Origin: an uncultured Acidobacteriota bacterium
GTDB lineage: Bacteria; Acidobacteriota; Blastocatellia; RBC074
DNA length: 64,000 nt
Direction: 5' to 3'
Assembly: GCA_963796275.1 (NCBI GenBank)
Contig: CAWCKY010000004.1
Span: 1,472,001 to 1,536,000, forward strand
The notes under the pieces: model-generated
The model's input: the letters and a program-made list of their open reading frames with translations, nothing else
Told to the model about the DNA's origin: nothing
The model's database searches: none
In this document: positions 1 to 64,000 of the stretch, piece after piece
How the letters are laid out: each line of letters opens with the position of its first letter
Position numbering within the stretch: position 1 is the first letter of the stretch
Program-made: the position numbers and the translations under genes

Positions 1-403
1 GTTTCTCGCGCAGGCCGAAAACATCCTGAAACTCGTGCGCCAGCCACATGCCAGTCGGAGTGCCGCGAAACAGGTGGAAATGATCGGCGAAAGTCTGCCA
101 GATTTTACGATGATCCGATTCGACGGGCTCTCCATCGACCCGCGGAATCCCCAATCGCTCAAGATCTATCCCCTGTGAATATAGCATCCGGAAAATGTAA
201 TGGTCGGGAATGAGAAGTAGATCGGTGGGCGTGCCGAATTGATAATCCGGATCAGCAAACATTCGAGGGTCGACGTGACCGTGCGGGCAAATCAGAGGTT
301 TATCGGCGACCTGCTGGTATAAATGTTGTGCGATCTCTTTCTGTTTCGGGTCGGGATCGAAGTAACGGTCTTCGGGCAACTGGGCTTTACTGGCTTCTTT
401 CAT
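1..403 (-). CDS. uxaC: Glucuronate isomerase, N-terminal part (runs off window start)
   Basis: Manual translation from ATG at 403: MKEASKAQLPEDRYFDPDP...PLICPHGHVDP...LLIPDHYIFRMLYSQG...FHLFRGTP. The HxH metal motif and DHY motif are typical of UxaC. Confidence 0.9.
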   Translation of the reverse strand, partial: MKEASKAQLPEDRYFDPDPKQKEIAQHLYQQVADKPLICPHGHVDPRMFADPDYQFGTPTDLLLIPDHYIFRMLYSQGIDLERLGIPRVDGEPVESDHRKIWQTFADHFHLFRGTPTGMWLAHEFQDVFGLREK

Positions 404-479
404 ATTGCGATTCCTTTGAAGAATAGTTGGGAAACGATTAAACCGGGATGATGTTCCATCGTACTGTTTGCGAAAATCC

Positions 480-1823
480 TCACAGCCTGATCAATTCAGC
501 AATTCTTACCGGCTTGCGTTGCTCGAGGCTTCTTCTCGCAGCGACCCCTGTCAGTAACGACATCGCTCCCGCACGCGAGCCCGCTCTCTGTTTGAGCGGA
601 TCCGGTATGTCCGGCTTAAAGATCATGTCCTTCAATTTCGGATCAGCGCCGAAATGACCTCCCAGGCCGAGCTTCATTTCGATCAACTCCGATTTGCCGA
701 AGTTTTTCGTCACGCGGATTTCAGCGATCGCCGGCGGCGTCCACGGCTGCCGCTCGTACGCCCGCACATCAAGTCTTCCGTCTAACCCGTTGAACGCCAG
801 GTGGTACCCCTCGTACGGCATAAAAGTGTTGAGCGAATAGCTCATCAAAGCTCCGTTGGAATATTTCACATTGGCCGTCATAGTATCCCATATGTTGATA
901 TCCTCGCGGTAAACACAGGCGTCGCGCAGATAGCCGTCTTCCGACTCGCAATCGGCGTATAGCTTCATCAATGCCTGACTTCTGGTCATATCCCAATAAA
1001 ACCTGCACTCCGATTTATGCTGGCAAGTGCGGCAATTCTTTCCGCGCAGCTTACCGTTACGGCCATAATTTTTCAGCTCCCCGAAAGCCGTAATCTCCAC
1101 CGGATCGGCTTCGAGAGCCCAGTTGATCAGATCGAAATGGTGCGTAGCCTTGTGGACCCAGAGCGAGCCGGAGTCCTCTTTGTATGCGTGCCAGCGCCGG
1201 AAATAGTCGGCGCCGTGCTGCACGTCGAGATACCAGTGAAAATCGACCGACGTCACCGGGCCGATGGTTCCCGACGACAAAATCTCTTTCATCTTTTCGG
1301 CAATACCGGAGTAGCGGTAATTGAACGTCACCGTGATCTTTTTGCCATATCTCTTTTCGGCGTCGATGATCGCCTGACACTTCTTCTCATCGGTGGTCAT
1401 CGGCTTTTCCGTGATCACGTCGCAACCGAGTTCCATCGCGCGGATGATGAATCGATCGTGCGTCGAGTCCTTCGTCGTCACGATAACGGTTTCAGGTTTG
1501 GTCTCTTTGATCATCCGGTCGAAATCGGTGAAGGTCGCGCAATCAACCCCGATCATCTGTTTCCCCACCTCGACGCGCTTCCGGTTGATGTCGCAGAGCC
1601 CGACAAATTCGACGAGATCACCGTATGGTCTCACCACGCCGCTGCCCCACATCGTCGTTCCGCGAATGCCCGTGCCGACGAGCGCGATGCGCTTTTTGGC
1701 GGCAGCTTTGGCCACCACATCTGCGGCTCCGGCAGCAGTGAGAGCAGTCACGCCGGCGCCCGCTTTCGCCGTGCGATCGATAAAATCTCTCCGTGAAATC
1801 TGTTCCTGATCTCTCTCCATCAT
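480..1823 (-). CDS. Gfo/Idh/MocA family oxidoreductase with Tat signal peptide
   Basis: SRRDFI twin-arginine motif, IALVGTGIRG Rossmann motif, EKP motif, HHFD catalytic motif. Confidence 0.9.
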   Translation of the reverse strand: MMERDQEQISRRDFIDRTAKAGAGVTALTAAGAADVVAKAAAKKRIALVGTGIRGTTMWGSGVVRPYGDLVEFVGLCDINRKRVEVGKQMIGVDCATFTDFDRMIKETKPETVIVTTKDSTHDRFIIRAMELGCDVITEKPMTTDEKKCQAIIDAEKRYGKKITVTFNYRYSGIAEKMKEILSSGTIGPVTSVDFHWYLDVQHGADYFRRWHAYKEDSGSLWVHKATHHFDLINWALEADPVEITAFGELKNYGRNGKLRGKNCRTCQHKSECRFYWDMTRSQALMKLYADCESEDGYLRDACVYREDINIWDTMTANVKYSNGALMSYSLNTFMPYEGYHLAFNGLDGRLDVRAYERQPWTPPAIAEIRVTKNFGKSELIEMKLGLGGHFGADPKLKDMIFKPDIPDPLKQRAGSRAGAMSLLTGVAARRSLEQRKPVRIAELIRL

Positions 1824-2149
1824 TGCCTCCTTGTGCTAGGTTCAGAGCTTTTTTACCTGGCGGTCACACAAAGCCTGTCGTCTAAGTTGATTTGTGACAG
1901 TATTTTTACACCAAGTCGGAGGAAAGTTATAGTATCGGAGGCCTAAAGGAGAAAACGAATGAACGAAATACACGATACAAAACGAAAGCTGCCACATTTC
2001 ACCCGTTCGTTTATTTTCGATTGTTCGGTCGAGCGGGCCATTGGAAATGTCTGAGAGTAAGTTCAGAGGTACCGCAAAATCTATTGGGATACGCTGTTCA
2101 GAAAAAATGAACAGACATCAAATCCGAGACATAGGTTTACCGACATAGC

Positions 2150-3532
2150 ATGAAGTTTGACTCGATCATCATTGGCGCAGGGATCTCAGGGCTGGTAGCC
2201 GCCCATCGGTTGAAGAAGATGGGGCGCAATATTCTGCTGGTTGAAAGCACCGGCCGCGCCGGAGGCGTAATTCAGAGCGTCGACGCCGACGGTTTCCTCA
2301 TTGAAAAAGGGCCGAACAGCCTGCGCGGCACACACGAATTTCTGGACCTGATAGATGAACTCGATCTAACGAGTGAGCTGGTGACGGCGAATCCTCGCGC
2401 TTCGGCCTACGTTTATGCAGATGACGAGCTTCAGCCTGTACCGATGAGTCCACCGGCGCTTATCAAAACGAGACTAATTTCAAATTCGGCCAAGTTGCGT
2501 CTGCTGCGTGAGCCGTTCATCAAAACGCGAAGCGAGGATGGCGAGGAGAGCATCGGTTCGTTCGTGCGCCGGAGGCTCGGCGATGAGGTCCTCGAAAGAC
2601 TGGTTGCGCCTTTCCTGTCCGGAGTTTATGCAGGAGACCCTGAGCAGTTGAGTATACAGGCCTGTTTCCCAAAACTGGCCGGGTTTGAATCCGGAAGCGG
2701 GAGCATTATAAGAGGCGCCATGCGATCGGCGAGAGCGTCCCGCAAGGAGCAGCCGAAACGTTCATTGCGGCCATATCGTCTCTGCTCTTTTCGTCGCGGT
2801 TTGCAAGTTCTGCCTCAATCATTGGCAAAAGCAGCCGGTGAAAGTCTACTGACTGAGGCGCGCGTTCTGAGTATCAAAAAAAATGCTGAAACATCGTCTG
2901 CGCAGTCATCCCGATTCATCGTCACGCTGGAACACGGGAACGAGCAAAGAACCCTCGAGGCGACCACGCTGATCATCGCCACTCCATCATTGGCGGCCGC
3001 CCGTTTGCTCAACGGATGCGCGCCGGAGGTCTCAGGGCTCATCGCGGAGATCACATATGCTTCACTCGTATCCGTGCCGCTCGCCTATCCGGCGAACCAG
3101 GTGGCTCGCAAGCTCGATGGTTTCGGATTCCTTGCGCCACGCCGCGAGGGTTTGCGCACGCTGGGCTCAATCTGGAACTCATCACTATTCGCCGAACGAG
3201 CGCCTGACGGATGGATTTGCACGACAAACTTCATCGGTGGGGCAACCGATCCGCGCGCCGTGGAGCTCAGCGATGAAGAGTTGATCCGTATAGTTCACAG
3301 TGAGCTGAGAAAAATCCTGGGCATCGAGTGTGAGCCTCTGAGATTGCCGATCACGCGTTACGAACGAGCCATTCCTCAATACAATATCGGTCACCGGGAG
3401 CGTATCGCAAAAGTCGAGGAGGCATTGCATAATTATCAGGGATTATGGCTTGCGGGAAATTACCTGCACGGCGTTTCGCTCGGCGATTGTATCAAGCGAG
3501 GAGAGGTAATCGCCGCTGAAATTAATCGATAG
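2150..3532 (+). CDS. hemG: Protoporphyrinogen/coproporphyrinogen oxidase (HemY/HemG family)
   Basis: IIGAGISGL FAD motif, EKGPNS, SGVYAGDPEQLS, GFGFL, AIPQY, LAGNYLHGVSLGDC. Confidence 0.92.
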   Translation: MKFDSIIIGAGISGLVAAHRLKKMGRNILLVESTGRAGGVIQSVDADGFLIEKGPNSLRGTHEFLDLIDELDLTSELVTANPRASAYVYADDELQPVPMSPPALIKTRLISNSAKLRLLREPFIKTRSEDGEESIGSFVRRRLGDEVLERLVAPFLSGVYAGDPEQLSIQACFPKLAGFESGSGSIIRGAMRSARASRKEQPKRSLRPYRLCSFRRGLQVLPQSLAKAAGESLLTEARVLSIKKNAETSSAQSSRFIVTLEHGNEQRTLEATTLIIATPSLAAARLLNGCAPEVSGLIAEITYASLVSVPLAYPANQVARKLDGFGFLAPRREGLRTLGSIWNSSLFAERAPDGWICTTNFIGGATDPRAVELSDEELIRIVHSELRKILGIECEPLRLPITRYERAIPQYNIGHRERIAKVEEALHNYQGLWLAGNYLHGVSLGDCIKRGEVIAAEINR

Positions 3533-3554
3533 AGATAAACGGTGCATTCGGTAA

Positions 3555-4142
3555 ATGAAAAAACAAGGTGTACGAAAATTGGCACAGATAGCGAAAATTT
3601 CCTATTTTCTGTCGCTTCTGCTACTTTTTGCTTTTTTCAGCTCCCCATTCGCCATGAGAAAAAGTGCCAATCAACACCGCGTACTCGTGAAAAAAGGCGA
3701 GCGCAAGCTTAATGTTTATCGGGTCGATAAGGGTAAAGAGGTGCTTCTGAGGACGTATAAAATAGCGCTCGGCAGCACACCGTCAGGAACGAAGCGCCAA
3801 CAGGGCGACGGCGCAACGCCTGAAGGCGATTACTACATCACACACAAAAATTCACGGAGTAAATTTTATCTCTCACTGGGATTGAGTTATCCGAATGCCA
3901 TTGACGCGAACGCCGGGATAAAGAAAGGGTTGATCAGCAGAACCGAATATGAGGCGATCGTTAACGCTATTAATAAAAAAGAGAAACCGCCGCAGAATAC
4001 GAAGCTCGGGGGCGACATATTCATTCACGGAGGCGGTACCGGAAGTGATTGGACTCTGGGATGCGTCGCGCTCGAAAATGAGGGGATAAAAGAACTGTTC
4101 GATATGCTTCCAGTAAAAACGCCGGTGAAGATTTTACCTTAA
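3555..4142 (+). CDS. L,D-transpeptidase (YkuD family) with N-terminal signal/TM segment
   Basis: GDGATPEGDY, SYPN and the IFIHGG...WTLGCVAL catalytic His/Cys motif. Confidence 0.9.
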   Translation: MKKQGVRKLAQIAKISYFLSLLLLFAFFSSPFAMRKSANQHRVLVKKGERKLNVYRVDKGKEVLLRTYKIALGSTPSGTKRQQGDGATPEGDYYITHKNSRSKFYLSLGLSYPNAIDANAGIKKGLISRTEYEAIVNAINKKEKPPQNTKLGGDIFIHGGGTGSDWTLGCVALENEGIKELFDMLPVKTPVKILP

Positions 4143-4148
4143 ATAATC

Positions 4149-5386
4149 ATGCCACATTCTCTCTATCTTGACTGTTTCTCGGGCGCCAGTGGCGATATGC
4201 TGATCGGCGCGCTGATCGATGGCGGTCTCGACTTCGATCTCCTGCGGGACGAGCTGAAAAAACTCGGCGTCCCAGGATACGATCTGAGCCTGACCCGCGT
4301 TGACCGGAGCGGAATCTCCGCATCGAAATTCGACGTGAATCTGCATTCACACGATCATGACCACGAACATGATCATCATCATCATCATCACGATCACATC
4401 ACGAGCACGAGCAAAGGTCGCTCTCGGCGATCAAGAAAATAATCGCATCATCGACGCTTTCCGATGGAATCAAAGAGCGAGCTCAAACGATCTTTCAGCG
4501 GATCGGTGAGGCCGAGTCGAAGATACACAACATCCCGATTGAAACTGTTCATTTCCATGAAGTCGGCGCGATCGATTCGATCGTCGATATCGTCGGCGCA
4601 TGCATCGGCCTCGATGCGCTGAAGATCAACCGGATCATCTCTTCGCCGCTACACGTAGGCTCCGGAACATTCAAATGTGCCCATGGCATCTATCCTGTGC
4701 CCGGTCCTGCAACGGCGGAGCTCCTGCAAGGGGTGCCGATCTATTCCAGAGATATCGAGGGTGAATTGGTTACGCCGACCGGCGCAGCGATCATTTCAAC
4801 GCTCGCTTCGAGTTATGGACCGATGCCGATGATGAAGATTGATCGGATAGGGTACGGCGCAGGCACGCGCACTTACCCGAATTTTCCCAATGTTCTGCGC
4901 GCAATTATAGGTGAGTTTGAATCGGACGCAGATCAGACCCCTGAAAAGATCACCGTCATAGAGGCCAACATCGACGACCTCAATGCCCAGGTATTCGGAC
5001 ATTTAATGGATAAAGCATTAGCCGAGGGTGCATTGGATATCTTCTACACGCCGGTGCAGATGAAGAAGAACCGGCCGGGCGTGTTGCTGACATTGCTCTG
5101 CAGACCGGAAGACCGCCTGAAGATGTGCGAGATCATTTTTCGTGAGACAACCACGCTCGGCTTGCGGTTTCGCGATGAACGACGCGAAATTTTGCGGCGC
5201 GAACACTTGATTGTTGAGACGATCTATGGCCCGGTCAAAATTAAAGTAGCGCGCGGACTAGACGGGCGCGTCGTTAATTACGCGCCGGAGTTTGAAGATT
5301 GCCACGCCGCGGCTGAGTTACATGGCGTCGCCCTACGAGACGTTCAGATGGCTGCGCTTAGCATCTATGCACAGAAGAATGCCTAG
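4149..5386 (+). CDS. larC: Nickel pincer cofactor biosynthesis protein LarC (frameshifted just after the His-rich insert, ~4400-4440)
   Basis: LYLDCFSGASGDMLIGAL N-terminus, poly-His insert, HFHEVGAIDSIVDIVG, PGPAT, ELVTPTGAAI, MKKNRPG, ETTTLG, PEFEDC. Split across ORFs 4149-4442 and 4697-5386. Confidence 0.9.
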
Positions 5387-5791
5387 TACTCTGGTAACTA
5401 AGACTTAGTTTTTTGTCTCTTCAGTCCGGTTCACCGGGCTTCCCGCAAGGCAAGTAGGCCAACCGTTTGACGGCTGGTGATCTCAGGAAACAGAATCTAC
5501 AGGGCGATTTTAGCGTCCTTCCCAGGTTTGGCTTCAGCCGCCGGTTATCGGAAAGATGGCTAAAGCCGGTGTGAATAAGCCGTTGGAAACGGGCGGTTCG
5601 GTTTGATATCACTAGCCCGCGAAGTGGGCGATAGACCTCGAATTTGCGTGGTTGATCCCTGTCGCCCATTTTTTTCATGGGCTTGAATCAATTTACAATG
5701 ACTCACCCAGGGTTCCGGCTTCGCCTCCACCCTGGGCTCCAGCTTTGCGGGGGGTACAGTAAAATCAAAAACTTTGTTTCCAGAGTACTAG
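5383..5791. mobile_element. MITE-like non-autonomous element with terminal inverted repeats and CTAG flanks
   Basis: Left end reads CTAG-TACTCTGGtAACtAAG (5383-5402). The reverse complement of the right end (5772-5791) reads CTAG-TACTCTGGaAACaAAG. There is no transposase-sized ORF inside. The left CTAG contains the larC stop codon. Confidence 0.7.
5706..5736. repeat. REP-like hairpin inside the MITE
   Basis: Inverted arms CCCAGGGT (5706-5713) and ACCCTGGG (5729-5736). Confidence 0.5.
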
Positions 5792-5859
5792 AGCACAAAA
5801 TTTTACAGCTCAGGATTTGTCATCAAACATTCGTGCTCTTTGTCGCTCTTCATTGACGT

Positions 5860-8800
5860 TCATTCAATCACCACCCGATCAGTCCCGCCCCGCCCAAAAG
5901 TCTCCGGATGATACATCTCTTCGGCCTTCGATGGCGGCACCACGAATACTCCCGGCGTCGTCGCCCGTGCCACATATGAATAATTATGCACTCCCTCCCA
6001 TAGTATCGACGCAAACGCCTCCACCCGCTCGTCCCTCATATTCTGATGCTCGAACCATGGCCGTCTCCACCACCACCAATTCCCCGTACTCTGCTCCTTC
6101 GGGTCCTGCGCTATCGGCCCCGTCGTCGCCAGCGCCGGGTTCTGCGCTTCCAGCCCCGCCGGCAGCGGATCTACCAGCGCCACGTGATATCTCCTCGCCT
6201 GCGCCACCATCGTCAGCCTCACTCGCACCTGCGCCCCTGCCTTGATCCGCCACGTCCCGTCCTCCTCCCGCCTCACATCGTTCGCGTTATCTATCGCTTC
6301 GTATACTCGCGTCACCGTGAATCCGTAGTCCGCCGGCTTCAACTGCAGGCTCTCCGGCGCATACTTCATCCCGATCCGGTAATACATTCGCCCATCCCCC
6401 TCCTTGCTCAATGCCAGGTTCTGCGGCCCTCCCTCTCTCATCAGATAACTCATCGGCACTTCGATCTGATGCCGCTCGGTAGTACGCCCACGGAACTCGT
6501 GCCCCCCAGCATAGGCCTCTCCCAGCCATGCGCGCGCCACGAAATCCGGCGTGGCTTTTTCATAGACCGCGAAGTATCGATCGAGGGCCAGCAGGACGAA
6601 TGCGTTCTCCTGCGTGTTGCTCCAGCGCCCCTGTTTGCGATGTGCCAGCAGACCGCGGACGATCTTGGGGATGAGGTCGTTCTTCGGATCATCGCCGATC
6701 AGGGCTTCCAGGATGATGGCGTCGGCGCGGCGGTCTGAATGGAGGATCAGATGCGCGCCGTCCTTGTATGCGGTCGTGAAGTGAGCCGCGGCCGCCGTCT
6801 CTTCAGCCCGGTTGCCGAGATGGCGGCGGATGGCTGCAATTTCTGCTTGCGAAGCGGGCATCGCCGGACAGAACGGGTAACAGGAAGCCGAGGGCTTCGA
6901 GGGGCATATTCTCGATCCCGCCTGCCTTCGCTATCTGCGCGCGCGCTTCCTTCGCGTCACGGTCATCCATCAGCCGTCTGACATAGAGCGCATAGGCGAT
7001 CAGCAATCGCTTCACCTCAGCTCCGTACCAGTCCGGGATATTATCCTCAATATCGTCCAGATAATCCTGCGAGCTTTCAAGCATCGACTTGGGGACATCG
7101 AAGCCCTTCGCACTGGCGCGCTGCAGCGCGTGAGCAACGTGTATGCTCAGGTAAGGCCAGGATTCTTCTCCACGCCGCCAGAAGCTGAAGCCGCCATTTT
7201 CGTTCTGCAATCTGCGCAATCTCTCTATGTCACTATTGCCCGAGGCGATCAATTCATCGGCTTTCGGCAGCCCCTTGGCGTCGAATGCCGCGAGCACGTC
7301 GCGTAGCGCCGCAATCGCCAGAACACGCGATGCGAGCTGCTCTGCGCATTCGAATGGATAGTTGGTCAGGTAGATCACGGCATCGGTCAATGCTTGCAGT
7401 TGCGTCGACGAGGCCGTGACCTCGAGCCCGCCGAATTGTTTAATCGCATCTGACGGAGCTTTGACCGGCTGAATGAGAGCTCCCGCATCGACCTCGCCAT
7501 AAGTCGCAAATGCTTCGGTCGTCGTCGGAGTCCAGACCGGCAAGCTGATCTCCGCAGCATCCGACCATCTGCCGGATGCGCCGACGATCTGGAAGCGCGC
7601 CTTGCCGGGTTGCGCGGCCGCCGCAGGGAATCGCACTTCGACTCGATCATTGGCGGGCACTGTAACGCGCCGGCCCTTCACGCCCGTCAATCGCGCGTTG
7701 ACAGCGCGCACTGCCAGATCGACCTGCATGGGTTTATCAGACTGATTTTGAACGACCACAGGCAATTCAAATTTATCGCCGAAATTGAGGAAGCGCGGCG
7801 GTGATGGCCGCACCATCAGCGGCAAACGCGCGGTGATTGCAGATTCAGTCGAGCCGAATTGCTTTTCGCCCGCGACAGCCACAACCATCACACGATAGCG
7901 CGTCAGATTGTCAGGTAATTTGACTTTGATCTTTGCGCGGCCGTTTATATCAGTTGAGACTGATGGGGCAAAAATGGCGAGCGAGTTGAAGTCGATCCTG
8001 GAACGAACCTTGCCCACTTCGCCTGTACCAGTGATCGCCACGGCTTCCGTTATTCCACCTGGAGAGACCGCATATAATGATTCTCTAGAAAAGGCTCTCA
8101 GTTGTAACGGCAATTCATTCACCTGCTTCTGCTGCATATCTCTGATCTGGGAGATCAATTCATTCGGGTCGGCAAGCAAAACATCACTCCGAGAGTCGCG
8201 ATTGCCAACATCATTTCCACGTTCTTGATAAAAACTGGCGACCGGATCGACAAGATCGTATTTCGTCAAAGCCAGCACGGCCTCATCGACCACGATCAAT
8301 GCCAACTCGCTGCCCTTCACCGGCTTGCCGGTTGCATCGCGAACCTCGACATCGACAAATGTTGTGCCACCAGGTTCCAGGAGATTATCGCGGGGAATCG
8401 CTCTCACGGTCAGCTTGCGTTTTAGCGGCGGGATAGAAAGCTTGATGGAGCCTGATGCGGAGGCCGGCCGTCTGGGCAATTGTTCCAGCGCTCTCCCCTC
8501 GCTATCTGTCCGAATGGCAGAGCCTACCAGATCGACCTGAACATATATGTTCGGGACATAATCGTCTTTGATCGGGATCCGTAGAGTGTGCGTTGTCGAA
8601 TCCATGGTGAAACGTTCAGACATCAGTAAGCCTGACCTGCGCAAGGTGACAATACCTTCGGCCGGACCGAAGGGAGATTGAACGAGTATCTCCGCTGTCT
8701 CGCCTCCCTGGTATTCTTTGCGATTGGGAATGAGTTCCAACTCTTCCCTTGCGAGATTGCGGCCCGGCGGCAGCGTTCCTTCCCCGGCAACCCACAGCGT

Positions 8801-11800
8801 CAATTCGCTTTCGTTGCGGCGCTCCTTGTCATCGATGATCGCGGCATTGAGCGATACTGGCCGCCCGCCCTTGTTTCGAACCGGCACTTGACTGGATCTG
8901 CGGCCGACCTGACAACGCATTCCTGCGGATCGGTTTCGCGTTCATTCCATTTCCCTCTTTCAAATACCCAGTTAATCCGCAGGGCGCGCATCCTGATCTC
9001 ACGGCCGGCGATCGCCTTTCCGTCGAGATCGGTGACGATCGATTCGACGATAAACGGATCGCCTTTCTGCACGAAAGTGCGAGGGCTCCGCAGTCCGACA
9101 TAGAGCTCCGCCGTATGCACAATAAAATCTTGCGATGAGCTTATTACCTGTCGATTGACATCCTGCAGGTTTGCTGAAGCAGTGATGACTGCCGGACGCG
9201 GAGGATTTATCGCATCAAAATCGATCCGCAAACGATGTTTGCCGGATTCATCGGTCCGTCCCTTAAACGCTTTCCTATTGTCGCGTTCATGAGCCGATGC
9301 GTTCCAATACCACCACGGAATCCATTTCCCAAATATAAAATCGCTCCGGTTCGGCGGTGTGAAGTATGACGGCCTCGAAACTACAGACCAATCCACTTCG
9401 GCGCCGGGCAGCGCGCCCCCGGTATAATAATTCGCCGCTGCCGTCAACTCCGCGCCTGAGCCCGCGAAATGAGGGCCTTCGCTCGCCGTCACCTTTACTT
9501 CAAATTCCGGACGGCGAAACTCCTGAATCTGAAACCCATGGATATAATCGCGGCCATAGATGTATCCGTCTCCGCTTTCGGCTTTGAACTCGATCTTCGC
9601 ATATCCGGAATTGGCAGTTGCCGGCACTTTAAAAGAAAAATGGAATCCGCCCAAAGCGTTCACATTCAATGTGCCTTCAGCGATCTCGTTCTCGAGCGAG
9701 TCCTCGATACTGTAAGTAAAATTACGCGCAGCCCCACCCGGCAGCATGACATCACCTGAAGGAGTGAGGCTGATTCGGCGAATCCAGCCCTTGATGTGTA
9801 CATCTTCGCCCGGACGATAGACGCCGCGGTCATCGAAGACATGCCAGCGCAGAAAATCGCCTGTATTTCGTTTGTTCCAGCCAGACACTCCATAATGACC
9901 GTAATACCGGCTGGGATATTCGAGGAGCAGAGCGGCGTCATTACCTTTTCGTGCAACGAGAAATCGATAAAGTTGGCTGAACCCGGCTTCAATCTTAGCT
10001 AACCCGTTGGTAGAGGTCTCCTGATGAGACCTTCCGATCAGCCTTGCGGCCGGAGTCAGATCGCGAAGCTCGAGTTGTACGCCGGCGAGAGGCTTGCCGT
10101 CTTTGAGTGAGGTAGCCCAGGTGAGCAGCTCACTCCTATCTGAAAAGACATCCACGCCGATGCCGGTCGACTGAATCCAGGTGGCAAAGAACTGCTTGCC
10201 GTATATATACTCCGGCATATACATATCAGGTTCGACGAACAATAAGGCGTGGCCCAGACCTTCATTCAACGCAGGCTGAAGATCGATCGGTGTCTCGACG
10301 AACTCGTCCGGCTTCGCGTCGATCTTGATGGTTTCAGAAAATATACGGCGGCCGATCTCCGGAAATGACAATCGTTCCCTATTGCGCTGTTTTTCGTACA
10401 TCGCCTGGATGGCAGCCATTAACTTGCCATAATCTTCGGGCACAACTGCATACAATGCCACTTTCAATCTCTCGTGATTAACGCTGTAGATCGAGATGCG
10501 TTTCTTCGCTGCGGGATCAAGCACGACGAAGCCGTTGCCCGGAACGCTCAATCTGGCCGGCATCGAACCGATCCCGAAATTCAGAGTGGCGTTCTCGCCG
10601 AGCGTCTGGCCGAAGACGTCTTTGATCGAGGCATCGAGCGTGATCCGGTAATTTGTACGGGGTTTCGGATAGCCCTTTATGGTCAGCGTGTCATCGCGTT
10701 CACGACTCACGCTCTGCCCTTCGAGTTTCGGTTCAATCGTAATTTTGTCCGTATCGAAATCCGCGGGTAAATCATTACTAAAGCGCAACGACCAGGGAGA
10801 AAGAGGGGAACAATTCTCTTTTCTATCGGGATACTCGCACACGCCATAGCTAAGATGGAGCGGGCCATAAGTATCGAAATCGAAATTCTGTTCTACCGCG
10901 GTCTTACGTGGCCCCTCGGCTGATGGCGCGCCGGCTTCAACTGAAACAATGAATGAGGTATCGGCCGGAAGAAGCTGATCCGACTTTTCACCGGGATCTT
11001 TGCCTACACGAAAAGCCATCCAGTGATCTTTCACCGCATTCGATGACAACGTGTTCACATCATCATTCGCTTTGATCTCTTCAGCGGTCGCCAACCGGAG
11101 CGGCCATTCATGGTTATTTGAACTCAAAGAGATAAATTTCAGAGCGGCCGCCGGATCGATGCGCTGATCGAATTCAATGAAGATCAGCGGGTCGCGAGGT
11201 TGCTCGTCATCGTCGTCGTCTGGATATCTCGATTTCACTTCGAGCAACGAGGTTGAGAAGGTCCATCGCTTCGTTGAAGAGAGCGTGCCGCCGTTCGTTG
11301 ATTTCGTCCCGGCGGGAATTTCAACCGTGTATTCCGTCGACATCGGAAACCGGCCCTCCGGCTCGAAGAGCAATGTCTTCGTCCCGAGCCAGCGCCATCT
11401 CCCATTCGGTTGCGGCGAGAGTTTGACCGGTACATCTTGAGCCGCCAGATCCGAATATGACGTCACCGGGACAATCGGTTGCGAGAATGTGACACTCAGA
11501 TGCGGCGCAATCGGCACTTCGCCTTCGGGCGCGAACCGCAGGACTTCCAGAGGGCCTGGCGAGACTTGATCCGGCGCAGTCTTCCGATCGGATGGGGGAA
11601 AGTGGTTGATGATCGTCTGTCCCGTGCGCGGCGGAGGGAGAGAGCGATCGCGTAATGCGAACTCTTTCTCGTCAGAGCCTACTGATTTTATCGGCCTCAA
11701 TCGTTTAAGAAGCGATTGAATGGCTATCTCAGTAAGAGGTTTGGTTGGTGCCGTGGCGATCTGCTGTTGCGTCTTCGATTCCGACTCTTTCTTCCCATCG

Positions 11801-11952
11801 CTCAGCCGAATAACCAGGCCTTTTTTATCATTGTTATCTTGATTGCTGCCGCCTTGACCGATTGCGCCCGAGAGGTTTGAGACCAGAAAGATGGAGGCGA
11901 ACAACCAGAATAGCACAAACAGCCGAGTCGAGATATTTTGAGAGGAAGGCAT
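5860..11952 (-). CDS. Bacterial alpha-2-macroglobulin family protein, copy 1 (frameshifts near 8850 and 6855)
   Basis: Signal peptide, Ig-like N-terminal domains, FDDRGVYRPGE (MG2), QEFRRPEF, LPDNLTRYRV, thioester motif YPFECAEQ, C-terminal ATTPGVF...AEEMYHPE. ORFs 8800-11952, 6803-8920 and 5860-6861 join into one ~2000 aa protein. Confidence 0.92.
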
Positions 11953-12076
11953 AGGCGAAGGTCCTCATTCTTTCTTCAAGTTGACTGCAGGAAATTTGCC
12001 ACTAAAAACACAAAAAAGTGAAAAGGGCACAAAGGGTAGTTCTGCAATCATCCGTGGTTTGCATTATTCGAGCTGA

Positions 12077-12165
12077 AGAATCAGTACCGCGAGCGGTAGC
12101 GAGCGAGCCTTCATCAGTGGCTGATTGATATAATCTCGCTCGCTACCGCTCGCGGTACTGATTCT
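12077..12165. repeat. REP-like palindrome, 31 bp perfect arms with 27 nt loop, between the two macroglobulin genes
   Basis: AGAATCAGTACCGCGAGCGGTAGCGAGCGAG (12077-12107) and its exact reverse complement (12135-12165). Confidence 0.9.
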
Positions 12166-12270
12166 CTCTTCTGATCTGTCAAAGAGCCTTCCAAGGTTAA
12201 GGGTAGCGCCAGCTTATTACTCTATTTGTGGTTTTCGTGGTGAATCTTCCTCACGAAGAGGTATTCAGGT

Positions 12271-15200
12271 TCATTCAATCACCACCCGATCAGTCCCGCC
12301 CCGCCCAAAAGTCTCCGGATGATACATCTCTTCGGCCTTCGATGGCGGCACCACGAATACTCCCGGCGTCGTCGCCCGTGCCACATATGAATAATTATGC
12401 ACTCCCTCCCATAGTATCGACGCAAACGCCTCCACCCGCTCGTCCCTCATATTCTGATGCTCGAACCATGGCCGTCTCCACCACCACCAATTCCCCGTAC
12501 TCTGCTCCTTCGGGTCCTGCGCTATCGGCCCCGTCGTCGCCAGCGCCGGGTTCTGCGCTTCCAGCCCCGCCGGCAGCGGATCTACCAGCGCCACGTGATA
12601 TCTCCTCGCCTGCGCCACCATCGTCAGCCTCACTCGCACCTGCGCCCCTGCCTTGATCCGCCACGTCCCGTCCTCCTCCCGCCTCACATCGTTCGCGTTA
12701 TCTATCGCTTCGTATACTCGCGTCACCGTGAATCCGTAGTCCGCCGGCTTCAACTGCAGGCTCTCCGGCGCATACTTCATCCCGATCCGGTAATACATTC
12801 GCCCATCCCCCTCCTTGCTCAATGCCAGGTTCTGCGGCCCTCCCTCTCTCATCAGATAACTCATCGGCACTTCGATCTGATGCCGCTCGGTAGTACGCCC
12901 ACGGAACTCGTGCCCCCCAGCATAGGCCTCTCCCAGCCATGCGCGCGCCACGAAATCCGGCGTGGCTTTTTCATAGACAGCGAAGTACCGGTCGAGTGCC
13001 AGCAGGACGAATGCGTTCTCCTGCGTGTTGCTCCAGCGCCCCTGTTTGCGATGTGCCAGCAGACCGCGGACGATCTTGGGGATGAGGTCGTTCTTCGGAT
13101 CGTCGCCGATCAGGGCTTCCAGGATGATGGCGTCGGCGCGGCGGTCTGAATGGAGGATCAGATGCGCGCCGTCCTTGTACGTGGTCGTGAAGTGAGCCGC
13201 GGCAGCCGTCTCTTCGGCCCGGTTGTCGAAATGGCGGCGGATGGCTGCGACCTCTGCCTGCGAGTTGGCATTCCCGGAGATCACGGGTAAGAGCCAGCCC
13301 AGCGCTTCAAGCGGAAGCTTGTCCGCGCCGCCTGCATCCGCGATCAATCCGCGCGCCTTCCCTGTATCCCGGTCGCCCATTCGATTTCTGACATAGAGCG
13401 AGTACGAGATCAGCACGCGCCGCGTCTCGATGCCATACCAGCTTGGAATGTGCTGCTCGATGTTGCGAATATAATTCTTCGATCTTTCGAGCATCTCTGG
13501 TAGCACATCGAACCCCTTCTCCTTAGCGCGCTGCAGCGTATGAGCAACATGAATGCTAAGGTAGGGCCATGAGTCATTATCACGCTGCCAGAAACCGAAG
13601 CCTCCATCTTCATTCTGCAGCCCGCGCAATCGCTCCATATCGCGTTTGACCGATGCAATCAATTCATCGGCTTTCGGCAACCCCTTGGCATCGAAGGCCG
13701 CGAGCACGTCGCGCAGCGCCGCGATCGCCAGAACTCGCGATGCGATCTGCTCCGCGCATTCGAACGGATAAGTAGTCAGGTAGATCACGGCATCGGTCAA
13801 TGCTTGAAGTTGCGTCGATGAAGTCGCGATTTCGAGCCCGCCGAATTGTTTGATCGCATCCGACGGCGCTTTGACCGGCTGAATGAGCGCGCCGGCGTCG
13901 ATTTCGCCATATGTCGCAAAGGCTTCAGTAGTCGCGGGAGTCCAGACCGGCAAGCTCACTTCTGAAGCGTCCGACCATTTGCCCGATGCGCCGACGACCT
14001 GGAAGCGCGCCGTGCCGGGTTGTGCGGCAGCCGCAGGGAATCGCACCTCGACACGGTCATTTGCGGGCACAGTGACGCGGCGGCCCTGGCCTGACGCCAG
14101 TTGAGCGTTCGACGCGCGCATAGCAAGTTCCACCTGCATCGGCGAATCGGTCTGGTTTTGAACGACAACCGGCAATTCAATCTTATCGCCGAAGTTAAGG
14201 AAGCGTGGCGCGGATGGCCGCACCATCAGCGGCAAACGCGCGGTGATTGAAGATTCGGCCGAACCGAACTGCTTTTCGCCCGCGGCAGCCACGACCATCA
14301 CTCGATAACGCGTCAGGTTGTCGGGCAATTTGACCTTGACGCTAGCGCGGCCGTTGGAATCAGCGGTGATTGTGGGAACAAAGGCAGCGAGCGCATTGAA
14401 GTCGAGGCGGTTGTGAATCGGGACCTCGGATTGCTTTGCACTGTCCGAAAATGCCTCTAATTTTCCGGATAATCTGTCCATTGCTCCCGAATCCGCCCTC
14501 ATTGCCATATTACTCAGAGCCCTCGACTCCAGAGCAAGAGGCTTGGCTACAGCTTGTGCCTCAGCCCTATCACCTCCTCCTGATCCCAATTGGCTGATCA
14601 AATCATCAGCCCTTCCGAGCTGCACTCTGCTCCGCAGATGATGACTCCTCACGATATCACCACGAATAGCGTAAAAAGTATTGAGCGGATCGGCCAGTTT
14701 ATAATTGGTCAAAGCCAGCACTGCTTCATCAACCACTACCAGCGCGACATCGCCGCCGTTCACCGCTTTGCCATCCGCATAGCGCAATTCGACGTCGACG
14801 TAAGTCTCCGCCCCCGGCTCGGTCTCTCTATCTCTCGGAGTGACGGTGACAGCCAGCTTCCGTTTCGCCGGCGGGACCGAAAGATCCAATGTCCCGGACG
14901 CAAATGCCGGCCGTTTCGGCAATTTCGCGTCGGGCTTGCCTTCGCTGTCGGTCCGCGACGACGCTCCAACCAGATCGATCTGCACTTGAAGATTGGGCAC
15001 GAGGTCATCGCTAATCGGAATCTTCAGAGTGTACGAGGCGCTCGACATCGTAAAACGCTCGCTCTTCGCTATACCGGTATGCCGCAGCGTCACCACGCCC
15101 TCGGCGGGAAAGAACGGCGCCTGCACCAGGATCTCCGCCGTCTCGCCCGATCGATAATCTTTGCGGTCCGGTATCAACTCGACCATCTCCTGCGCCAGAT

Positions 15201-18200
15201 CGCGTCGCGGTGGCTGCTTGCCGCCCGCCACCCAGACCGTCATCTCGCTCTCATTGCGGCGCTCGCGGTCGTCGATGACGCTGGCGGTGATGCGGTACAC
15301 TCCTCCCTCTTTCGTCTCGAAGCGGCATTTCACCGGATCATTGCCCGATTTGATTATGCAGTCCTGCGGGTCGGTCTCCTGCTGGCGGTATTCGCCCTTC
15401 TCGAAGACCCAATCGATCATCGCCGCGCGCAACCTGATCTCGCGGTTGGCGATCAGCTTGCCGTCCAGATCGCTGACGATCGATTCGACGATGATCGGTT
15501 CGCCCTTCTGCACGAACAAACGCGAGCTGCGAATCCCGACGTACAGTTCCGACGGATGCACCAGCAGATTGATCGAGCCGCCGAAATTCTGGCGATTGAC
15601 ATCCTGCACATTCGCATAAGCCGTGATGTTCGTCGGCCGCGGCGGATCGACCGAATCGAAATCAATCCGCAGGTAATGCTTTCCGGCTGCGTCGGTGCGG
15701 CCGGCGAACTCCTGGGTTTTCGAGTTTCCGTCGACACCGTGGTAACCCCACCACGGTATCCATTTGCCGAAAATGAAGTCGCTGCGATTGGGGGGCGTGT
15801 AATTGGCCGGCGTCGCCGTCACGTTCCAGCGGACCTCGGCATTAGGCAGACCGCCGCCCGCATAATAACTGGCCGCGGCGGTCAGATTGGCGTGGCTGCC
15901 GATGAAATGCGGCCCCTGGCTTGCGGTCGCCTTCACCTCATACTCGGGCCGGCGAAACTCCTGCACGCGGAAATAATGATAGTGGGCATCACCTTCAACC
16001 GCACCAGCCTCCGTTGCCTTCATCTCCAACAACCCGTAACCCAAATTCATCGTCGGCGGCAATTTGAAAGACATATCGAATCCGCCCAGAGAATTGACTC
16101 GGGCCGAGCCTTTCAGGACCTCGTTGCCGCGAGAATCCTTGAGCGAGTAGCTCACATTCTCCGCACTACCGAACAAACCCACGTCGCCCTTGGGCCCACC
16201 GATTATCCGCCGCAGCCAGCCCTTGAGGTGGACCTCTTCTCCCGGTTTGTACATCCCGCGGTCATCGAAGACGTGCCAGCGCAGTGAATCCCTCAATCCG
16301 CGGTTCACCCATCCGGTTTGAGTGTTCCACCAATCGAAGCTTTCGGGCAGGATAGCCAGGTCTTTACCCTTGCGCGCGATGAGCAGTTTCCGAACATCCG
16401 ACTGCCGACTGCCCCGACTGCCCCGACTGGTTCGGCAATTCCATACGCGCCAGGCCGTCATTTCCGGTCTTCAGGCCGTCTCCTGCGCTGGCGCTCGATT
16501 TTTCGTCGACGATCTTCATCTGCACATCGCCGAGCGGCTTTCCATCCCGGAGCGATGTCGCCCATCCGAGCAGGTTCGTTTGATCGACGAATGCATCGAG
16601 CCCGATATCCGTCGCCTGAATCCATACCTGAATCGAGCGCCGCTCCCACTGAGTCTTAGCCGGCTGCACTGCCTCGACATTCAATATCATCTGGCCGAAA
16701 CCTTCATTCAGTGCCGGTTTCAGGTCGACGGCAGTTTCAGCCAGATCGTCGGGCTTCTCCGCGATGTCGATGACTTTCGAATAAACCAACCGTCCGATCG
16801 CCGGCATCGATCTTTGCCGATTCCCCCGCTGATAGCCGTATTGCATCGCCGTTCGCATAAAATCGTTGAACCGATCCCAATGTTCGGGACCGACCGAATA
16901 AAGGCTGACTCTCACTTGCGAATGATTGATGCTGAAGATAGAGAACCGCGGCGCCGCGAAGGGGTCGAGCACGGCCAACCCCTCGATGGAGGCAGCCAGA
17001 TTGGGCGATGCCGGCCCGACGTCGAAGGTGACTGTTTTGTTCTCGCCGAGCGTCTGGCCGAAGATGTCTCGCAGCGAGGCGTTGAGCGTTACTTTATACG
17101 TTGTGCGTCCCCGGCTTGCGCCCTGAATATTGATCACCTCACCATAATTATTCACCTTCATCCCCGGCAATTCCGGTTCGACGCGAATCTGGCTCTTGTC
17201 GAAGGCTTTCAGATCGAGTGGGTTGTTGAATTGCAATGTCCATGGGAATCCCGGTTCACAACCTCTCTGATAGCCTCCGCGCTCATGCTTGACGATCTGA
17301 AGCGGGCCGTAAGTCCGAAACTCGAAACTCTGTCTGGATGTTGTGACGCGGGATCCTTCGACGGATGGCGCCCCGTTCTTGAGCGTTACGGCGTAATTGG
17401 CGCCGGTCAATAGAGGATTGTTTGCCTCGCCGCCCGTCGCTCGAAGGGCAATCCAACAATCCTTGTTCGCGATGCTCGCCATTTGTCGCGCGTTATCATC
17501 GGTTGCGACCTCTTCCGCGGTCGCCATCCGCAGTTTCGAATCACGATTCGATGTCCTGAGCTGAATGTATTCAAGCAGGTCTTGCGGATCGATGCGCTGA
17601 TCGAACTCGATGAAGATGACCGGGTTGCGAGAATGCGGTGAGCCGACGGGATACTTCGTTTTTATCTGGAGCGGCGGGGTCGAGAATGTCCATCTCTTAG
17701 CGGCAGCGAGCGTCCCGCCGTTTGTCGATTTGGTCCCGGCGGGGATTTCAACCGTGTAATTCGTCGCCATCGGAAACCGGCCTTCCGGTTCAAACAGCAG
17801 GGTCTTCGTCCCGATCCACCGCCATTTGCCCTTCGGCTGCGGCGAGAGTTTGACCGGGACATCGAGCGCGGCCAGGTCCGAATTCGACGTCACCGGGACC
17901 ATCGGTTGCGAGAACGTGATGCTCAGATGCGGCACGATCGGCACTTCGCCTTCGGGCGCGAACCGTGCGATTTCCAGAGGGCCTGAAGAAGCCTGATCGG
18001 GTGCGGTCGCGCGATCAGACGGCGGGAAGGACTCGCTGATTGTCTGACCCGTGCGTGGGGGAGGCAGAGAGCGATCGCGCAATGCGAAATCCTTCTCGTC
18101 ATCGGCTTCCGATTTGATCGGCGGCAATCGCTTGAGCAGGTTCTGCGCGGTTTCGTCGGAGAGAAGCTCGGCTGGCGGCGCGGAGATCTGCGGCCGTTGT

Positions 18201-18400
18201 TCGGACTCAGCCTTACCCTCGCTCAGGCGAAATATCAGGCCGTCCTTGTTTCCCGTGTTACCTTGCATTATGCCCCTCTGACCTCGACTGCCGCTCGCGT
18301 CCGAAAGAAGAACGAACGGCAAGACCAAGATGCATAAACAAATCAACAGGAGCGAGCGATCAGCGACAAATTTCAGGCGATACATCGGCAAAAATCTCAC
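12271..18400 (-). CDS. Bacterial alpha-2-macroglobulin family protein, copy 2 (frameshift near 16405)
   Basis: Same domain order as copy 1, with FDDRGMYKPGE, LPDNLTRYRV and YPFECAEQ. ORFs 16364-18400 and 12271-16461 join at a 9-bp CAGTCGGGG tandem repeat. Confidence 0.92.
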
Positions 18401-18671
18401 TTTCTATCCAAACAGCCATCCCATCAAATTTCGGTTACGTTTATCATCCATAGACCGAACGCTGAGGGCGGCTATTCTTGCAGCTTACTGAAGTTTTCAG
18501 ATCAATAAGTATATCCGAATCTATCCGGGGGTGGCGTAGCCATCTCGTCTATCTCGATGCGAAGAAACCCGCCATATGTGACGCAGAATTCCTGGCTTTT
18601 GTTCCTTTTCTTTTCTTTAATAGCCGGTTGTTTCCTTGCCTGTCTCGAGCGGCGATGGATATGATACCGAT

Positions 18672-19403
18672 ATGAGCGTTCCGACTGCTGCCATACTTGT
18701 GATCGGCGATGAGATTTTGAGCGGGAAGACCGAAGAACAGAATGCCCACCTGCTCATCGGTGAACTGCGCGAACTGGGAGTCGCGCTGCGCCGCATCGCC
18801 GTCATACCCGATGACATCGAAGAGGTTGCGTCAGCGGTGCGGGAGCTTTCCGCTCGCTTCGATCACGTATTCACATCGGGAGGGGTCGGCCCGACACACG
18901 ACGATGTCACTATAGTCGGCATCGCACGCGCATTCGATAGATCGATCGTTCGCCATCCCGATCTTGAAAGGAGGATCCGGTCCTTCTTCGGAGAAGAGGT
19001 CGATGAATCGCGCCTGAGGATGGCCGACGTGCCGGAAGGCTCCGAATTGATCGATGCGCCCGACCTGCGGTGGCCGATGCTCGCGTGTGCAAATGTCTAC
19101 ATCCTGCCGGGAGTGCCCGAGCATTTCCGCCGCAAATTTATCGCGATCCGCGAACGCTTCCGCGTTGCGCCTTTTTATGCGCGCGCGATCTACACGCTCG
19201 AAGACGAATTCGATCTGGCCGGAAACCTGCGCGCAGTTGCCGATGCTCACCCTCAAGTAGGCATCGGTTCTTATCCAAATTTCTCTTCGAATGACTACCG
19301 CGTCAAACTCACGCTCGAATCGAAAGATTGCGATGCCCTTGAAGCTGCCGCGAAAGAGTTAATGGCGATGCTCGACCGGGATAAATTCGTGCGCAGCGAA
19401 TAG
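18672..19403 (+). CDS. CinA-like / molybdopterin-binding domain protein (COG1058 pyrophosphatase family)
   Basis: AAILVIGDEILSG, VFTSGGVGPTHDDVT, YILPGVP. No PncC C-terminal domain. Confidence 0.85.
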   Translation: MSVPTAAILVIGDEILSGKTEEQNAHLLIGELRELGVALRRIAVIPDDIEEVASAVRELSARFDHVFTSGGVGPTHDDVTIVGIARAFDRSIVRHPDLERRIRSFFGEEVDESRLRMADVPEGSELIDAPDLRWPMLACANVYILPGVPEHFRRKFIAIRERFRVAPFYARAIYTLEDEFDLAGNLRAVADAHPQVGIGSYPNFSSNDYRVKLTLESKDCDALEAAAKELMAMLDRDKFVRSE

Positions 19404-19505
19404 ATTATGCTACAATTCGCGGTTCAATTTCTCAGGTCCATCCTGAACCGGATGGCATCTAAAATGAACTCTTATTTCGAAACGAGTGAAATAAGAAATG
19501 AACGT

Positions 19506-20786
19506 ATGATCCAAACTATCCGAGGAACAAGAGATATACTGCCGGTTGATATGCCGCTCTGGCGCCGCGTCGAAGAGATCGCGCGCGAGGCATTCCGCCG
19601 CTATGGCTTCCGCGAAATACGCACGCCGATCATCGAAAAGACCGAGCTTTTCGCCCGCGGCGTTGGCGAAGCGACGGACATTGTACACAAGGAGATGTAT
19701 ACCTTTATCGATCGCGGACGCGAAGATCGCGAGGGCGAATCGTTAACTCTGCGGCCCGAGAATACGGCCTCCGTAGTGCGCGCATACATACAACACAAAA
19801 TGTTCGCCGACAAATCGCCCGGCGAACTGACGCGGCTCTATTATATGGGGCCGATGTTCCGCCGCGAACGGCCGCAAGCCGGGCGCTACCGCCAGTTCTA
19901 TCAAATCGGCGCCGAAGTCATGGGATCGAGCGACGATCCGGCCATCGAGGCCGAAGTCATCGAGATGCTCGACTGGTATTTGCGGGAGTTGAAGATCACC
20001 AATACCACGCTTTTAATTAATTCAGTCGGCGAACCGGGCATGCGAGCGGAATATCTCGAAGAGTTGCGCAGGGCGATTACCCCTACGCTTGCCCAACTCT
20101 GCGGCGATTGCCGCCACCGCTTCGAAACCAACCCGCTGCGCGTCTTCGATTGCAAGATCGAAAGCTGCCAGCCGGTCATCGCAACTCTGCCGGTCATCAC
20201 CGATTCGCTCGACGATGCCTCGCGCGAGCACTTCCAATGTTTCAAAGCGCATCTCGATGCCAGGGACATCTCCTACACCGTCAACCCGCGAATGGTGCGA
20301 GGGCTGGATTATTACACGCGTACGGCGTTCGAGATCACCGGCAACGACGGCCTCGGCTCCCAGAACACGCTGGTCGGCGGCGGGCGTTATGACGGGCTGT
20401 CGGAGACGCTCGGCGGGCCGCCGGTGAAAGGCTTCGGGTTCGCGTTCGGTCTCGATCGGATGGTGTTGTCATTGTCTGAAGATGAAGCGAAGAGACTGCG
20501 CGTAGAAGAAGCGGTTGATGTCTATATAGTCTTTCTCGGCGAAACAGCCCGAGATCGCTCGTTCATTATCGCGCGCGAGCTGCGAGCGGCCGGTATCGCG
20601 GTATTGCTCGAATTCGAAGAGAGGAAGATCAAGAAGGCGATGACTCAGGCGGCCAAGTCGGGAGCGCGCTTCGCATTGATCGTCGGTGAAGATGAAGTGG
20701 CTCAAGACAGATATGGCCTGAAAAATTTAGCGTCGGGAGAACAGGAATCATTATCTCTGGAGGAGATAATTGACAAGCTTAGATGA
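19506..20786 (+). CDS. hisS: Histidine--tRNA ligase
   Basis: IRGTRDILP, LRPENTAS, MFRRERPQAGRYRQFYQ, RGLDYY, GGGRYDGL. Confidence 0.97.
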   Translation: MIQTIRGTRDILPVDMPLWRRVEEIAREAFRRYGFREIRTPIIEKTELFARGVGEATDIVHKEMYTFIDRGREDREGESLTLRPENTASVVRAYIQHKMFADKSPGELTRLYYMGPMFRRERPQAGRYRQFYQIGAEVMGSSDDPAIEAEVIEMLDWYLRELKITNTTLLINSVGEPGMRAEYLEELRRAITPTLAQLCGDCRHRFETNPLRVFDCKIESCQPVIATLPVITDSLDDASREHFQCFKAHLDARDISYTVNPRMVRGLDYYTRTAFEITGNDGLGSQNTLVGGGRYDGLSETLGGPPVKGFGFAFGLDRMVLSLSEDEAKRLRVEEAVDVYIVFLGETARDRSFIIARELRAAGIAVLLEFEERKIKKAMTQAAKSGARFALIVGEDEVAQDRYGLKNLASGEQESLSLEEIIDKLR

Positions 20787-20939
20787 CCTTTTCAGGATGA
20801 GAGATAGCAGATTGAATATCTTGAAAATCGTATCACCAGTCCTCAAAAGGACTGGCCTATTTGCCCTGCGGGAAAGCCCGATGAATCGGGCTTGGGAGTT
20901 ACGAAAAATCTATAGTTTTAGTGAATTCGGTAATAAAGC

Positions 20940-22718
20940 ATGCTCGATCATTTAGGACAATCGAAACGAACGCATAACTGCGGCGAGCTTCGCCAGGAGC
21001 ACGCCGGACAAAAGGTCACCTTGATGGGCTGGGTCAACAGTTTCCGCGATCACGGGTCTGTACTCTTCGTCCATCTGCGCGATCGCGAAGGAATCACACA
21101 GGTCGTCTTCGACGAAAAATACGATCTCGAATTGCTCACACGCGCCAAGCAGGCACGCTCCGAATACGTGCTCGCCGTAACGGGCGCCTGCGTCATGCGC
21201 GATGGGAAGAATCACAACCCGAACATGCCGACCGGCGAGGTCGAGGTGATCGCCGAGGAGCTCAAGGTCCTCAACGATTCGCAGACACCGCCCTTCGAGA
21301 TCGACAATTGTAAAGCTTCGGAAGAGTTGCGATTGAAGTACCGTTACCTCGATCTGCGGCGGCCGGAGATGCAGATCAACTTCAAACTGCGGCACAAACT
21401 GGCGCTGGCGGCTCGCCGGGTGCTCGACGAGCAGGGATTCTACGAGATCGAGACGCCGATCCTGACCAAGTCAACTCCCGAAGGGGCGCGCGATTACCTG
21501 GTTCCTTCGCGAACATTTCCAGGCAAATTCTTCGCGCTTCCTCAATCGCCGCAGCTCTTCAAACAGTTGTTGATGATCGCCGGATACGATCGCTATTTCC
21601 AGATAGCGCGTTGTTTCCGCGACGAGGACTTGCGAGCGGACCGCCAGCCGGAATTCACCCAGATCGACATCGAGATGAGCTTCGTACAGCCCGATGATGT
21701 CTTCGGCGTGGTCGAACCCCTCGTCTGCGAATTTTTCAGAGTAACCGGGATCGAACCGCCGCAGCGCCCATTCCCCAGGATGTCTTACAAAGACGCGATG
21801 GACCGTTACGGATCGGATAAACCCGACCTGCGGTTCGGGCTGGAGTTCGTCGATCTGAGCGCCCAATTCGAGGGCAGCCCGTTCACACTATTCGCCGATG
21901 CCGTGAAGAAGGGTGGAGCGGTGAAAGGCATCGTCGTGCCCGGGGCGGCCAAGTGGTCGCGCAAGCAGTTCGACGAAATCGTGGAGATCGCCAAACGGTA
22001 CGGCGCCGGCGGGCTCGCCTATATCCAGGTGCTCGAGGGCGAGCGCAAGTCGGCGTTGTCGAAATCCGTCAACGCGGAGGGCATCGAGGCGCTGATCAAG
22101 GCGGCGGGCGCCGAAACCGGCGACGCGGTTATGATGATCGGCGGGAAATGGGACGTCGTATGCACGAGCCTGGGAGCAGTGCGGTTGGAGATCGCGCGCC
22201 GCGAGAACCTGATCAACGAGAACGACTATCGTCTATTGTGGGTCGTCGACTTCCCCATGTTCGAGTATCACGACGACGACAAGCGCTGGTACGCGATGCA
22301 CCATCCATTCACCTCGCCGATCGACGCGGACATCGACAGGCTCGCGGGCGGCGACCTGGGCTCGGTGCGCGCGAAAGCTTACGATCTGGTCTTCAACGGC
22401 AATGAGCTCGGCGGCGGTTCAATTCGAATCCACCGTTCCGACGTGCAGGCGCAGGTCTTCAAGGCGCTGGGGCTGACTGAAGAGGAGGCCCGGGAAAAGT
22501 TCGGTTTCTTCCTCGATGCGTTGAGTTTCGGTACGCCGCCGCACGGAGGCATTGCGCTGGGCCTCGATCGAATCGCGATGCTGTTTGCCAAGGGTAAATC
22601 GCTGCGCGAGGTGATCGCATTTCCGAAGGTTGCAAGCGGGTCGGATTTGATGACCGATAGCCCGAGCGCGGTCTCGCCCGAACAGCTTGCGGAGTTGAAG
22701 ATCAAAACGCTGGCTTAA
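20940..22718 (+). CDS. aspS: Aspartate--tRNA ligase (likely non-discriminating Asp/Asn type)
   Basis: RTHNCGELR, RDHG, RLKYRYLDLRR, STPEGARDYLVPSR, LPQSPQLFKQ, PPHGGIALGLDR. Confidence 0.97.
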   Translation: MLDHLGQSKRTHNCGELRQEHAGQKVTLMGWVNSFRDHGSVLFVHLRDREGITQVVFDEKYDLELLTRAKQARSEYVLAVTGACVMRDGKNHNPNMPTGEVEVIAEELKVLNDSQTPPFEIDNCKASEELRLKYRYLDLRRPEMQINFKLRHKLALAARRVLDEQGFYEIETPILTKSTPEGARDYLVPSRTFPGKFFALPQSPQLFKQLLMIAGYDRYFQIARCFRDEDLRADRQPEFTQIDIEMSFVQPDDVFGVVEPLVCEFFRVTGIEPPQRPFPRMSYKDAMDRYGSDKPDLRFGLEFVDLSAQFEGSPFTLFADAVKKGGAVKGIVVPGAAKWSRKQFDEIVEIAKRYGAGGLAYIQVLEGERKSALSKSVNAEGIEALIKAAGAETGDAVMMIGGKWDVVCTSLGAVRLEIARRENLINENDYRLLWVVDFPMFEYHDDDKRWYAMHHPFTSPIDADIDRLAGGDLGSVRAKAYDLVFNGNELGGGSIRIHRSDVQAQVFKALGLTEEEAREKFGFFLDALSFGTPPHGGIALGLDRIAMLFAKGKSLREVIAFPKVASGSDLMTDSPSAVSPEQLAELKIKTLA

Positions 22719-22719
22719 G

Positions 22720-24717
22720 ATGTCAAAGATTCGTGTTCTTCCCGACAACCTCGCCAATAAGATAGCCGCCGGCGAAGTCGTAGAGCGCCCCGCATCGATC
22801 GTCAAAGAGCTGATAGAGAATTCGATCGATGCCGGCGCAAAACAGATCGAGGTCGCGATCGAATATGGCGGGCGGCGCCTGATCCGTATCAGCGACGACG
22901 GCGAAGGCATGTTGCGCGATGATGCGATACTGGCATTTGAGCGCCACGCGACCAGCAAGATAAAAACGGCGGATGACCTGCATGGGATCATTACGCTGGG
23001 ATTTCGCGGTGAAGCTCTCGCCGCGATCGCATCGGTCGCAAAGGTCAGGCTGCGCACGCAGACGGCCGAGGATATCGTCGGCACGGAGATCGAGATCGCC
23101 GGCGGGCGGATGCTCAAGGTGAGAGATACGGCCTTCACCCGCGGCGCCGAGTTCGAGATTCGCGATATCTTTTTCAACACGCCGGCGCGCCGTAATTTCC
23201 TCAGGTCCGAAGCGACCGAGAGTTTTCACATCTCCAATCTAGTCACCCATTACGCCCTGGCTCATCCGCAGCACTCTTTCGTTCTGATAAACAACGACCG
23301 CGAAAGCATTCGCGTCACTCCGACCGTCAGCCTGCGCGAGCGCGCCTATCAGCTATTCGGAGGAGAGTTCATCGGAAATCTCATCGAAGTCGCGGGAGAG
23401 ACCGGTTCGATGAGCGTGCAGGGGTTCGTGTCATCGCCATCGGCCACGCGGACATCGCGCGACAGCCAGTACTTTTTCATAAACGGGCGCTACGTTCGGG
23501 ATAAAGTCTTGAACAAAGCGCTATCCGAAGCTTATCGCGCGATGATCCCGTCCGGCGTCTTCCCTTCGGCGATGATCTTCGTCGTAATCCCGCCGAACGA
23601 AGTCGACGTCAACGTTCACCCGGCTAAGACCGAAGTGAGATTCCTGCGCTCGGCCATAGTTCACGATCTGGTACGCGACGCAGTGCGCGATGCGATCAGC
23701 GCGGCCAAAGCGGCGGTAACGCGCTTCCCCGAGAAAAGACCCGAACCCGCCACACCGAAACCACATGCGCCTTCGGAGCCGGTTGTCTTTCGAGAGAATG
23801 CGCCTCACGTATCGCGAGAGGAAATGCGCTCGGCTTTTCGGCTACAAGTTCCACAACCTCCACCGCCGCCGCCTCAACAACAAAAGATCGATCTCGGTTT
23901 CAAACGACCAACAGAATCGCGGGAAACCGAGGCGCTCATATCACCGCCGGATCCGTCTCTTCCGGATCAGCAGGCAGATATTGACGAACCGCCCATCACC
24001 AGGGAAGAGATTGCGCTCGAGGAACCGGCAAATCGCGAGCCGGATGAGCCGCTACGCTACGGTAAGCATATCGGCTGTCTCGGCGCTCGAGGTGTAGAGA
24101 ACGAGCATCTCAAACCGGCGCAGAACCTGACGCTTGTAGCTGATGAAATAAATCCTATCGGCCAGCTTCATAACAGCTTCATCATCGCCGCCGATCGCAC
24201 CGGCCTCTTGTTAATCGACCAGCACGTCGCGCACGAACGCATTCTATTTGAGCAACATTGGCGCGCTTTGCGGGGGAAACGAGTCGAAGTCCAGCGAATG
24301 CTCATTCCTGAGATGCTCGAACTATCGCCCGCACAGGCGACCGTGTTCGATCAACTACTACCGGAGCTTGAGGAGAATGGTTTTGAACTCGGCATGCTTT
24401 CCGGCCGCACTATCGCGATAAAAGCCATGCCCGCGATGCTGGCCCCGGGCACTGCACAGGCGCTGTTAGCCGAATTACTCGAGGCGATTGAAGAAGAGCG
24501 GCGCGGCCTTTCTCTCGATGAATTGAGGGCTGAAATCGCCGCCAGCCTCGCATGCCGTGCCGCGATCAAGATCAACATGCCGCTCGCACCCGAAAAGATG
24601 CGCTGGCTGATCGACGAGTTGCTGAGAATGGAAAACCCGGCAACATGCCCTCACGGCAGACCGATAATTCTGCGATTAACTGCGCGTGAAATTGAGAAGG
24701 GTTTTCAGCGCACCTGA
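22720..24717 (+). CDS. mutL: DNA mismatch repair endonuclease MutL
   Basis: NKIAAGEVVERPAS, RHATSK, GFRGEAL, DVNVHPAK, DQHVAHER, ACR and CPHGRP endonuclease motifs. Confidence 0.97.
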   Translation: MSKIRVLPDNLANKIAAGEVVERPASIVKELIENSIDAGAKQIEVAIEYGGRRLIRISDDGEGMLRDDAILAFERHATSKIKTADDLHGIITLGFRGEALAAIASVAKVRLRTQTAEDIVGTEIEIAGGRMLKVRDTAFTRGAEFEIRDIFFNTPARRNFLRSEATESFHISNLVTHYALAHPQHSFVLINNDRESIRVTPTVSLRERAYQLFGGEFIGNLIEVAGETGSMSVQGFVSSPSATRTSRDSQYFFINGRYVRDKVLNKALSEAYRAMIPSGVFPSAMIFVVIPPNEVDVNVHPAKTEVRFLRSAIVHDLVRDAVRDAISAAKAAVTRFPEKRPEPATPKPHAPSEPVVFRENAPHVSREEMRSAFRLQVPQPPPPPPQQQKIDLGFKRPTESRETEALISPPDPSLPDQQADIDEPPITREEIALEEPANREPDEPLRYGKHIGCLGARGVENEHLKPAQNLTLVADEINPIGQLHNSFIIAADRTGLLLIDQHVAHERILFEQHWRALRGKRVEVQRMLIPEMLELSPAQATVFDQLLPELEENGFELGMLSGRTIAIKAMPAMLAPGTAQALLAELLEAIEEERRGLSLDELRAEIAASLACRAAIKINMPLAPEKMRWLIDELLRMENPATCPHGRPIILRLTAREIEKGFQRT

Positions 24718-24723
24718 AAACAG

Positions 24724-24801
24724 AACATTTGTCATTTTGTCATTTGTCATTGAAGAAACGCGGCGAACCCAATGACAAATGTTAAATGTTAAATGTTAAA
24801 T
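24724..24801. terminator. Heptamer-repeat hairpin between convergent mutL and pta (probable bidirectional terminator/REP)
   Basis: Repeated ATTTGTC units followed by CAATGACAAATG and repeated TTAAATG units. Arms CATTTGTCATTG (24741-24752) and CAATGACAAATG (24770-24781). Confidence 0.6.
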
Positions 24802-25815
24802 TTACTGCTGTTCGCGGTTTCTCGCCTGTGCCTGCACCGCTGTGATCGCGACGACATCGACGATATCATCCGCTTTACACCCGCGCGAAAGATCGTTGGC
24901 CGGTTTATCGAGGCCCTGGAGTATCGGCCCGATGGCCGTCGCGCCAGCCAATCGTTCAGTCAGCTTATAACCGATGTTACCAGAATTGAGGTCAGGGAAG
25001 ATCAGGATGTTTGCGCGGCCCGCCACCGTTGAACCTTTGGCCTTCGATGCGCCGATGCCGGGGATCAACGCTGCATCAAGCTGTAACTCACCATCGACCT
25101 CGAGCTCGGGCGCGCGGACGCGCACCGTCTTCGTAGCCTCGACGATTTTGTCCACCATCGGATGGCCCGCGGATCCTTTGGTCGAGAAGGAGAGCATCGC
25201 CACCCTGGGTTCCACCTCGAGCAGCGCGCGGCAGGTACCGGCGGATGAAATGGCGATCTCGGCGAGCTGCCCTGCCGTCGGGTTGATAACGACCGCTGCA
25301 TCGGCAAAGATCAAAGCCCCGTCGGCCCCCAATTCCCGGTTCGGCACGACCATAACGAAGACCGATGAAACCAGATTGACGCCCTGCCGAAACCCGATGG
25401 TAATGAGCGCGGCGCGGACTGTATGCGCCGTCGTGTTCGTAGCTCCCGCCACGGATCCGTCCGCTCTCCCGTTTTTCACCATTATATTGCCGAAATAGAG
25501 CGGATCGAGTATCTGCTTCCTGGCTTCATCCAGCGTCATACCTTTTGAACGACGCAGTTCATGAAGTTCTTTCGTGTATCGATCGAGATCAGGCGAACGG
25601 CGATGATCGATGATCGTAATATTGGTTAACGAAATGCCCAATGCGGAGGCACTATTTCTTATCCTGTCTTCGTCGCCTATCAGGGTGACTCGCGCAATGC
25701 GCTCTTCAACTACACGCGCTGCGGCGATGATGGTCCTCTCATCCTCTCCTTCGGGCAGAACAATATGCTGGGGCGAAGCGGCTGCCCGCGTTCTCAGTTT
25801 TTTCAAAATATCCAT
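24802..25815 (-). CDS. pta: Phosphate acetyltransferase
   Basis: [54 protein letters not shown]. Confidence 0.95.
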
Positions 25816-25829
25816 AAAAATTCAGATTG

Positions 25830-26465
25830 TTATTTGTTGTCGGTCGCAGTACTTACGGTATTGCGGCGACGACGCAAATAAAGAAAAAGAAAGATTATTA
25901 TTACTCCGCCCAGGGCTATGCTCATAATTTTGCTATAGATTCCGATATATTCGGCCGCGCTTCGCCAGTTATTGGCAAAGATCATGCCTAGATATAGCAG
26001 AACCCCATTCCACACCATCGCACTCAGTGCGCAGAGGCACGTAGTGAATGCGAGGTTCATCTTCGACATGCCGGCGAAGATGGATACGATCGCGCGCGTT
26101 CCGGCGAGAAAGCGATTTGCCACAATCACGCCGTAACCGTAACGTTGAAACAATTTCTCGACCTGATGAATTGCGCCGACAGGCAGGTAGCGACCGAACT
26201 TTCCGGATACGACATGCTGCTCAAAATATCGCCCGAGCAGGTAAGCCGTCATGAAACCGAGCGTGCTGCCGAGCGTGGCGAGGATCAGGGCAGGTGCAAA
26301 ATCGATAGTCCCAATTCCGATCAACGTTCCCGCGAAGACCAGCAATACGTCGCTCGGCGCTGGCGGAAAAACGTTTTCGATATAAGCGATAAAGAACATC
26401 AGGGCCAGCACGCTATAGGGGGACAACTGCTGTAGCCAGGAAATAAATTGCTCTATGACATCCAT
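25830..26465 (-). CDS. DedA family membrane protein
   Basis: IENVFPPAPSD, YLLGR, RYGYGVIVANRFLAGTR, AGMSKM; several TM segments. Confidence 0.9.
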   Translation of the reverse strand: MDVIEQFISWLQQLSPYSVLALMFFIAYIENVFPPAPSDVLLVFAGTLIGIGTIDFAPALILATLGSTLGFMTAYLLGRYFEQHVVSGKFGRYLPVGAIHQVEKLFQRYGYGVIVANRFLAGTRAIVSIFAGMSKMNLAFTTCLCALSAMVWNGVLLYLGMIFANNWRSAAEYIGIYSKIMSIALGGVIIIFLFLYLRRRRNTVSTATDNK

Positions 26466-26572
26466 AAGGAATTAGGCCTTTTAATTCTCAGAAAATTGCC
26501 AGGATTTAAAAGGCTTTCAGGATAAGTAAAACCGTGTAATTCCCTGAAGAAACTGATAAATCCCGCATTTTC

Positions 26573-27166
26573 TCACTCCATACGTAATTCCTTCAACGCA
26601 TCAATTAAATCTTCAATCAATCCGTCAACTCCGAGCTCGGCGAAACCATCGGCGCTCTCCCAGAATTCTTGCAAATGCCGTGCTCCACCCTTTTCATATT
26701 CATGCGCCTGTATCAGGAGATCGAGCTTGTCAGCCGCTTTGACCAGTCGGGCCTCCAGGCTCACGCGGTCTTCATAATCGCGCCAGATCTCGATGTACTT
26801 TCTACCAGGAGCGCCGAGGTTTGTCAGTATCCCTGTGGCGATTCGTTCTTCAGCCGCCTTGAAGGCAGGTGGATCAAAGAATTGTTTAATCGGGTTTGGC
26901 AGATCGCCCATCCGAACCTCGTGGAGATCGTGGAGCAAAGCCATGCGCAAAACCCGCTCGATATTGACGGCCATCCCTCTCGCTTCGGCACGGTCAGCGA
27001 GGAGCATAGCGATGAAAGCTACACCGAACGAGTGCGCCGCGACCGATTCAACATCCCGCACGCCTCGCAACAGCCACCCAATTCGCGGAACAGCTTTCAA
27101 TCGAACCATTTCCACGAGTAGCTCCATCACTTGAGAGGTTTCCAACGATCGTCCTGAATACTTCAC
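26573..27166 (-). CDS. HD-domain phosphohydrolase (YfbR/HDDC2-like)
   Basis: LKAVPRIGW, ESVAAHS, ALLHDLHE, GDLP, AADKLD. Confidence 0.88.
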   Translation of the reverse strand: MKYSGRSLETSQVMELLVEMVRLKAVPRIGWLLRGVRDVESVAAHSFGVAFIAMLLADRAEARGMAVNIERVLRMALLHDLHEVRMGDLPNPIKQFFDPPAFKAAEERIATGILTNLGAPGRKYIEIWRDYEDRVSLEARLVKAADKLDLLIQAHEYEKGGARHLQEFWESADGFAELGVDGLIEDLIDALKELRME

Positions 27167-27222
27167 GCCCTGAAGCTAACGGTTTTGGCGCGACGCGTCA
27201 ACCGTGTTATATATTTTGCATT

Positions 27223-28275
<1,053 letters not shown>

Positions 28276-28307
28276 AGCGCTCAATGGTTTGTGATGCCGA
28301 GGTATGG

Positions 28308-28336
28308 TTGACAGCCGGGCTTCAGGTCAGTACTAT
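28308..28336 (+). promoter_or_regulatory. Sigma70 promoter of tRNA-Phe
   Basis: TTGACA (28308-28313), 17 bp spacer, TACTAT (28331-28336), 13 bp upstream of the tRNA. Confidence 0.85.
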
Positions 28337-28349
28337 GCCACTTCGATTT

Positions 28350-28413
<64 letters not shown>

Positions 28414-28425
<12 letters not shown>

Positions 28426-28504
28426 GTAGAATCAAAGAGTTACGGCCACCAATCGGTGGCCGTTTTCATTTACTCACGCTTTCACTCACGCATTCAATCG
28501 CGAA
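28414..28504 (+). other. Probable attL: tRNA 3' core, IHF-type site and three 12-bp arm-like repeats
   Basis: AATCAAAGAGTTA (28430-28442) matches WATCAANNNNTTR. TTTACTCACGCT / TTCACTCACGCA / TTCAATCGCGAA lie in tandem at 28469-28504. Confidence 0.65.
28442..28467 (+). terminator. Intrinsic terminator after tRNA-Phe
   Basis: ACGGCCACC-AATC-GGTGGCCGT hairpin running into a T tract. Confidence 0.75.
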
Positions 28505-28553
28505 ATTTTTTTTTGCATGCTTTCCTTTCTCGAGAGCACGGGGGGACAAATAC

Positions 28554-29630
28554 TCACGGCGATACGACCGGCGCGCCAAGGAATTTTCCGTAGCGGCTGG
28601 CGGCCTCGTTGATGGCGTTGGTCTCAGCCCGCTTGAGTTTCGAGAAGTGGTTCGGAGAAATTGCAAGAGAGTCCTTCTTGAGCGCCCGCTTCCAGATTCC
28701 AACGACCTGGCCGTCCACGACAATCGTCGGAAATAGGGTGCCGTTTCCTGTATTCGCCAGTTTTGTATAGGCCAGGTCGAGCACGGCGCTGCGGTTTTTG
28801 TAGGCGACCGTGTACTCGTCGAAAGCCGGCAGTAGGTAAGCGGCCGGCGACGGATCATTTGTATCTGGCATCGACGAAGCTAGCCAGTAGGTCTGACCGT
28901 CAGCGGTTTCTTGTGTGAGGTGCCGCTTCGCCATTTCAAGACCGGCGCTCGCGTCGGTTTTTGTAAGTCCGGACCACCAGGCGAAATCCTGCAATGTCGC
29001 CGGGCCGCGACTCGTGAAATAGCGCTTGGCGAGTTCGGCCAGCGATTCATCGCGCGACATTCGTTTCGTCTTCGGCACCCATTCATCGAGCAACACAAAG
29101 GTTTGCTGCTTACCTTCGCGCGCGCCGAAGCATATGGCGCCGTCCTGCGCCAGGCCCCACAAGATGTGTCGGCCGCGTTGGCCGGCCGGTGAAACGCCTC
29201 CCTCTTCCAACACCTTATACATTGAGGTTCTGGCCAGTCGCTTGCCGCCCTGCAGCGCGCGTTGGAACAATTCTTTACTGCGCGCGAATGCGCTCTCATC
29301 CAGGTCGAACCGCCGCAGGAAGGTTTGCGCGATGTTTGCCACAATGCGCGGAGTCATCAGTTCAAGCATCCAGCGCGCGTCCGCCGCCGCCACGAAATGC
29401 AGCGTACCTCGCATCGGCCACGTGCGAATAATCGTTCGATTGGCGAGCGCCCGCTCGATATCGGCTTCGACCGCATTCCGCATGCGCAATCCGACCGCCC
29501 AGAGCGCGCCGAGATAATCCTGAGCCTGGACGGCGCCCATCCATGCCACGACATCGGCAGGCCGCTCGAACGTGGCGCCGGCAATGCGCTGGTTATGGAG
29601 CCGGAGACGCGCGATATCAGAGTTTGTCAT
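28554..29630 (-). CDS. AlkZ/YcaQ-family (HTH_42 winged-helix) DNA glycosylase
   Basis: GAVQAQD (QxQ motif), TWPMRGTLHFV, GPATLQDFAWWSGL, LLPAFDEY, DGQVVGIW. Confidence 0.85.
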   Translation of the reverse strand: MTNSDIARLRLHNQRIAGATFERPADVVAWMGAVQAQDYLGALWAVGLRMRNAVEADIERALANRTIIRTWPMRGTLHFVAAADARWMLELMTPRIVANIAQTFLRRFDLDESAFARSKELFQRALQGGKRLARTSMYKVLEEGGVSPAGQRGRHILWGLAQDGAICFGAREGKQQTFVLLDEWVPKTKRMSRDESLAELAKRYFTSRGPATLQDFAWWSGLTKTDASAGLEMAKRHLTQETADGQTYWLASSMPDTNDPSPAAYLLPAFDEYTVAYKNRSAVLDLAYTKLANTGNGTLFPTIVVDGQVVGIWKRALKKDSLAISPNHFSKLKRAETNAINEAASRYGKFLGAPVVSP

Positions 29631-29787
29631 AAGCTTGATTATAGATACGAAAAGTTGTTCCGGTACAGTGGCTTTATTGGAATGGCTTAGAGATTAGGGT
29701 AAAGGAGCACACGAAGACTGGATGAGCGGATTTTCTAGGTCGTACCGCTTGTGGTAGCCTGATTACAGAAGAACTGAAGTAGCGTAT

Positions 29788-30162
29788 TCAATCGTTATTC
29801 CACTGAACGAGCTTTTCGAGCTCTGCTTGGGTAAAAGCTTTCTTCCTCGCCGGAAGACCGACTTCATCGCATTTCCGCCATAAAGTGGTACGTGACCAGC
29901 CTGTTATCTGCAGCACCTCATTCCTCTTATATATAGGCTTGGGAATTGGTTTATCTATACCGAACTCCTCAACTCTGTGCAGAGCTAAAAAAAGAGCGCG
30001 CAAATCAATCGCATGAATCTCCACGACGTAAGTCGCCATAGCTGAGCATTCACTACGTATATGCTTGACTACATCAATGAGGTGTTTGACGGCCTGACCT
30101 GCCTCCGCAGCGGATACCTCAGACATAAAACTTTTCTTTAGAGAAGCCATCTTCAAACTCAT
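29788..30162 (-). CDS. AlpA/excisionase-like HTH protein
   Basis: C-terminal KRNEVLQITGWSRTTLWRK resembles the AlpA/MerR-type winged HTH. It is the last gene of the virB operon and lies near the att site. Confidence 0.6.
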   Translation of the reverse strand: MSLKMASLKKSFMSEVSAAEAGQAVKHLIDVVKHIRSECSAMATYVVEIHAIDLRALFLALHRVEEFGIDKPIPKPIYKRNEVLQITGWSRTTLWRKCDEVGLPARKKAFTQAELEKLVQWNND

Positions 30163-30168
30163 ATCATT

Positions 30169-32291
30169 TCAGTATCGCAGCGCAAGTCCCTGTTCCATAT
30201 CGCGTGCAACATTGTGGCCTACGGAGCTGACAACAGACGAGAGTGCGCGCAATCTGGCAGCCTCGAAGGACGCGTCGCGAACTTGCGTGGCGGCGCTGAC
30301 CGCCCCGTTATAGCTAACCTTGTTTGCCTGCAAATCGAGTTGATACCCTTGATCAACACCGCCCTTGGCGACCGCCGCGCCGCGATTGGCTCCGGCAATG
30401 GATTGTGTTGCGCCGGCGATCTCCGCAAATGTCAGCCCCATAGAACGCCACCGGTTCGCATTAATCATTTCCCCGAGATAGGCTCCTTGATTTTGGGTGA
30501 GTGCCCATGATGCCGTCTCCTGGTTGGCTATCCTCGCATCGAACGCTTCAGTGAGCGCTCGCTGCTTTCCATCGGCGCGATTCTGAATAGCCTGATATTG
30601 TTGGTATAGCCCGTAAGCCCCTCCGCCAAGCTCTACGATGGAACCCGCTATACGACCCTGAAGAGTCTGCCTGCCGGTGTTGGAATCAGACAGTCCCGTG
30701 CGAACGGCTCCGCCAAGCCATTCCGATCCCTTGATGACCTTGGTTCCCAGCCAGCCCTGTGTGTCGGCGGCGCGATCGGTTTCGATATTGGAGCTCTGCT
30801 GCTTGCGCTCCGCTTTCATATCGGCTATCGCCTGATCGTTGCGCGCCCAGATGTCTCTCGTGTTCAATCTGGCCAGGGCGGAGGCGCTCTCATTGGCATA
30901 CATCCTCTCAGTGTTTATCGTGCCTACCGCTCGCAGAAATCCACCGTAGGTTCCTTCCACCGAAGAGATGCGGTTCCCTTCGATTCCGGTGATGCTTCGA
31001 ATCCGATTGGACAGAGCGCTGAGTTTCCCGGATTCATATGCGGCCCCGGCGCGCGTCAACTCGCCCATGAATTGTCCCTGCGCCTGAACCCTCTCAGCCT
31101 GACTGCTGATTGAGGCCGCCATCGCGGAGCTGTACAACTCGATCCCCGCTCCGACCAGAGCGCCGGCCCAGCCCGAGACGGTCGACGAGACTGATTCGTA
31201 GACCTGCCCCATCGCTACTTTCTAAGCGATCACCGGCGACATCCAGAGCGACAGCCCGGCGATGGTCATTATCACTATTGCGATGATGACCGTGTAGAAC
31301 GGTTCCGCGCCGGAGGTCATGATCTCTGCCCATGGTCTGCGGGTCCCACTGATAGACAACATCGCTGGCGTCCAGTGACATCGCCAGGTTGCCTCCCATA
31401 TAGGCGAAAGCTCTGATCAATTGGGCAACGACCGGCCAGATAAGCGTTAAAACAATCGTTCCCCACAGAAACGGGTAGGAAATTTTGTTCGCCAGATTGC
31501 GGTCGATCGCCAGCGCGATCATCAGCGGCGCAGCCAGCTTCACGGCGATCATCAGAAACCCGCCGATCAGCCAGCAGGTACAGGTCCCCGAAAGCAAGAA
31601 TTCCTCGCGCGAAACTCAAGATCGAGAAGAGCAACGGCAGATCGCGCGAGATCGTCTCGAACTTTTTATTGACTCCTTTAGGTGAGGCGACCACATCCCG
31701 TAGCACGCCGAGCACGGCTTCTCCTCCGCCCGGGCGTGGCTTCAACTTCTCGCCCGTGGGTTCGACTGTGAAATGCCCTCTGGTGAATCTGCGGTAACCC
31801 GCTTCAAAGCTCTTGCGATGATTATTGTAGAACCTGTACAGAACGTTATTACTGGTCCCGCTTCCGCCCCAGGCAATCTCCTGCCCAATCAGGTCGAGTT
31901 TGCTGACGATTGCCGGTCCGCTCCCCGCCAACACGAAAATGACGGCGACTCTCCCGAACCACCAGAAAAGATCGGCGCCAGCGCCCGAGTTCTCCCGCCA
32001 CATCCGGGCGAAGCCGAAAAATATGACGAGCATCGCCAGCCACCAGGCGAGGTTTTCCAGCCAGGGCAGGAGAGGGCCTTCGATCTCGTTCTCCAGCACC
32101 GGTATGAGTGCGCCCGCCCGGCCGATCAGCCTGTCGAAGAATTGCGGCAATGAACTGCCCGCCGGGCTCGTGGGCGCCGGAGGCGGCGTGGGATTGGGCG
32201 TCTGAGCGAACGCGGACAGACTCAAGCAACCGGCCACCGCCGCGATGAACAGGATGGAAATTATTGATCGCTTGATTTTGCCTGCTCTCAT
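30169..32291 (-). CDS. VirB6/TrbL-like polytopic membrane protein (frameshifts near 31575 and 31330/31215)
   Basis: ORFs 31317-32291, 31094-31597 and 30169-31212 join into signal peptide, multiple TM helices (KLAAPLMIAL) and a Gly/Ala-rich tail. Follows the virB5-like gene. Confidence 0.7.
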
Positions 32292-32300
32292 AATTCGTTC

Positions 32301-33149
32301 TTAGTTGACCTTGCTGAGCGCCCTTTGAAGCACATCGAGCGAGTCGTTGAATTGGCTCCAGGCATCATTCAGAGACTCCACCTGCTCGCCGAACATTCCC
32401 CGCTCCTCCATCTGGATGTTGTACTCCCTGACGCGATTCTCGATCTGGCAACGAAGATCCTCGATTTCGGATTCAAGCTGTGCAATCAGCAACTCGTAGC
32501 TGGCCAGTTCTTGAGTGAGACTGGCGATGCACGACGCGCACCTCTGGTCCTCGGGCGCTTGCTCCTGTTTCGTGAGGTTGATTCTCGCCTCCTTTTGTTT
32601 TCCCTCCGCCCATGCTTTCTTATACATCTTGTATTTCAGTTCGCGCTGCAGCAGTTCAAGCTGATTATCCATTCGAATGAGTCGTTCACGATTGGCGGCG
32701 AGGTCTTGGCTGCTCCGCCCGATGGAATTTCTCAGATACTCGTCTAGATCTCTGAGATCGGCTTCCGGATCGAAGATGCCGTTGCGAAGCCGGTCGTCGA
32801 TCCTCTTAATCATGTTCAATCGCGTCGTAACGATGGCCTCGAGCTGATCCTTTAACTGAAACGACGCACGCACAGTCCTTCCGATGTTGCTCATCGTGGT
32901 GATCGCATTTTTTTGCTTCAATACGAGGTCATCGGCGGCCTTGAGCACACCGCCCAGCGTGGTAAGCTGGTTAACAAGATTCGTGTAATGCTGAAGCCAT
33001 CGATTTGCTTCTTCTACTTTCTTTGCGACCTGAAGCGTGTATTGCGCCGGGTCGTAGACTGTCCACTGCGCCTGTGCTTGTGGCGGTATAAGCAGAACGC
33101 CGATCAGCAGCCCCAGCGCGAACTGACGAAGGAGAGATTTTCTTTTCAT
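32301..33149 (-). CDS. VirB5/TrbJ-like secreted helical protein
   Basis: Signal peptide ending AQA-QWTVYDPAQY (TrbJ/VirB5-type V.DP.N motif), coiled-coil body, position after virB4. Confidence 0.7.
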   Translation of the reverse strand: MKRKSLLRQFALGLLIGVLLIPPQAQAQWTVYDPAQYTLQVAKKVEEANRWLQHYTNLVNQLTTLGGVLKAADDLVLKQKNAITTMSNIGRTVRASFQLKDQLEAIVTTRLNMIKRIDDRLRNGIFDPEADLRDLDEYLRNSIGRSSQDLAANRERLIRMDNQLELLQRELKYKMYKKAWAEGKQKEARINLTKQEQAPEDQRCASCIASLTQELASYELLIAQLESEIEDLRCQIENRVREYNIQMEERGMFGEQVESLNDAWSQFNDSLDVLQRALSKVN

Positions 33150-33179
33150 TACTACCTCACTTCCTCTCACGAATCATAT

Positions 33180-36011
33180 TTATAAAAGCGCCTCGTCTAT
33201 CTCGATCAGTCCTCGCGCCGCCAGTCCTCGCGGATAGACAGTGGCCAGCCACGCTATAACCTTTGTCAGCGGCCAATCCCGCCTGAGCGCCGATACTCTA
33301 GCCCTCGCGTTACGCTCATATGGATTGGTGGTGAACGTCCACAATTCGGCGGGCGAGAGATCGAGTTGGATCATCTCCACGATCTGATCCTGTCCCGATC
33401 CGAGCGCCAGGACGTATTGCGCATACTCTCCCGCGATGTTGTGGATCGCGCTGATCGCCGCCGCCGCGTTTTCCGACAACCCGGCGTCCGCAATCAGCTG
33501 CGAACAATCGCCGATCTGCTTGCCGATGACCTTGATACCGGCAGTCTTCGTGACATCGTGGATTCCGGCAAAGTCTTCGTATGCATGCGTCGCCAGCATC
33601 GTCACGACCGCCTCTTTGCGGCCCATGCGAGCTCCTTTTTTGATCACCCGCAGAATCTCAGGGTACTGCGCCGCGATCTTCCAGACCTCGTCAAAGATCA
33701 GAAGCGCCGGCGTTCGCGTCCCGTCCGATTTGAGCCGGCCTATCGAACGCACCACTCGAGCCGCGACACGATTTGCCAATGTCTCGCGCACGTCCTGGGG
33801 GAAGGCGTCCAGACTGTCGAGTTCATAAACGTCATACGGCGAATCTGCGGCAAAGTCGGGATGCGTCGGCGCATCGAGCCAGGGATGGTCGCGATACTTC
33901 TCCAGGGCCAGCGCCAGCGTCGCGGCGCGCTCGCGCAATCCCACCGTCTGGAATGGATAACTTTCGAGCATCGCAAGCAGATGCGAATGCACTGGCTCGT
34001 GTTTCGGTCTGTCGTGGCCGTTCCGAGGAACTTCATTCCTGTAGACCTCGGTGATGACATTGGTGAGGATATCTTCCGCCACGTTGTCATCCGGCTTGCC
34101 CCTGGCCAGTTTCATCGCATCCATCACGACCAGCGCGATCTGCGTCTCGTCGGGCATCTCTCCCAGCTCCAGCCCCGGATAGTCCCAGACGTTAATGGCG
34201 CGCTTATCGTCTATGCTGAAGCGAAGATGTCTCCCTCTCGTCACATCGGCGTGCGGGCCCAGCGACTCTCCAAAATCCACGGCGCGCACCAGCGCTTCCG
34301 GCAAGGTCGCGAGCACGTCATTGATGACGCGGGCCATGAATGTCGATTTACCGCTCCCCGGCTCGCCGAGCACGAGAGCGAGCGGAGAGCTGATCTTCGC
34401 GCTGTCAAAGAGGTTCAGGCCGATCAACCTTCCAGTCGGCGTCGAGCAGAGCGTGTGCGGCCTCCGCGCTCCTTCCCATGCCGATTCAACCGGGGCGAGC
34501 GCGGCGAGCGATCCCGCGACCTCGGTGATCTCCCTGCCCATCGGTCGATGATCTGCTTCGCCGACGATCGCCCGGTGATATAAGGCACGCAGGGAATCCG
34601 GTTCCTCGCGCGCCGCCTCCACTCCGGGGATCGATTGCATTGCTGTGACCATCTGCTCGCAATACCTGTCGAGATTGTCGAGAGACTGCCTCAGTTCACC
34701 TCGCGTGCGTGCCGGTTCCGCGTAGATGACGGCGTAGAAACGCGTATCGATCAGCGCTTCTCTCGATCCGGTGACGTGATCGCGAACGGTTTCGAGATCG
34801 AGCAGCGCCGCGCGCGCTTCCGGTGACTGCTTCACACGCCCGTCCGCGCGTGTGTACGAGCGTCGTACCTGGCGTATGCGCCGGTCGAGACGTTTTGTGG
34901 CCTTGCGTTGGTCGAGGTATGTGAACTCGGCGATGATCGTGTGGCGAAAATTGAGTGACGGATTCAATGTCAATGAGCGCAATGCATCGGCCGTAATCGC
35001 CGGCTGCGGTGGAGTGAACATCGAGACGATCGCCGCTGGATGTGCCCCGTGCATAATGTGCGAGCCGCTTCCGTCTATCGTCTCGCCGCAGAGATATTCA
35101 CGAATGTCGAAGCCCGGCACAACTGGCAGTATCGGAACACTCCGCGCATTCTGCCTGTGGCCCAAATAGATCGCCTCCCACAACTCTTGCCGGTTGAAAC
35201 GCCGCAGTGACAACGGACATTCGCGCTCGATGAGGCGAAAGACCTTCTCCGCCCTCCCATACGCTTCCCGTTCATCTTTGAGGAGCCGGCGCACCACGCC
35301 GTCGTCGGCGGTCTCCGCCCAGATCGCGCGAATTGTTTTGGGAAGTTTCGTAATGCCGTGCTTTCCAACCTCATCCAGAGCGGCGGGAATGAACGCGCTC
35401 AATCCGCTGTTTGTATCATCTCCCTTCTGACGAACCGGCACGCGCGCCCAGATCGAGAGCGCCTGCCGGCGATAGCTGTGCGCCGCCGCCGCTGCCGCAT
35501 AGAAATCGATATTCATCGCGTGCAGCAGTGCCGCTTCAGGATGCACCAGCGCGGGATCGCCCAAGGCCGCAATATGCGCGTTGATCGCGGCGCCAGGGTC
35601 GGGACCGGACGAAAAACGGAACTGGATCACCGTCCCTGGCGGCTTGTCCACGGCGAGCATTCGCGCCAGTTCGTCACAACGTGCCTCAACGACATGTTCG
35701 TGCGCGAGCATCGTCGGCGCCGTCTGCGCCTCCCACGCGCACGTGTAGGATCCGTCGGTGTGCCGCAGAGCGCCGTCGCAAAATCCGGCAATGGAAGAGT
35801 CGCGCTTTCGACCCGGAGGTGAGGCGAGTTTCAATCGTTCTTCTTTATGTTCCGCAATTCGCCGGTGAAGTTCCGCTTCCTCGCTCCGCTTCCATGCTTG
35901 CAAATCTCGACGGGCGCGAAGCGCGATGGGCAGCAGACGCGATCCGGCGCTGATGCCCAAACCCGCGCCTGCCGCCGCGATGGCGCCTCCGATGATCGTT
36001 AACGGTTCCAT
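33180..36011 (-). CDS. virB4: VirB4-family T4SS ATPase
   Basis: 943 aa. Walker A GEPGSGKST, VDFG, INVWD, Walker B LLIFDEVW, RMGRK, C-terminal TTNPYER. Confidence 0.85.
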   Translation of the reverse strand: MEPLTIIGGAIAAAGAGLGISAGSRLLPIALRARRDLQAWKRSEEAELHRRIAEHKEERLKLASPPGRKRDSSIAGFCDGALRHTDGSYTCAWEAQTAPTMLAHEHVVEARCDELARMLAVDKPPGTVIQFRFSSGPDPGAAINAHIAALGDPALVHPEAALLHAMNIDFYAAAAAAHSYRRQALSIWARVPVRQKGDDTNSGLSAFIPAALDEVGKHGITKLPKTIRAIWAETADDGVVRRLLKDEREAYGRAEKVFRLIERECPLSLRRFNRQELWEAIYLGHRQNARSVPILPVVPGFDIREYLCGETIDGSGSHIMHGAHPAAIVSMFTPPQPAITADALRSLTLNPSLNFRHTIIAEFTYLDQRKATKRLDRRIRQVRRSYTRADGRVKQSPEARAALLDLETVRDHVTGSREALIDTRFYAVIYAEPARTRGELRQSLDNLDRYCEQMVTAMQSIPGVEAAREEPDSLRALYHRAIVGEADHRPMGREITEVAGSLAALAPVESAWEGARRPHTLCSTPTGRLIGLNLFDSAKISSPLALVLGEPGSGKSTFMARVINDVLATLPEALVRAVDFGESLGPHADVTRGRHLRFSIDDKRAINVWDYPGLELGEMPDETQIALVVMDAMKLARGKPDDNVAEDILTNVITEVYRNEVPRNGHDRPKHEPVHSHLLAMLESYPFQTVGLRERAATLALALEKYRDHPWLDAPTHPDFAADSPYDVYELDSLDAFPQDVRETLANRVAARVVRSIGRLKSDGTRTPALLIFDEVWKIAAQYPEILRVIKKGARMGRKEAVVTMLATHAYEDFAGIHDVTKTAGIKVIGKQIGDCSQLIADAGLSENAAAAISAIHNIAGEYAQYVLALGSGQDQIVEMIQLDLSPAELWTFTTNPYERNARARVSALRRDWPLTKVIAWLATVYPRGLAARGLIEIDEALL

Positions 36012-36358
36012 ACCACTTGTCTTTCACCCCCGATGATCCATCGCCGCCTCGGCTGTCGCGCTCTATCTATCGGGAGCGCGCGCCGATGGATCGGGCTTGT
36101 AAACATTGCGCGTGACCTGTGCTGCAGCCAATAAGGACGCCGCCCAATACGCGCGTAGTTGAAGAAGGCTATGGAGAGCGCCGCTGCGCTCAGTCCCGTC
36201 CACAATTCCAGCGGCGCTCCCCATAGCTTCAGGTCGAACAGAAACGGCGTCGAGTAGGCGATCAGCGTGGCCACAATGACGAACTTCCAGTCCGAGATGA
36301 GCACGCCGAATCGCGCCACCGGCAAGTAGATGTTCGGCCTGATCGATCTAAGCCTCAT
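35999..36358 (-). CDS. VirB3-like small membrane protein
   Basis: MRLRSIRPNIYLPVARFGV..., two TM helices, overlapping the virB4 start. Confidence 0.6.
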   Translation of the reverse strand: MRLRSIRPNIYLPVARFGVLISDWKFVIVATLIAYSTPFLFDLKLWGAPLELWTGLSAAALSIAFFNYARIGRRPYWLQHRSRAMFTSPIHRRALPIDRARQPRRRWIIGGERQVVWNR

Positions 36359-36372
36359 GACTTGTCCCCGCT

Positions 36373-36780
36373 TCAATTTCCCAGATCGGTATCTAAATTG
36401 ACTGCATTCCCCTGGCTGAAACTGTAGATGAGCGACAGGATTCCACCCAGGCTCATACAAATGCCTCCGCCGAGCATCTGCCTGCCCCAAGCCTTTTCCA
36501 TCATGATGTTCGCCGAACCCCATCCCACGCCGCCGACGCCCAGAAGGAAGAGCAGGTTCCGCCCCCATCTGATCGCCTCCCGCACGCCGCTGCCCAACTG
36601 CTGATCATTGCCGCCGAATAGATTGCCGCCAGGCGTTTGCGCAAACGCGGGAACGGTCATCAGTAACACGGTGGCGACAAGGATCAACACAGGTTCAATA
36701 GCCCCAATCAGAACGGCGAGTTGAACAAATGAACGACCCGCTCTGGCAACGCGCGAGCGTTCAAACAGGTCGTCATCCAT
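36373..36780 (-). CDS. VirB2/TrbC-like pilin (start uncertain)
   Basis: Signal ending VPAFA-Q, then two Gly-rich hydrophobic helices separated by a short basic loop. First gene of the virB2-B6 run. Confidence 0.65.
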   Translation of the reverse strand: MDDDLFERSRVARAGRSFVQLAVLIGAIEPVLILVATVLLMTVPAFAQTPGGNLFGGNDQQLGSGVREAIRWGRNLLFLLGVGGVGWGSANIMMEKAWGRQMLGGGICMSLGGILSLIYSFSQGNAVNLDTDLGN

Positions 36781-36950
36781 ATCGCAAATACCTGAACGCA
36801 AACGAATCCCTCTCAAGCTATACATATGCTCTACTCCATGGTCGATATGATTTGTGTCTGATTCGCCCGCCTTTTCGCCGCGACCGCACATCCGAATCCG
36901 CAGGAATAATTCCAAGAACTCACAGCGGGCAGTTGCGCTCACATAGCAAA

Positions 36951-36965
36951 TCAAACCTCGTGCCA
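36951..36965 (-). promoter_or_regulatory. Sigma54-like -24/-12 element heading the leftward virB operon
   Basis: Minus strand reads TGGCACGAGGTTTGA = GG-N10-GA (non-canonical -12). Confidence 0.4.
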
Positions 36966-37030
36966 CACATTCGCTTGCGGCATCGCTGTTGCTGAGTTAG
37001 CCTGTCGAACTATGTGATGGCGGAGGATGA

Positions 37031-37773
37031 ATGAAGAGGACTGAAAACATCCTGTATTGCAGAGATTTTCTTGTTGATGATTGCTACTACGGCCAGCTGC
37101 GCAAGAAAAAATGTCGAACGATCGCGTGCGAGCAAATGATCGCTCGCAACGAGGCGAAGCACCTGCGCTCGCGTCAAAACCTGATCAGGATTCTACGCGA
37201 TCAGCCGAGCTTCTGGATCGAGTTGCAGGCAATAGCGAGGCGGCTCAAAACAGAGCCCGCGTGGTTGTTGAATGTGATGGCGAGCGAATCATTGTTCGAT
37301 CATACAGCTCGCAATGGGCTTTCCGGACAGACCGCCACAGGATTGTTGCAGTTCATCGAGAGCACGGCGCGGAACATGGGGACGACCACCGAAGCGATCA
37401 GTCGAATGAGCCCTGTCGAACAATTGCGCTTGGTCGAGAGATACCTCACGCCGTTTTGCGGCCGTCTCAACAGCCTGGCCGATGTTTACCTGGCGGTTTT
37501 TCGAGGCTTCATCGTTAAAGGAGGAGATGCGACAGTACATCGCGCCTCTCGATAAATCAAGTAAGAGAGCAGCGTATCTATTCGTTAAACAGGTGGCTCG
37601 ATTTCGATGGTGACGGCAAGATATCCAAGGGCGAGCTGGCGCTCGCGGCGCTCGCCATCGGCCGATTCCAACCAATCACGCCACGGTCCGGCGGGAGACT
37701 CTATCGCAACCCTGCGGAAGCCCCTGATCCTAAGACTGAAACTCCACAGACCCGTTCGATCTATTTTCGTTAG
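37031..37773 (+). CDS. Lytic transglycosylase (VirB1-like), frameshifted; probable lipoprotein with C-terminal EF-hand-like loop
   Basis: WLLNVMASES, ATGLLQFIESTA, QLRLVERY. An alternate N-terminal frame reads LLMIATTASC. An alternate C-terminal frame reads NRWLDFDGDGKISKGEL up to TAG at 37773. Confidence 0.75.
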
Positions 37774-37875
37774 CTCAATTCTTGCCACTCAATCATCGTT
37801 CTCCGTTACGTTGCCAGTCACCTTTTGAACGCGGTGACTGATACTCGATCAGGCAGAAACCCCAAGCTTTACTTA

Positions 37876-38010
37876 GGCTGTCGGTGTATCCGACACAGCG
37901 CGTCGGATGTTCGACAAAAGGGGTCACAGGAAAACGAAGAATATGTTGAATGAAGCTATTATGCGAAGGAGAGCAAGAGGTGCCGAGACTATCGACACGG
38001 CAATATCTAG
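37876..38010 (+). repeat. ~135 bp diverged direct repeat, copy 1, with three TGTCGG-N4/5-CCGACA-type palindromes
   Basis: Aligns by eye with 46755-46887, including GTTGAAyGAAGCTATTATGyGAAG and the terminal CAATATCTAG. Confidence 0.85.
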
Positions 38011-38452
38011 GTAGGCCAGCTGTTTTACGGACTGTTTTACGTCTGGTAAGGGCGGAAACGAAAAAACAGGGCGCTTTAGCAGCTTTAGCGTTCTTCCCCC
38101 TATGACTTTAGTCCTCGGGTTTAGACGCTCCGCGTGTCACGCCCGGAGGCAGCCAGCGCTCAGCCGCCAGGTCGCGGTCCTGCTGCGAGATCTTCCCAAC
38201 AGTGTCCCTCGTAATCCAGTGCGCGATAGATCCGACTGCCCCAAAATCCTGGGGCCCGGGAATGATCTCTGCGCTTTCGGCCTTTGCCCGAGCGAATGTC
38301 CGTCTACGTCTTCGACGTAGTGAATTGGCTACGCTTTGAAGCGGTCCGAGAGTTGATTGAGCTTGGGTTGTTTGAACTATATCGTCCCATCAAAATCTAA
38401 CTTTGACAAAGTAGTATTAAGGAATGCGTCAATCACTATCTAGCGAAAACGA

Positions 38453-39043
38453 TTACGCCTCAACATTTCTGCCCGCCTGCTTACTTTTTAATTCCCTTTC
38501 TGCTTTTCCACAAACTTCAATTCCCAACATCCTGGCCTGCTCCACTAACTCCTGCCATTGTTCCTGCTCGCGCGCCAGGCGTTCCTTGACTTCGGCTTCT
38601 TGCTGAGCAATCTGCTGTCGCTGAGTGTCGAACCTCTGCCGGCCGCCCTCTGTCATCTTCATCTTCACCGTTTCCAACTGCGCCCGCTCGCTCGCTTCCA
38701 GGTCTGGCTGCCCCAATCGCTCGTCATACTCGGCCATTTCCTGGTTGAATCCACTATCTTGCGCTTCCAGCCGCTGTTTGACCTTTTGCGCCTGCTCGAT
38801 CTCGCGCTCCAATTGGGCCAGCTTCGCCTGCTGCGATTCGAGCCGGAGCTTAAGCATTTCGATCTTCAAACTTCGCACTTCCGCCGCCAGGCGCCGCACC
38901 AGGGCGGCGAGGTCCGGGACCTGCCGGGCAGCGTCATTCGCGGCAGTTGGCCCCGCAGTTTGGCCGTTGGTCTGCGCCCAACCTGTGACCGTGGCTATGA
39001 TCACCAGACAGGCAGTCGTCACAATCAATCTCGCTCGTTGCAT
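38453..39043 (-). CDS. Secreted coiled-coil hypothetical protein
   Basis: Signal peptide (TGWA-Q) and Glu/Gln/Arg-rich heptads; GGAG RBS upstream. Confidence 0.7.
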   Translation of the reverse strand: MQRARLIVTTACLVIIATVTGWAQTNGQTAGPTAANDAARQVPDLAALVRRLAAEVRSLKIEMLKLRLESQQAKLAQLEREIEQAQKVKQRLEAQDSGFNQEMAEYDERLGQPDLEASERAQLETVKMKMTEGGRQRFDTQRQQIAQQEAEVKERLAREQEQWQELVEQARMLGIEVCGKAERELKSKQAGRNVEA

Positions 39044-39209
39044 GTTTATCTCTCCGTGTGAAGCGCCTGTCGCCAGACACGGGTCATCAACTCAATGAAC
39101 GAGGCGGGAGGATTGCGAGCGATCTTCCCTGGCATCCGTCCGGCAGGATGCCCATCGCCACAATCCTCGTCGCTTCGCTCGCGCGTGGCGCCAATCGCTA
39201 TCAGCTCAC

Positions 39210-39740
39210 TTACTGCTGCCTATAGATGAGCACCACGTTGTCAATTTCGAAGTCATCGAGTTGGCCGCCAATGTTGCCGTCTGCGTTCCGAGAGCCGATG
39301 AACAGCCTGTTGCCGGCCTCTGTAAGCGTGTTATTCCCGACTATCCCGATCTCCGAAAAGTACTCGCCGTCATGGTCATCATGGTGCGGGAGCAGGGCGT
39401 TCGTGACCGCGACCCCATTGATCGTGATGACGTTGTTACTGAAATCCACGTCCCTAGTCCGGAGCAGCAGGACCGCTCTCATGCCGGCATTAACGTCTGG
39501 AGCGTCGAAGATGACCTCGTAATCATCGCCGACGCCGCTGTCGCCGAGATGCACAGGGCTGCCGATGAGGACGCGGAAGCTGGATTGGTCGACCAGGGCG
39601 GACGAAGCCAGCGCATTAGACGCCGACGTCGCGCTACCGATCACCGAGAGTGGCAATGCCAATGACAACGCGGCCAGAATCATCGCGAATCTCGCCACGC
39701 TCTTTTTTCCAAATTTGCTGAGTGTATGCTGTTTAATCAT
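39210..39740 (-). CDS. Secreted beta-sandwich-like hypothetical protein
   Basis: Signal peptide, alternating hydrophobic strands, C-terminal LDDFEIDNVVLIY; AAAGGA RBS upstream. Confidence 0.7.
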   Translation of the reverse strand: MIKQHTLSKFGKKSVARFAMILAALSLALPLSVIGSATSASNALASSALVDQSSFRVLIGSPVHLGDSGVGDDYEVIFDAPDVNAGMRAVLLLRTRDVDFSNNVITINGVAVTNALLPHHDDHDGEYFSEIGIVGNNTLTEAGNRLFIGSRNADGNIGGQLDDFEIDNVVLIYRQQ

Positions 39741-39976
39741 GTATTTTTTCCTTTCAAGTTAGTTTCAGTTACTCCAATCAAGCGCCCTCGGCCAACGACT
39801 CCCCCTTCTGTTCAACCTCCGGGAGATAGCCGATGCGCCTTTTCGAGCGATCATTTGCTCGCTCTATTGAGAGAAGATGCGAACCGGGAGGAGATATGGA
39901 CAGCGGGCGAAAAAACTTTTCACTTGGTGCCCTCCTTCTCCTCCGCATCGAGCCGCCGCGCGAGATAAGCCGTCTA

Positions 39977-40206
39977 CTACACTGCCCACAAATGCTCGGT
40001 CTCCACAACAGTTGCGGATGACAGGTTGGCTCGGAGCGCCCGCGCGCACGGCAGCCACTCTACGTTCTCTCTCAACCGCCTCTGGCACTCTGCGCAGCGA
40101 ATCACGTGCTCGTCCACTGCAAGCAACTCCGCTGGGTCGAGAATGCGCTGGCGGCAGCGTGCGATCTGTTCCTTTGTCAGGTGCGGTGTAATTTTGGATT
40201 CCCCAT
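39977..40206 (-). pseudogene. Truncated zinc-finger (zf-HC2, HxxxCxxC) anti-sigma factor
   Basis: Manual translation HLTKEQIARCRQRILDPAELLAVDEHVIRCAECQRRL...TEHLWAV*. Out of frame with the ATG at 40206 by one missing A. Directly downstream of the ECF-like gene. Confidence 0.7.
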
Positions 40207-40253
40207 GTGGCTAGTGACGCGAAACTCCGCCGCGTATAGCTACCCGCGCGGAA

Positions 40254-41405
40254 TTATTTTTCCTGCGCGTTCCCCAACCGCCGTCCCAGGCGGCGGCGCG
40301 CCGCCTGCCGCAGGTTGATCACATTCTGGCGCGTGGTTCCCAGCATCACGGCAATCGTCGCGTCCTCAATCGGCAGTTGCTGCCAGAGCAGTGAGAACTT
40401 TTCGCCATAACTCCGGAGCGATGCGGCCCGCCGCTGCTGCTCGCCGCTCAAAGGCAACAAGGGCCACAAACGGTCGAACTGCTCGTCGGCGATTTCGAGC
40501 GTCGCGCCGATGCGCTCAATGGAGGCCACCCCGTGCCACCAGAAGAGGGCGATCTCACCGTCGGCGTCGGTGAAGTTGAGCAGGTAAGAGATCCTTTGCA
40601 GCGGCGGCAACTGCTCTACCTCGCGCCATACGGAGGCCAGAAACTGTCGCCACTGGACCTCCTCGTCGGAGCGCGGCCCGGTATCGGGCAAGGCGGCCAG
40701 CCAGCCCGCTTGCACGTCGTCGTCCACGGGGTCCGTCTCCGGCGCGTAATCCCTGACGCCCTGCAACTCCGCCACGAGGTTGATCAGATCGTCGAACCGC
40801 AGCGGGTGTCCGAAGTCGTTGAAGATGGCCGTCAGCAGTTCAGTGTGATCCAGCCGCTGCGCGTCGCGGCACGCCAGGACGCGGGCGCTGAAGCTCTGCG
40901 GGTCGTCGAGCATTTGCCGGAAGCCGCTGCCCTGCGGCAAGCCCGGCGTCTGGTCGCGCCAATCCGCCAATCCGCAAAGCTGCGATTGGTCAGCCCCGTA
41001 CCACAAGGCGAACTGCGGCTGGCGGTTGAGCAGATGACGGATGAAATCTTTCAGACTGCGGCGGCGCGGGCTTTCGCGCCGTAGTTCACCGCGGCAGACG
41101 TTGGCGGCGACGACCGAGACGTAATGGCCGAAGTCGGAAATGGGTTTGCCTGACGGGTTGGCCCGACAGTTTTGCAGCAATTCGACGACGCGGATGATGA
41201 TTTCGCTACGAAGGTCTTCGGCCTCCCGGCCGCGCCCCGCGACCCGTTCGATCACGGGCCGGGCGTGTTGTTCGATCAGAATGACCAGCCAATCGGCAGC
41301 CTCGGCCTCATCTGCGGCTTGCAAAAGGGGCACAAGCAAAGGATCGGGTTGGCCTCCTTCTCTATAGATGTGACGGATGATTACGCGAGATTTGGCTGTT
41401 CGCAT
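40254..41405 (-). CDS. ECF-like sigma-70 family factor with large central insertion
   Basis: Region-2-like AEDLRSEII...DFGHYVSVVAANVCR and region-4-like EVEQLPPLQRISYLL...IAVMLGTTRQNVINLRQAARRRL. Confidence 0.75.
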   Translation of the reverse strand: MRTAKSRVIIRHIYREGGQPDPLLVPLLQAADEAEAADWLVILIEQHARPVIERVAGRGREAEDLRSEIIIRVVELLQNCRANPSGKPISDFGHYVSVVAANVCRGELRRESPRRRSLKDFIRHLLNRQPQFALWYGADQSQLCGLADWRDQTPGLPQGSGFRQMLDDPQSFSARVLACRDAQRLDHTELLTAIFNDFGHPLRFDDLINLVAELQGVRDYAPETDPVDDDVQAGWLAALPDTGPRSDEEVQWRQFLASVWREVEQLPPLQRISYLLNFTDADGEIALFWWHGVASIERIGATLEIADEQFDRLWPLLPLSGEQQRRAASLRSYGEKFSLLWQQLPIEDATIAVMLGTTRQNVINLRQAARRRLGRRLGNAQEK

Positions 41406-41668
41406 ATATGAACTCCATTCGTGAGAAATAGCTCTGTAGGATGAGTGGCCAGGGGAAGGCCATCATTCCCGATTATGTGATTTGTTGTGGCGCGCTATGG
41501 CTTTAGCGCGTAGGCGCATTCTCGAAGAAGTCCCAGATAGCGCCCATAAAATTCCATTCGGACCATTTGTGTGGCAGCGCCGGGTCGATAGCGGAAATGA
41601 CGACAAGGCCGTTCTTCGGATTCGTTTATCGCATCAACTCGACGCGGGCCGGCGCGCCGAACAGTGTG

Positions 41669-42279
41669 TTACTCGTACAGCATCGTGGTGATGTTCTCCT
41701 TGGAGATGGAGCGCCAGAAGGTATCGGCGGGATCCGAGCGGTTGGTCCATCGCTCGATGCGCGCAAACAGCCCTTCAATGCGCGGCCGGTAGCGGCGAAT
41801 CAGAAAGCCGTCTCGCATTCGTTCGTCTATCTTCCCATTCTCCTTGAGCACTGGAACCAGGTCTTCAGCGCCCGAGAGAATAAAGATATCGGACTCTTCG
41901 CCGCCGCGATATTGAGGCATCCCTTTGTCGGTCTTTCGTGTGATCGACGGCAGCGAGAGCTCCAGCCAAAGCCGAACGCACCGTTTCCGGCGCCGGAATC
42001 GTAAGAGAGTGACAGTTGCGGGCCGAATCCCGCTCTGCCGGAGCTGGTGTAGATCGGAACAGAAAGAGAGCCCGTGCCGGTGACGGGATTGGCGGCAAAC
42101 TTCTCGCCCATTCCACGAATCGCACCACCGCCTTTGGGCAATGAGATAGAAGGAGGAGCGAAAATGCTCTTCTCCTGTTCGCTTTGACCTTTTTGAGACG
42201 GCTGCTCTTTAGCTGAGGCTTCTTTTTTCTGGTTCATGATATGACTCGATGGTGGAGCATAGGGTTCATTGACATACAA
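41669..42279 (-). pseudogene. N-terminal SpvB/TcaC (Tc toxin B-subunit) fragment, truncated
   Basis: SISLPKGGGAIRGMGEKFAANPVTGTGSLSVP, PQLSLSYDSGAGNGAFGFGW, ITRKTDKG, SGAEDLVP, RYRPRIEGLFARIERW. Ends after ~200 aa; full-length family members are far larger. Confidence 0.88.
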
Positions 42280-42393
42280 TTACATCTCACTCACGGACGT
42301 TTGGCTTAGTAGACGTATAGCCGAGTGTTCATAGATTGCCCTGGCCACTGCTTTGCCTTACAATGATTTTTCTCTCCGGATTTGGCCATTCCG

Positions 42394-42593
42394 CATCAAT
42401 TAAACGCTGTTATCTTTAATCCGGATATCGCGGCAGTAGCGTGACAGAACAAAGAATACTGTTAACATCCTTTGCAAGTCCTGGGAAAGTTCTGGGAAAT
42501 ACCTGAGAAAACACTGGGAGGTCCCGACTCTCATGCAGCCTTCAGCCAGACTCGTCTACCATTTTGGCCTTTTCCGGCTCGACACCGGCGAAC
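42394..42593 (+). repeat. ~200 bp diverged direct repeat, copy 1: divergent promoter with 11-bp-phased CTGGGAAA boxes plus first ~20 codons of the regulator
   Basis: Aligns with 46467-46669. Boxes at 42481, 42492, 42503 and 42514. Confidence 0.85.
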
Positions 42594-45500
42594 GCATCTT
42601 GCTCTACAACCAGCAACACCTTCCGATCACGCCTAAAGCATTTGAGATTTTGATGGCCCTGGTCGAAGGCGGCGGGCAAATACTCAAGAAAGAAGATTTG
42701 ATGCAGAGGGTTTGGCCCGACGTTTTTGTCGAGGAGATCAATCTGGTCAAGAACATCTCTGATCTGCGCAAGACATTGGGCGGCATGGATGGGGGGCAGG
42801 AGTACATTCAGACGATCCCCAAACGCGGCTATCGCTTCATCGTTCATGTCAAACCGTCGTGGGAAGAAGTTGGCGTGATAGAAAACTCCAGCGGCGCATT
42901 TATCGACAATGAGATGGAGCTTGCCAGCGGCGCAGTGGGAGGTGGCGAGTTGATCGGGCGTGAAACCGAATTGACCCGGTTGCAAAACTGGTTGGAAATG
43001 GCGCTGCGCGGCAAGCGGCAGGTGGTCTTCATCACGGGAGAGCCGGGCATCGGCAAGACCACCCTGGTTAAAGCGTTTCTCCAGCGCGTTACTGCCAATC
43101 GGCGCTTTGCGATCGCGTACGGACAATGTCTTTAGCAGTTTGGTACGGGTGAGGCCTACTTGCCGGTCTTTGAAGCGCTCAGCCGGCTGTGCAGTGAACC
43201 GGGACGCGAAAACTTGGTTGAGTTGCTCGCCGAACGAGCGCCGACCTGGCTCGCGCAGATGCCAACGCTCGTCAGCGTCGCCGAACGAGCGGCGCTACAC
43301 GAGGAGATTTTCGGCGCGACGCGTGAACGGATGCTGCGCGAGATGACCGAAACGATCGAAATACTGACTGCTGAAACCCCGCTCGTGCTGGTCCTGGAAG
43401 ACTTGCATTGGAGTGACGACTCGACATTGAGTCTCATCACCGCGCTGGCACAGCGAAGCGACCGGGCACGGTTCCTGCTGATTGGAACCTGGCGTCCGGT
43501 TGAAGTGAATCTAAGTGGGCATCCGCTCAAAGCTACCAAGCAGGAACTGCTGATCCATCGCCAGTGCGCAGAGTTGCAGCTCGGATTTCTGACTGAGGCG
43601 GCAGTGAGCGAATACCTCTTGATGCGTTTTCCGCAACATCGTTTCCCGGATGGTTTGGCGCATCTGATCTATCAACGGACTGACGGTAATCCGCTGTTTA
43701 TAGTCAATCTGGTAGATTACCTGGCGGCACAAGAAGTGATCATCGCTCGCGACGGACAGTGGGAATTGAAAGCCGCACTGACCGAGATCGAAATCGGGAT
43801 GCCGGAGAGTATTAAACAGATGATCGAGAGGCAAATCGATCGGTTGAGCCCGGATGAGCAGCGGTTGCTCGAAGCCGCCAGTGTGGACGGTATCGGTTTT
43901 TCTGCCTCATCTGTAGCTGCCGCACTCGATGTAGATGTAGTCCAGATTGAGGAAAAGTGCGATTTATTGGCGCGCCACGATCAATTCCTGTGCTCATCCG
44001 GGATCAGTCAATGGCCGGATAGGACAGAGACACCCGGCTACAATTTCACCCATGCACTCTATCACAGCATCTTCTACCAACATGTTTCCCCGGCTCGGCG
44101 AAGTCAGTTGCATTATCGTATCGGTGAGCATAAAGAGTTGGTTTATGGTTCGCGCGCGGGCGAGATCGCGGCAGAGTTGGCGATCCATTTCGAGCGGGGG
44201 CGCGATTATCGCCGGGCTGTTCAGTATCTGCGGCAGGCTGCCGAGAACGCTCTCCGCTCTTTTGCTAATCGTCAGGCGATTGACCATCTCACACTGGCGA
44301 TTGAATTACTGAACCGGATTCCCTCGACGGAACAACATGGTCCCCAGATGGAAATCCTGGAGATGATTGGCTTGGCCTCTCGCTCGATGAATGACATGCT
44401 GGGAGCCATTAAGACATATGAGGACATGGTCTTGTGCGCTCAGAAAGAAGGGCGGCTTGAGAGTAAGATCAGAGCCCTTCTCTGCTTGTGCAGCGGGCTT
44501 TACTGGACTGATCGCAGAAAGTGTTTAGAAGTTGTTGATCGAATCGGTGAACTCAGTCTTCAGCTTCAAGACGGGATACTTAAAACACATGCGCGCGGCC
44601 ATTGTGGGAGTTTGAATCTCCTTTTGCGGGGCTGGCATGACGACGACTTCTTGGCGGTGGCTGCTTCCGTTGAAGCGACCCGGGACACCGATGATCACAG
44701 GCTATTGGGGGAGTGTCTATCACTGTATTCATTCCATCAGGGCTGTCGGGGAGAGTACCGAGCAGCCTATCATTCGGCGGAAGAAGGATTACAAGTGACG
44801 CGAGAAGTCGGCGATGCTTTCCTCTTTATGTCATGTCAATATTCTCGTGCCCTGGCCGTATTGCATCTTGGCGAATGGGGGGAGATGCTGCGGTTTGTCA
44901 GAGATGGGATGGAAATGGCGGGGAAGAATCTTAATCAGGTATGGACAATGGCTCTTCAACTCCTACTGGCCTGGTTACATGAAATGGCAACTAACTTCGA
45001 GCGGTCGCGTGAGCTCTTCGAATCGGTCTATGGACGGACACAAGCAGGCGAGGTCAACCATATTATAGCTACTATCGGGTTAGGGCACGCCTATTTGGGT
45101 CTCAAGCAATACGATCGTGCCTTCGGCTGCTTCAGTGAAATCACCCAGTGGCTTGAAGACGGGCACATGACTCATGAATTGGACTAACTATGTAATTCTG
45201 CATCATGGTCTGAGCCGATATTGGCTTGGGCAGGGAAATTTTGCAGAGGCACGCTACCAAGCTCAGCAAATGCATCACCTCGCCTCACAGCCAGGCGAGG
45301 TTACTTACATGGCGCTTGGAAGGCGGATATTAGCCGAGATCGCAATGGCAGAGCAGGACTATGAACAGGCTGAAGCGGAAGTCACACAGGCATTCGATGT
45401 TATTAACCGAGCCGAAGCACCGTTAGCCGAGTGGCGGGTGTGGCAAACAGCGGCACGGCTCCACTCAGCCAGAGGGGAGCACGCCGAGGCGGCGCGTAAC

Positions 45501-45614
45501 TGGGAATGCAGCCTGACAATACTCAATCGGCTGGCTGACTCACTTGGTGAGGACGAACCGCTGTATCAACATCTAGTTGAGCGTTTGCGAAAACAGGTGG
45601 TCTACCCGCTTTGA
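42533..45614 (+). pseudogene. OmpR/CadC-type winged-helix + AAA ATPase + TPR-like transcriptional regulator, disrupted
   Basis: wHTH motifs (TPKAFEIL, VWPDVFVEE, IQTIPKRGYRF), Walker A GEPGIGKT, LEDLHWSD, TDGNPLF. In-frame TAG at 43133-43135 and a frameshift near 45172. Confidence 0.85.
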
Positions 45615-45685
45615 GTTGTTTTGCTTGGTGGATGTTTACCAACCGCATAAAAGCTAACTCTCCCCTTCTCTCCCTCGCAACACTC

Positions 45686-46455
45686 TCACTCATGCCGTCT
45701 TGTTACCTCACTTACTGCTGTTGAGTTCTTTGAGGCGCGCTGCCAGGCGCCCGATTCGTGACAACTCAGGCAGGTTATGCGGGTATTCTCGGCGGCCTTG
45801 GGATCCTTCTTCCATTTCCTGGCGACAGATTCATAGGCAGTGTTGCTTAGCGTGGCGATTATCTTGTCGAGGTGTTGGGTCGACTCTTCCGTGCGCCCGG
45901 TCCGCATAGCGGAGGCGGCGAGCCCGCCGAGAAGCTCGCCGCGAAGATGCAGTGGAAGCTGGTTGACAACGGGAGCCTGCTGTTTCCAGAGCGCCTGGTA
46001 AGAGTCATAGGCTTGCGACCAGGCGGCGGCGCGATGTTCCTTCGGCAGCCGGTCACCGAAGGTCACGTAAGTGGCTCCGGCAATCGCGGAAGCCTCGCCA
46101 TCTTTCGAGCCGATCAGTTGGGCTTGAGCGAATAGATCGAGCGCCTCTCGGTATTTCTGCTGAAACTCATCGTTGCGATTATTTTCGTGGGCGATCACAG
46201 CGCGGTAAAGTGTTGCGCTGGCTTTCCAGGCCAAAAGTGAGGATTTTGCGGCGGGACGTTTTTCGAGCAGCGTCTGAATATTCTTTTCTCCCCTTCTAAA
46301 ACGCTCCATGTCATTGGCCAGGAAGCCAGCAAAGAGATCTCTCGCACGAGAGTATGGACAGTGATTCGAGTGTCCGAGAGTGGCGGTTCCGGAGATTGAG
46401 CCATTGCCACGGTGACACATAACACCGAAAGAAAAGTCTTGCTGATTCGATACAT
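45686..46455 (-). CDS. Secreted helical protein with a single C-terminal CxxCH heme-binding motif (frameshift near 46340)
   Basis: Signal MYRISKTFLSVLCVTVAMA-Q from ORF 46195-46464 joins ORF 45686-46420, which ends ITCLSCHE. Confidence 0.7.
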
Positions 46456-46466
46456 GGTCTGCACCT

Positions 46467-46692
46467 CATCAATTAAGCACTGTTATCTTTTAAACCGGAT
46501 GTCCCGGCAGTAGCACGGCAGAACAAAGAATACTATGAGCTCCCTCTGCACGTCCTCGGGAGTTCTGGGAAAAACCTGGGAAAACTTTGGGAGGAATCGA
46601 CCTTCATGCGGCCGTCCGCAACCAGATTCATCTATCACCTTGGCCCTTTCCTGCTGGACACAGCTGAACCTGGACTCCCCAGTATCAGTTGA
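46467..46692 (+). pseudogene. Second copy of the regulator promoter plus a 28-codon stub of a paralogous wHTH regulator
   Basis: The ATG at 46606 gives MRPSATRFIYHLGPFLLDTAEP versus MQPSARLVYHFGLFRLDTGER at 42533. Similarity stops at ~46669. Confidence 0.8.
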
Positions 46693-46754
46693 CCTGCCGT
46701 GTTCTCCCCGCCCGAATCAGAGCGCCCAACTCGGGTTTAATAATCCTTTTCTCC

Positions 46755-46887
46755 GGCTGTCGGAATATCCGACACGAATGCGTCGGATTATTCGACATGG
46801 AGGTCACGGACAAACGAAAGTTGTGTTGAACGAAGCTATTATGTGAAGAGAACAAGACTGCCGGACAACCGACGCTACAATATCTAG
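46755..46887 (+). repeat. ~135 bp diverged direct repeat, copy 2
   Basis: TGTCGG-AATAT-CCGACA (46758-46774), CGTCGG-ATTAT-TCGACA (46781-46797), TGCCGG-ACAA-CCGACG (46859-46874). Confidence 0.85.
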
Positions 46888-47100
46888 TACAAAAGGGCTG
46901 TCATGATCACAACTAATCGCATCTGTCTCTGTCCAATTCATTTCTCTCTTACACATGGCTCCCACGCGAAGAGTGATCGCCGTTTGTCAGTATCCTGAAT
47001 ATACGGAGAAATTCTCTATACACTTTTCTGCGCAAACTTACGAATTTGAATGCATTCCTGCGTTTTTATTCCAACAGTAATCGATCGACCGCAATCGGAA

Positions 47101-47115
47101 TGGCACATAGCTTGT
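47101..47115 (+). promoter_or_regulatory. Sigma54-like -24/-12 element heading the rightward transfer operon
   Basis: TGGCACATAGCTTGT = GG-N10-GT, ~55 bp upstream of the first ATG (47169). Confidence 0.45.
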
Positions 47116-47168
47116 TTAGAGGTTCAGTCAGGTATTCGCATTATTTCTAGCGAAGGGAGTCTTACACG

Positions 47169-47655
47169 ATGAACGAGGCTGGCGTGCAAATAAGGGATTA
47201 CATGAGAAACTTCGTCGCCAATCATGTGGATATTAGCGAAGGCAAGGTGGCGCTCAAAGTTTCGGCGAGAGAGGTAGAGATACTCGGAGAGTCACTGGTG
47301 AAGGAATTGATCGGCTGGGCGATGGAACCCACAAGTTCCCCGTGGCCTGAATATGGTAGCTACAACACCGATTTCCTAGCCGGCCTCGGCACACCAGCAA
47401 CTGGATAGATGTGAAGACGACGTGGTGGTCAAATTCACATCCCGGGATGTGCTGGCGCTGGGCCAGTTATTCATCCTGGGAGTACTCAGATGGGTGCAGA
47501 GCATACAAATAGCGCGGCGACGCGCTGACCGACTACGTGAAGCCATCCTCGCGAAACAGGCGGAGTTTAAGGCTGAATTTGAAGAAGACGATAAAAACGA
47601 CAGCGCTAAAGACCTGTTTAACCAAAGCACAAAGTGGAAGGTTCGATATGAATGA
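47169..47655 (+). CDS. Two small hypothetical ORFs (47169-47408, 47422-47655), possibly one split gene, at the head of the transfer operon
   Basis: AAGGGAG RBS before 47169. The second ORF overlaps the virB8-like start. No recognised motif. Confidence 0.45.
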
Positions 47656-48437
47656 TGTTCAAACCATAGAACTTCATCCAGGCCGTGACGTGATCGCCGG
47701 CGAGACAGGCAGGGCCGAATCGGGTCACATCGAGGAACGCGATGCGGCCACCACACAATCGTCTCTTCATACCTTATACCGACGATCCCGCAGATGTCAG
47801 AACCATACTGAGCATGGCCGCGACGGGAACGCTGCTGGCGCTTCTGCTGCTCGCGAGCGTCGCGCTCAACATCTGGCAATACTGGCGGCGGCCTGATCGG
47901 ATCGTCGTGGATCGTTCCTCGGGCAGAGTGCTGCAGATCAACGACCGTGAATACGGCGAGACGGAAGCGGTCAGACTGGGTCCTGACAGTCTCACCAACG
48001 CTGATAAGCAGTACATTGCAGGGGAATTCGTCAAGGCGATCTATCAGGTCGATCCTGCAACACGCCCCCGCGACATAGAAAGGGCGCTCCGAATGATGTC
48101 CCCCAACAGCGCCCTTCTATTCGCCCGCTACCTCAAGCAAACAGGCATTCTCGACAAACAACGGGCCGAATCCTGGCAGGCGGTCTGGACGCCGCAGGAC
48201 ACCTCGGTCGACGGGGCGGTATCCCTACACGGTGCGCGTAATCGGCAAGCAGGAGATTACAAAAGTCATTTCCGGCGCCCCTAACAGGAAGCGCGCCAAT
48301 TGCACCTGACGCTAAAGCTCGCCGCCGATCCGCAAAGGCGGGCCGACCGCAACCTACGCTCAGGGTTTCTCGTCTCATCATTCGACTACCGGGAGCTCGG
48401 AACGCCGGAATCATCGGAGGTGGAGGCGCCTCGATAG
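47648..48437 (+). CDS. VirB8/TrbF-like bitopic protein (several frameshifts)
   Basis: TM LLALLLLASVALNIWQ then PDRIVVDRSSGRV. A C-terminal frame reads NLRSGFLVSSFDY (VirB8-type NPxGFxV). Confidence 0.7.
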
Positions 48438-48458
48438 GCTGCGAGCAAGGAGAAGATC

Positions 48459-49698
48459 ATGTCCAAACACAGGCACGGCACTATTACTCTGGCTGTGATC
48501 GCTATCGCCCTCTTCACCAGCTCTGCGAAGGGGCAGGTAAATTCAAGCCGCGACAGAACGGTGGAAACCAGGAAAGAGAGCACGCAAGCGCCACAGCAAG
48601 GATCGAGGGAGTGAGAGCGGCGCAAGTGTTCCCTCCCCGGTCGTGCTTGCCAATCCGCCCTCGGCCGATTTCCTAAGTGGTGAGGCGAACGTGGCGGTGA
48701 GCGGCAATCAGAATCCGGTCATCAGGCTCGGGCTTTCTCCCAACGGCGTGACGATGATCGAATTCCCTGTCGCTGACCGTTTTTTCGCCCTCCATCCCGG
48801 CAACAGCGACCTGGTGACCATCGACGAATCTCCCACCAAGGGAACCGATCATTTTCTGGTCGTGCGGGCAGGCAGCGGCTTCTCTTCTCCCGTGAATATG
48901 GCTAATGCGCGCCGCGCTCCAGTCACATCGATCATCGTTCAGATGCAATCGGGACTGGTCATGACCTTTCTCTTCTACCCGGTGCAGCAACTCTCTGAGC
49001 AGGCGCATCGCGTGGTGATCGCTTATGACCGGGAAGAAGTGATCGCGGCGCGGCGAGCCGCAGGACTGGCCGTCAACCTCGATGGCGCGGAAGCAGGGAG
49101 ACCGCGTACCACATCGTTGCGCATATCTTCTCCGCCGCCACCTGCGCCGGATGAATCGGCGCCCGATCTCGCTCGAACACCGCCCACGCCAAAACTGGTG
49201 GCTGACACTGCCGAAATCGACACAACACAGCCCCCGATAAAAAGCGATCACAAAAGCAATGATCCGGCACGACTCGCCAGTCTGGCTCTCACCGAAGCGA
49301 CCAGATCGCCGCGAAGCTTCAAGAAATGGAGCGACTCGGTGCATGGGCTATCGCTCTCCGTCACTCCCGTACAGGAAGCAGGCAAGAATTCTCAGCTGGT
49401 CGTCATCGCGGCCCGCAATACGAAGAAAATGGATGCGCGCATCGTGGCCGGACAGCCTGATATCTATCTGGAAACGCACGACGGCAAGGGCAGACCGCTT
49501 CAAATTGAGCCGGTCAGAAAACTCGCGATGGAAACCACGGCGACCGATGGAGTAATTCCCGGCGGCGAGACCAGATACTACGCGCTCGTATACGAGGCTA
49601 AGATTATGGGCGCACGGCAGCAATTGCGTGCCGCTCTCGGTCAGACGACATCGGCCGATGAACCGGCGACCGCGATCCTGACCTCGTCCAAACGTTGA
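48459..49698 (+). CDS. VirB9/TrbG-like outer-membrane core protein (frameshift near 48610-48640)
   Basis: Signal peptide from ATG at 48459, then PVIRLGLSPNGVTMIEFP and a two-domain beta structure with a Pro-rich linker. Lies between the virB8- and virB10-like genes. Confidence 0.65.
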
Positions 49699-51122
49699 AG
49701 GAATCACAGATGAATCCATCCGGAGATGGCTGGAAACAGAATATCGCAGTGGGCGTCGCGGAGCGCGATACCGGCGACACGAACGAGGAGCCGGCCACAT
49801 TTATCTCTCTCGATGATGACGAAGACGACAATACGGAATCTCCGGCTGATCAATCGGGGCGACGCGCAGCCAGCAGGCGCAAGCGGATCGCAGGGGCAGT
49901 GTGTTTTCTACTCATCTTAATCGTCGCGGGTGCAGGTCTATGGATGATGGTGGGCGGCGGCGGTAAGACGAAAATCAATGTACCAGTGCGTGATAACGCC
50001 CAGAGAACCGATCAGGTGGCGCGCGAGAATGCTGACGAGACGGCGCAGGCTATCGCCGAGGTCCGCAGCGCTACAGCTTCACCGACGCCAACCGCGAGCG
50101 CGTCTCCTGTGACAGAGGCGCCAGAAGCGACAGGTGGAACGAGAACGATCATTATGCCGACCACGCCAGTCACGGTACCCATTGAGGGAACCGGCTCCGT
50201 CGTTTCACCTCCCTCGACGGAAGCGGACCCGAGGGAACAAGGCGGCTCATCTCGACCACAGGCAGGCGCGGCGGCGAAACCAATAGGAATTGATTCGGAA
50301 CGCAATCCCGAGCGCTCGATCCGTTGCGCTCCCACACCCTTGCCTGTCTCCGCGCACAAGGCCTTCACCAGCGCTCCCGCGAACGCCAAGCCGTCTGAGG
50401 ACGCTGTGTCCGTGATTCTCAAGCAACCCGAGCCTCGTACTCGTGTCGTGTTACCTCCATTCGGCGCAATGTTGCCTATCAGGACGACGGGTGCTCTCTA
50501 CACTTTGCGCCCTGGCCTCGCTCGCTTCGAACTCACGCGTGATGTGCGCGGGCAGGGTTGGCATCTGCGAAAGGGCACGATGGTCATTGGCCAACAGCAG
50601 GGCAGCGAATATGACCGGGCATATATCTCGCTTATGGGCTTCATCGACCCCGAATCCAAACGGTTCGTGAAGGCGCCGGGAGAAGTGTTGGGCGCGGACG
50701 GCGCGCCGGGATTGCAGGGCAAGCGAAGACAGGTCAGCAGCCGGTGGGGGCGCGTTCTGGGGCGCGTGGCGACCAGCGCTGTCTCCCTGGGGCAGGCGGC
50801 GCTGGCGCGCGGAAACTCGACGACCGTCGTTCTGCCCGGTGCGGTCGCGCCTGAATTGATTCCGAGCGTGGCCAGCCGCCGTGAATTTGTCGAAGTGCCT
50901 GCCGGCACACCCGCGTTCGTGATGATCACAGATCTGCCGAAAGAGGCGCAGGCAGTAGACGCCGAGCCGCTCGTTGAAGGAATCGAAGAGCCGCTCACGG
51001 ATGAAGAATTGGCCGAGCTGCTCTCATCGGATTCGCCGGAGAAGATTCGCGCCGCAATGCCACGTATGACCCCAGAACTGCGGCGTATTGCCGACGCCGT
51101 GTTGAAAGAGCAGAACAGATGA
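49695..51122 (+). CDS. VirB10/TrbI-like core complex protein
   Basis: N-terminal TM, Pro/Thr-rich linker, C-terminal KGTMVIG...DRAYI...GADGAPGLQG...EVPAGTP. Confidence 0.75.
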   Translation: MKESQMNPSGDGWKQNIAVGVAERDTGDTNEEPATFISLDDDEDDNTESPADQSGRRAASRRKRIAGAVCFLLILIVAGAGLWMMVGGGGKTKINVPVRDNAQRTDQVARENADETAQAIAEVRSATASPTPTASASPVTEAPEATGGTRTIIMPTTPVTVPIEGTGSVVSPPSTEADPREQGGSSRPQAGAAAKPIGIDSERNPERSIRCAPTPLPVSAHKAFTSAPANAKPSEDAVSVILKQPEPRTRVVLPPFGAMLPIRTTGALYTLRPGLARFELTRDVRGQGWHLRKGTMVIGQQQGSEYDRAYISLMGFIDPESKRFVKAPGEVLGADGAPGLQGKRRQVSSRWGRVLGRVATSAVSLGQAALARGNSTTVVLPGAVAPELIPSVASRREFVEVPAGTPAFVMITDLPKEAQAVDAEPLVEGIEEPLTDEELAELLSSDSPEKIRAAMPRMTPELRRIADAVLKEQNR

Positions 51123-51180
51123 CTGACATAGTCATTCTTTTTTGTAAGACCATTACACAGGTCAGAGGATTACTACAGCA

Positions 51181-52210
51181 ATGATACAAAGAAACCTTAA
51201 TAAACCTGCCATAGATCCACGCGAGGTACTCGAGCAGGAGGGCGTCGATGCGCTCGCGGAGTCGCTCGCCGGCGTAGGCTACATCATCCAGCGACGCGCC
51301 CTCATCGATCTTGCACACGCGCTACGCAGTCGCAAGCCGCTGCTCATCGAAGGACCGCGAGGCGGTGGCAAGACGGCGCTGGCTGAGAGTCTGGCGTTAG
51401 CATGCAATCTGACGAGTTTCTATCTGCAAGGCATGGACGATCTGACTATCGCCGACGTGCTCTATTCGTGGGATCGCGAAGCGCAGACGCAGATGGTCAG
51501 ACAGGAACTTGCCGCCGGCACACCGCTTTGGGAGGCGCAGACAAAACAGTTTACACGCGAATATCTGATCCTGGGCGAAGCACTTGCGGCCTTCGATTAC
51601 GCGGACACGTACTTCGATCCACCAGTATTCATACTCGACGAGGCCGACAAGCTCACCGAGAAGATCGAGGACATGCTGCTGCAACTGCTCGGACGCGGCT
51701 GCGCCCACGTGCCGCGCTTCGGGAACATCGGCGTTCGTGACCGATCGAGATGGCCGATAGTCATCCTGCTCTCGAACGACATCCGCCACGACCTCTCGTC
51801 TCCTTTGCGATCGAGATGTCTTTACACTTGGCTCGAGCCGCCGACGCCGCGCGAAGAGGTGCGAATTCTGCGCGCGCGCGTACCTGATGGCCTCGGCCTA
51901 TCTGGTGGGCGGCGTGACCCGGCTGATCAACTGCATCCGGCGCGATATGCCGGCTGTGCGCGATAAGCCAGGACTGCGCGAATCAATAGACCTGCTGGAA
52001 GCGCTGGTAAGAGACGGCGTCGGTAATCTCACGGCGGAAGTGATCGATCAATACCTGTGTTTTCTGGGCAAGCGGCACAAAGAGTTACTCAATCTGCGGC
52101 AAGGGCTTGCGAGGCTGGAGACGGCCGCGCGCCGGGTCGACTATGAGATCGATGAATGGGTGGAGTGGGCGTTTGCGAATGAGGCTAATGTGATGGAAGA
52201 AGCGGCATGA
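51181..52210 (+). CDS. MoxR/CoxD-type AAA+ ATPase (frameshift near 51888)
   Basis: LAGVGYI, KPLLIEGPRGGGKTALAE, LYSWD, ILDEADK, PIVILLSN, LSSPLRSRC, then KPGLRESID in ORF 51887-52210. Confidence 0.85.
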
Positions 52211-52863
52211 AGGGCAGCGCCATGACTCATAAAACATTCAAAACATATCGTGCCACCATATTGATCGCCGGTCTGGCAGCCTCGCTCGTCATCGCGGTTT
52301 CTCATGATCGCAACTACTTCAGGCTGCGCGCAGTCGATCCCAGCGTGACGATGGAATTCGGTTAAGGATAGCGATCGGAAAACCAGCTTCCGCCAGACAA
52401 ATCATATCGCCACGACATTGACGGTGAGGTGGCGCGCACGGCTGATCGCATCGGCGAGGCAACGGCTCTGGCGCTTTCAGCCAGTCTCTACGCCAGCAAG
52501 CGAGCAAATCAAAGGACGCGCTCCGCGCGACGCGCCAGACCTGCTAGCCGGGATCGCGGCGAAGAATCTTCTGCCTCCCGGACTCTCATTCACACAAAAC
52601 GGCGGGCTCGTCTCCGCATACAGCGCTCTTTCAGTCCGCTATCGCCCAGCGCCACTCGGCATCGAGGTCGTCTCCATTGGCCACGAGATGAAGGCGGTCC
52701 CGCTTTAATTGTACGCATACCCGATGAGCTCTCGGACAAGGGCGAGGCCAAACTCTTCGTGGCCGGTTCACTGAGCAGCGTGAGAGTACCCGCGCCGTTC
52801 GCACCGACTGCCGAGGTGATCGCTCTCGGCTGGTCGCCCGAAAGCCTGCGTTCACTCAAATAA
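52207..52863 (+). CDS. Pilin-like putative lipoprotein, paralog A (multiple frameshifts)
   Basis: ATGA overlap with the MoxR gene. Reconstructed N-terminus LIAGLAASLVIAV-LMIATTSGC. Body shares motifs with 54866-55393. Confidence 0.5.
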
Positions 52864-52882
52864 TTCCGGAACCGAGGTTGTA

Positions 52883-54869
52883 ATGTCACTCGATCAATTC
52901 TTCAAACGAATAGATGCTCGCTACCGGATGCCCCGTCCGGCGAACGCCTTGCATCTGGATGCTTACCAGGCCGGATTCCGTCTGCTGCGCGATATCGGCG
53001 AAGGGTTGGCGCTCGTGGCTTCCGGCATCGCGACATCCTTCGTGCTGTGGAAGATCGCCGATGTGCTGCTGCGCGTTGGCGTCGAGATACACGTCTATAT
53101 GATTTTCGGCATGGCCCTCGTCGTATTCATCGGGCTGGCCGAAGCCTCCACGCTCGTGATTCCCTACTACCGCATCTCGCAGCGACTGACGCATGGCTCC
53201 GCCCGCTGGGCGGACGTGCAAACGCTTAAAGATCTGGAGCTGGCCCACGATAACCGGCTGCCGCTGCCAGCAGGCGCGCTTCGCCTGGGAAGGTTGACGC
53301 ATCGATATGACCTTGCCTTGCCCTTTGAAAAGGCGCTAACCCACCTTGCGATCTTCGGCCCTCCGGGTAGCGGTAAATCATCGAGCTTCATCATGTCGAT
53401 GGCTAAAGATTGGGCGAGGAATGGCTCGGCGATCTTCCTGGACCCCAAAGGCGAGCTTTTCAAATACACCGCGCGCCATTTCAGGCGAGTCTATCGTCTC
53501 GACCTGGCCGACCCTCGATTGTCCGACCGCTGGAACTTCGTGCCGGCCTGCAAAGGTGATGCGGAACTCTCTCACGAGATAGCGTCGATCGTCGTTGGCT
53601 TCGACTTCAACAAGCATTACAACGGCGATCCGTTCTGGCCGCAGGCCGAAACGGCGCTGATGACTTCCCTGCTCCTGCACCTGCCGCAGATAGCTCACAA
53701 TCCCAGCCCCGCGATGATCGCCGAGTTCATCGCCGCCCGCGGCTTCGACGAGATCAACCACGAGATGAAGGAGTCGCCTGACCTCGAGGCGCAGGTTCAA
53801 TGGGGAATTTTCAAGAAGGCGGATCGCGAGAAGACGCAGGGCGGCGTCTTCGTCGGCCTTGGGACGAAACTCGCGCCGCTGCGCTCGCCTCACGCGATGG
53901 CGGTGATGCAATCGGTTACCGAGGAAGAGCGCGAGCGCGGTCTCCGCGAGATCGATCTCTATCAGCTGCGCGATCCGGGAACCGGCGTCTACGTCATCAT
54001 CCCGGAAGGCGACGCGACGCGCTACCGGATCGTGCTCTCGATCCTATTCGGTCTCGCGGCCTCGATCACGCGCAAGACGAGCAATGACGAGAACGGCGCG
54101 CCGGTGCTTCTCGCGCTCGATGAGGCCGGAAATATTCCTCTCCATAATCTGAGCGAAGCCCTCGGCGTGGGCAGAGGCAGACGATGCGGCATCGTCCTGG
54201 GTTATCAGAATATCGGGCAGCTCTACAAGCAACATGGCCGCGACGGCGCGCAGGCGATCCTCGGCTCGATCGGCACGATGGTCTTCCTGCCGGGGCTGGA
54301 TGCCGAGACAGCCCAGTACGCAGCAAAGAGGATCGGGCGCACAACCGTCTTTCAACACTCGGTCGTCGACGCGACGGGCGACGTTTACGACCACGACCGT
54401 TTGTCCGAGACAGGGCGCGATCTGCTCGATGCGGCGGAACTGCGGCAGATGGCGGAGCACACGCAGGCGGTGGCGATCATCGGAAGCGCGCCGCCGGTCA
54501 GGTTCGGCTTTCCGCATTGCGCCAAGGGCGGTCCACTCGCTCACCCGTTGCCGCGCGAGATAGCGCAGCCGGTATCTCTCGCAGACGCCGAAGCCGCATT
54601 CACAACGACGCGCAAAACGGATGAGGTAAAAACCCCTCGGGATAAGCCCACACCCACACCAAACGTTATCCCTCCCGAACCCTACTTCGATCGCGATCAT
54701 GGGCGATCAGATCGATGAAGATGAGGAGATCATCCCGCTGGATCCCATTCTCTATCCCCTCATCGAGGAGCGGCAAACAGGCTTATCGCATTCGCCCATC
54801 CCCGAGAGCGTTAGAACAGCTGACGCCGTCCTGACGCGCATCAATGGCGAGGAGGAAGCAGGGGCGTGA
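52883..54869 (+). CDS. virD4: Type IV coupling protein VirD4/TraG (C-terminal frameshift near 54690)
   Basis: Two TMs, THGSARWA, Walker A GPPGSGKS, LDPKGEL, WNF, DPFW, LALDEAGNI, GYQNIGQL, RDLL. The shifted frame continues as an acidic tail to TGA at 54869. Confidence 0.9.
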
Positions 54870-55393
54870 ATTCCAACGGTAAAACCAGGCTGAGAATCTC
54901 ATTCGTTCTGCTCTGCTCGGCGCTTGGCGCGCTCGTCATTACACACGCCTCCGCATCCGTTATGGAAATATGGCAAGCGCGCCAGCAGACGCCGCGTCTG
55001 GCGGTTGACAGTCTGGTGAAAGCGCTCCGGACGTATCACCGGCAGACGGGAAGATTCCCTACCGACTTCCGCGAATTGGAGGTCCGCGTCTGGAAGCACA
55101 AGAACCCTCCCGACTTCGGCCCCGACGGTCGTAGCCTGTCGATCGCCAACTACCACTATATCTATCATCCGGCCGGCGTCCGCGTCTGCACGATCTGGAT
55201 CATCCCGACAGGGCCGCGTCGTGACGAGGGCGCCACCCACTTTCTGCTCCTCTATCCTGACAATCTCCGCCGCTGGAAAGGTTCTCCGCTCTCGCTCGAT
55301 GAAATCAGAACGCTGCCGCCGGTACCACAGTACCGTGAGATGGCGCTCTTCGGTATGACGGAACAGCCGCAGATCGGCCTGGCCAGGAAGTAG
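54866..55393 (+). CDS. Pseudopilin/GspG-like protein, paralog B
   Basis: N-terminal hydrophobic helix, then SLVKALRTYHRQTGRFPTDFREL (GspG-type AL..Y....G.FP....L) and NYHYIY...TIWIIPTG. Confidence 0.55.
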   Translation: MNSNGKTRLRISFVLLCSALGALVITHASASVMEIWQARQQTPRLAVDSLVKALRTYHRQTGRFPTDFRELEVRVWKHKNPPDFGPDGRSLSIANYHYIYHPAGVRVCTIWIIPTGPRRDEGATHFLLLYPDNLRRWKGSPLSLDEIRTLPPVPQYREMALFGMTEQPQIGLARK

Positions 55394-58300
55394 TGCGGGA
55401 AATTATGCGCGCCGTGGTCAAGGTCAAACCGATGGGAGGCAAGGGCGCTTCCCGCGTGGCTCGTTACATCGCGGAAAGCAAGCTCGATCCCGTTCGCGAG
55501 GGCAAACGACGCCCCTTGTTCTCGGACCGCGATGGCGATCCGGCCGGGAGCGACGACCGGACATATCGCAAAGCCGACCGGTACCTGAGCGGCGGTCGCG
55601 GTGCTCCGCTCAAGAAAAACCTCATCCATTTCTCGGTCAGCTTTCGCGAAGAAGATTTCAAGCGTCTGGGTGCAAGCGACGATGAACGCAAAGGTCGATT
55701 GCGCGATGTAACGCGCGAGGCCATGGCCGGGGTTCAAGACGATCTGAACGTGGCCGGCTGGCGATGGATCGCCGGAATTCACCTCAACACCCTTCATCCA
55801 CACATCCACATAGTCGGTCACAAAGAAGTTACCGACCGCGAGACGGCCCTGCCACGCCGCCTGGGAAAGCTTCCCAAATGGATGCTGCCCCACAAAGAGC
55901 GGGAGTCTGACACCGCGATCCAGCCGGTGGACGGCGGCATCGCCGGGCATTTCATCGCGGCGCTGAACCGGGGACAGGAGCGTGCGAGGGAGGCGGAACG
56001 AGCAAGAGAGGATATCGCTATGAGCCCCAATAAGACGAAAAAATCGATTTCTCGTAAAGCAGTAAGCGTGAGGAAGGCCGAATTCTACAGGAAGGATGAA
56101 GCGCGCAGACGCGCGAACCCTCCCTGGCTCGATCGCATGCTGGAGATCGCCTCCCGTAACCCATCGCTCGGCGGGCGAGAACTGACGCTGGACATCCTCG
56201 GGCGAGAATCGAGGCTGGAACCGAAGCACGTAGAACCGAACTCGACTGACGACAGGGTCCGAGAGGAACCGAACCCGACTGACGACATCCGCTCCGCTTT
56301 CGCCAACGGGGGTTTGGACAATTCAGACTATCGTACTCCGCGGGATCAAGCCGCGTGGTTGGGCGAATACAGCAAGAGCCTGCGTGATCTCTACGAGCGT
56401 GGCGCTGAGGTCAAAGGCGACACGCTGATCATCCCAGCTGAGGAGCATGAGGTTCCGGACGAGCGCGATCACATACGCGTCATCAGCATCTCGCACGCGT
56501 TCGAGAAGATTCGAGACCCGAAGCTCGCGATGGAATTTCATTCCCTCGCCCGCGCCATCGCCGGGGAGTCCGCCGACACGGGAACCGAGATCAAGTTCTT
56601 TAAGCAATACTACGATCTGATCGAGCTCGATGCCGAAGGTAACAGACTCGACCGCCAGGATAATAATTACGAGAAAGAGCGCATAGCGGCACTCGACCGG
56701 ACGCTTGGGGAGATGCGTTTTCTCGCCGGCGAGATGGCGAGACTGGAGACGAAAGTGAGTCTCGACATAGTCCCATCGATTATGGAGCGCTCTCACGTCT
56801 ACCGGCATATTCAGGATTACGAGCGGGCCTCTGAGTTCTATTCGCTCGCCCAGGTCATCGCCGGGCCGGATGCCGATCTGCAAAAAGAGACCCAGGTCTT
56901 CAGCTACTACTACGGCAAACTCGAGAGAGATGACGCGGGACACCTGTTGACTCCAGAGAACGAGGCCGGAAGGCTGCAAGCCATCGATCGGACGGCCGCG
57001 GAGATGCGCCACGCGATCGAGCAGAAGGCAGAGATACCCGAATATGACGGAATCGCTCATGCTGTGGTCTCCCTCGATGAAGCAGCGGAACGCGAGGACA
57101 GGCACGAAGAAGATGAAGAGCATTCATTCATCGACGATGCGATCGATTATGGAGCCGGTGATGACACGGATGATCTTGACGGACCGGAGTACGAATACAC
57201 TATCGAGGAAGCATACGGTGAGCGCGAAGCGGAGGCGGCGGCCTGGCAATTCAACACCGCCGCGCGCAAGGTCAACCTCAAGCAGCTGAGCTTTCCCGGA
57301 GGGCTGGCGCCCGCGACCAAAGAATGGTTGATCGAGTTCAAAATCCCGGAGATCGATAAGCGGATCGAGAACGGCGCCAGCCTCATCGATAAAAAAGATA
57401 AAGACGGGGCAGTGCTGGAAAAAGGCATATTGTCCGACATCAATCGACTGGTCCAGCCCGAACGCGTCGAAATGTTGCGAAGAGTATCGGAAGCGGCGGG
57501 GGTGCGTGGAGACGAAGCACTTGTTCGCGCACCTAATACCAATGATATCGCCGAAGCCAGGCGCATACTTCTCGAACTTTGTGCTCACGAGAAGAGCGAG
57601 TTGGAGCGCAGGCGCGAGTTGCGCTCGAGGCTCGATTCAAACGACGAACGTGATCCGGGAGAAGCACGGACAAGAGTAGACACGGGCAGCTCCTACGTCT
57701 TCAATGGCAATACAGCCGCCCGTCTCGGACATATCGAAAGATTTATCGATGGTGTCCAGAAAAACCAGGTCGAACCCGCCGCGGGCCGGAGATCGATCCG
57801 TCCTTCGGATTCCAGCCTCTATGTGAGCCTGTCGAGCGACGATGAAGCGCCGCGCCTGCCAGCCGGCAATATCCGCGTCTACGATGCGATAGAGAAAATG
57901 GCGACCGGGGCAAAGCTCCAATTGTCCACCTGGATCGGTAGAGACGGCCCGGCGCTCATCAACGGTTTTACGGAGAAAGAATATGATTATCGGGTGAAGA
58001 TCGCCGGGTTCCTCAGAAGCTACGTCCAGGAGCGCCTCCGCGACCCGGAAACCCGCATCGCTCACGACAACGAAGACTTCCGCATCGCCCGTAATGCGCT
58101 CGACCGTGCGCGTGATTATGGAGAACTCAACCGCACGGCTTATGCCTTCATGAGCAGGAACGAGCGTGAGGGCAGACTGCTCAGCGAACAGGAGCGCCAG
58201 CTGCTCTTCTACGGCCGCACTCCGGATCATTACAAACCGCAGATGAGAGAACTACGGCAAGCCTGGGGGTTGCCGCGAGAAGGGCGTGAACAGGCGCTGC

Positions 58301-60794
58301 GCGACGGGCGGCTGCCGCCGTCCGCGACACTCATCAAGATGACCGATGAGCTTGAATCGCGCCGCAACGTCGAGTCGGTACGCCAGTATCAGAAGTCCTT
58401 GACGACTCCTCCCGAACAGATGCGCAACCCTGGCAGACTGCCCCTGTACCAGATGCATAAAAAGCTACTGGGGCACGAACGGGATTATCTTTTCCATCTG
58501 ACCGAGGAGATGAAACGATACCTGCCGGGTAAAGAGCCTCCGGTTCGCGAAGCGGAAAAATCTCCCGATGAGGCGGCGACGGGTCGTGCGTTCGGCGAAG
58601 CCCCAAATGAGAGCAAGTCATACAAGGAATACCTGGCCTCACTCGGAGAGATCAAGCGGCGACTGCTCGAAGAAGCTGTTTCACGCTTAAATAATGATAG
58701 AGGTTCGATTAACCACGCCGAACAGGTCCGAGTTCACAATCGCGCCTGCGACCTCGCCTGGGAACGACTCACATCCGAGGAAGTCTTCTCTTCACGGCCT
58801 TCAGAGCAGGCCCTTCGTTTGAGCGATGTGATAGCAAAGCTACAGGAGGAAGCGCAACCTCGGGCCCGGCTGGCGACTCAGGTACTCGATGAGTTCAGCA
58901 AAGAGAACATCCCGTCTTACGCAAATGGCCGGGTTCCCAGGGACGCCCTGGAACAACTGGATCCGTCTCTCAAGGATCGCTATAAGCAGCTCAAAGACTA
59001 TGCAAGCAGGACACGCGAGAGCTGTATCGTGGCTTCGAGGCTATCGATGGGATACGGAAAGAGATTGAAAAAGCTCGCGCCGAAGAGCGGATGGCTGATC
59101 GGATCACTCTTGGCAATGCGATCGTCGCCGAAGCACGTTATGAATGTGCGAGACTGGACTATGAGACGGCGCGCGATCACGGCGAGACATTCCGTTTTCG
59201 TATTCGTGACGAAAGCCTGAAAGCTAACCGCAGGATATCCGCGTTCGACGTCGAACGGCGCGCGGATGCCCGAGGAACGAGGGCCGCCGGCGAACGCGGG
59301 GCCGATCGCGCGGAGGAGCGACGGGGCATCAGGCAGGAGGTCGCGGCGCTCGACCTGGTCAATCACGCGGCGACCCTGCTGGAGCACGGTACAGTTCAGA
59401 GAACCCGGGTCAACAAACTCAAGGCGGAATCCGACAGGGCCGCGTACGAGAGCCTGATGGCCCAGGATAGAGCTCAGGATGTCAGGGCGAAATATCAGGA
59501 ACGCGGGGAGCAGATTCCAGCCCCTTTCATCAAGCGAAAGACGCTGACCGAGACTCAGGAACTGACCGTCAGGCATGGGCTCGCGGGACAGACCGAAACG
59601 CTCGAACAAATACGTGTAGCGCAGTCGAAGGAATTCAATCGGCCCGCGCGTACGGAGACTGAAACGGCCCGCCTCCGGGCGCAGCTATACGTTGCCCTGA
59701 CCGACTTCCAGGTGAGAGAGGAACGTGCCTCGCGCTACGATCGAACGCGACATCTCAGGCAGTGGGAGTTCGGCGGTGAGAAATGGTCGCTGGCCGATGT
59801 CGACCGGAAAATCGAACGGCTATCCGATGATGGCAAGATATTCGGCAGATACGAGCTTCACCTTGATTCCCTTGACCGCGAATCCGCGAAAGACGAGATC
59901 GGACACCAGAAAGCGATAAGAAATGAGATCGTCGCCAGGACCACGGAGCATCAGGGCGAACTGCGCAATCAGAAAGAGAGAGCGGGCGAGCTTGTCCAGA
60001 CGCTTTCCATTGCCTATGAACGCGAATCGGAGCGTCGCGCACAAACCGGCCAGGAGATACCGAATCCGATATTCGCGCGAGACGAGCTCGAGCGCATTGC
60101 GGACAATGCCGCCACGACGCGCGACGCAGCGATGCTCAGGCAATTCTATGAGTTCGAACGAGGATTCAACAACTATGCCGCTCCGAAGGAACAAATCTCA
60201 CCGGAGCGGCAGCTTGCGCGTGCGCTCGGCCGCGAAACGATGGCGGAAGTCTTCCTTCACGAGAGCGCGGAAAGGCTCTCGAACTTCCGGGACAGGAAAG
60301 ATGTTCAGCCTCTTCTGGTCGAAATGCCAGACGGCCATCTCATCACCCGCAGGTACACGGACACACAGCCGCGGTCGCCCCTGGAGCGGATAGCCCACCC
60401 CTTGATCGAGACTCCGTCGGAGCGCGATATCCGTGAATCGGTAAGGACGGCTCTGCAACATCAGCAACACTACCTAACTGCCGACCTGGAGAAGAGTCGG
60501 GCCTACTTTGAAGCGGCGAGGGAGATCGCCGATACCCTTTCCTACGGCAGAGAAAATGGCAGTTATATAAACCCGCCTTCGCGGGAATTCTCGCCGAAAG
60601 AGGAGATGAACATCGAGGTCTTCGCCGAGCGGCTGACTGACGAGGGACAGCGGGAACATTACCTGAGCCTTGTCGACCCAGAGCGTGGTTCCGCCACATC
60701 CCGACACGATTCACATAACAATTCTGATCACCAGAGGGAGGCGGCAACGCTCTCCCCGGATATGCCTGTGCCCGGAGTGGCGCGCGGGCGCTAA
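55393..60794 (+). CDS. Large HUH relaxase (MobP/MobL-like), ~1800 aa after joining a frameshift near 59020
   Basis: VARYIA (catalytic Tyr), IHFSVSF, AGIHLNTLHPHIHIV. ORFs 55393-59220 and 59091-60794 overlap. C-terminus ends ARGR. Confidence 0.85.
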
Positions 60795-60824
60795 ATCAAT
60801 CTCAATAAATGGAGGAGTAATTCT

Positions 60825-61097
60825 ATGAACGACAACCATTCTCAAGATCGCCAGCTTGCTGCCGAACCGGTGCAGGTATGGGTCTATCAGGACAACGTCG
60901 AGGCATTGATGAAAATCTGCGAGGAGGACGGGTTCCAGCCGGGCGAGGTGCTGCGGCACGCATTCGACGAGTGGCTGAGCAGGCTTCCCACCCTCACCGA
61001 ATTGTTCAGCGAGTCCATGCCGATATGCGATCCGGCTGAGACGACAGTTTCATCCAGTGAGAATCTCTTAGAAAGGATCCAGCGCGATGAATGGTGA
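60825..61097 (+). CDS. Ribbon-helix-helix (CopG-like) DNA-binding protein
   Basis: VQVWVYQDNVEALMKICEEDGFQPGEVLRHAFDEWL strand-helix-helix pattern; GGAGGAG RBS. Confidence 0.65.
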   Translation: MNDNHSQDRQLAAEPVQVWVYQDNVEALMKICEEDGFQPGEVLRHAFDEWLSRLPTLTELFSESMPICDPAETTVSSSENLLERIQRDEW

Positions 61098-61172
61098 ATC
61101 CCAATTGCGAGAGCGAGACCGCCGAACAAGCCCAGACAATCAAGACAAAGAGAGGAGGCGTCGGAATCTGCT

Positions 61173-61691
61173 GTGAAGAATAACACTAATGGCCGCCTGC
61201 TCGGTCAAACGTGCTCCTGTCGGCCCTACCAGGACAACTATGACGAGATTATAAAAATCTGCGAGCAGACAGGGCGCAAGCCCGCCGAAGTGCTGCGAGA
61301 TGCCATAGACGAGTGGCTGCTCATGCGCCATGGTTCCGAAACTGGCAGCGACGTCCTGCCATCAGACAACCGGCGGAGCGATCTTGGGGAGGAGATCAAG
61401 GAACTGCGTGAGGACATCAGGCGGCTCGCAGAGCGACAAGAGAAGTTGGTCAAAAGCCTCGACTATGTGCAAAGACGGGACCACGGATATCTGCTCGAAA
61501 TCTTCATGGCCGCCTATGGAGCGAGAGACCTGATATGGAGGGACATCTCAAACAGGATGCGCCATGGCAGACAGATGCCGGAATCGATTCAGGCGCAGTA
61601 CGAGGCTTTCGAGCAGGAATGGAGCGCACAGTGCGATGCGACGGCGGAGCAGGATCAAAGAGATTATCCGGAAAGGAAGACCTCATGCTGA
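61173..61691 (+). CDS. RHH protein with coiled coil (relaxosome accessory-like)
   Basis: CSCRPYQDNYDEIIKICEQTGRKPAEVLRDAIDEWL, paralogous to the previous gene. Confidence 0.65.
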   Translation: MKNNTNGRLLGQTCSCRPYQDNYDEIIKICEQTGRKPAEVLRDAIDEWLLMRHGSETGSDVLPSDNRRSDLGEEIKELREDIRRLAERQEKLVKSLDYVQRRDHGYLLEIFMAAYGARDLIWRDISNRMRHGRQMPESIQAQYEAFEQEWSAQCDATAEQDQRDYPERKTSC

Positions 61692-62474
61692 GACTTGATA
61701 TCGACCGTCCTGACGGCTCATCTGGACTCCGGAGCCGGATCGAGAGCGTCTACGATCGGATCGCGGGCAATGACGACTACCAGCGAAACGACCGTAGCCT
61801 CAAACTGATCCAATTCTGCGTAATCACAGTGAGCGCCGGTGCGACCGGATTTGTGAACGCGTTCGCTCACACGGAAAGACTCGGGTGGATCGGCGCGAAC
61901 TTACTGGCGGCCCTCATCACAGGATTCGTCGAGAAGTTCTACTTCACTCTGCGACACGGACTCGTGACTATCTACAGGTCGAGAAAGCAACGATTCGCCG
62001 CAAAACTCTGCTACCGGGCGATTCAGGCGACGATGATCCTCAATGCGACGATCCTCTGCGCCTGGGTAACTGGGATTACGCTGCCAGAGATTTTTCAAAG
62101 CTGGAATAAGCTTTCAATCGCCATACATTTTGGATTGGCCCTGATAGGAGTTTCGGCGGTGCGTGATCATGATGCGGTCACTGAGAGCCGCATCCGTGAA
62201 CTGAAGGCGGACGCCGCGCGTGAGGACATCGTCACGATCCGTAGGGCTGCCGCGGGAGACAGCCCATTTCCTATTGCTTGCGGCAAAACTCAGAGGATGG
62301 CTCGATGGAATCAATTTGGCTTTCGAACTCCTGCGCGACAAGACAGGAATCTCTGCCAACAACGTTAAACAGATCAGCTTCGGCCCAGACGGCACGTACC
62401 TGTTAGGCGGGAATGACGAGATAAACCAGGAAGGCAACCTGACTGATATCTCGGGAAAACGCCTGCGCCGGTGA
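61685..62474 (+). CDS. Four-TM hypothetical membrane protein (frameshift near 62270)
   Basis: Four hydrophobic segments in ORF 61535-62368; C-terminus continues in ORF 62220-62474. Confidence 0.6.
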
Positions 62475-63127
62475 GCGTTGAGCCAGCCCTTATGCCTGGA
62501 GCAGACCCTCAGCTTCAGGCGCCGCCACCGGCGCAAAGCAATCTGTCCGACCTGGCCGTCTCTGGAGCCACCGGATCAAATGGGCGATCAGAGGATGAGC
62601 AAGAAACCGTATATGTGCGGGGGAGCAATGAAGAACAACCGGGGGAGCATTTGGGGGAGCAGGCCTTAGAGGACACCGGTAATCCGGGGGAGCAAATGAT
62701 CGAGATCGACCGAGGGAGCAAGAACGTGAATACGGAGGAGCAATCCACACTCAAACGGGGGAGCAGTAATGAGAGGATGGGGGATTCTGCATCCGCCGGT
62801 GAAGATATGGTGGATGCGCCGGCATCGCAATGGTTGAAAACATTGTTGCCAGAAGGATCCGGTGGATGGTGGGACGTTTACCCGAAAGACAACGGTTTTG
62901 CAGTCAGGTTCCGCTGGCGCGATCAAGGGCGGCAAACGCTCACCTTTCCACAAATTAGTTACCAACATCTGCAAGAGTTGAAGCAGAGTAGCCCCGATGA
63001 AACAGGAATGAAAATAAACGAGCGAATTACAGACAGCCTTCGCAAATATTTACTCGATCCGGAAAAACGCAACAAAGCCATGCTCGTCGCTCGGAAACTT
63101 GGGATCGATCTCGATGACTCGCAATAG
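62471..63127 (+). CDS. Hypothetical protein: disordered N-terminus, C-terminal three-strand plus helix domain (Arm/AP2-like DNA-binding candidate)
   Basis: GTGA overlap with the previous gene; GWWDVYPKDNGFAVRFRWRDQGRQTLTFPQISY. Confidence 0.55.
   Translation: MSVEPALMPGADPQLQAPPPAQSNLSDLAVSGATGSNGRSEDEQETVYVRGSNEEQPGEHLGEQALEDTGNPGEQMIEIDRGSKNVNTEEQSTLKRGSSNERMGDSASAGEDMVDAPASQWLKTLLPEGSGGWWDVYPKDNGFAVRFRWRDQGRQTLTFPQISYQHLQELKQSSPDETGMKINERITDSLRKYLLDPEKRNKAMLVARKLGIDLDDSQ
62592..62765 (+). repeat. Array of eight CGGGGGAGCA-type direct repeats inside a CDS
   Basis: Copies start at 62592, 62618, 62640, 62652, 62685, 62711, 62733 and 62756. Confidence 0.85.
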
Positions 63128-63173
63128 GCTACTACTTCATCAATTTATTTTTCCGCAGTAATGTCTGTAAACA

Positions 63174-63876
63174 ATGACTCTCGAACGAGATGTTTTTCGG
63201 CATCTTCGTAAACATTGTAATCATCACTGGATTCAGCAGGATAGAGACACTCGGCAGTTTCGTTGCTGTCGTCAAGGCACCATCGGATTTGTGACCAATT
63301 CGCACTGCAGCAACACTCAGGGGAGGGTCCGAAGGAACCGCTTCTACCATCAGGCGAGCGCCTCCGGCACTACCAACCGCATTGGCCAGGAGGTCGCGGA
63401 CCCCACTTATTTCACCGGCGGCTCGTGTCCATCAGGGAGGCATTGCCTCTTCAGTGACAGTTCGTTTGCGCGAGTTCCTCATCCGAGTGGGCCATCGGTA
63501 GCTACTGCACTGGGAACTATCGCGCGCCCGCCAGTTGGCTCATTTACGTGGAACGGAACGGATACTTTCACGATAACCGCTGAAGCTGCCCCGGTGGCCT
63601 CGGCAGAATCCGTGACCAAGGTGGGTCGTACTACAGGCAGGACCAGTGTCACTATTCAGCAAACCTGCGCCAACTTTAACGTGGCGGACTCGACCCTCAC
63701 TCAGCTTTGCCAGGGCCGGGCGTCATATACTAGCTCCGGCGGAGTATAGCGGTTCTCCTGTCTTCAGGATCACTCCCTTCTTACTGAACGTTACACTTAC
63801 CGGTATCCACTGGGGGAGTGGAGGAGTATTTAGTCCGATCACAAATATCCAGATGTCCGGGGAGTTGGATCGATAA
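63174..63876 (+). pseudogene. Trypsin-like (S1, alpha-lytic-type) serine protease remnant
   Basis: GFVTNSHC, FSDSS, VTKVGRTTG. Catalytic GGDSGSPVF is restored by removing one T near 63746. No signal or pro-region seen. Confidence 0.8.
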
Positions 63877-64000
63877 ACACCTGTTCGGGAGGCTGTTGAT
63901 CGAATGGAGAAGACGGCACCAAGGTTAACCGTGGTTCCGGTCGTTAAATGGGCAGCGTAAACTGTCCACTTTGCGCGGCTTCTATGATGCGACCATTTTC

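Follow-up and report, generated by a model that had tools for sequence, protein, structure and literature searches.

A candidate new MPF-level lineage of conjugative transfer locus in Acidobacteriota, with a MoxR-type ATPase and two pilin-fold proteins beside VirD4

The window analysed here, a stretch of 64,000 nucleotides from a Blastocatellia (Acidobacteriota) genome of 9.46 Mb, raised the question of whether its conjugation genes belong to one of the described MPF classes or to an undescribed type, as a sequence-only reading had proposed. The leftward virB2-B3-B4-B5-B6 and rightward virB8-B9-B10-MoxR-A-virD4-B-relaxase operons of that reading were found where it had placed them (Table 1), and its gene list was completed by an SLT gene and a small conserved ORF that it had left out. 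An integrative conjugative element of ~111 kb lies in tRNA-Phe, and positions 29788-63127 are its transfer module, documented here by the element's borders, gene content, conservation and fold class. The attL sequence is one copy of an exact 32-nt repeat, which extends to 47 nt if one mismatch is allowed; the other copy, attR, lies 111 kb downstream of the tRNA-Phe (window coordinate 139401-139432, C4:1611401-1611432), with a tyrosine integrase at C4:1610111-1610605, 0.8 kb inside the attR repeat. Housekeeping genes (Pta, DedA-type, HD and Dus) lie to the left of the tRNA-Phe. The genome holds three paralogous copies, with a VirB4 identity of 72-74%.

Table 1. Features of the transfer module and its left border, in window coordinates
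Feature	Position	Strand	Remarks
tRNA-Phe	28350-28425	+	ARAGORN; 3' part 28393-28424 is attL
orf124	29788-30162	-	No Pfam match at E<=0.01; HTH_17 E 0.087, AlpA E 0.18
VirB6/TrbL-like polytopic membrane protein	30169-32291	-	One gene, three ORFs; frame breaks near 31326 and 31571
VirB5/TrbJ-like	32301-33170	-	TrbJ NF010448 E 1.4e-4; DUF4141 E 4.5e-4
VirB4 ATPase	33180-36011	-	943 aa, intact
VirB3-like small membrane protein	36021-36421	-	Inside ORF 35999-36568; 1-2 hydrophobic segments
VirB2-like pilin candidate	36376-36831	-	Inside ORF 36373-36966; long leader and two hydrophobic helices
SLT lytic transglycosylase (VirB1-like)	36911-37782	+	Pfam SLT 30 bits, cut-off 21.3; frame break near 37546
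Copy-specific cargo insert	37783-47156		Sigma-70-like gene, SpvB-N fragment, wHTH-AAA_16-TPR regulator (Pfam)
Small conserved ORF upstream of VirB8-like gene	47157-47601	+	Frame break; 163-aa ORF of relative L036 aligns in two frames
VirB8-like bitopic protein	47742-48434	+	Single N-terminal TM segment; two compensating frame breaks
VirB9/TraN-like periplasmic protein	48459-49698	+	Signal peptide; frame break near 48600
VirB10/TrbI-like	49695-51122	+	Intact; TrbI 21 bits, E 3e-4; TM 68-86, then long linker
AAA_5/MoxR superfamily ATPase (MoxRL)	51181-52210	+	AAA_5 46.8 bits, cut-off 22; frame break ~51886
Pilin-fold membrane protein A	52207-52863	+	Three frame pieces; start overlaps ATPase stop
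VirD4 coupling protein	52883-54718	+	Intact; T4SS-DNA_transf 133 bits, TraG-D_C 72 bits
Pilin-fold membrane protein B	54866-55393	+	Intact, 175 aa
Large relaxase	55393-60794	+	N-terminal MobA/VirD2-MobL-type nuclease and long tail; two ORFs, frame break near 59100-59220
Two paralogous small ORFs, putative RHH	60825-61691 (60825-61097, 61173-61691)	+	Mutual match E about 1e-9
Conserved membrane protein	61535-62474	+	Hydrophobic stretches in translation; frame break; aligns to 263-aa protein of C2 copy
Conserved protein	62471-63127	+	32-33% identical homologues after membrane protein in C2 and C3 copies

The separation of the two operons, which had been described as a split T4SS, proved to be an insertion accident confined to the window copy and not a trait of the system. 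The ~9.4-kb cargo insert (37.8-47.15 kb) was missing from the two paralogous copies C2 and C3, where the inter-operon gap measured 1.6-2.3 kb, and from the closest relative, L036. The module holds at least 10 frame breaks, and a TAG stop lies inside a regulator at 43133-43135, as might be expected of a decaying, non-functional remnant made up of pseudogenes. Such a remnant is nevertheless extremely improbable: in the same assembly, rpoB is broken up into 7 fragments and rpoC into 5, with internal stops, and the frame breaks of the module were therefore attributed to assembly indel errors. Moreover, the homologous loci of other genomes were intact, and at window positions 52370 and 52496 a single letter was missing from the short-read contigs of relatives (up to 3 runs).

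On its best curated model, TraC-F-type, the window VirB4 scored 64.9 bits against a cut-off of 567, and on VirB4_CagE 45.4 against 643. A total of 410 database relatives were obtained at E<=0.001, the few named ones being Blastocatellia or Acidobacteria, and 162 of 72,556 plasmids were matched (best E 1e-7), whereas a Bacteroidota TraG used as control matched at least 5000. In a maximum-likelihood tree of 31 VirB4 sequences, the window family was recovered with a support of 100/100 and joined a second acidobacterial lineage (81/92), both being excluded from an MPF_T clade of 12 members, 10 of them acidobacterial (100/100). The window lineage also stood clear of the references for F, I, B, FA, FATA and C, in trees that sampled these six classes and T; a search of 121 genomes had yielded no MPF_G reference. 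When the MPF_C model was added, the window lineage did not join it; the deep branches are long and lack resolution, and a clade of the window lineage with the single MPF_C sequence was not rejected by the AU test (p 0.37). This VirB4 lineage is deep, was seen almost solely in Acidobacteriota, and lies outside the seven MPF classes sampled. On the comparison with these seven classes, the locus is a well-supported candidate for a new MPF-level lineage. Its place outside MPF_T and apart from the six other references supports the earlier proposal of an undescribed MPF type, which stays a candidate and not a proven class. No account of the system was found in the literature searched, and with this element of soil Acidobacteria the known range of conjugation systems in bacteria becomes wider.

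The principal alternative, a fast-evolving, VirB-like offshoot of MPF_T that could do without the ATPase and the two small proteins and would give no ground for a new class, appears unlikely. The VirB2-3-4-5-6 and VirB8-9-10 order mirrors the virB operon and, as in R388 and R751, is followed by an ATPase gene and the coupling protein; an SLT transglycosylase and diderm core parts, with weak, sub-threshold matches to TrbI and TrbJ, are also shared. In addition, the second lineage scored 141 bits on VirB4_CagE, between the window (46) and the acidobacterial MPF_T-like VirB4 proteins (200-515), and Guglielmini 2012 (PMC3548315) placed an acidobacterial T4SS basal in MPF_T. These likenesses have to be weighed against the well-supported MPF_T clade, which takes in acidobacterial members and still excludes both lineages, and against the phmmer searches, in which the window VirB4 matched neither TrwK nor TrbE and, at E<=10, none of the nine rows compared, which were references or MPF_T-like sequences. 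The T, F and B references matched one another at 15-72 bits, except for TrbE-TraC (none). Other sub-threshold matches of the module point to Bacteroidetes families (DUF4141, TraM and DUF4138), and the three extra genes are kept down to a VirB4 identity of 33%. The module also differs from MPF_T in its two divergent operons, in the two pilin-fold proteins that flank VirD4, and in that no VirB7 was recognised.

The conservation of these extra genes was followed in 80 related loci from 189 confirmed relatives, nearly all labelled as class Blastocatellia, each junction being counted only where the sequence was long enough to hold the next gene. In 51/51 loci the MoxR-like gene came after the VirB10-like gene, and in 51/51 the gene of protein A came next; VirD4 stood behind A in 45 of 46 loci and B behind VirD4 in all 37. 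Since this order recurs in 51/51 related loci with room, it is far beyond chance; the moxR and pilin-like genes are present in homologous elements and keep the order first read as far as B. Among the fully fetched loci of the class, the VirB8-9-10-like, ATPase and A genes were consecutive in 7/7 and continued with VirD4 and B in 6/7. The junction spacers measured -70 to +29 nt, apart from an overlap of -280 in G354, where the longest-ORF start was overcalled. A sub-lineage (G386, L052) carried no VirD4 and B after A. In the second acidobacterial lineage (about 26% VirB4 identity), the ATPase was located 5.6-6.5 kb from VirB4 in 6/6 loci; there it opens its operon, ahead of SLT, instead of coming behind VirB10, and homologues of A and B were not detected. 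Together with the VirB4 models and trees, these counts support the earlier reading of the conjugative machine as specific to a lineage and built with conserved non-canonical parts, a reading that withstood each of the refuting checks made.

The ATPase, MoxRL, sits directly after the VirB10-like gene, in the slot that VirB11 occupies in R388; there, a P-type DNA transfer ATPase is annotated as VirB11, whereas the gene found here is of the AAA_5/MoxR type. Its family has an invariant GxxGxGKT P-loop and DExDK box, which may be read as Walker A and B, and the nearest solved sequences were midasin AAA domains and NorQ. MoxRL resembles the MoxR/AAA_5 ATPases (NorQ/CbbQ, midasin AAA, GvpN and the NCBIfam family MadB) in these boxes and in its AAA_5 score above the cut-off; it differs from them in reaching only 96.6 bits on MadB_ATPase, against a cut-off of 475, in the lack of a VWA-type partner, typical of MoxR-family ATPases, among the scanned locus proteins, and in being seen solely in T4SS loci (7/7 profile matches in five genomes). 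The function of MadB was not traced in the literature searched. No T2SSE/VirB11-family gene was present on the whole contig, and the only one in the genome lay on another contig; the absence of VirB11 from the system, as first read, thus also holds beyond the window. According to PMC4027160, such an absence is normal outside MPF_T.

Proteins A and B, one on each side of virD4, are bitopic and sit in the inner membrane, and their periplasmic domains show the fold of type IV pilins. The 9 best structural matches of A were all pilins or pseudopilins, as were 9 of the 12 best of B, at middling Z scores of 7.1-7.8, a range that the tool calls common; Foldseek returned nothing at E<=0.001, and no Pfam pilin domain was found in either. 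As in type IV pilins and T2SS pseudopilins, a long N-terminal helix packs on an antiparallel sheet; unlike in these, the TM helix of A is set off from the head by a disordered linker, and genes for a prepilin peptidase, a platform protein and a T2SSE ATPase are missing from the locus. The G/FTLxE class III prepilin signal was present in 0/93 and 0/93 family members. Fold and position agreed with the two pseudopilin-like proteins proposed around virD4; because the prepilin signal is absent, they are better called pilin-fold proteins than pseudopilins.

The locus is probably the transfer module of an integrative conjugative element with a diderm-type T4SS of a deep acidobacterial VirB4 lineage, in which three lineage-specific genes have become fixed in the operon. 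Excision, transfer and expression of the element are putative, as judged from its genes. For the transfer itself, and for the roles of the ATPase, A and B, we infer that the relaxase would nick the excised element and VirD4 would pass the DNA to a channel powered by VirB4. A third motor or remodelling factor could be provided by the AAA+ ATPase, presumably as a hexamer, which would either replace VirB11 without being homologous to it or act as a chaperone in the assembly of the membrane parts close to VirD4. A and B may stay uncleaved and anchored in the membrane, as periplasmic parts of the inner-membrane or stalk region beside VirD4. That these three genes instead form a hitch-hiking module outside the secretion machine, serving entry exclusion, surface adhesion, regulation or anti-defence, is quite doubtful. 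MoxR-family ATPases are general remodelling chaperones, no counterparts of the three were found in the annotation tables of R388, R751, F, R64, pCF10 and pCW3, and the second lineage yielded no A or B, all of which would suit such a module; nevertheless, the three genes are interleaved with VirB10 and VirD4 in an invariant order, at spacers of -70 to +22 nt in 7 loci, and in five genomes the ATPase subfamily was found solely in T4SS loci.

Among the other classes, the MPF_C locus of Nostoc PCC 7120 plasmid alpha shares a VirB-like operon, a very divergent VirB4 (28 bits on VirB4_CagE versus 46 here) and the arrangement behind VirB10, where two genes precede VirD4 and a small gene and one for a large protein come after it. 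It differs in its MobV-type relaxase and in its place in the maximum-likelihood tree, and hmmsearch --max detected nothing in it that was significantly related to the ATPase, to A or to B: the best match, of the ATPase profile to a 539-aa ATP-binding protein upstream of VirB4, was not significant (6.9 bits, E 0.002), and all others had E>=0.19. With MPF_B (Bacteroidetes conjugative transposon), the module shares sub-threshold matches of the VirB5-like protein to DUF4141, of the VirB10-like to Transposon_TraM (22.9 bits for a homologue) and of the VirB9-like to DUF4138; on the other hand, TraG (TIGR03783) gave no match at E<=0.01, and three TraG references formed their own 100/100 clade.

The VirB labels first assigned held in part. 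Those of the VirB5-like and VirB10-like proteins were backed by hhalign, the former against R388 VirB5 and R751 TrbJ (probability 50%, E 1.6e-4, 67 columns) and the latter against VirB10/TrbI/TraB/TraO (probability 45%, E 2.2e-4, 157 columns), whereas the VirB2-, B3-, B6-, B8- and B9-like labels lacked significant sequence support. The VirB3-like gene is kept beside VirB4 in 75/80 loci and the VirB2-like one in 74/80; neither had a Pfam match. In other copies the three VirB6/TrbL-like pieces correspond to one undivided protein each (617-746 aa), intact homologues having a signal peptide and 4-6 hydrophobic segments; neither Pfam nor hhalign supported this label, which was suggested by position and topology. 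For the VirB8-like protein (no support in Pfam or hhalign), 22 of the 30 nearest ESM Atlas clusters have the VirB8 family in 13-18% of the members listed (score 0.96), and for the VirB9/TraN-like protein (none in Pfam, PDB or hhalign) the neighbours include DUF4138 clusters, TraN of Bacteroidetes elements (0.91); these are leads that the topologies fit. For the xis-like label of orf124, only insignificant HTH_17 and AlpA matches were obtained (E 0.09-0.18), and the gene had no match in C2 and C3.

Additionally, the 296-aa SLT protein of the closest relative aligns to 36911-37537 and 37555-37782 in two frames. No significant Pfam match was obtained for the small ORF downstream of the insert, and none for the last protein of the module. 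VirD4 scored 172 bits on the conju_CD1115 model, with a cut-off of 250. The window relaxase gave weak MobL and Relaxase matches in Pfam, the G362 homologue scoring 34.4 bits on MobL (cut-off 28.5) and 26.3 on Relaxase (cut-off 24.6). In the C2 copy, a single protein of 2177 aa covers both ORFs of the window relaxase. The two paralogous small ORFs behind the relaxase had no Pfam support, and a strand-helix-helix pattern is visible in their sequence.

The ORF map and the family scans resolved a leftward and a rightward gene set at the locus, and both VirB-type sets proposed in the sequence-only reading were thereby borne out. The rightward set included an AAA_5/MoxR-type ATPase gene and two further genes, A and B, flanking virD4. 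Strong assignments, in the window or in a homologue, were limited to four: VirD4 (T4SS-DNA_transf, 133 bits), the ATPase, an SLT transglycosylase (Pfam, 30 bits) and the relaxase family, for which a homologue scored 34.4 bits with MobL and 26.3 bits with Relaxase, both above cut-off. The window VirB4 scored 64.9 bits with the TraC-F-type model (cut-off 567) and 45-46 bits with VirB4_CagE (cut-off 643). Profile searches with the VirB8-, VirB9- and VirB10-like alignments against PDB sequences gave nothing useful. When the VirB6-, VirB8- and VirB9-like proteins were compared by hhalign with R388, R751 and F references, the probability was below 1%, a result of little weight with such thin references (2-3 sequences).

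Features of the window at and beside the transfer module
Feature	Position	Strand or direction	Remarks
tRNA-Phe	28350-28425		left of the module
AlkZ-like DNA glycosylase gene	28554-29630	-	229 bits; first element gene beside attL
VirB2-like and VirB3-like small membrane proteins		leftward
VirB4	33180-36011	leftward
VirB5/TrbJ-like protein		leftward
Large polytopic protein		leftward
orf124		leftward
Sigma-70-like gene			insert
SpvB/Tc-toxin-type N-terminal fragment	41827-42279	-	insert; 150 aa, truncated, Pfam SpvB 59 bits
wHTH (Trans_reg_C)-AAA_16-TPR regulator	42533-45614	+	insert; three ORFs
Small ORF	47157-47601
VirB8-, VirB9- and VirB10-like proteins		rightward
AAA_5/MoxR-type ATPase	51181-52210	+	pieces 51181-51885 and 51887-52186
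A	52207-52863	+
VirD4	52883-54718	rightward
B	54866-55393	+
Relaxase		rightward	very large
Two paralogous small ORFs		rightward
Membrane protein		rightward
Unknown protein		rightward

Comparison with two paralogous module copies in the same genome (contigs C2 and C3) and with the closest relative locus, L036 (VirB4 identity 86%), revealed frame breaks in the genes for the VirB6-like protein (three ORFs), SLT, the small ORF preceding VirB8, the VirB8- and VirB9-like proteins, the ATPase, A (three pieces) and the relaxase. The C2 and C3 copies carried breaks at different positions, and the frames were intact in homologous loci of other genomes. The same assembly had rpoB in 7 and rpoC in 5 matching pieces, interrupted by internal stops (G000:C6:1266086-1274032). 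Because these essential genes, which cannot be pseudogenes, were broken too, the breaks were attributed to indel errors of the assembly, and every ORF call in the window therefore needed a frame-aware reading. In the protein A gene of the window, single letters at 52370 and 52496 were missing from short-read contigs of relatives (90-99% similar, not of this strain), in two and three runs, respectively, which fits the indel-error reading. The short-read contigs over window positions 47000-55500, a range with the att sites outside it, were short, with none spanning the stretch and no joint or attP form among them. No RNA run carrying the region was listed among public runs. Homopolymer context was not evident at the approximate positions of the breaks.

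The ATPase gene occupied the slot of the VirB11 gene. The T2SSE/VirB11 family (PF00437) was represented by one gene in the 9.46-Mb genome, on contig C6, and by none on C4, the contig of the window; therefore no virB11 is hidden beyond the window, and the claim that the system lacks VirB11 survived this check. This sole T2SSE-family (PilB/PilT/GspE/VirB11) ATPase gene of the genome was located at C6:1118604-1119774. The ATPase scored 46.8 bits with AAA_5 (cut-off 22), and its GxxGxGKT P-loop and DExDK box, read as putative Walker A and B motifs, were invariant in 10/10 aligned sequences. The protein had a helical extension at the C-terminus, and its nearest solved sequences were midasin AAA domains and NorQ. 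Its relationship to NCBIfam MadB was distant (97 bits, cut-off 475); a gene nearer to MadB, unrelated to the T4SS copies, was seen at G000:C4:803307-804137 (280 bits, also below 475). No VWA-domain partner was found, no VWA family appearing in the Pfam scans of the locus proteins, and a literature search on MadB returned nothing relevant.

In the AF2 model of B (pLDDT 82.7), residues 3-61 formed a helix that packs against a sheet of five strands; that of A (pLDDT 79.5) had a TM helix joined through a disordered linker to a head of helix and sheet. Both are thus predicted to have the pilin fold, an N-terminal helix on a beta-sheet. Neither model had a Foldseek match in the PDB at E<=0.001. The strict class III signal (G-1, hydrophobic +1, E+5) was detected in 0/93 B and 0/93 A sequences, and the loose motif in 0/93 and 2/93, respectively. 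Hence A and B, described earlier as pseudopilin-like, are better called pilin-fold proteins, as they lack the prepilin signal. Unlike pilins and pseudopilins, which carry a signal cut by a prepilin peptidase and have a T2SSE ATPase and a platform protein nearby, A and B lay in a locus without these: there was no T2SSE gene on the contig, and neither T2SSE nor platform families appeared in the Pfam scans of the locus. Database clusters numbered 300 for A and 683 for B, every named one being hypothetical, with no Pfam domain among those listed. No paralogy is claimed between A and B (hhalign probability 6%, E 0.006). One A homologue, P0242, was recorded under the NCBI name 'Leptolyngbya sp. 7M' on a 6.99-Mb contig; either this record is mislabelled or contaminated, or the family extends to a cyanobacterial culture.

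At E<=0.001 the window VirB4 had 410 relatives in the database, and those few that bear a name are Blastocatellia or Acidobacteria. Even sampling of the phylum (401 genomes) gave 19 genomes with a match at E<=1e-20: 14, among them the source genome of the window, belonged to the window's class, and the other five, at ~26% identity, to a single family of a different class. No VirB4_CagE-type match at E<=1e-40 was obtained among the listed genomes of the window's class. When one genome of each species was scanned, 189 relatives were confirmed; gene order was counted, with one HMM per protein, in the best 80 of these, which came almost exclusively from MAGs of Blastocatellia, Pyrinomonadaceae or Chloracidobacterium. 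A locus entered a count only if it had room for the gene that follows, the rest being cut by contig or flank ends. The order was kept from VirB8-like to VirB9-like in 55/55 loci, from VirB9-like to VirB10-like in 53/53, from VirB10-like to the ATPase in 51/51, from the ATPase to A in 51/51, from A to VirD4 in 45/46 (the exception being locus L052) and from VirD4 to B in 37/37. The moxR and pilin-like genes, whose absence from homologous elements would have spoken against a distinct machine, were thus kept at every junction leading to them. In genome G386, VirD4 and B were also absent after A. Spacers in seven intact loci ranged from -70 to +29 nt, bar one overlap of -280 nt between the VirB10-like and ATPase genes of genome G354, where the longest-ORF start was overcalled, as the other starts possibly were too.

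In L025 (G101:C219), the genes for VirB4, the VirB5-, VirB6- and VirB8-like proteins, the ATPase and A ran on one strand to the contig end, with no VirB9- or VirB10-like genes between the VirB8-like gene and the ATPase and A. Five loci (L037, L041, L038, L085 and L097) were found under foreign labels: Gammaproteobacteria (two contigs, 77% and 76% identity), Clostridia (75%, on a 727-kb contig), and Bdellovibrionales and Ignavibacteriaceae (34-35%, on short contigs). Two of the contigs were below 5 kb. These labels point to mis-binning or mislabelling, or else to transfer.

Conjugation systems are sorted into eight classes based on VirB4. The references used here were F TraC, R64 TraU, R388 TrwK, R751 TrbE, pCF10 PrgJ, pCW3 TcpF, three Bacteroidota TraG proteins above the TIGR03783 cut-off, the MPF_C model locus of Nostoc plasmid alpha and, as MPF_T-like references, ten acidobacterial VirB4 proteins (VirB4_CagE 379-515 bits). 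In an ML tree of 31 rows (LG+G4; no MPF_G rows), the Blastocatellia VirB4 family was recovered at 100/100 and joined a second acidobacterial lineage, that of the five genomes of another class, at 81/92. Both were excluded from the MPF_T clade, which comprised 12 rows (TrwK, TrbE and the 10 acidobacterial VirB4; 100/100), and the F, I and B references attached at an unresolved base. The topology held when the MPF_C sequence was added, the lineage and MPF_C not being joined. The AU test did not reject a clade of the two (p 0.37, with a single MPF_C reference), and the deep branching order is therefore tentative. The tree check proposed for the locus accordingly placed the lineage outside MPF_T and apart from the F, I, B, FA and FATA references, and in the ML tree also apart from MPF_C.

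With phmmer, the window VirB4 matched none of the references at E<=10; as a control, the T, F and B references matched one another at 15-72 bits, except for TrbE-TraC. Among 72,556 plasmids, 162 records were matched, the best being an IncHI-like TraC (E 1e-7; 43% of the query aligned, at 23% identity). Against the same plasmids, at least 5000 matches were obtained with a Bacteroidota TraG as control.

MPF_T was ruled against by the VirB4 position outside the 100/100 clade, the VirB4_CagE score below cut-off and the lack of VirB11 at the locus. The same applied to MPF_F, given the sub-cut-off TraC-F-type score and the failure of F TraC to join the clade, and no F-specific families (TraH/U/W/N/TrbC) were detected in the Pfam scans of the locus proteins. 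For MPF_I, R64 TraU gave no phmmer match and formed a separate branch; for MPF_B, the TraG model (TIGR03783) gave no match at E<=0.01 and its three references formed a 100/100 clade of their own. Assignment to MPF_FA/MPF_FATA was opposed by a conju_CD1110 score of 28.5 bits (cut-off 325) and by the distance of PrgJ and TcpF in the tree; moreover, these monoderm systems have no outer-membrane core, whereas the window locus has VirB9/10-like diderm parts. The MPF_C locus of Nostoc plasmid alpha had no homologue of the ATPase, A or B and shared only weak VirB4 similarity. The MPF_G model TIGR03744 (traC_PFL_4706-type) was not among the window VirB4 matches at E<=0.01, and an MPF_G reference sought with it was found in 0/121 genomes of another phylum.

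The second lineage comprised six loci in five genomes, with the ATPase 5.6-6.5 kb from VirB4 in 6/6. One row of genes began with the ATPase, followed by SLT, a 310-340-aa protein and VirB10 (TrbI 39 bits, above cut-off); the other held a VirB3-like protein, VirB4, two ~290-aa proteins and a TrbL-like protein. An integrase adjoined the ATPase in two of the loci, and no homologue of A or B was detected in any. The ATPase profile (E<=1e-6) had seven matches in five genomes, 7/7 of them inside such T4SS loci. The VirB4 proteins of this lineage scored 21-62 bits to five classes by phmmer.

We tentatively propose a ninth MPF class, confined to Acidobacteriota, in which a MoxR-type hexamer replaces VirB11 and uncleaved pilin-fold parts surround the coupling protein; this seems possible, if somewhat doubtful. 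The element would be excised by its own integrase, the relaxase would nick the DNA, and VirD4 would couple it to an envelope channel powered by VirB4 and containing VirB6/8/9/10-like parts. The ATPase has close to an even chance of being a third cytoplasmic motor or a remodelling factor; that it is an assembly chaperone for membrane parts near VirD4 is rather unlikely. A and B may be uncleaved, anchored pilin-fold pieces in the periplasmic inner-membrane region beside VirD4. A ninth class of this kind would mix T4SS and type-IV-filament building blocks in a way undescribed for any conjugation machine. A T4SS with a constant MoxR-type ATPase in the VirB11 slot would offer a natural experiment on the purpose of the third ATPase, and pilin-fold proteins beside VirD4 one on coupling-protein docking. 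Acidobacteriota are among the most abundant bacteria of soil and, to our knowledge, CONJscan and MOB-suite detect only the eight classes; if this VirB4 family escapes current profiles, counts of gene flow in this major phylum of soil would be too low.

In the relevant passages of earlier work, one acidobacterial T4SS was placed basal in MPF_T (Guglielmini 2012; PMC3548315), and a 2014 paper described VirB11 as rare outside MPF_T (19%) and the MPF_C layout as VirB-like despite a large VirB4 distance (PMC4027160). A term search of a 2025 nomenclature review returned neither MoxR nor pseudopilin (PMC12857230). In the literature searched, no paper combined MoxR with VirB4 and conjugative, and a search on Blastocatellia, Pyrinomonadaceae or Chloracidobacterium gave no taxon term among the matches listed.

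Housekeeping genes and the tRNA-Phe gene bordered the module on the left. The last 32 nt of this tRNA gene (47 nt with one mismatch) were repeated 111,008 bases downstream on the same contig, and 0.8 kb inward of that second copy lay a tyrosine recombinase/integrase gene. The ~111-kb element so delimited has its left 36 kb in the window. Hence att repeats, a tRNA and an internal recombinase were found together, and a relaxase, a coupling protein and a VirB4, its family match weak but consistent, co-occurred at the locus. By its borders and gene content, the element is a predicted integrative conjugative element, from which we infer transfer itself. The two other module copies, on C2 (about 686-712 kb) and C3 (about 52-77 kb), had VirB4 identities of 72-74%, and the C3 copy adjoined an integrase at C3:78345-78824. 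Two to three copies were also seen in several Pyrinomonadaceae MAGs, at times on one contig (including JAIBCB010000006.1 and CALMYB010000010.1), and the element family appears to multiply inside genomes.

The gap between the divergent operons was ~10 kb in the window versus 1.6-2.3 kb in the C2 and C3 copies. The L036 SLT match ended at 37782, and the match to its small ORF 5' of the VirB8-like gene began at 47157, which therefore delimited an insert of ~9.4 kb. The description of a split T4SS was thus right as to two divergent operons; the wide split came from this insertion, absent in the C2 and C3 copies. The operon distance, measured from the low coordinate of the VirB8-like ORF to that of the VirB2-like ORF, was 1.6-2.9 kb in 56 of the 62 related loci with both ends visible and 3.2-7.2 kb in the other six; an additional related locus had nothing within 10 kb. 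These variable distances mark the intergenic region as a recurrent cargo site. Within the window insert, the regulator gene contained an in-frame TAG at 43133-43135 (motif C-L-*-Q-F-G-T-G-E-A-Y-L-P) and a frame change near 45174-45187.

What the first reader, a model, noticed from the sequence alone, without database searches (positions are those of the whole stretch)
51181..52210. MoxR/CoxD-type AAA+ ATPase in the VirB11 position, with no VWA partner
Seen: it directly follows virB10 and is coupled by an ATGA overlap to the next gene. Its motifs (GYI, PLLIEGPxGxGKT, LYxWD, DEADK, LRSRC, KPGLRE) are MoxR-like rather than PulE/VirB11-like. Established: MoxR ATPases normally act with von Willebrand A adaptors in chaperoning or metal insertion; none is seen here. 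Inference: a non-orthologous third ATPase or assembly chaperone for this T4SS.
Basis: partly seen in the sequence, partly recalled or inferred. Interest (0 to 1): 0.72.

Follow-up and report, generated by a model that had tools for sequence, protein, structure and literature searches.

The report
MoxR-type ATPase built into a T4SS
A CoxD/NorQ-like AAA+ ATPase gene sits where VirB11 normally would in a conjugation gene cluster of soil Acidobacteria, is kept there in every related cluster examined and has no von Willebrand A partner, so it looks like a new kind of accessory motor or chaperone for DNA transfer.

Summary
As assembled, one extra base near 51885 splits it into two frames (51181-51966 and 51887-52210). 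The same assembly also breaks rpoB, rpoC and gyrA, so the frameshift is most likely a sequencing error.

It is an AAA_5 (MoxR-class) ATPase. Its predicted fold is closest to NorQ and CbbQ, and it is 35-36% identical to the genome's own CoxD. It belongs to a separate clade of about 342-residue proteins.

In 26 of 26 Blastocatellia loci this gene lies inside a T4SS/relaxase cluster: VirB8-like, VirB9-position, VirB10/TraM-like, AAA, pilin-like membrane protein, usually VirD4, relaxase. Its stop and start codons often overlap those of its neighbours.

In 121 genomes of the class, all 28 with the ATPase also have the matching VirB4. No cluster lacked the ATPase alone.

No VirB11 and no VWA gene accompany it, whereas 16 of 19 sister CoxD-like genes have a CoxE VWA neighbour.

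Walker A/B, sensor 1, the arginine finger and sensor 2 are invariant. Its role as an assembly or remodelling ATPase is inferred, not shown.

The parts
51181..51885 (+). AAA+ ATPase, N-terminal 235 codons in frame 1: N-terminal extension with the DPR motif, Walker A, H2 insert, Walker B, sensor 1, arginine finger
   Evidence: ORF list and translation. AAA_5 46.8 bits. 94-95% identical to the 342-aa proteins P0001-P0006.
51885..51886 (+). Place of one extra base that shifts the frame, probably an assembly error
   Evidence: DNA alignment A5 with five homologous loci. rpoB, rpoC and gyrA are also broken in this assembly.
51887..52210 (+). AAA+ ATPase, C-terminal 107 codons in frame 2: lid domain with KPGLRE (sensor 2) and the family-specific C-terminal helices
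   Evidence: ORF 51887-52210 matches residues 236-342 of P0001.
49695..51122 (+). VirB10/TrbI/TraM-like protein: acidic N-terminal tail, one membrane helix, conserved C-terminal domain
   Evidence: TrbI 21 bits, sub-threshold. The L007 paralogue gives TraM 25.2 and TrbI 23.9 bits. Alignment A4. Lies upstream of the ATPase in 11 of 12 and 12 of 14 loci.
48643..49698 (+). 351-aa protein in the VirB9 position; the intact homologue has an N-terminal hydrophobic segment that I read as a signal peptide; no family match
   Evidence: Synteny. No Pfam or NCBIfam hit.
47742..48398 (+). VirB8-like gene, shortened or broken in the window
   Evidence: tblastn against the L007 341-aa protein. The intact L016 homologue gives VirB8 at E 0.0066 over profile positions 21-195.
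52207..52863 (+). Bitopic membrane protein ('TM217') with a pilin-like periplasmic domain; four frame switches in the window
   Evidence: Three-frame reading. The intact form is 217 aa in L016. The family has 360 hits and no Pfam match. Model pLDDT 78.7. 8 of the top 9 VIA matches are type IV pilins or pseudopilins, Z 6.2-7.8.
52883..54718 (+). VirD4-type coupling protein
   Evidence: T4SS-DNA_transf 133 bits, TraG-D_C, TrwB_AAD_bind. conju_CD1115 172 bits, below its cut-off.
54866..55393 (+). 175-aa membrane protein that follows VirD4 in 23 of the 26 loci
   Evidence: Synteny. No family match.
55393..60794 (+). Large MobP/MobL-like relaxase, split in the window into 55393-59220 and 59091-60794
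   Evidence: Weak Relaxase/MobL and MobP3 hits. A single 1540-aa ORF in L016.
33180..36011 (-). VirB4/TraC-like ATPase of the same element, transcribed divergently
   Evidence: TraC-F-type 64.9 bits and VirB4_CagE 45.4 bits, both far below their cut-offs. Found in the same genomes as the AAA gene.
32301..33170 (-). TrbJ/VirB5-position protein
   Evidence: TrbJ E 1.4e-4. DUF4141 20 bits.
37031..37555 (+). SLT lytic transglycosylase (VirB1-like)
   Evidence: SLT 30 bits.

Best explanation
The gene encodes a cytoplasmic MoxR-class (CoxD/NorQ/CbbQ-like) AAA+ ATPase that is a fixed, vertically co-inherited component of a lineage-specific conjugative T4SS carried by integrated elements of Blastocatellia (Acidobacteriota).

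Shown: it occupies the slot between virB10 and the coupling-protein gene that virB11 takes in classical virB operons. It is often translationally coupled to both neighbours. It keeps all ATP-hydrolysis residues. It forms its own clade, distinct from the VWA-linked CoxD-type chaperones. These systems have no VirB11 and no VWA adaptor.

Inferred: it forms a hexamer and uses ATP to remodel or assemble cytoplasmic-face parts of the secretion machine (VirB4, VirD4 or the VirB10 tail). It would bind its target directly through its family-specific N- and C-terminal extensions instead of through a VWA adaptor.

The frameshift in this window is most likely an assembly error, so the organism probably makes the full 342-residue protein.
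For: Synteny. I ran tblastn with the element's proteins on 12 loci (3 own copies and 9 of the 15 genome-contig loci; the 6 loci of 5.6 kb or less were left out) and on 14 loci from 9 other Blastocatellia genomes. The ATPase lies inside the T4SS/relaxase cluster in 26 of 26. VirB10-like is upstream in 11/12 and 12/14. TM217 is downstream in 12/12 and 13/14. VirD4 follows in 11/12 and 11/14.

Coupling. ATGA-type stop/start overlaps occur between VirB10 and the AAA gene in at least 11 loci, and between the AAA gene and TM217 in 8 loci plus the window.

Co-divergence. AAA identity to the L007 copy is 71-76% in the 9 genome-contig loci and 33-49% in the 14 distant loci. VirD4 gives 66-73% and 31-45%, VirB4 57-72% and 33-49%. 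VirB10 and TM217 are lower in the close group.

Co-occurrence. In 121 genomes of the class, 28 have the AAA gene (E<=1e-65) and 32 have the VirB4 type. All 28 lie within the 32, and none of the 89 genomes without VirB4 has the AAA gene.

Clade. In a tree of 142 sequences one branch (SH-aLRT 100) separates an 81-row clade, holding all 24 T4SS-linked sequences, from a 61-row clade holding the genome's CoxD. Scores are bimodal in 401 genomes of the phylum: 339 bits or more only in this class, about 145-210 bits elsewhere.

Catalytic residues. G58, G61, G63, K64, D153, E154, K157, N199, R212 and R266 are invariant in 55 sequences.

Fold. The AF2 model has pLDDT 94.8. The best matches are NorQ, CbbQ2 and cso-CbbQ.

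No VirB11. The only PF00437 hit in the genome is on contig C6.

No VWA..

Frameshift as artefact..
Against: No functional data exist and no partner is identified.

All loci with known context come from one bacterial class, so they are not independent.

The context of 57 metagenomic members of the clade is unknown. The one basal subclade I looked at (L069-L071) shows a MobF relaxase and type I-G cas genes next to the ATPase, but no recognisable T4SS genes within 10 kb.

Many T4SS types work without VirB11 (recalled), so a 'replacement' is not needed a priori.

Known MoxR-class ATPases of the CoxD/NorQ/CbbQ kind act through VWA adaptors, which are missing here.

Public reads did not bridge the frameshift site, so a real pseudogene in this copy is not excluded.
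Confidence: 0.55

Rival explanations
1. The ATPase works on the substrate rather than on the machine. It would remodel the relaxosome or unfold the very large relaxase (1275-1985 residues) and hand it to VirD4.
For: The relaxase gene lies 2-3 genes downstream in the T4SS-type loci. In the basal subclade (L069) the nearest recognisable mobility gene is a MobF relaxase directly beside the ATPase, with no T4SS genes detected. From recalled knowledge, T4SS substrates must be unfolded for transfer and no dedicated unfoldase is known.
Against: The tightest gene coupling is to VirB10-like and TM217, not to the relaxase. In L071, of the same basal subclade, no relaxase was recognised in 9 kb. MoxR-class ATPases are not established protein-threading unfoldases (recalled).
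Confidence: 0.2
2. The gene is a passenger inside the operon with a role unrelated to transfer, for example cofactor or metal insertion into an element-encoded protein as in CoxD/NorQ, element maintenance, or defence.
For: Its nearest characterised relatives (CoxD, NorQ, CbbQ) are enzyme-maturation chaperones. In L069 it lies next to cas genes.
Against: Its position is fixed between virB10 and virD4 at 33-95% identity, with overlapping stop and start codons. No genome of the 121 had it without this VirB4 type. No Mo-hydroxylase, Nor, Rubisco or VWA genes lie in 511 kb of T4SS-type loci. There are only P-loop-level PADLOC hits.
Confidence: 0.12
3. In this particular copy the gene is a true pseudogene of a decaying element, so nothing functional is encoded at 51181-52210.
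For: There is one frame break in the ATPase and four in the next gene. About 10 kb of regulator genes are inserted between the SLT and VirB8-like genes, and the VirB8-like gene is shortened. A second own copy (C3) is also in pieces.
Against: Essential genes rpoB, rpoC and gyrA are broken in the same way in this assembly, which points to indel errors. Apart from the single extra base, both parts match intact homologues at 94-95% identity with no stop codon.
Confidence: 0.1

Closest known systems
CoxD, the MoxR-class AAA+ chaperone of carbon monoxide dehydrogenase maturation (Afipia/Oligotropha carboxidovorans pHCG3), and CoxD-like genes of Mo-hydroxylase clusters
   Same: AAA_5 core with the same insert between Walker A and B. 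35% identical over residues 25-295 to the genome's own CoxD-like gene and 33% to the pHCG3 gene (H8/H9). Same catalytic motifs.
   Different: CoxD-like genes sit beside a CoxE VWA gene (16 of 19 loci; own genome) and Mo-enzyme genes. This family has none (0 of 26). It carries about 24 extra N-terminal and about 45 extra C-terminal residues. It forms a separate clade.
NorQ and CbbQ (the CbbQ/GvpN/NorQ group of MoxR ATPases)
   Same: Best structural matches: Foldseek E about 1e-12, TM-score 0.73-0.75 normalised to the target. NorQ is also the best stand-alone sequence match in the PDB.
   Different: 16-18% identity. NorQ and CbbQ act through the VWA proteins NorD and CbbO, and no such partner is found here. 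This protein is about 80 residues longer.
VirB11 (PulE/T2SSE-type traffic ATPase of T4SS)
   Same: Gene position after virB10 and before the coupling-protein gene. A cytoplasmic P-loop ATPase, presumably hexameric (recalled for VirB11).
   Different: Unrelated fold class: no PF00437 match in the element. It is an AAA+ protein with an arginine finger and a lid domain, not a RecA-like traffic ATPase.
GvpN, EccA (T7SS) and ClpV (T6SS) as functional analogies (recalled)
   Same: GvpN is an AAA_5 ATPase that works without a VWA partner; there is a weak TIGR02640 hit of 20.5 bits. EccA and ClpV are AAA+ accessory ATPases dedicated to a secretion machine.
   Different: No specific sequence relationship. 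Their roles (gas-vesicle growth, substrate chaperoning, sheath recycling) are not transferable without tests.

Membership tests
MoxR-class AAA+ ATPases (Pfam AAA_5; CoxD/NorQ/CbbQ-like) | AAA_5 domain above the curated cut-off | tested here: met
   46.8 bits against a cut-off of 22 for the window's N-terminal ORF. 47.4 bits for the L007 copy.
MoxR-class AAA+ ATPases (Pfam AAA_5; CoxD/NorQ/CbbQ-like) | Walker A, Walker B, sensor 1, arginine finger and sensor 2 conserved | tested here: met
   K64, D153/E154, N199, R212 and R266 are invariant in 55 sequences. All are present in the window's two ORFs. The motif names are assigned from recalled AAA+ conventions.
MoxR-class AAA+ ATPases (Pfam AAA_5; CoxD/NorQ/CbbQ-like) | Fold closest to solved MoxR-class structures | tested here: met
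   Model pLDDT 94.8. The top Foldseek matches are NorQ, CbbQ2 and cso-CbbQ.
MoxR-class AAA+ ATPases (Pfam AAA_5; CoxD/NorQ/CbbQ-like) | Neighbouring VWA-domain partner gene (usual, not universal) | tested here: not met
   No VWA Pfam hit in the window or near the other copies. 0 of 26 loci have a CoxE-like hit. The neighbour TM217 has a pilin-like model, not a VWA fold.
MoxR-class AAA+ ATPases (Pfam AAA_5; CoxD/NorQ/CbbQ-like) | Hexameric ring with ATPase activity | not testable with these tools
   Needs biochemistry. A hexamer exceeds the size limit of the complex tool.
CoxD proper (CO-dehydrogenase / Mo-hydroxylase maturation) | Located in a cox/xdh-type cluster with CoxE (VWA) and falls in the CoxD clade | tested here: not met
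   The own-genome CoxD-like gene has these neighbours and this gene does not. The two are separated by a branch with SH-aLRT 100.
VirB11 / PulE traffic ATPases (Pfam T2SSE) | T2SSE domain | tested here: not met
   No T2SSE among the Pfam hits. The only PF00437 match in the genome is at C6:1118604-1119774.
NCBIfam MadB_ATPase (NF047784) | Score above the equivalog cut-off | tested here: not met
   96.6 bits against a cut-off of 475.
Core gene set of this Blastocatellia T4SS / conjugative element type | Present in the cluster wherever the cluster is complete, in conserved order | tested here: met
   26 of 26 loci. 28 of 32 genomes with the VirB4 type; the exceptions are VirB4 fragments or an element lacking the whole VirB8-VirD4 arm.

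The most novel reading that the evidence does not exclude
A MoxR-class AAA+ ATPase has been recruited as the third motor of a previously undescribed T4SS type, functionally replacing VirB11. It would dock directly, without any VWA adaptor, on the cytoplasmic base of the machine through its clade-specific terminal extensions. There it would drive assembly, or the extraction and loading of the adjacent pilin-like membrane protein. If so, it would be the first AAA+ core ATPase I know of in a T4SS (recalled knowledge plus the blank searches), and a VWA-independent branch of the CoxD/NorQ lineage.
Probability: 0.35. Interest if true: 0.75.

Novelty: new variant of a known kind. Interest (0 to 1): 0.58.

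Why it matters
From recalled knowledge, T4SS energetics are described in terms of three ATPase families: VirB4, VirD4 and VirB11. Systems without VirB11 are assumed simply to do without a third ATPase.

Here a whole lineage of conjugative elements in a major soil phylum keeps an unrelated AAA+ chaperone-type ATPase in that slot. It is as conserved as the two motor ATPases.

If it acts on the machine or on the relaxase, it gives a testable case of non-orthologous replacement in a secretion system. It would also be a natural example of a CoxD/NorQ-type ATPase that works without its VWA adaptor, which bears on how MoxR ATPases recognise targets.

It also marks a T4SS type that the Pfam and NCBIfam models barely recognise: most of its T4SS components score below their cut-offs or match no family. 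This matters for counting conjugative elements in Acidobacteriota.

Four literature searches found no description of it.

Tried and rejected
Reads. The look-up of sequencing runs found no run holding even half of the stretch's sampled words; the best held 0.24. Read laying laid only Logan contigs of related strains (90-99% alike). None bridged position 51885, so the frameshift could not be checked on reads.

Binding. Complex prediction of the ATPase with the VirB10-like N-terminal tail (residues 1-95) gave 'no answer', score 0.00. This is no evidence either way. VirD4, VirB4 and the relaxase were not tried because only one job was allowed.

Fusion. The 815-aa ORF in the own copy L007 looked like a VirB10-AAA fusion. 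A three-frame reading shows the normal VirB10 C-terminus and stop in another frame, so it is another frame break and I rejected it. I did not run the 'longer' protein search for fused forms.

VWA in disguise. The downstream TM217 protein has no Pfam, NCBIfam or PADLOC hit. Foldseek found nothing at E<=0.001. VIA-align gave only pilin-like matches with Z under 8. The Atlas gave only a weak T2SSG lead at 0.82. It does not look like a VWA protein, and 'pilin-like' is itself only a lead.

Wider context. The metagenome scan with the alignment failed because the sequences were too diverse. The scan with P0181 gave 3 loci whose neighbours are mostly unknown. PLSDB plasmids hold only CoxD-level relatives below 60% identity.

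Defence role. Only P-loop-level PADLOC hits.

Programmed frameshift. Rejected, because all homologues are read in one frame.

Full report
WHAT IS IN THE SEQUENCE

The window holds an ATPase gene starting at 51181, 58 bases after the stop of a VirB10/TrbI/TraM-like gene (49695-51122). It ends at 52210, where its TGA overlaps the ATG (52207) of the next ORF.

Frame 1 runs into a stop at 51966 (261 aa), and the last 107 residues are read in frame 2 from 51887. The closest database proteins are 94-95% identical, 342 aa long and unbroken. They read ...RILRARVP-MAS... across the junction. A DNA alignment with five homologous loci shows exactly one extra base in the window, at column 66, about position 51885.

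IS THE FRAMESHIFT REAL?

Public reads did not help; see Tried and rejected. The assembly itself gives the answer.

- rpoB is spread over at least four open frames and rpoC over three. gyrA is cut in two at residue 176. secA is whole. These essential genes cannot be pseudogenes, so the assembly (9.46 Mb, 7 contigs) carries many indel errors.
- Inside the window two alpha-2-macroglobulin paralogues are each split, at different points, and a LarC-like gene lacks its first 163 profile positions.
- A regulator is split into 42533-43135 and 43160-45187, and the relaxase is in two ORFs.
- The gene after the ATPase changes frame four times.
- The apparent 815-aa VirB10-ATPase fusion in a second copy of the element is the same kind of break.

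I therefore read the frameshift as an artefact, with odds of about 9 to 1. The organism probably makes a 342-residue protein.

WHAT KIND OF PROTEIN

- Pfam gives AAA_5 (46.8 bits, cut-off 22) and no T2SSE.
- The best NCBIfam model, MadB_ATPase, scores 96.6 bits against a cut-off of 475.
- A profile of 55 family members finds midasin AAA modules and NorQ among solved structures.
- The AlphaFold model of P0001 is confident (pLDDT 94.8). Its best Foldseek matches are NorQ, CbbQ2 and cso-CbbQ (E about 1e-12).
- The genome has a genuine CoxD-type paralogue, 35-36% identical. It sits next to a CoxE VWA gene, XdhC genes and a molybdenum hydroxylase.
- Compared with that paralogue the T4SS protein has about 24 extra N-terminal residues, with a nearly invariant proline in a DPR/NPR motif, and about 45 extra C-terminal residues.
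- G58, G61, G63, K64, D153, E154, K157, N199, R212 and R266 are invariant in 55 sequences that go down to 31% identity. By recalled AAA+ conventions these are Walker A, Walker B, sensor 1, the arginine finger and sensor 2. The family is therefore under selection as an active ATPase.

WHERE IT LIVES

The genome has three copies of the same element (C4 = the window, C2, C3).

I compared the element's proteins by tblastn with two sets of loci:
- 12 loci: the 3 own copies and 9 of the 15 genome-contig loci. The 6 loci of 5.6 kb or less were left out.
- 14 loci cut from 9 other Blastocatellia genomes.

In all 26 the ATPase lies inside the same cluster. The order is VirB8-like, a VirB9-position protein, VirB10/TraM-like, ATPase, a 217-aa bitopic membrane protein (TM217), usually VirD4, a 175-aa membrane protein and a large MobP/MobL-like relaxase. 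SLT, VirB3/2-position genes, VirB4/TraC-like and TrbJ-like genes lie divergently upstream.

Counts by neighbour:
- VirB10-like upstream: 11/12 and 12/14.
- TM217 downstream: 12/12 and 13/14.
- VirD4: 11/12 and 11/14. Some misses are at contig ends, but L056, L058 and L060 lack a VirD4 hit for other reasons.

The VirB10 stop overlaps the ATPase start (ATGA type) in at least 11 loci. The ATPase stop overlaps the TM217 start in 8 loci plus the window.

The ATPase diverges in step with the two motor ATPases. Identity to the L007 copy is 71-76% in the 9 genome-contig loci and 33-49% in the 14 distant loci. VirD4 gives 66-73% and 31-45%, VirB4 57-72% and 33-49%.

In the window the cluster is interrupted by about 10 kb of regulator genes between the SLT and VirB8-like genes. 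A tRNA-Phe gene lies at its left edge.

A CLADE OF ITS OWN, TIED TO THE T4SS

- Against 1.84 billion representatives, 72 clusters score E<=1e-30 and cover the full length. Then scores fall to CoxD-like proteins of about 300 aa.
- In 401 Acidobacteriota genomes the profile scores are bimodal. Scores of 339 bits or more over the whole model occur only in genomes of this class. Scores of about 145-210 bits over positions 20-315 occur across the phylum.
- A maximum-likelihood tree of 142 sequences splits, at SH-aLRT 100, into an 81-row clade with all 24 T4SS-linked sequences in six subclades and a 61-row clade with the genome's CoxD.
- Of 19 loci from the lower-scoring class, 16 have a CoxE-like gene within 1.5 kb. 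One of these, L048, lies in the unpublished genome G049; without it the count is 15 of 18.
- None of the 26 T4SS-type loci (511 kb) has a CoxE-like gene.
- In a sample of 121 genomes of the class, 32 have this VirB4 type and 28 have the ATPase. All 28 are among the 32, and none of the other 89 has the ATPase.
- The four exceptions are three genomes with only VirB4 fragments (G171, G346, G370) and one (G408) whose element lacks the whole VirB8-to-VirD4 arm. No cluster was seen that lacks only the ATPase.
- These genomes are kin, so the counts overstate independence.

NO VirB11, NO VWA

The only T2SSE match in the genome is on another contig. Pfam VWA_CoxE, VWA_2 and VWA have no match in the window. 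The nearest are 15 kb before the window's start and a weak one 41 kb after its end. For the other two copies the nearest are 43 kb and more than 100 kb away.

TM217 belongs to a family of 360 hypothetical proteins without a Pfam domain. Its model (pLDDT 78.7) has a membrane helix, a disordered linker, then a long helix packed on a beta-sheet. Foldseek finds nothing significant. In the wide VIA search 8 of the top 9 matches are type IV pilins or pseudopilins, at Z 6.2-7.8, which is below the level that proves kinship. It does not look like a VWA protein, and its bulk is probably periplasmic, judging by the basic N-terminus before the helix.

LIMITS

Context is known only for Blastocatellia. Four genome-contig loci in three other MAGs are labelled Gammaproteobacteria, Clostridia and Spirochaetales by their depositors; they are 75-82% identical and I did not check the labels.

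The basal subclade I could reach (P0181; L069-L071) lies beside a MobF relaxase and type I-G cas genes in one contig and beside unknown genes in another. No T4SS genes were recognised.

PLSDB plasmids contain only CoxD-level relatives.

Four full-text searches found no paper linking a MoxR-type ATPase to a T4SS or describing this element type: MoxR with type IV secretion and conjugative; Acidobacteria with ICE, VirB4 and relaxase; AAA+ with MoxR and relaxase; Acidobacteriota with conjugative, T4SS and MPF. Of Guglielmini et al. (PMC3548315) I read only the passages returned by 'find'. They mention one acidobacterial MPF-T system. Supplements were not consulted.

HOW IT MOST LIKELY WORKS

Shown: a catalytically intact MoxR-class AAA+ ATPase is a fixed member of this T4SS operon, translationally coupled to VirB10-like and TM217, in systems that have neither VirB11 nor a VWA adaptor.

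Inferred: it forms a ring at the cytoplasmic face and uses ATP to assemble or remodel part of the machine, recognising its target through its clade-specific ends. I put about 0.55 on that. I put 0.2 on a substrate or relaxosome role, 0.12 on an unrelated passenger function, and 0.1 on this particular copy being a true pseudogene.

VERDICT

It is a new variant of known kinds: a T4SS with a non-orthologous extra ATPase, and a VWA-less branch of the CoxD/NorQ lineage. It is of moderate to high interest and readily testable by deletion and mating assays.

Noticed in passing
own genome G000: C6:1266086-1274588 (rpoC, rpoB), C6:1026136-1028543 (gyrA): Essential genes are split over several reading frames, so this assembly carries frequent indel errors. 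Any 'pseudogene' or 'fusion' call in this genome needs independent reads.
   Followed up: yes
window 5860-18400 (- strand): Two tandem paralogous bacterial alpha-2-macroglobulin genes of about 2000 aa each. One is split into two ORFs (16364-18400, 12271-16461) and the other into three (8800-11952, 6803-8920, 5860-6861), at different points.
   Followed up: partly
window 52207-52863; intact in L016:11008-11661: The gene after the ATPase encodes a bitopic membrane protein of a 360-member family with no Pfam domain. Its predicted periplasmic domain resembles type IV pilins and pseudopilins (Z 6.2-7.8). It could be a pilus or periplasmic part of this T4SS.
   Followed up: partly
window 38000-47700: About 10 kb is inserted between the SLT and VirB8-like genes of the T4SS cluster; in relatives these lie about 0.6-1.2 kb apart. 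The insert holds a sigma-70-region-2-like protein (40254-41405, -) and a Trans_reg_C + AAA_16 + TPR regulator split into 42533-43135 and 43160-45187, plus a TPR protein (45174-45614).
   Followed up: no
window 28350-28425: tRNA-Phe (GAA) lies just left of the first element genes (AlkZ-like 28554-29630, T4SS genes from 30169). It is a likely integration site. No integrase or repeat was looked for.
   Followed up: no
own genome C2:689000-708999 (L007) and C3:54500-74499 (L008): Two further copies of the same conjugative element type lie in this genome. Their VirB4 proteins are 72-74% identical to the window's copy.
   Followed up: partly
L069:6711-18486 (metagenome contig): A basal member of the ATPase clade lies between a MobF/TrwC relaxase and a type I-G CRISPR-Cas module (Csb1, Csb2, Cas3g and its extension protein). 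This may be a mobile element carrying its own CRISPR system.
   Followed up: partly
L072 (G408:C92:1-20000): A variant element keeps the VirB4 arm and the relaxase but lacks the whole VirB8-VirB9-VirB10-ATPase-TM217-VirD4 block. It looks like a deletion derivative.
   Followed up: partly
L056 and L058 (G137:C40, G386:C22): In this subgroup no VirD4 match was found in the roughly 6 kb between TM217 and the relaxase-related gene. A different coupling protein or other genes may lie there.
   Followed up: no
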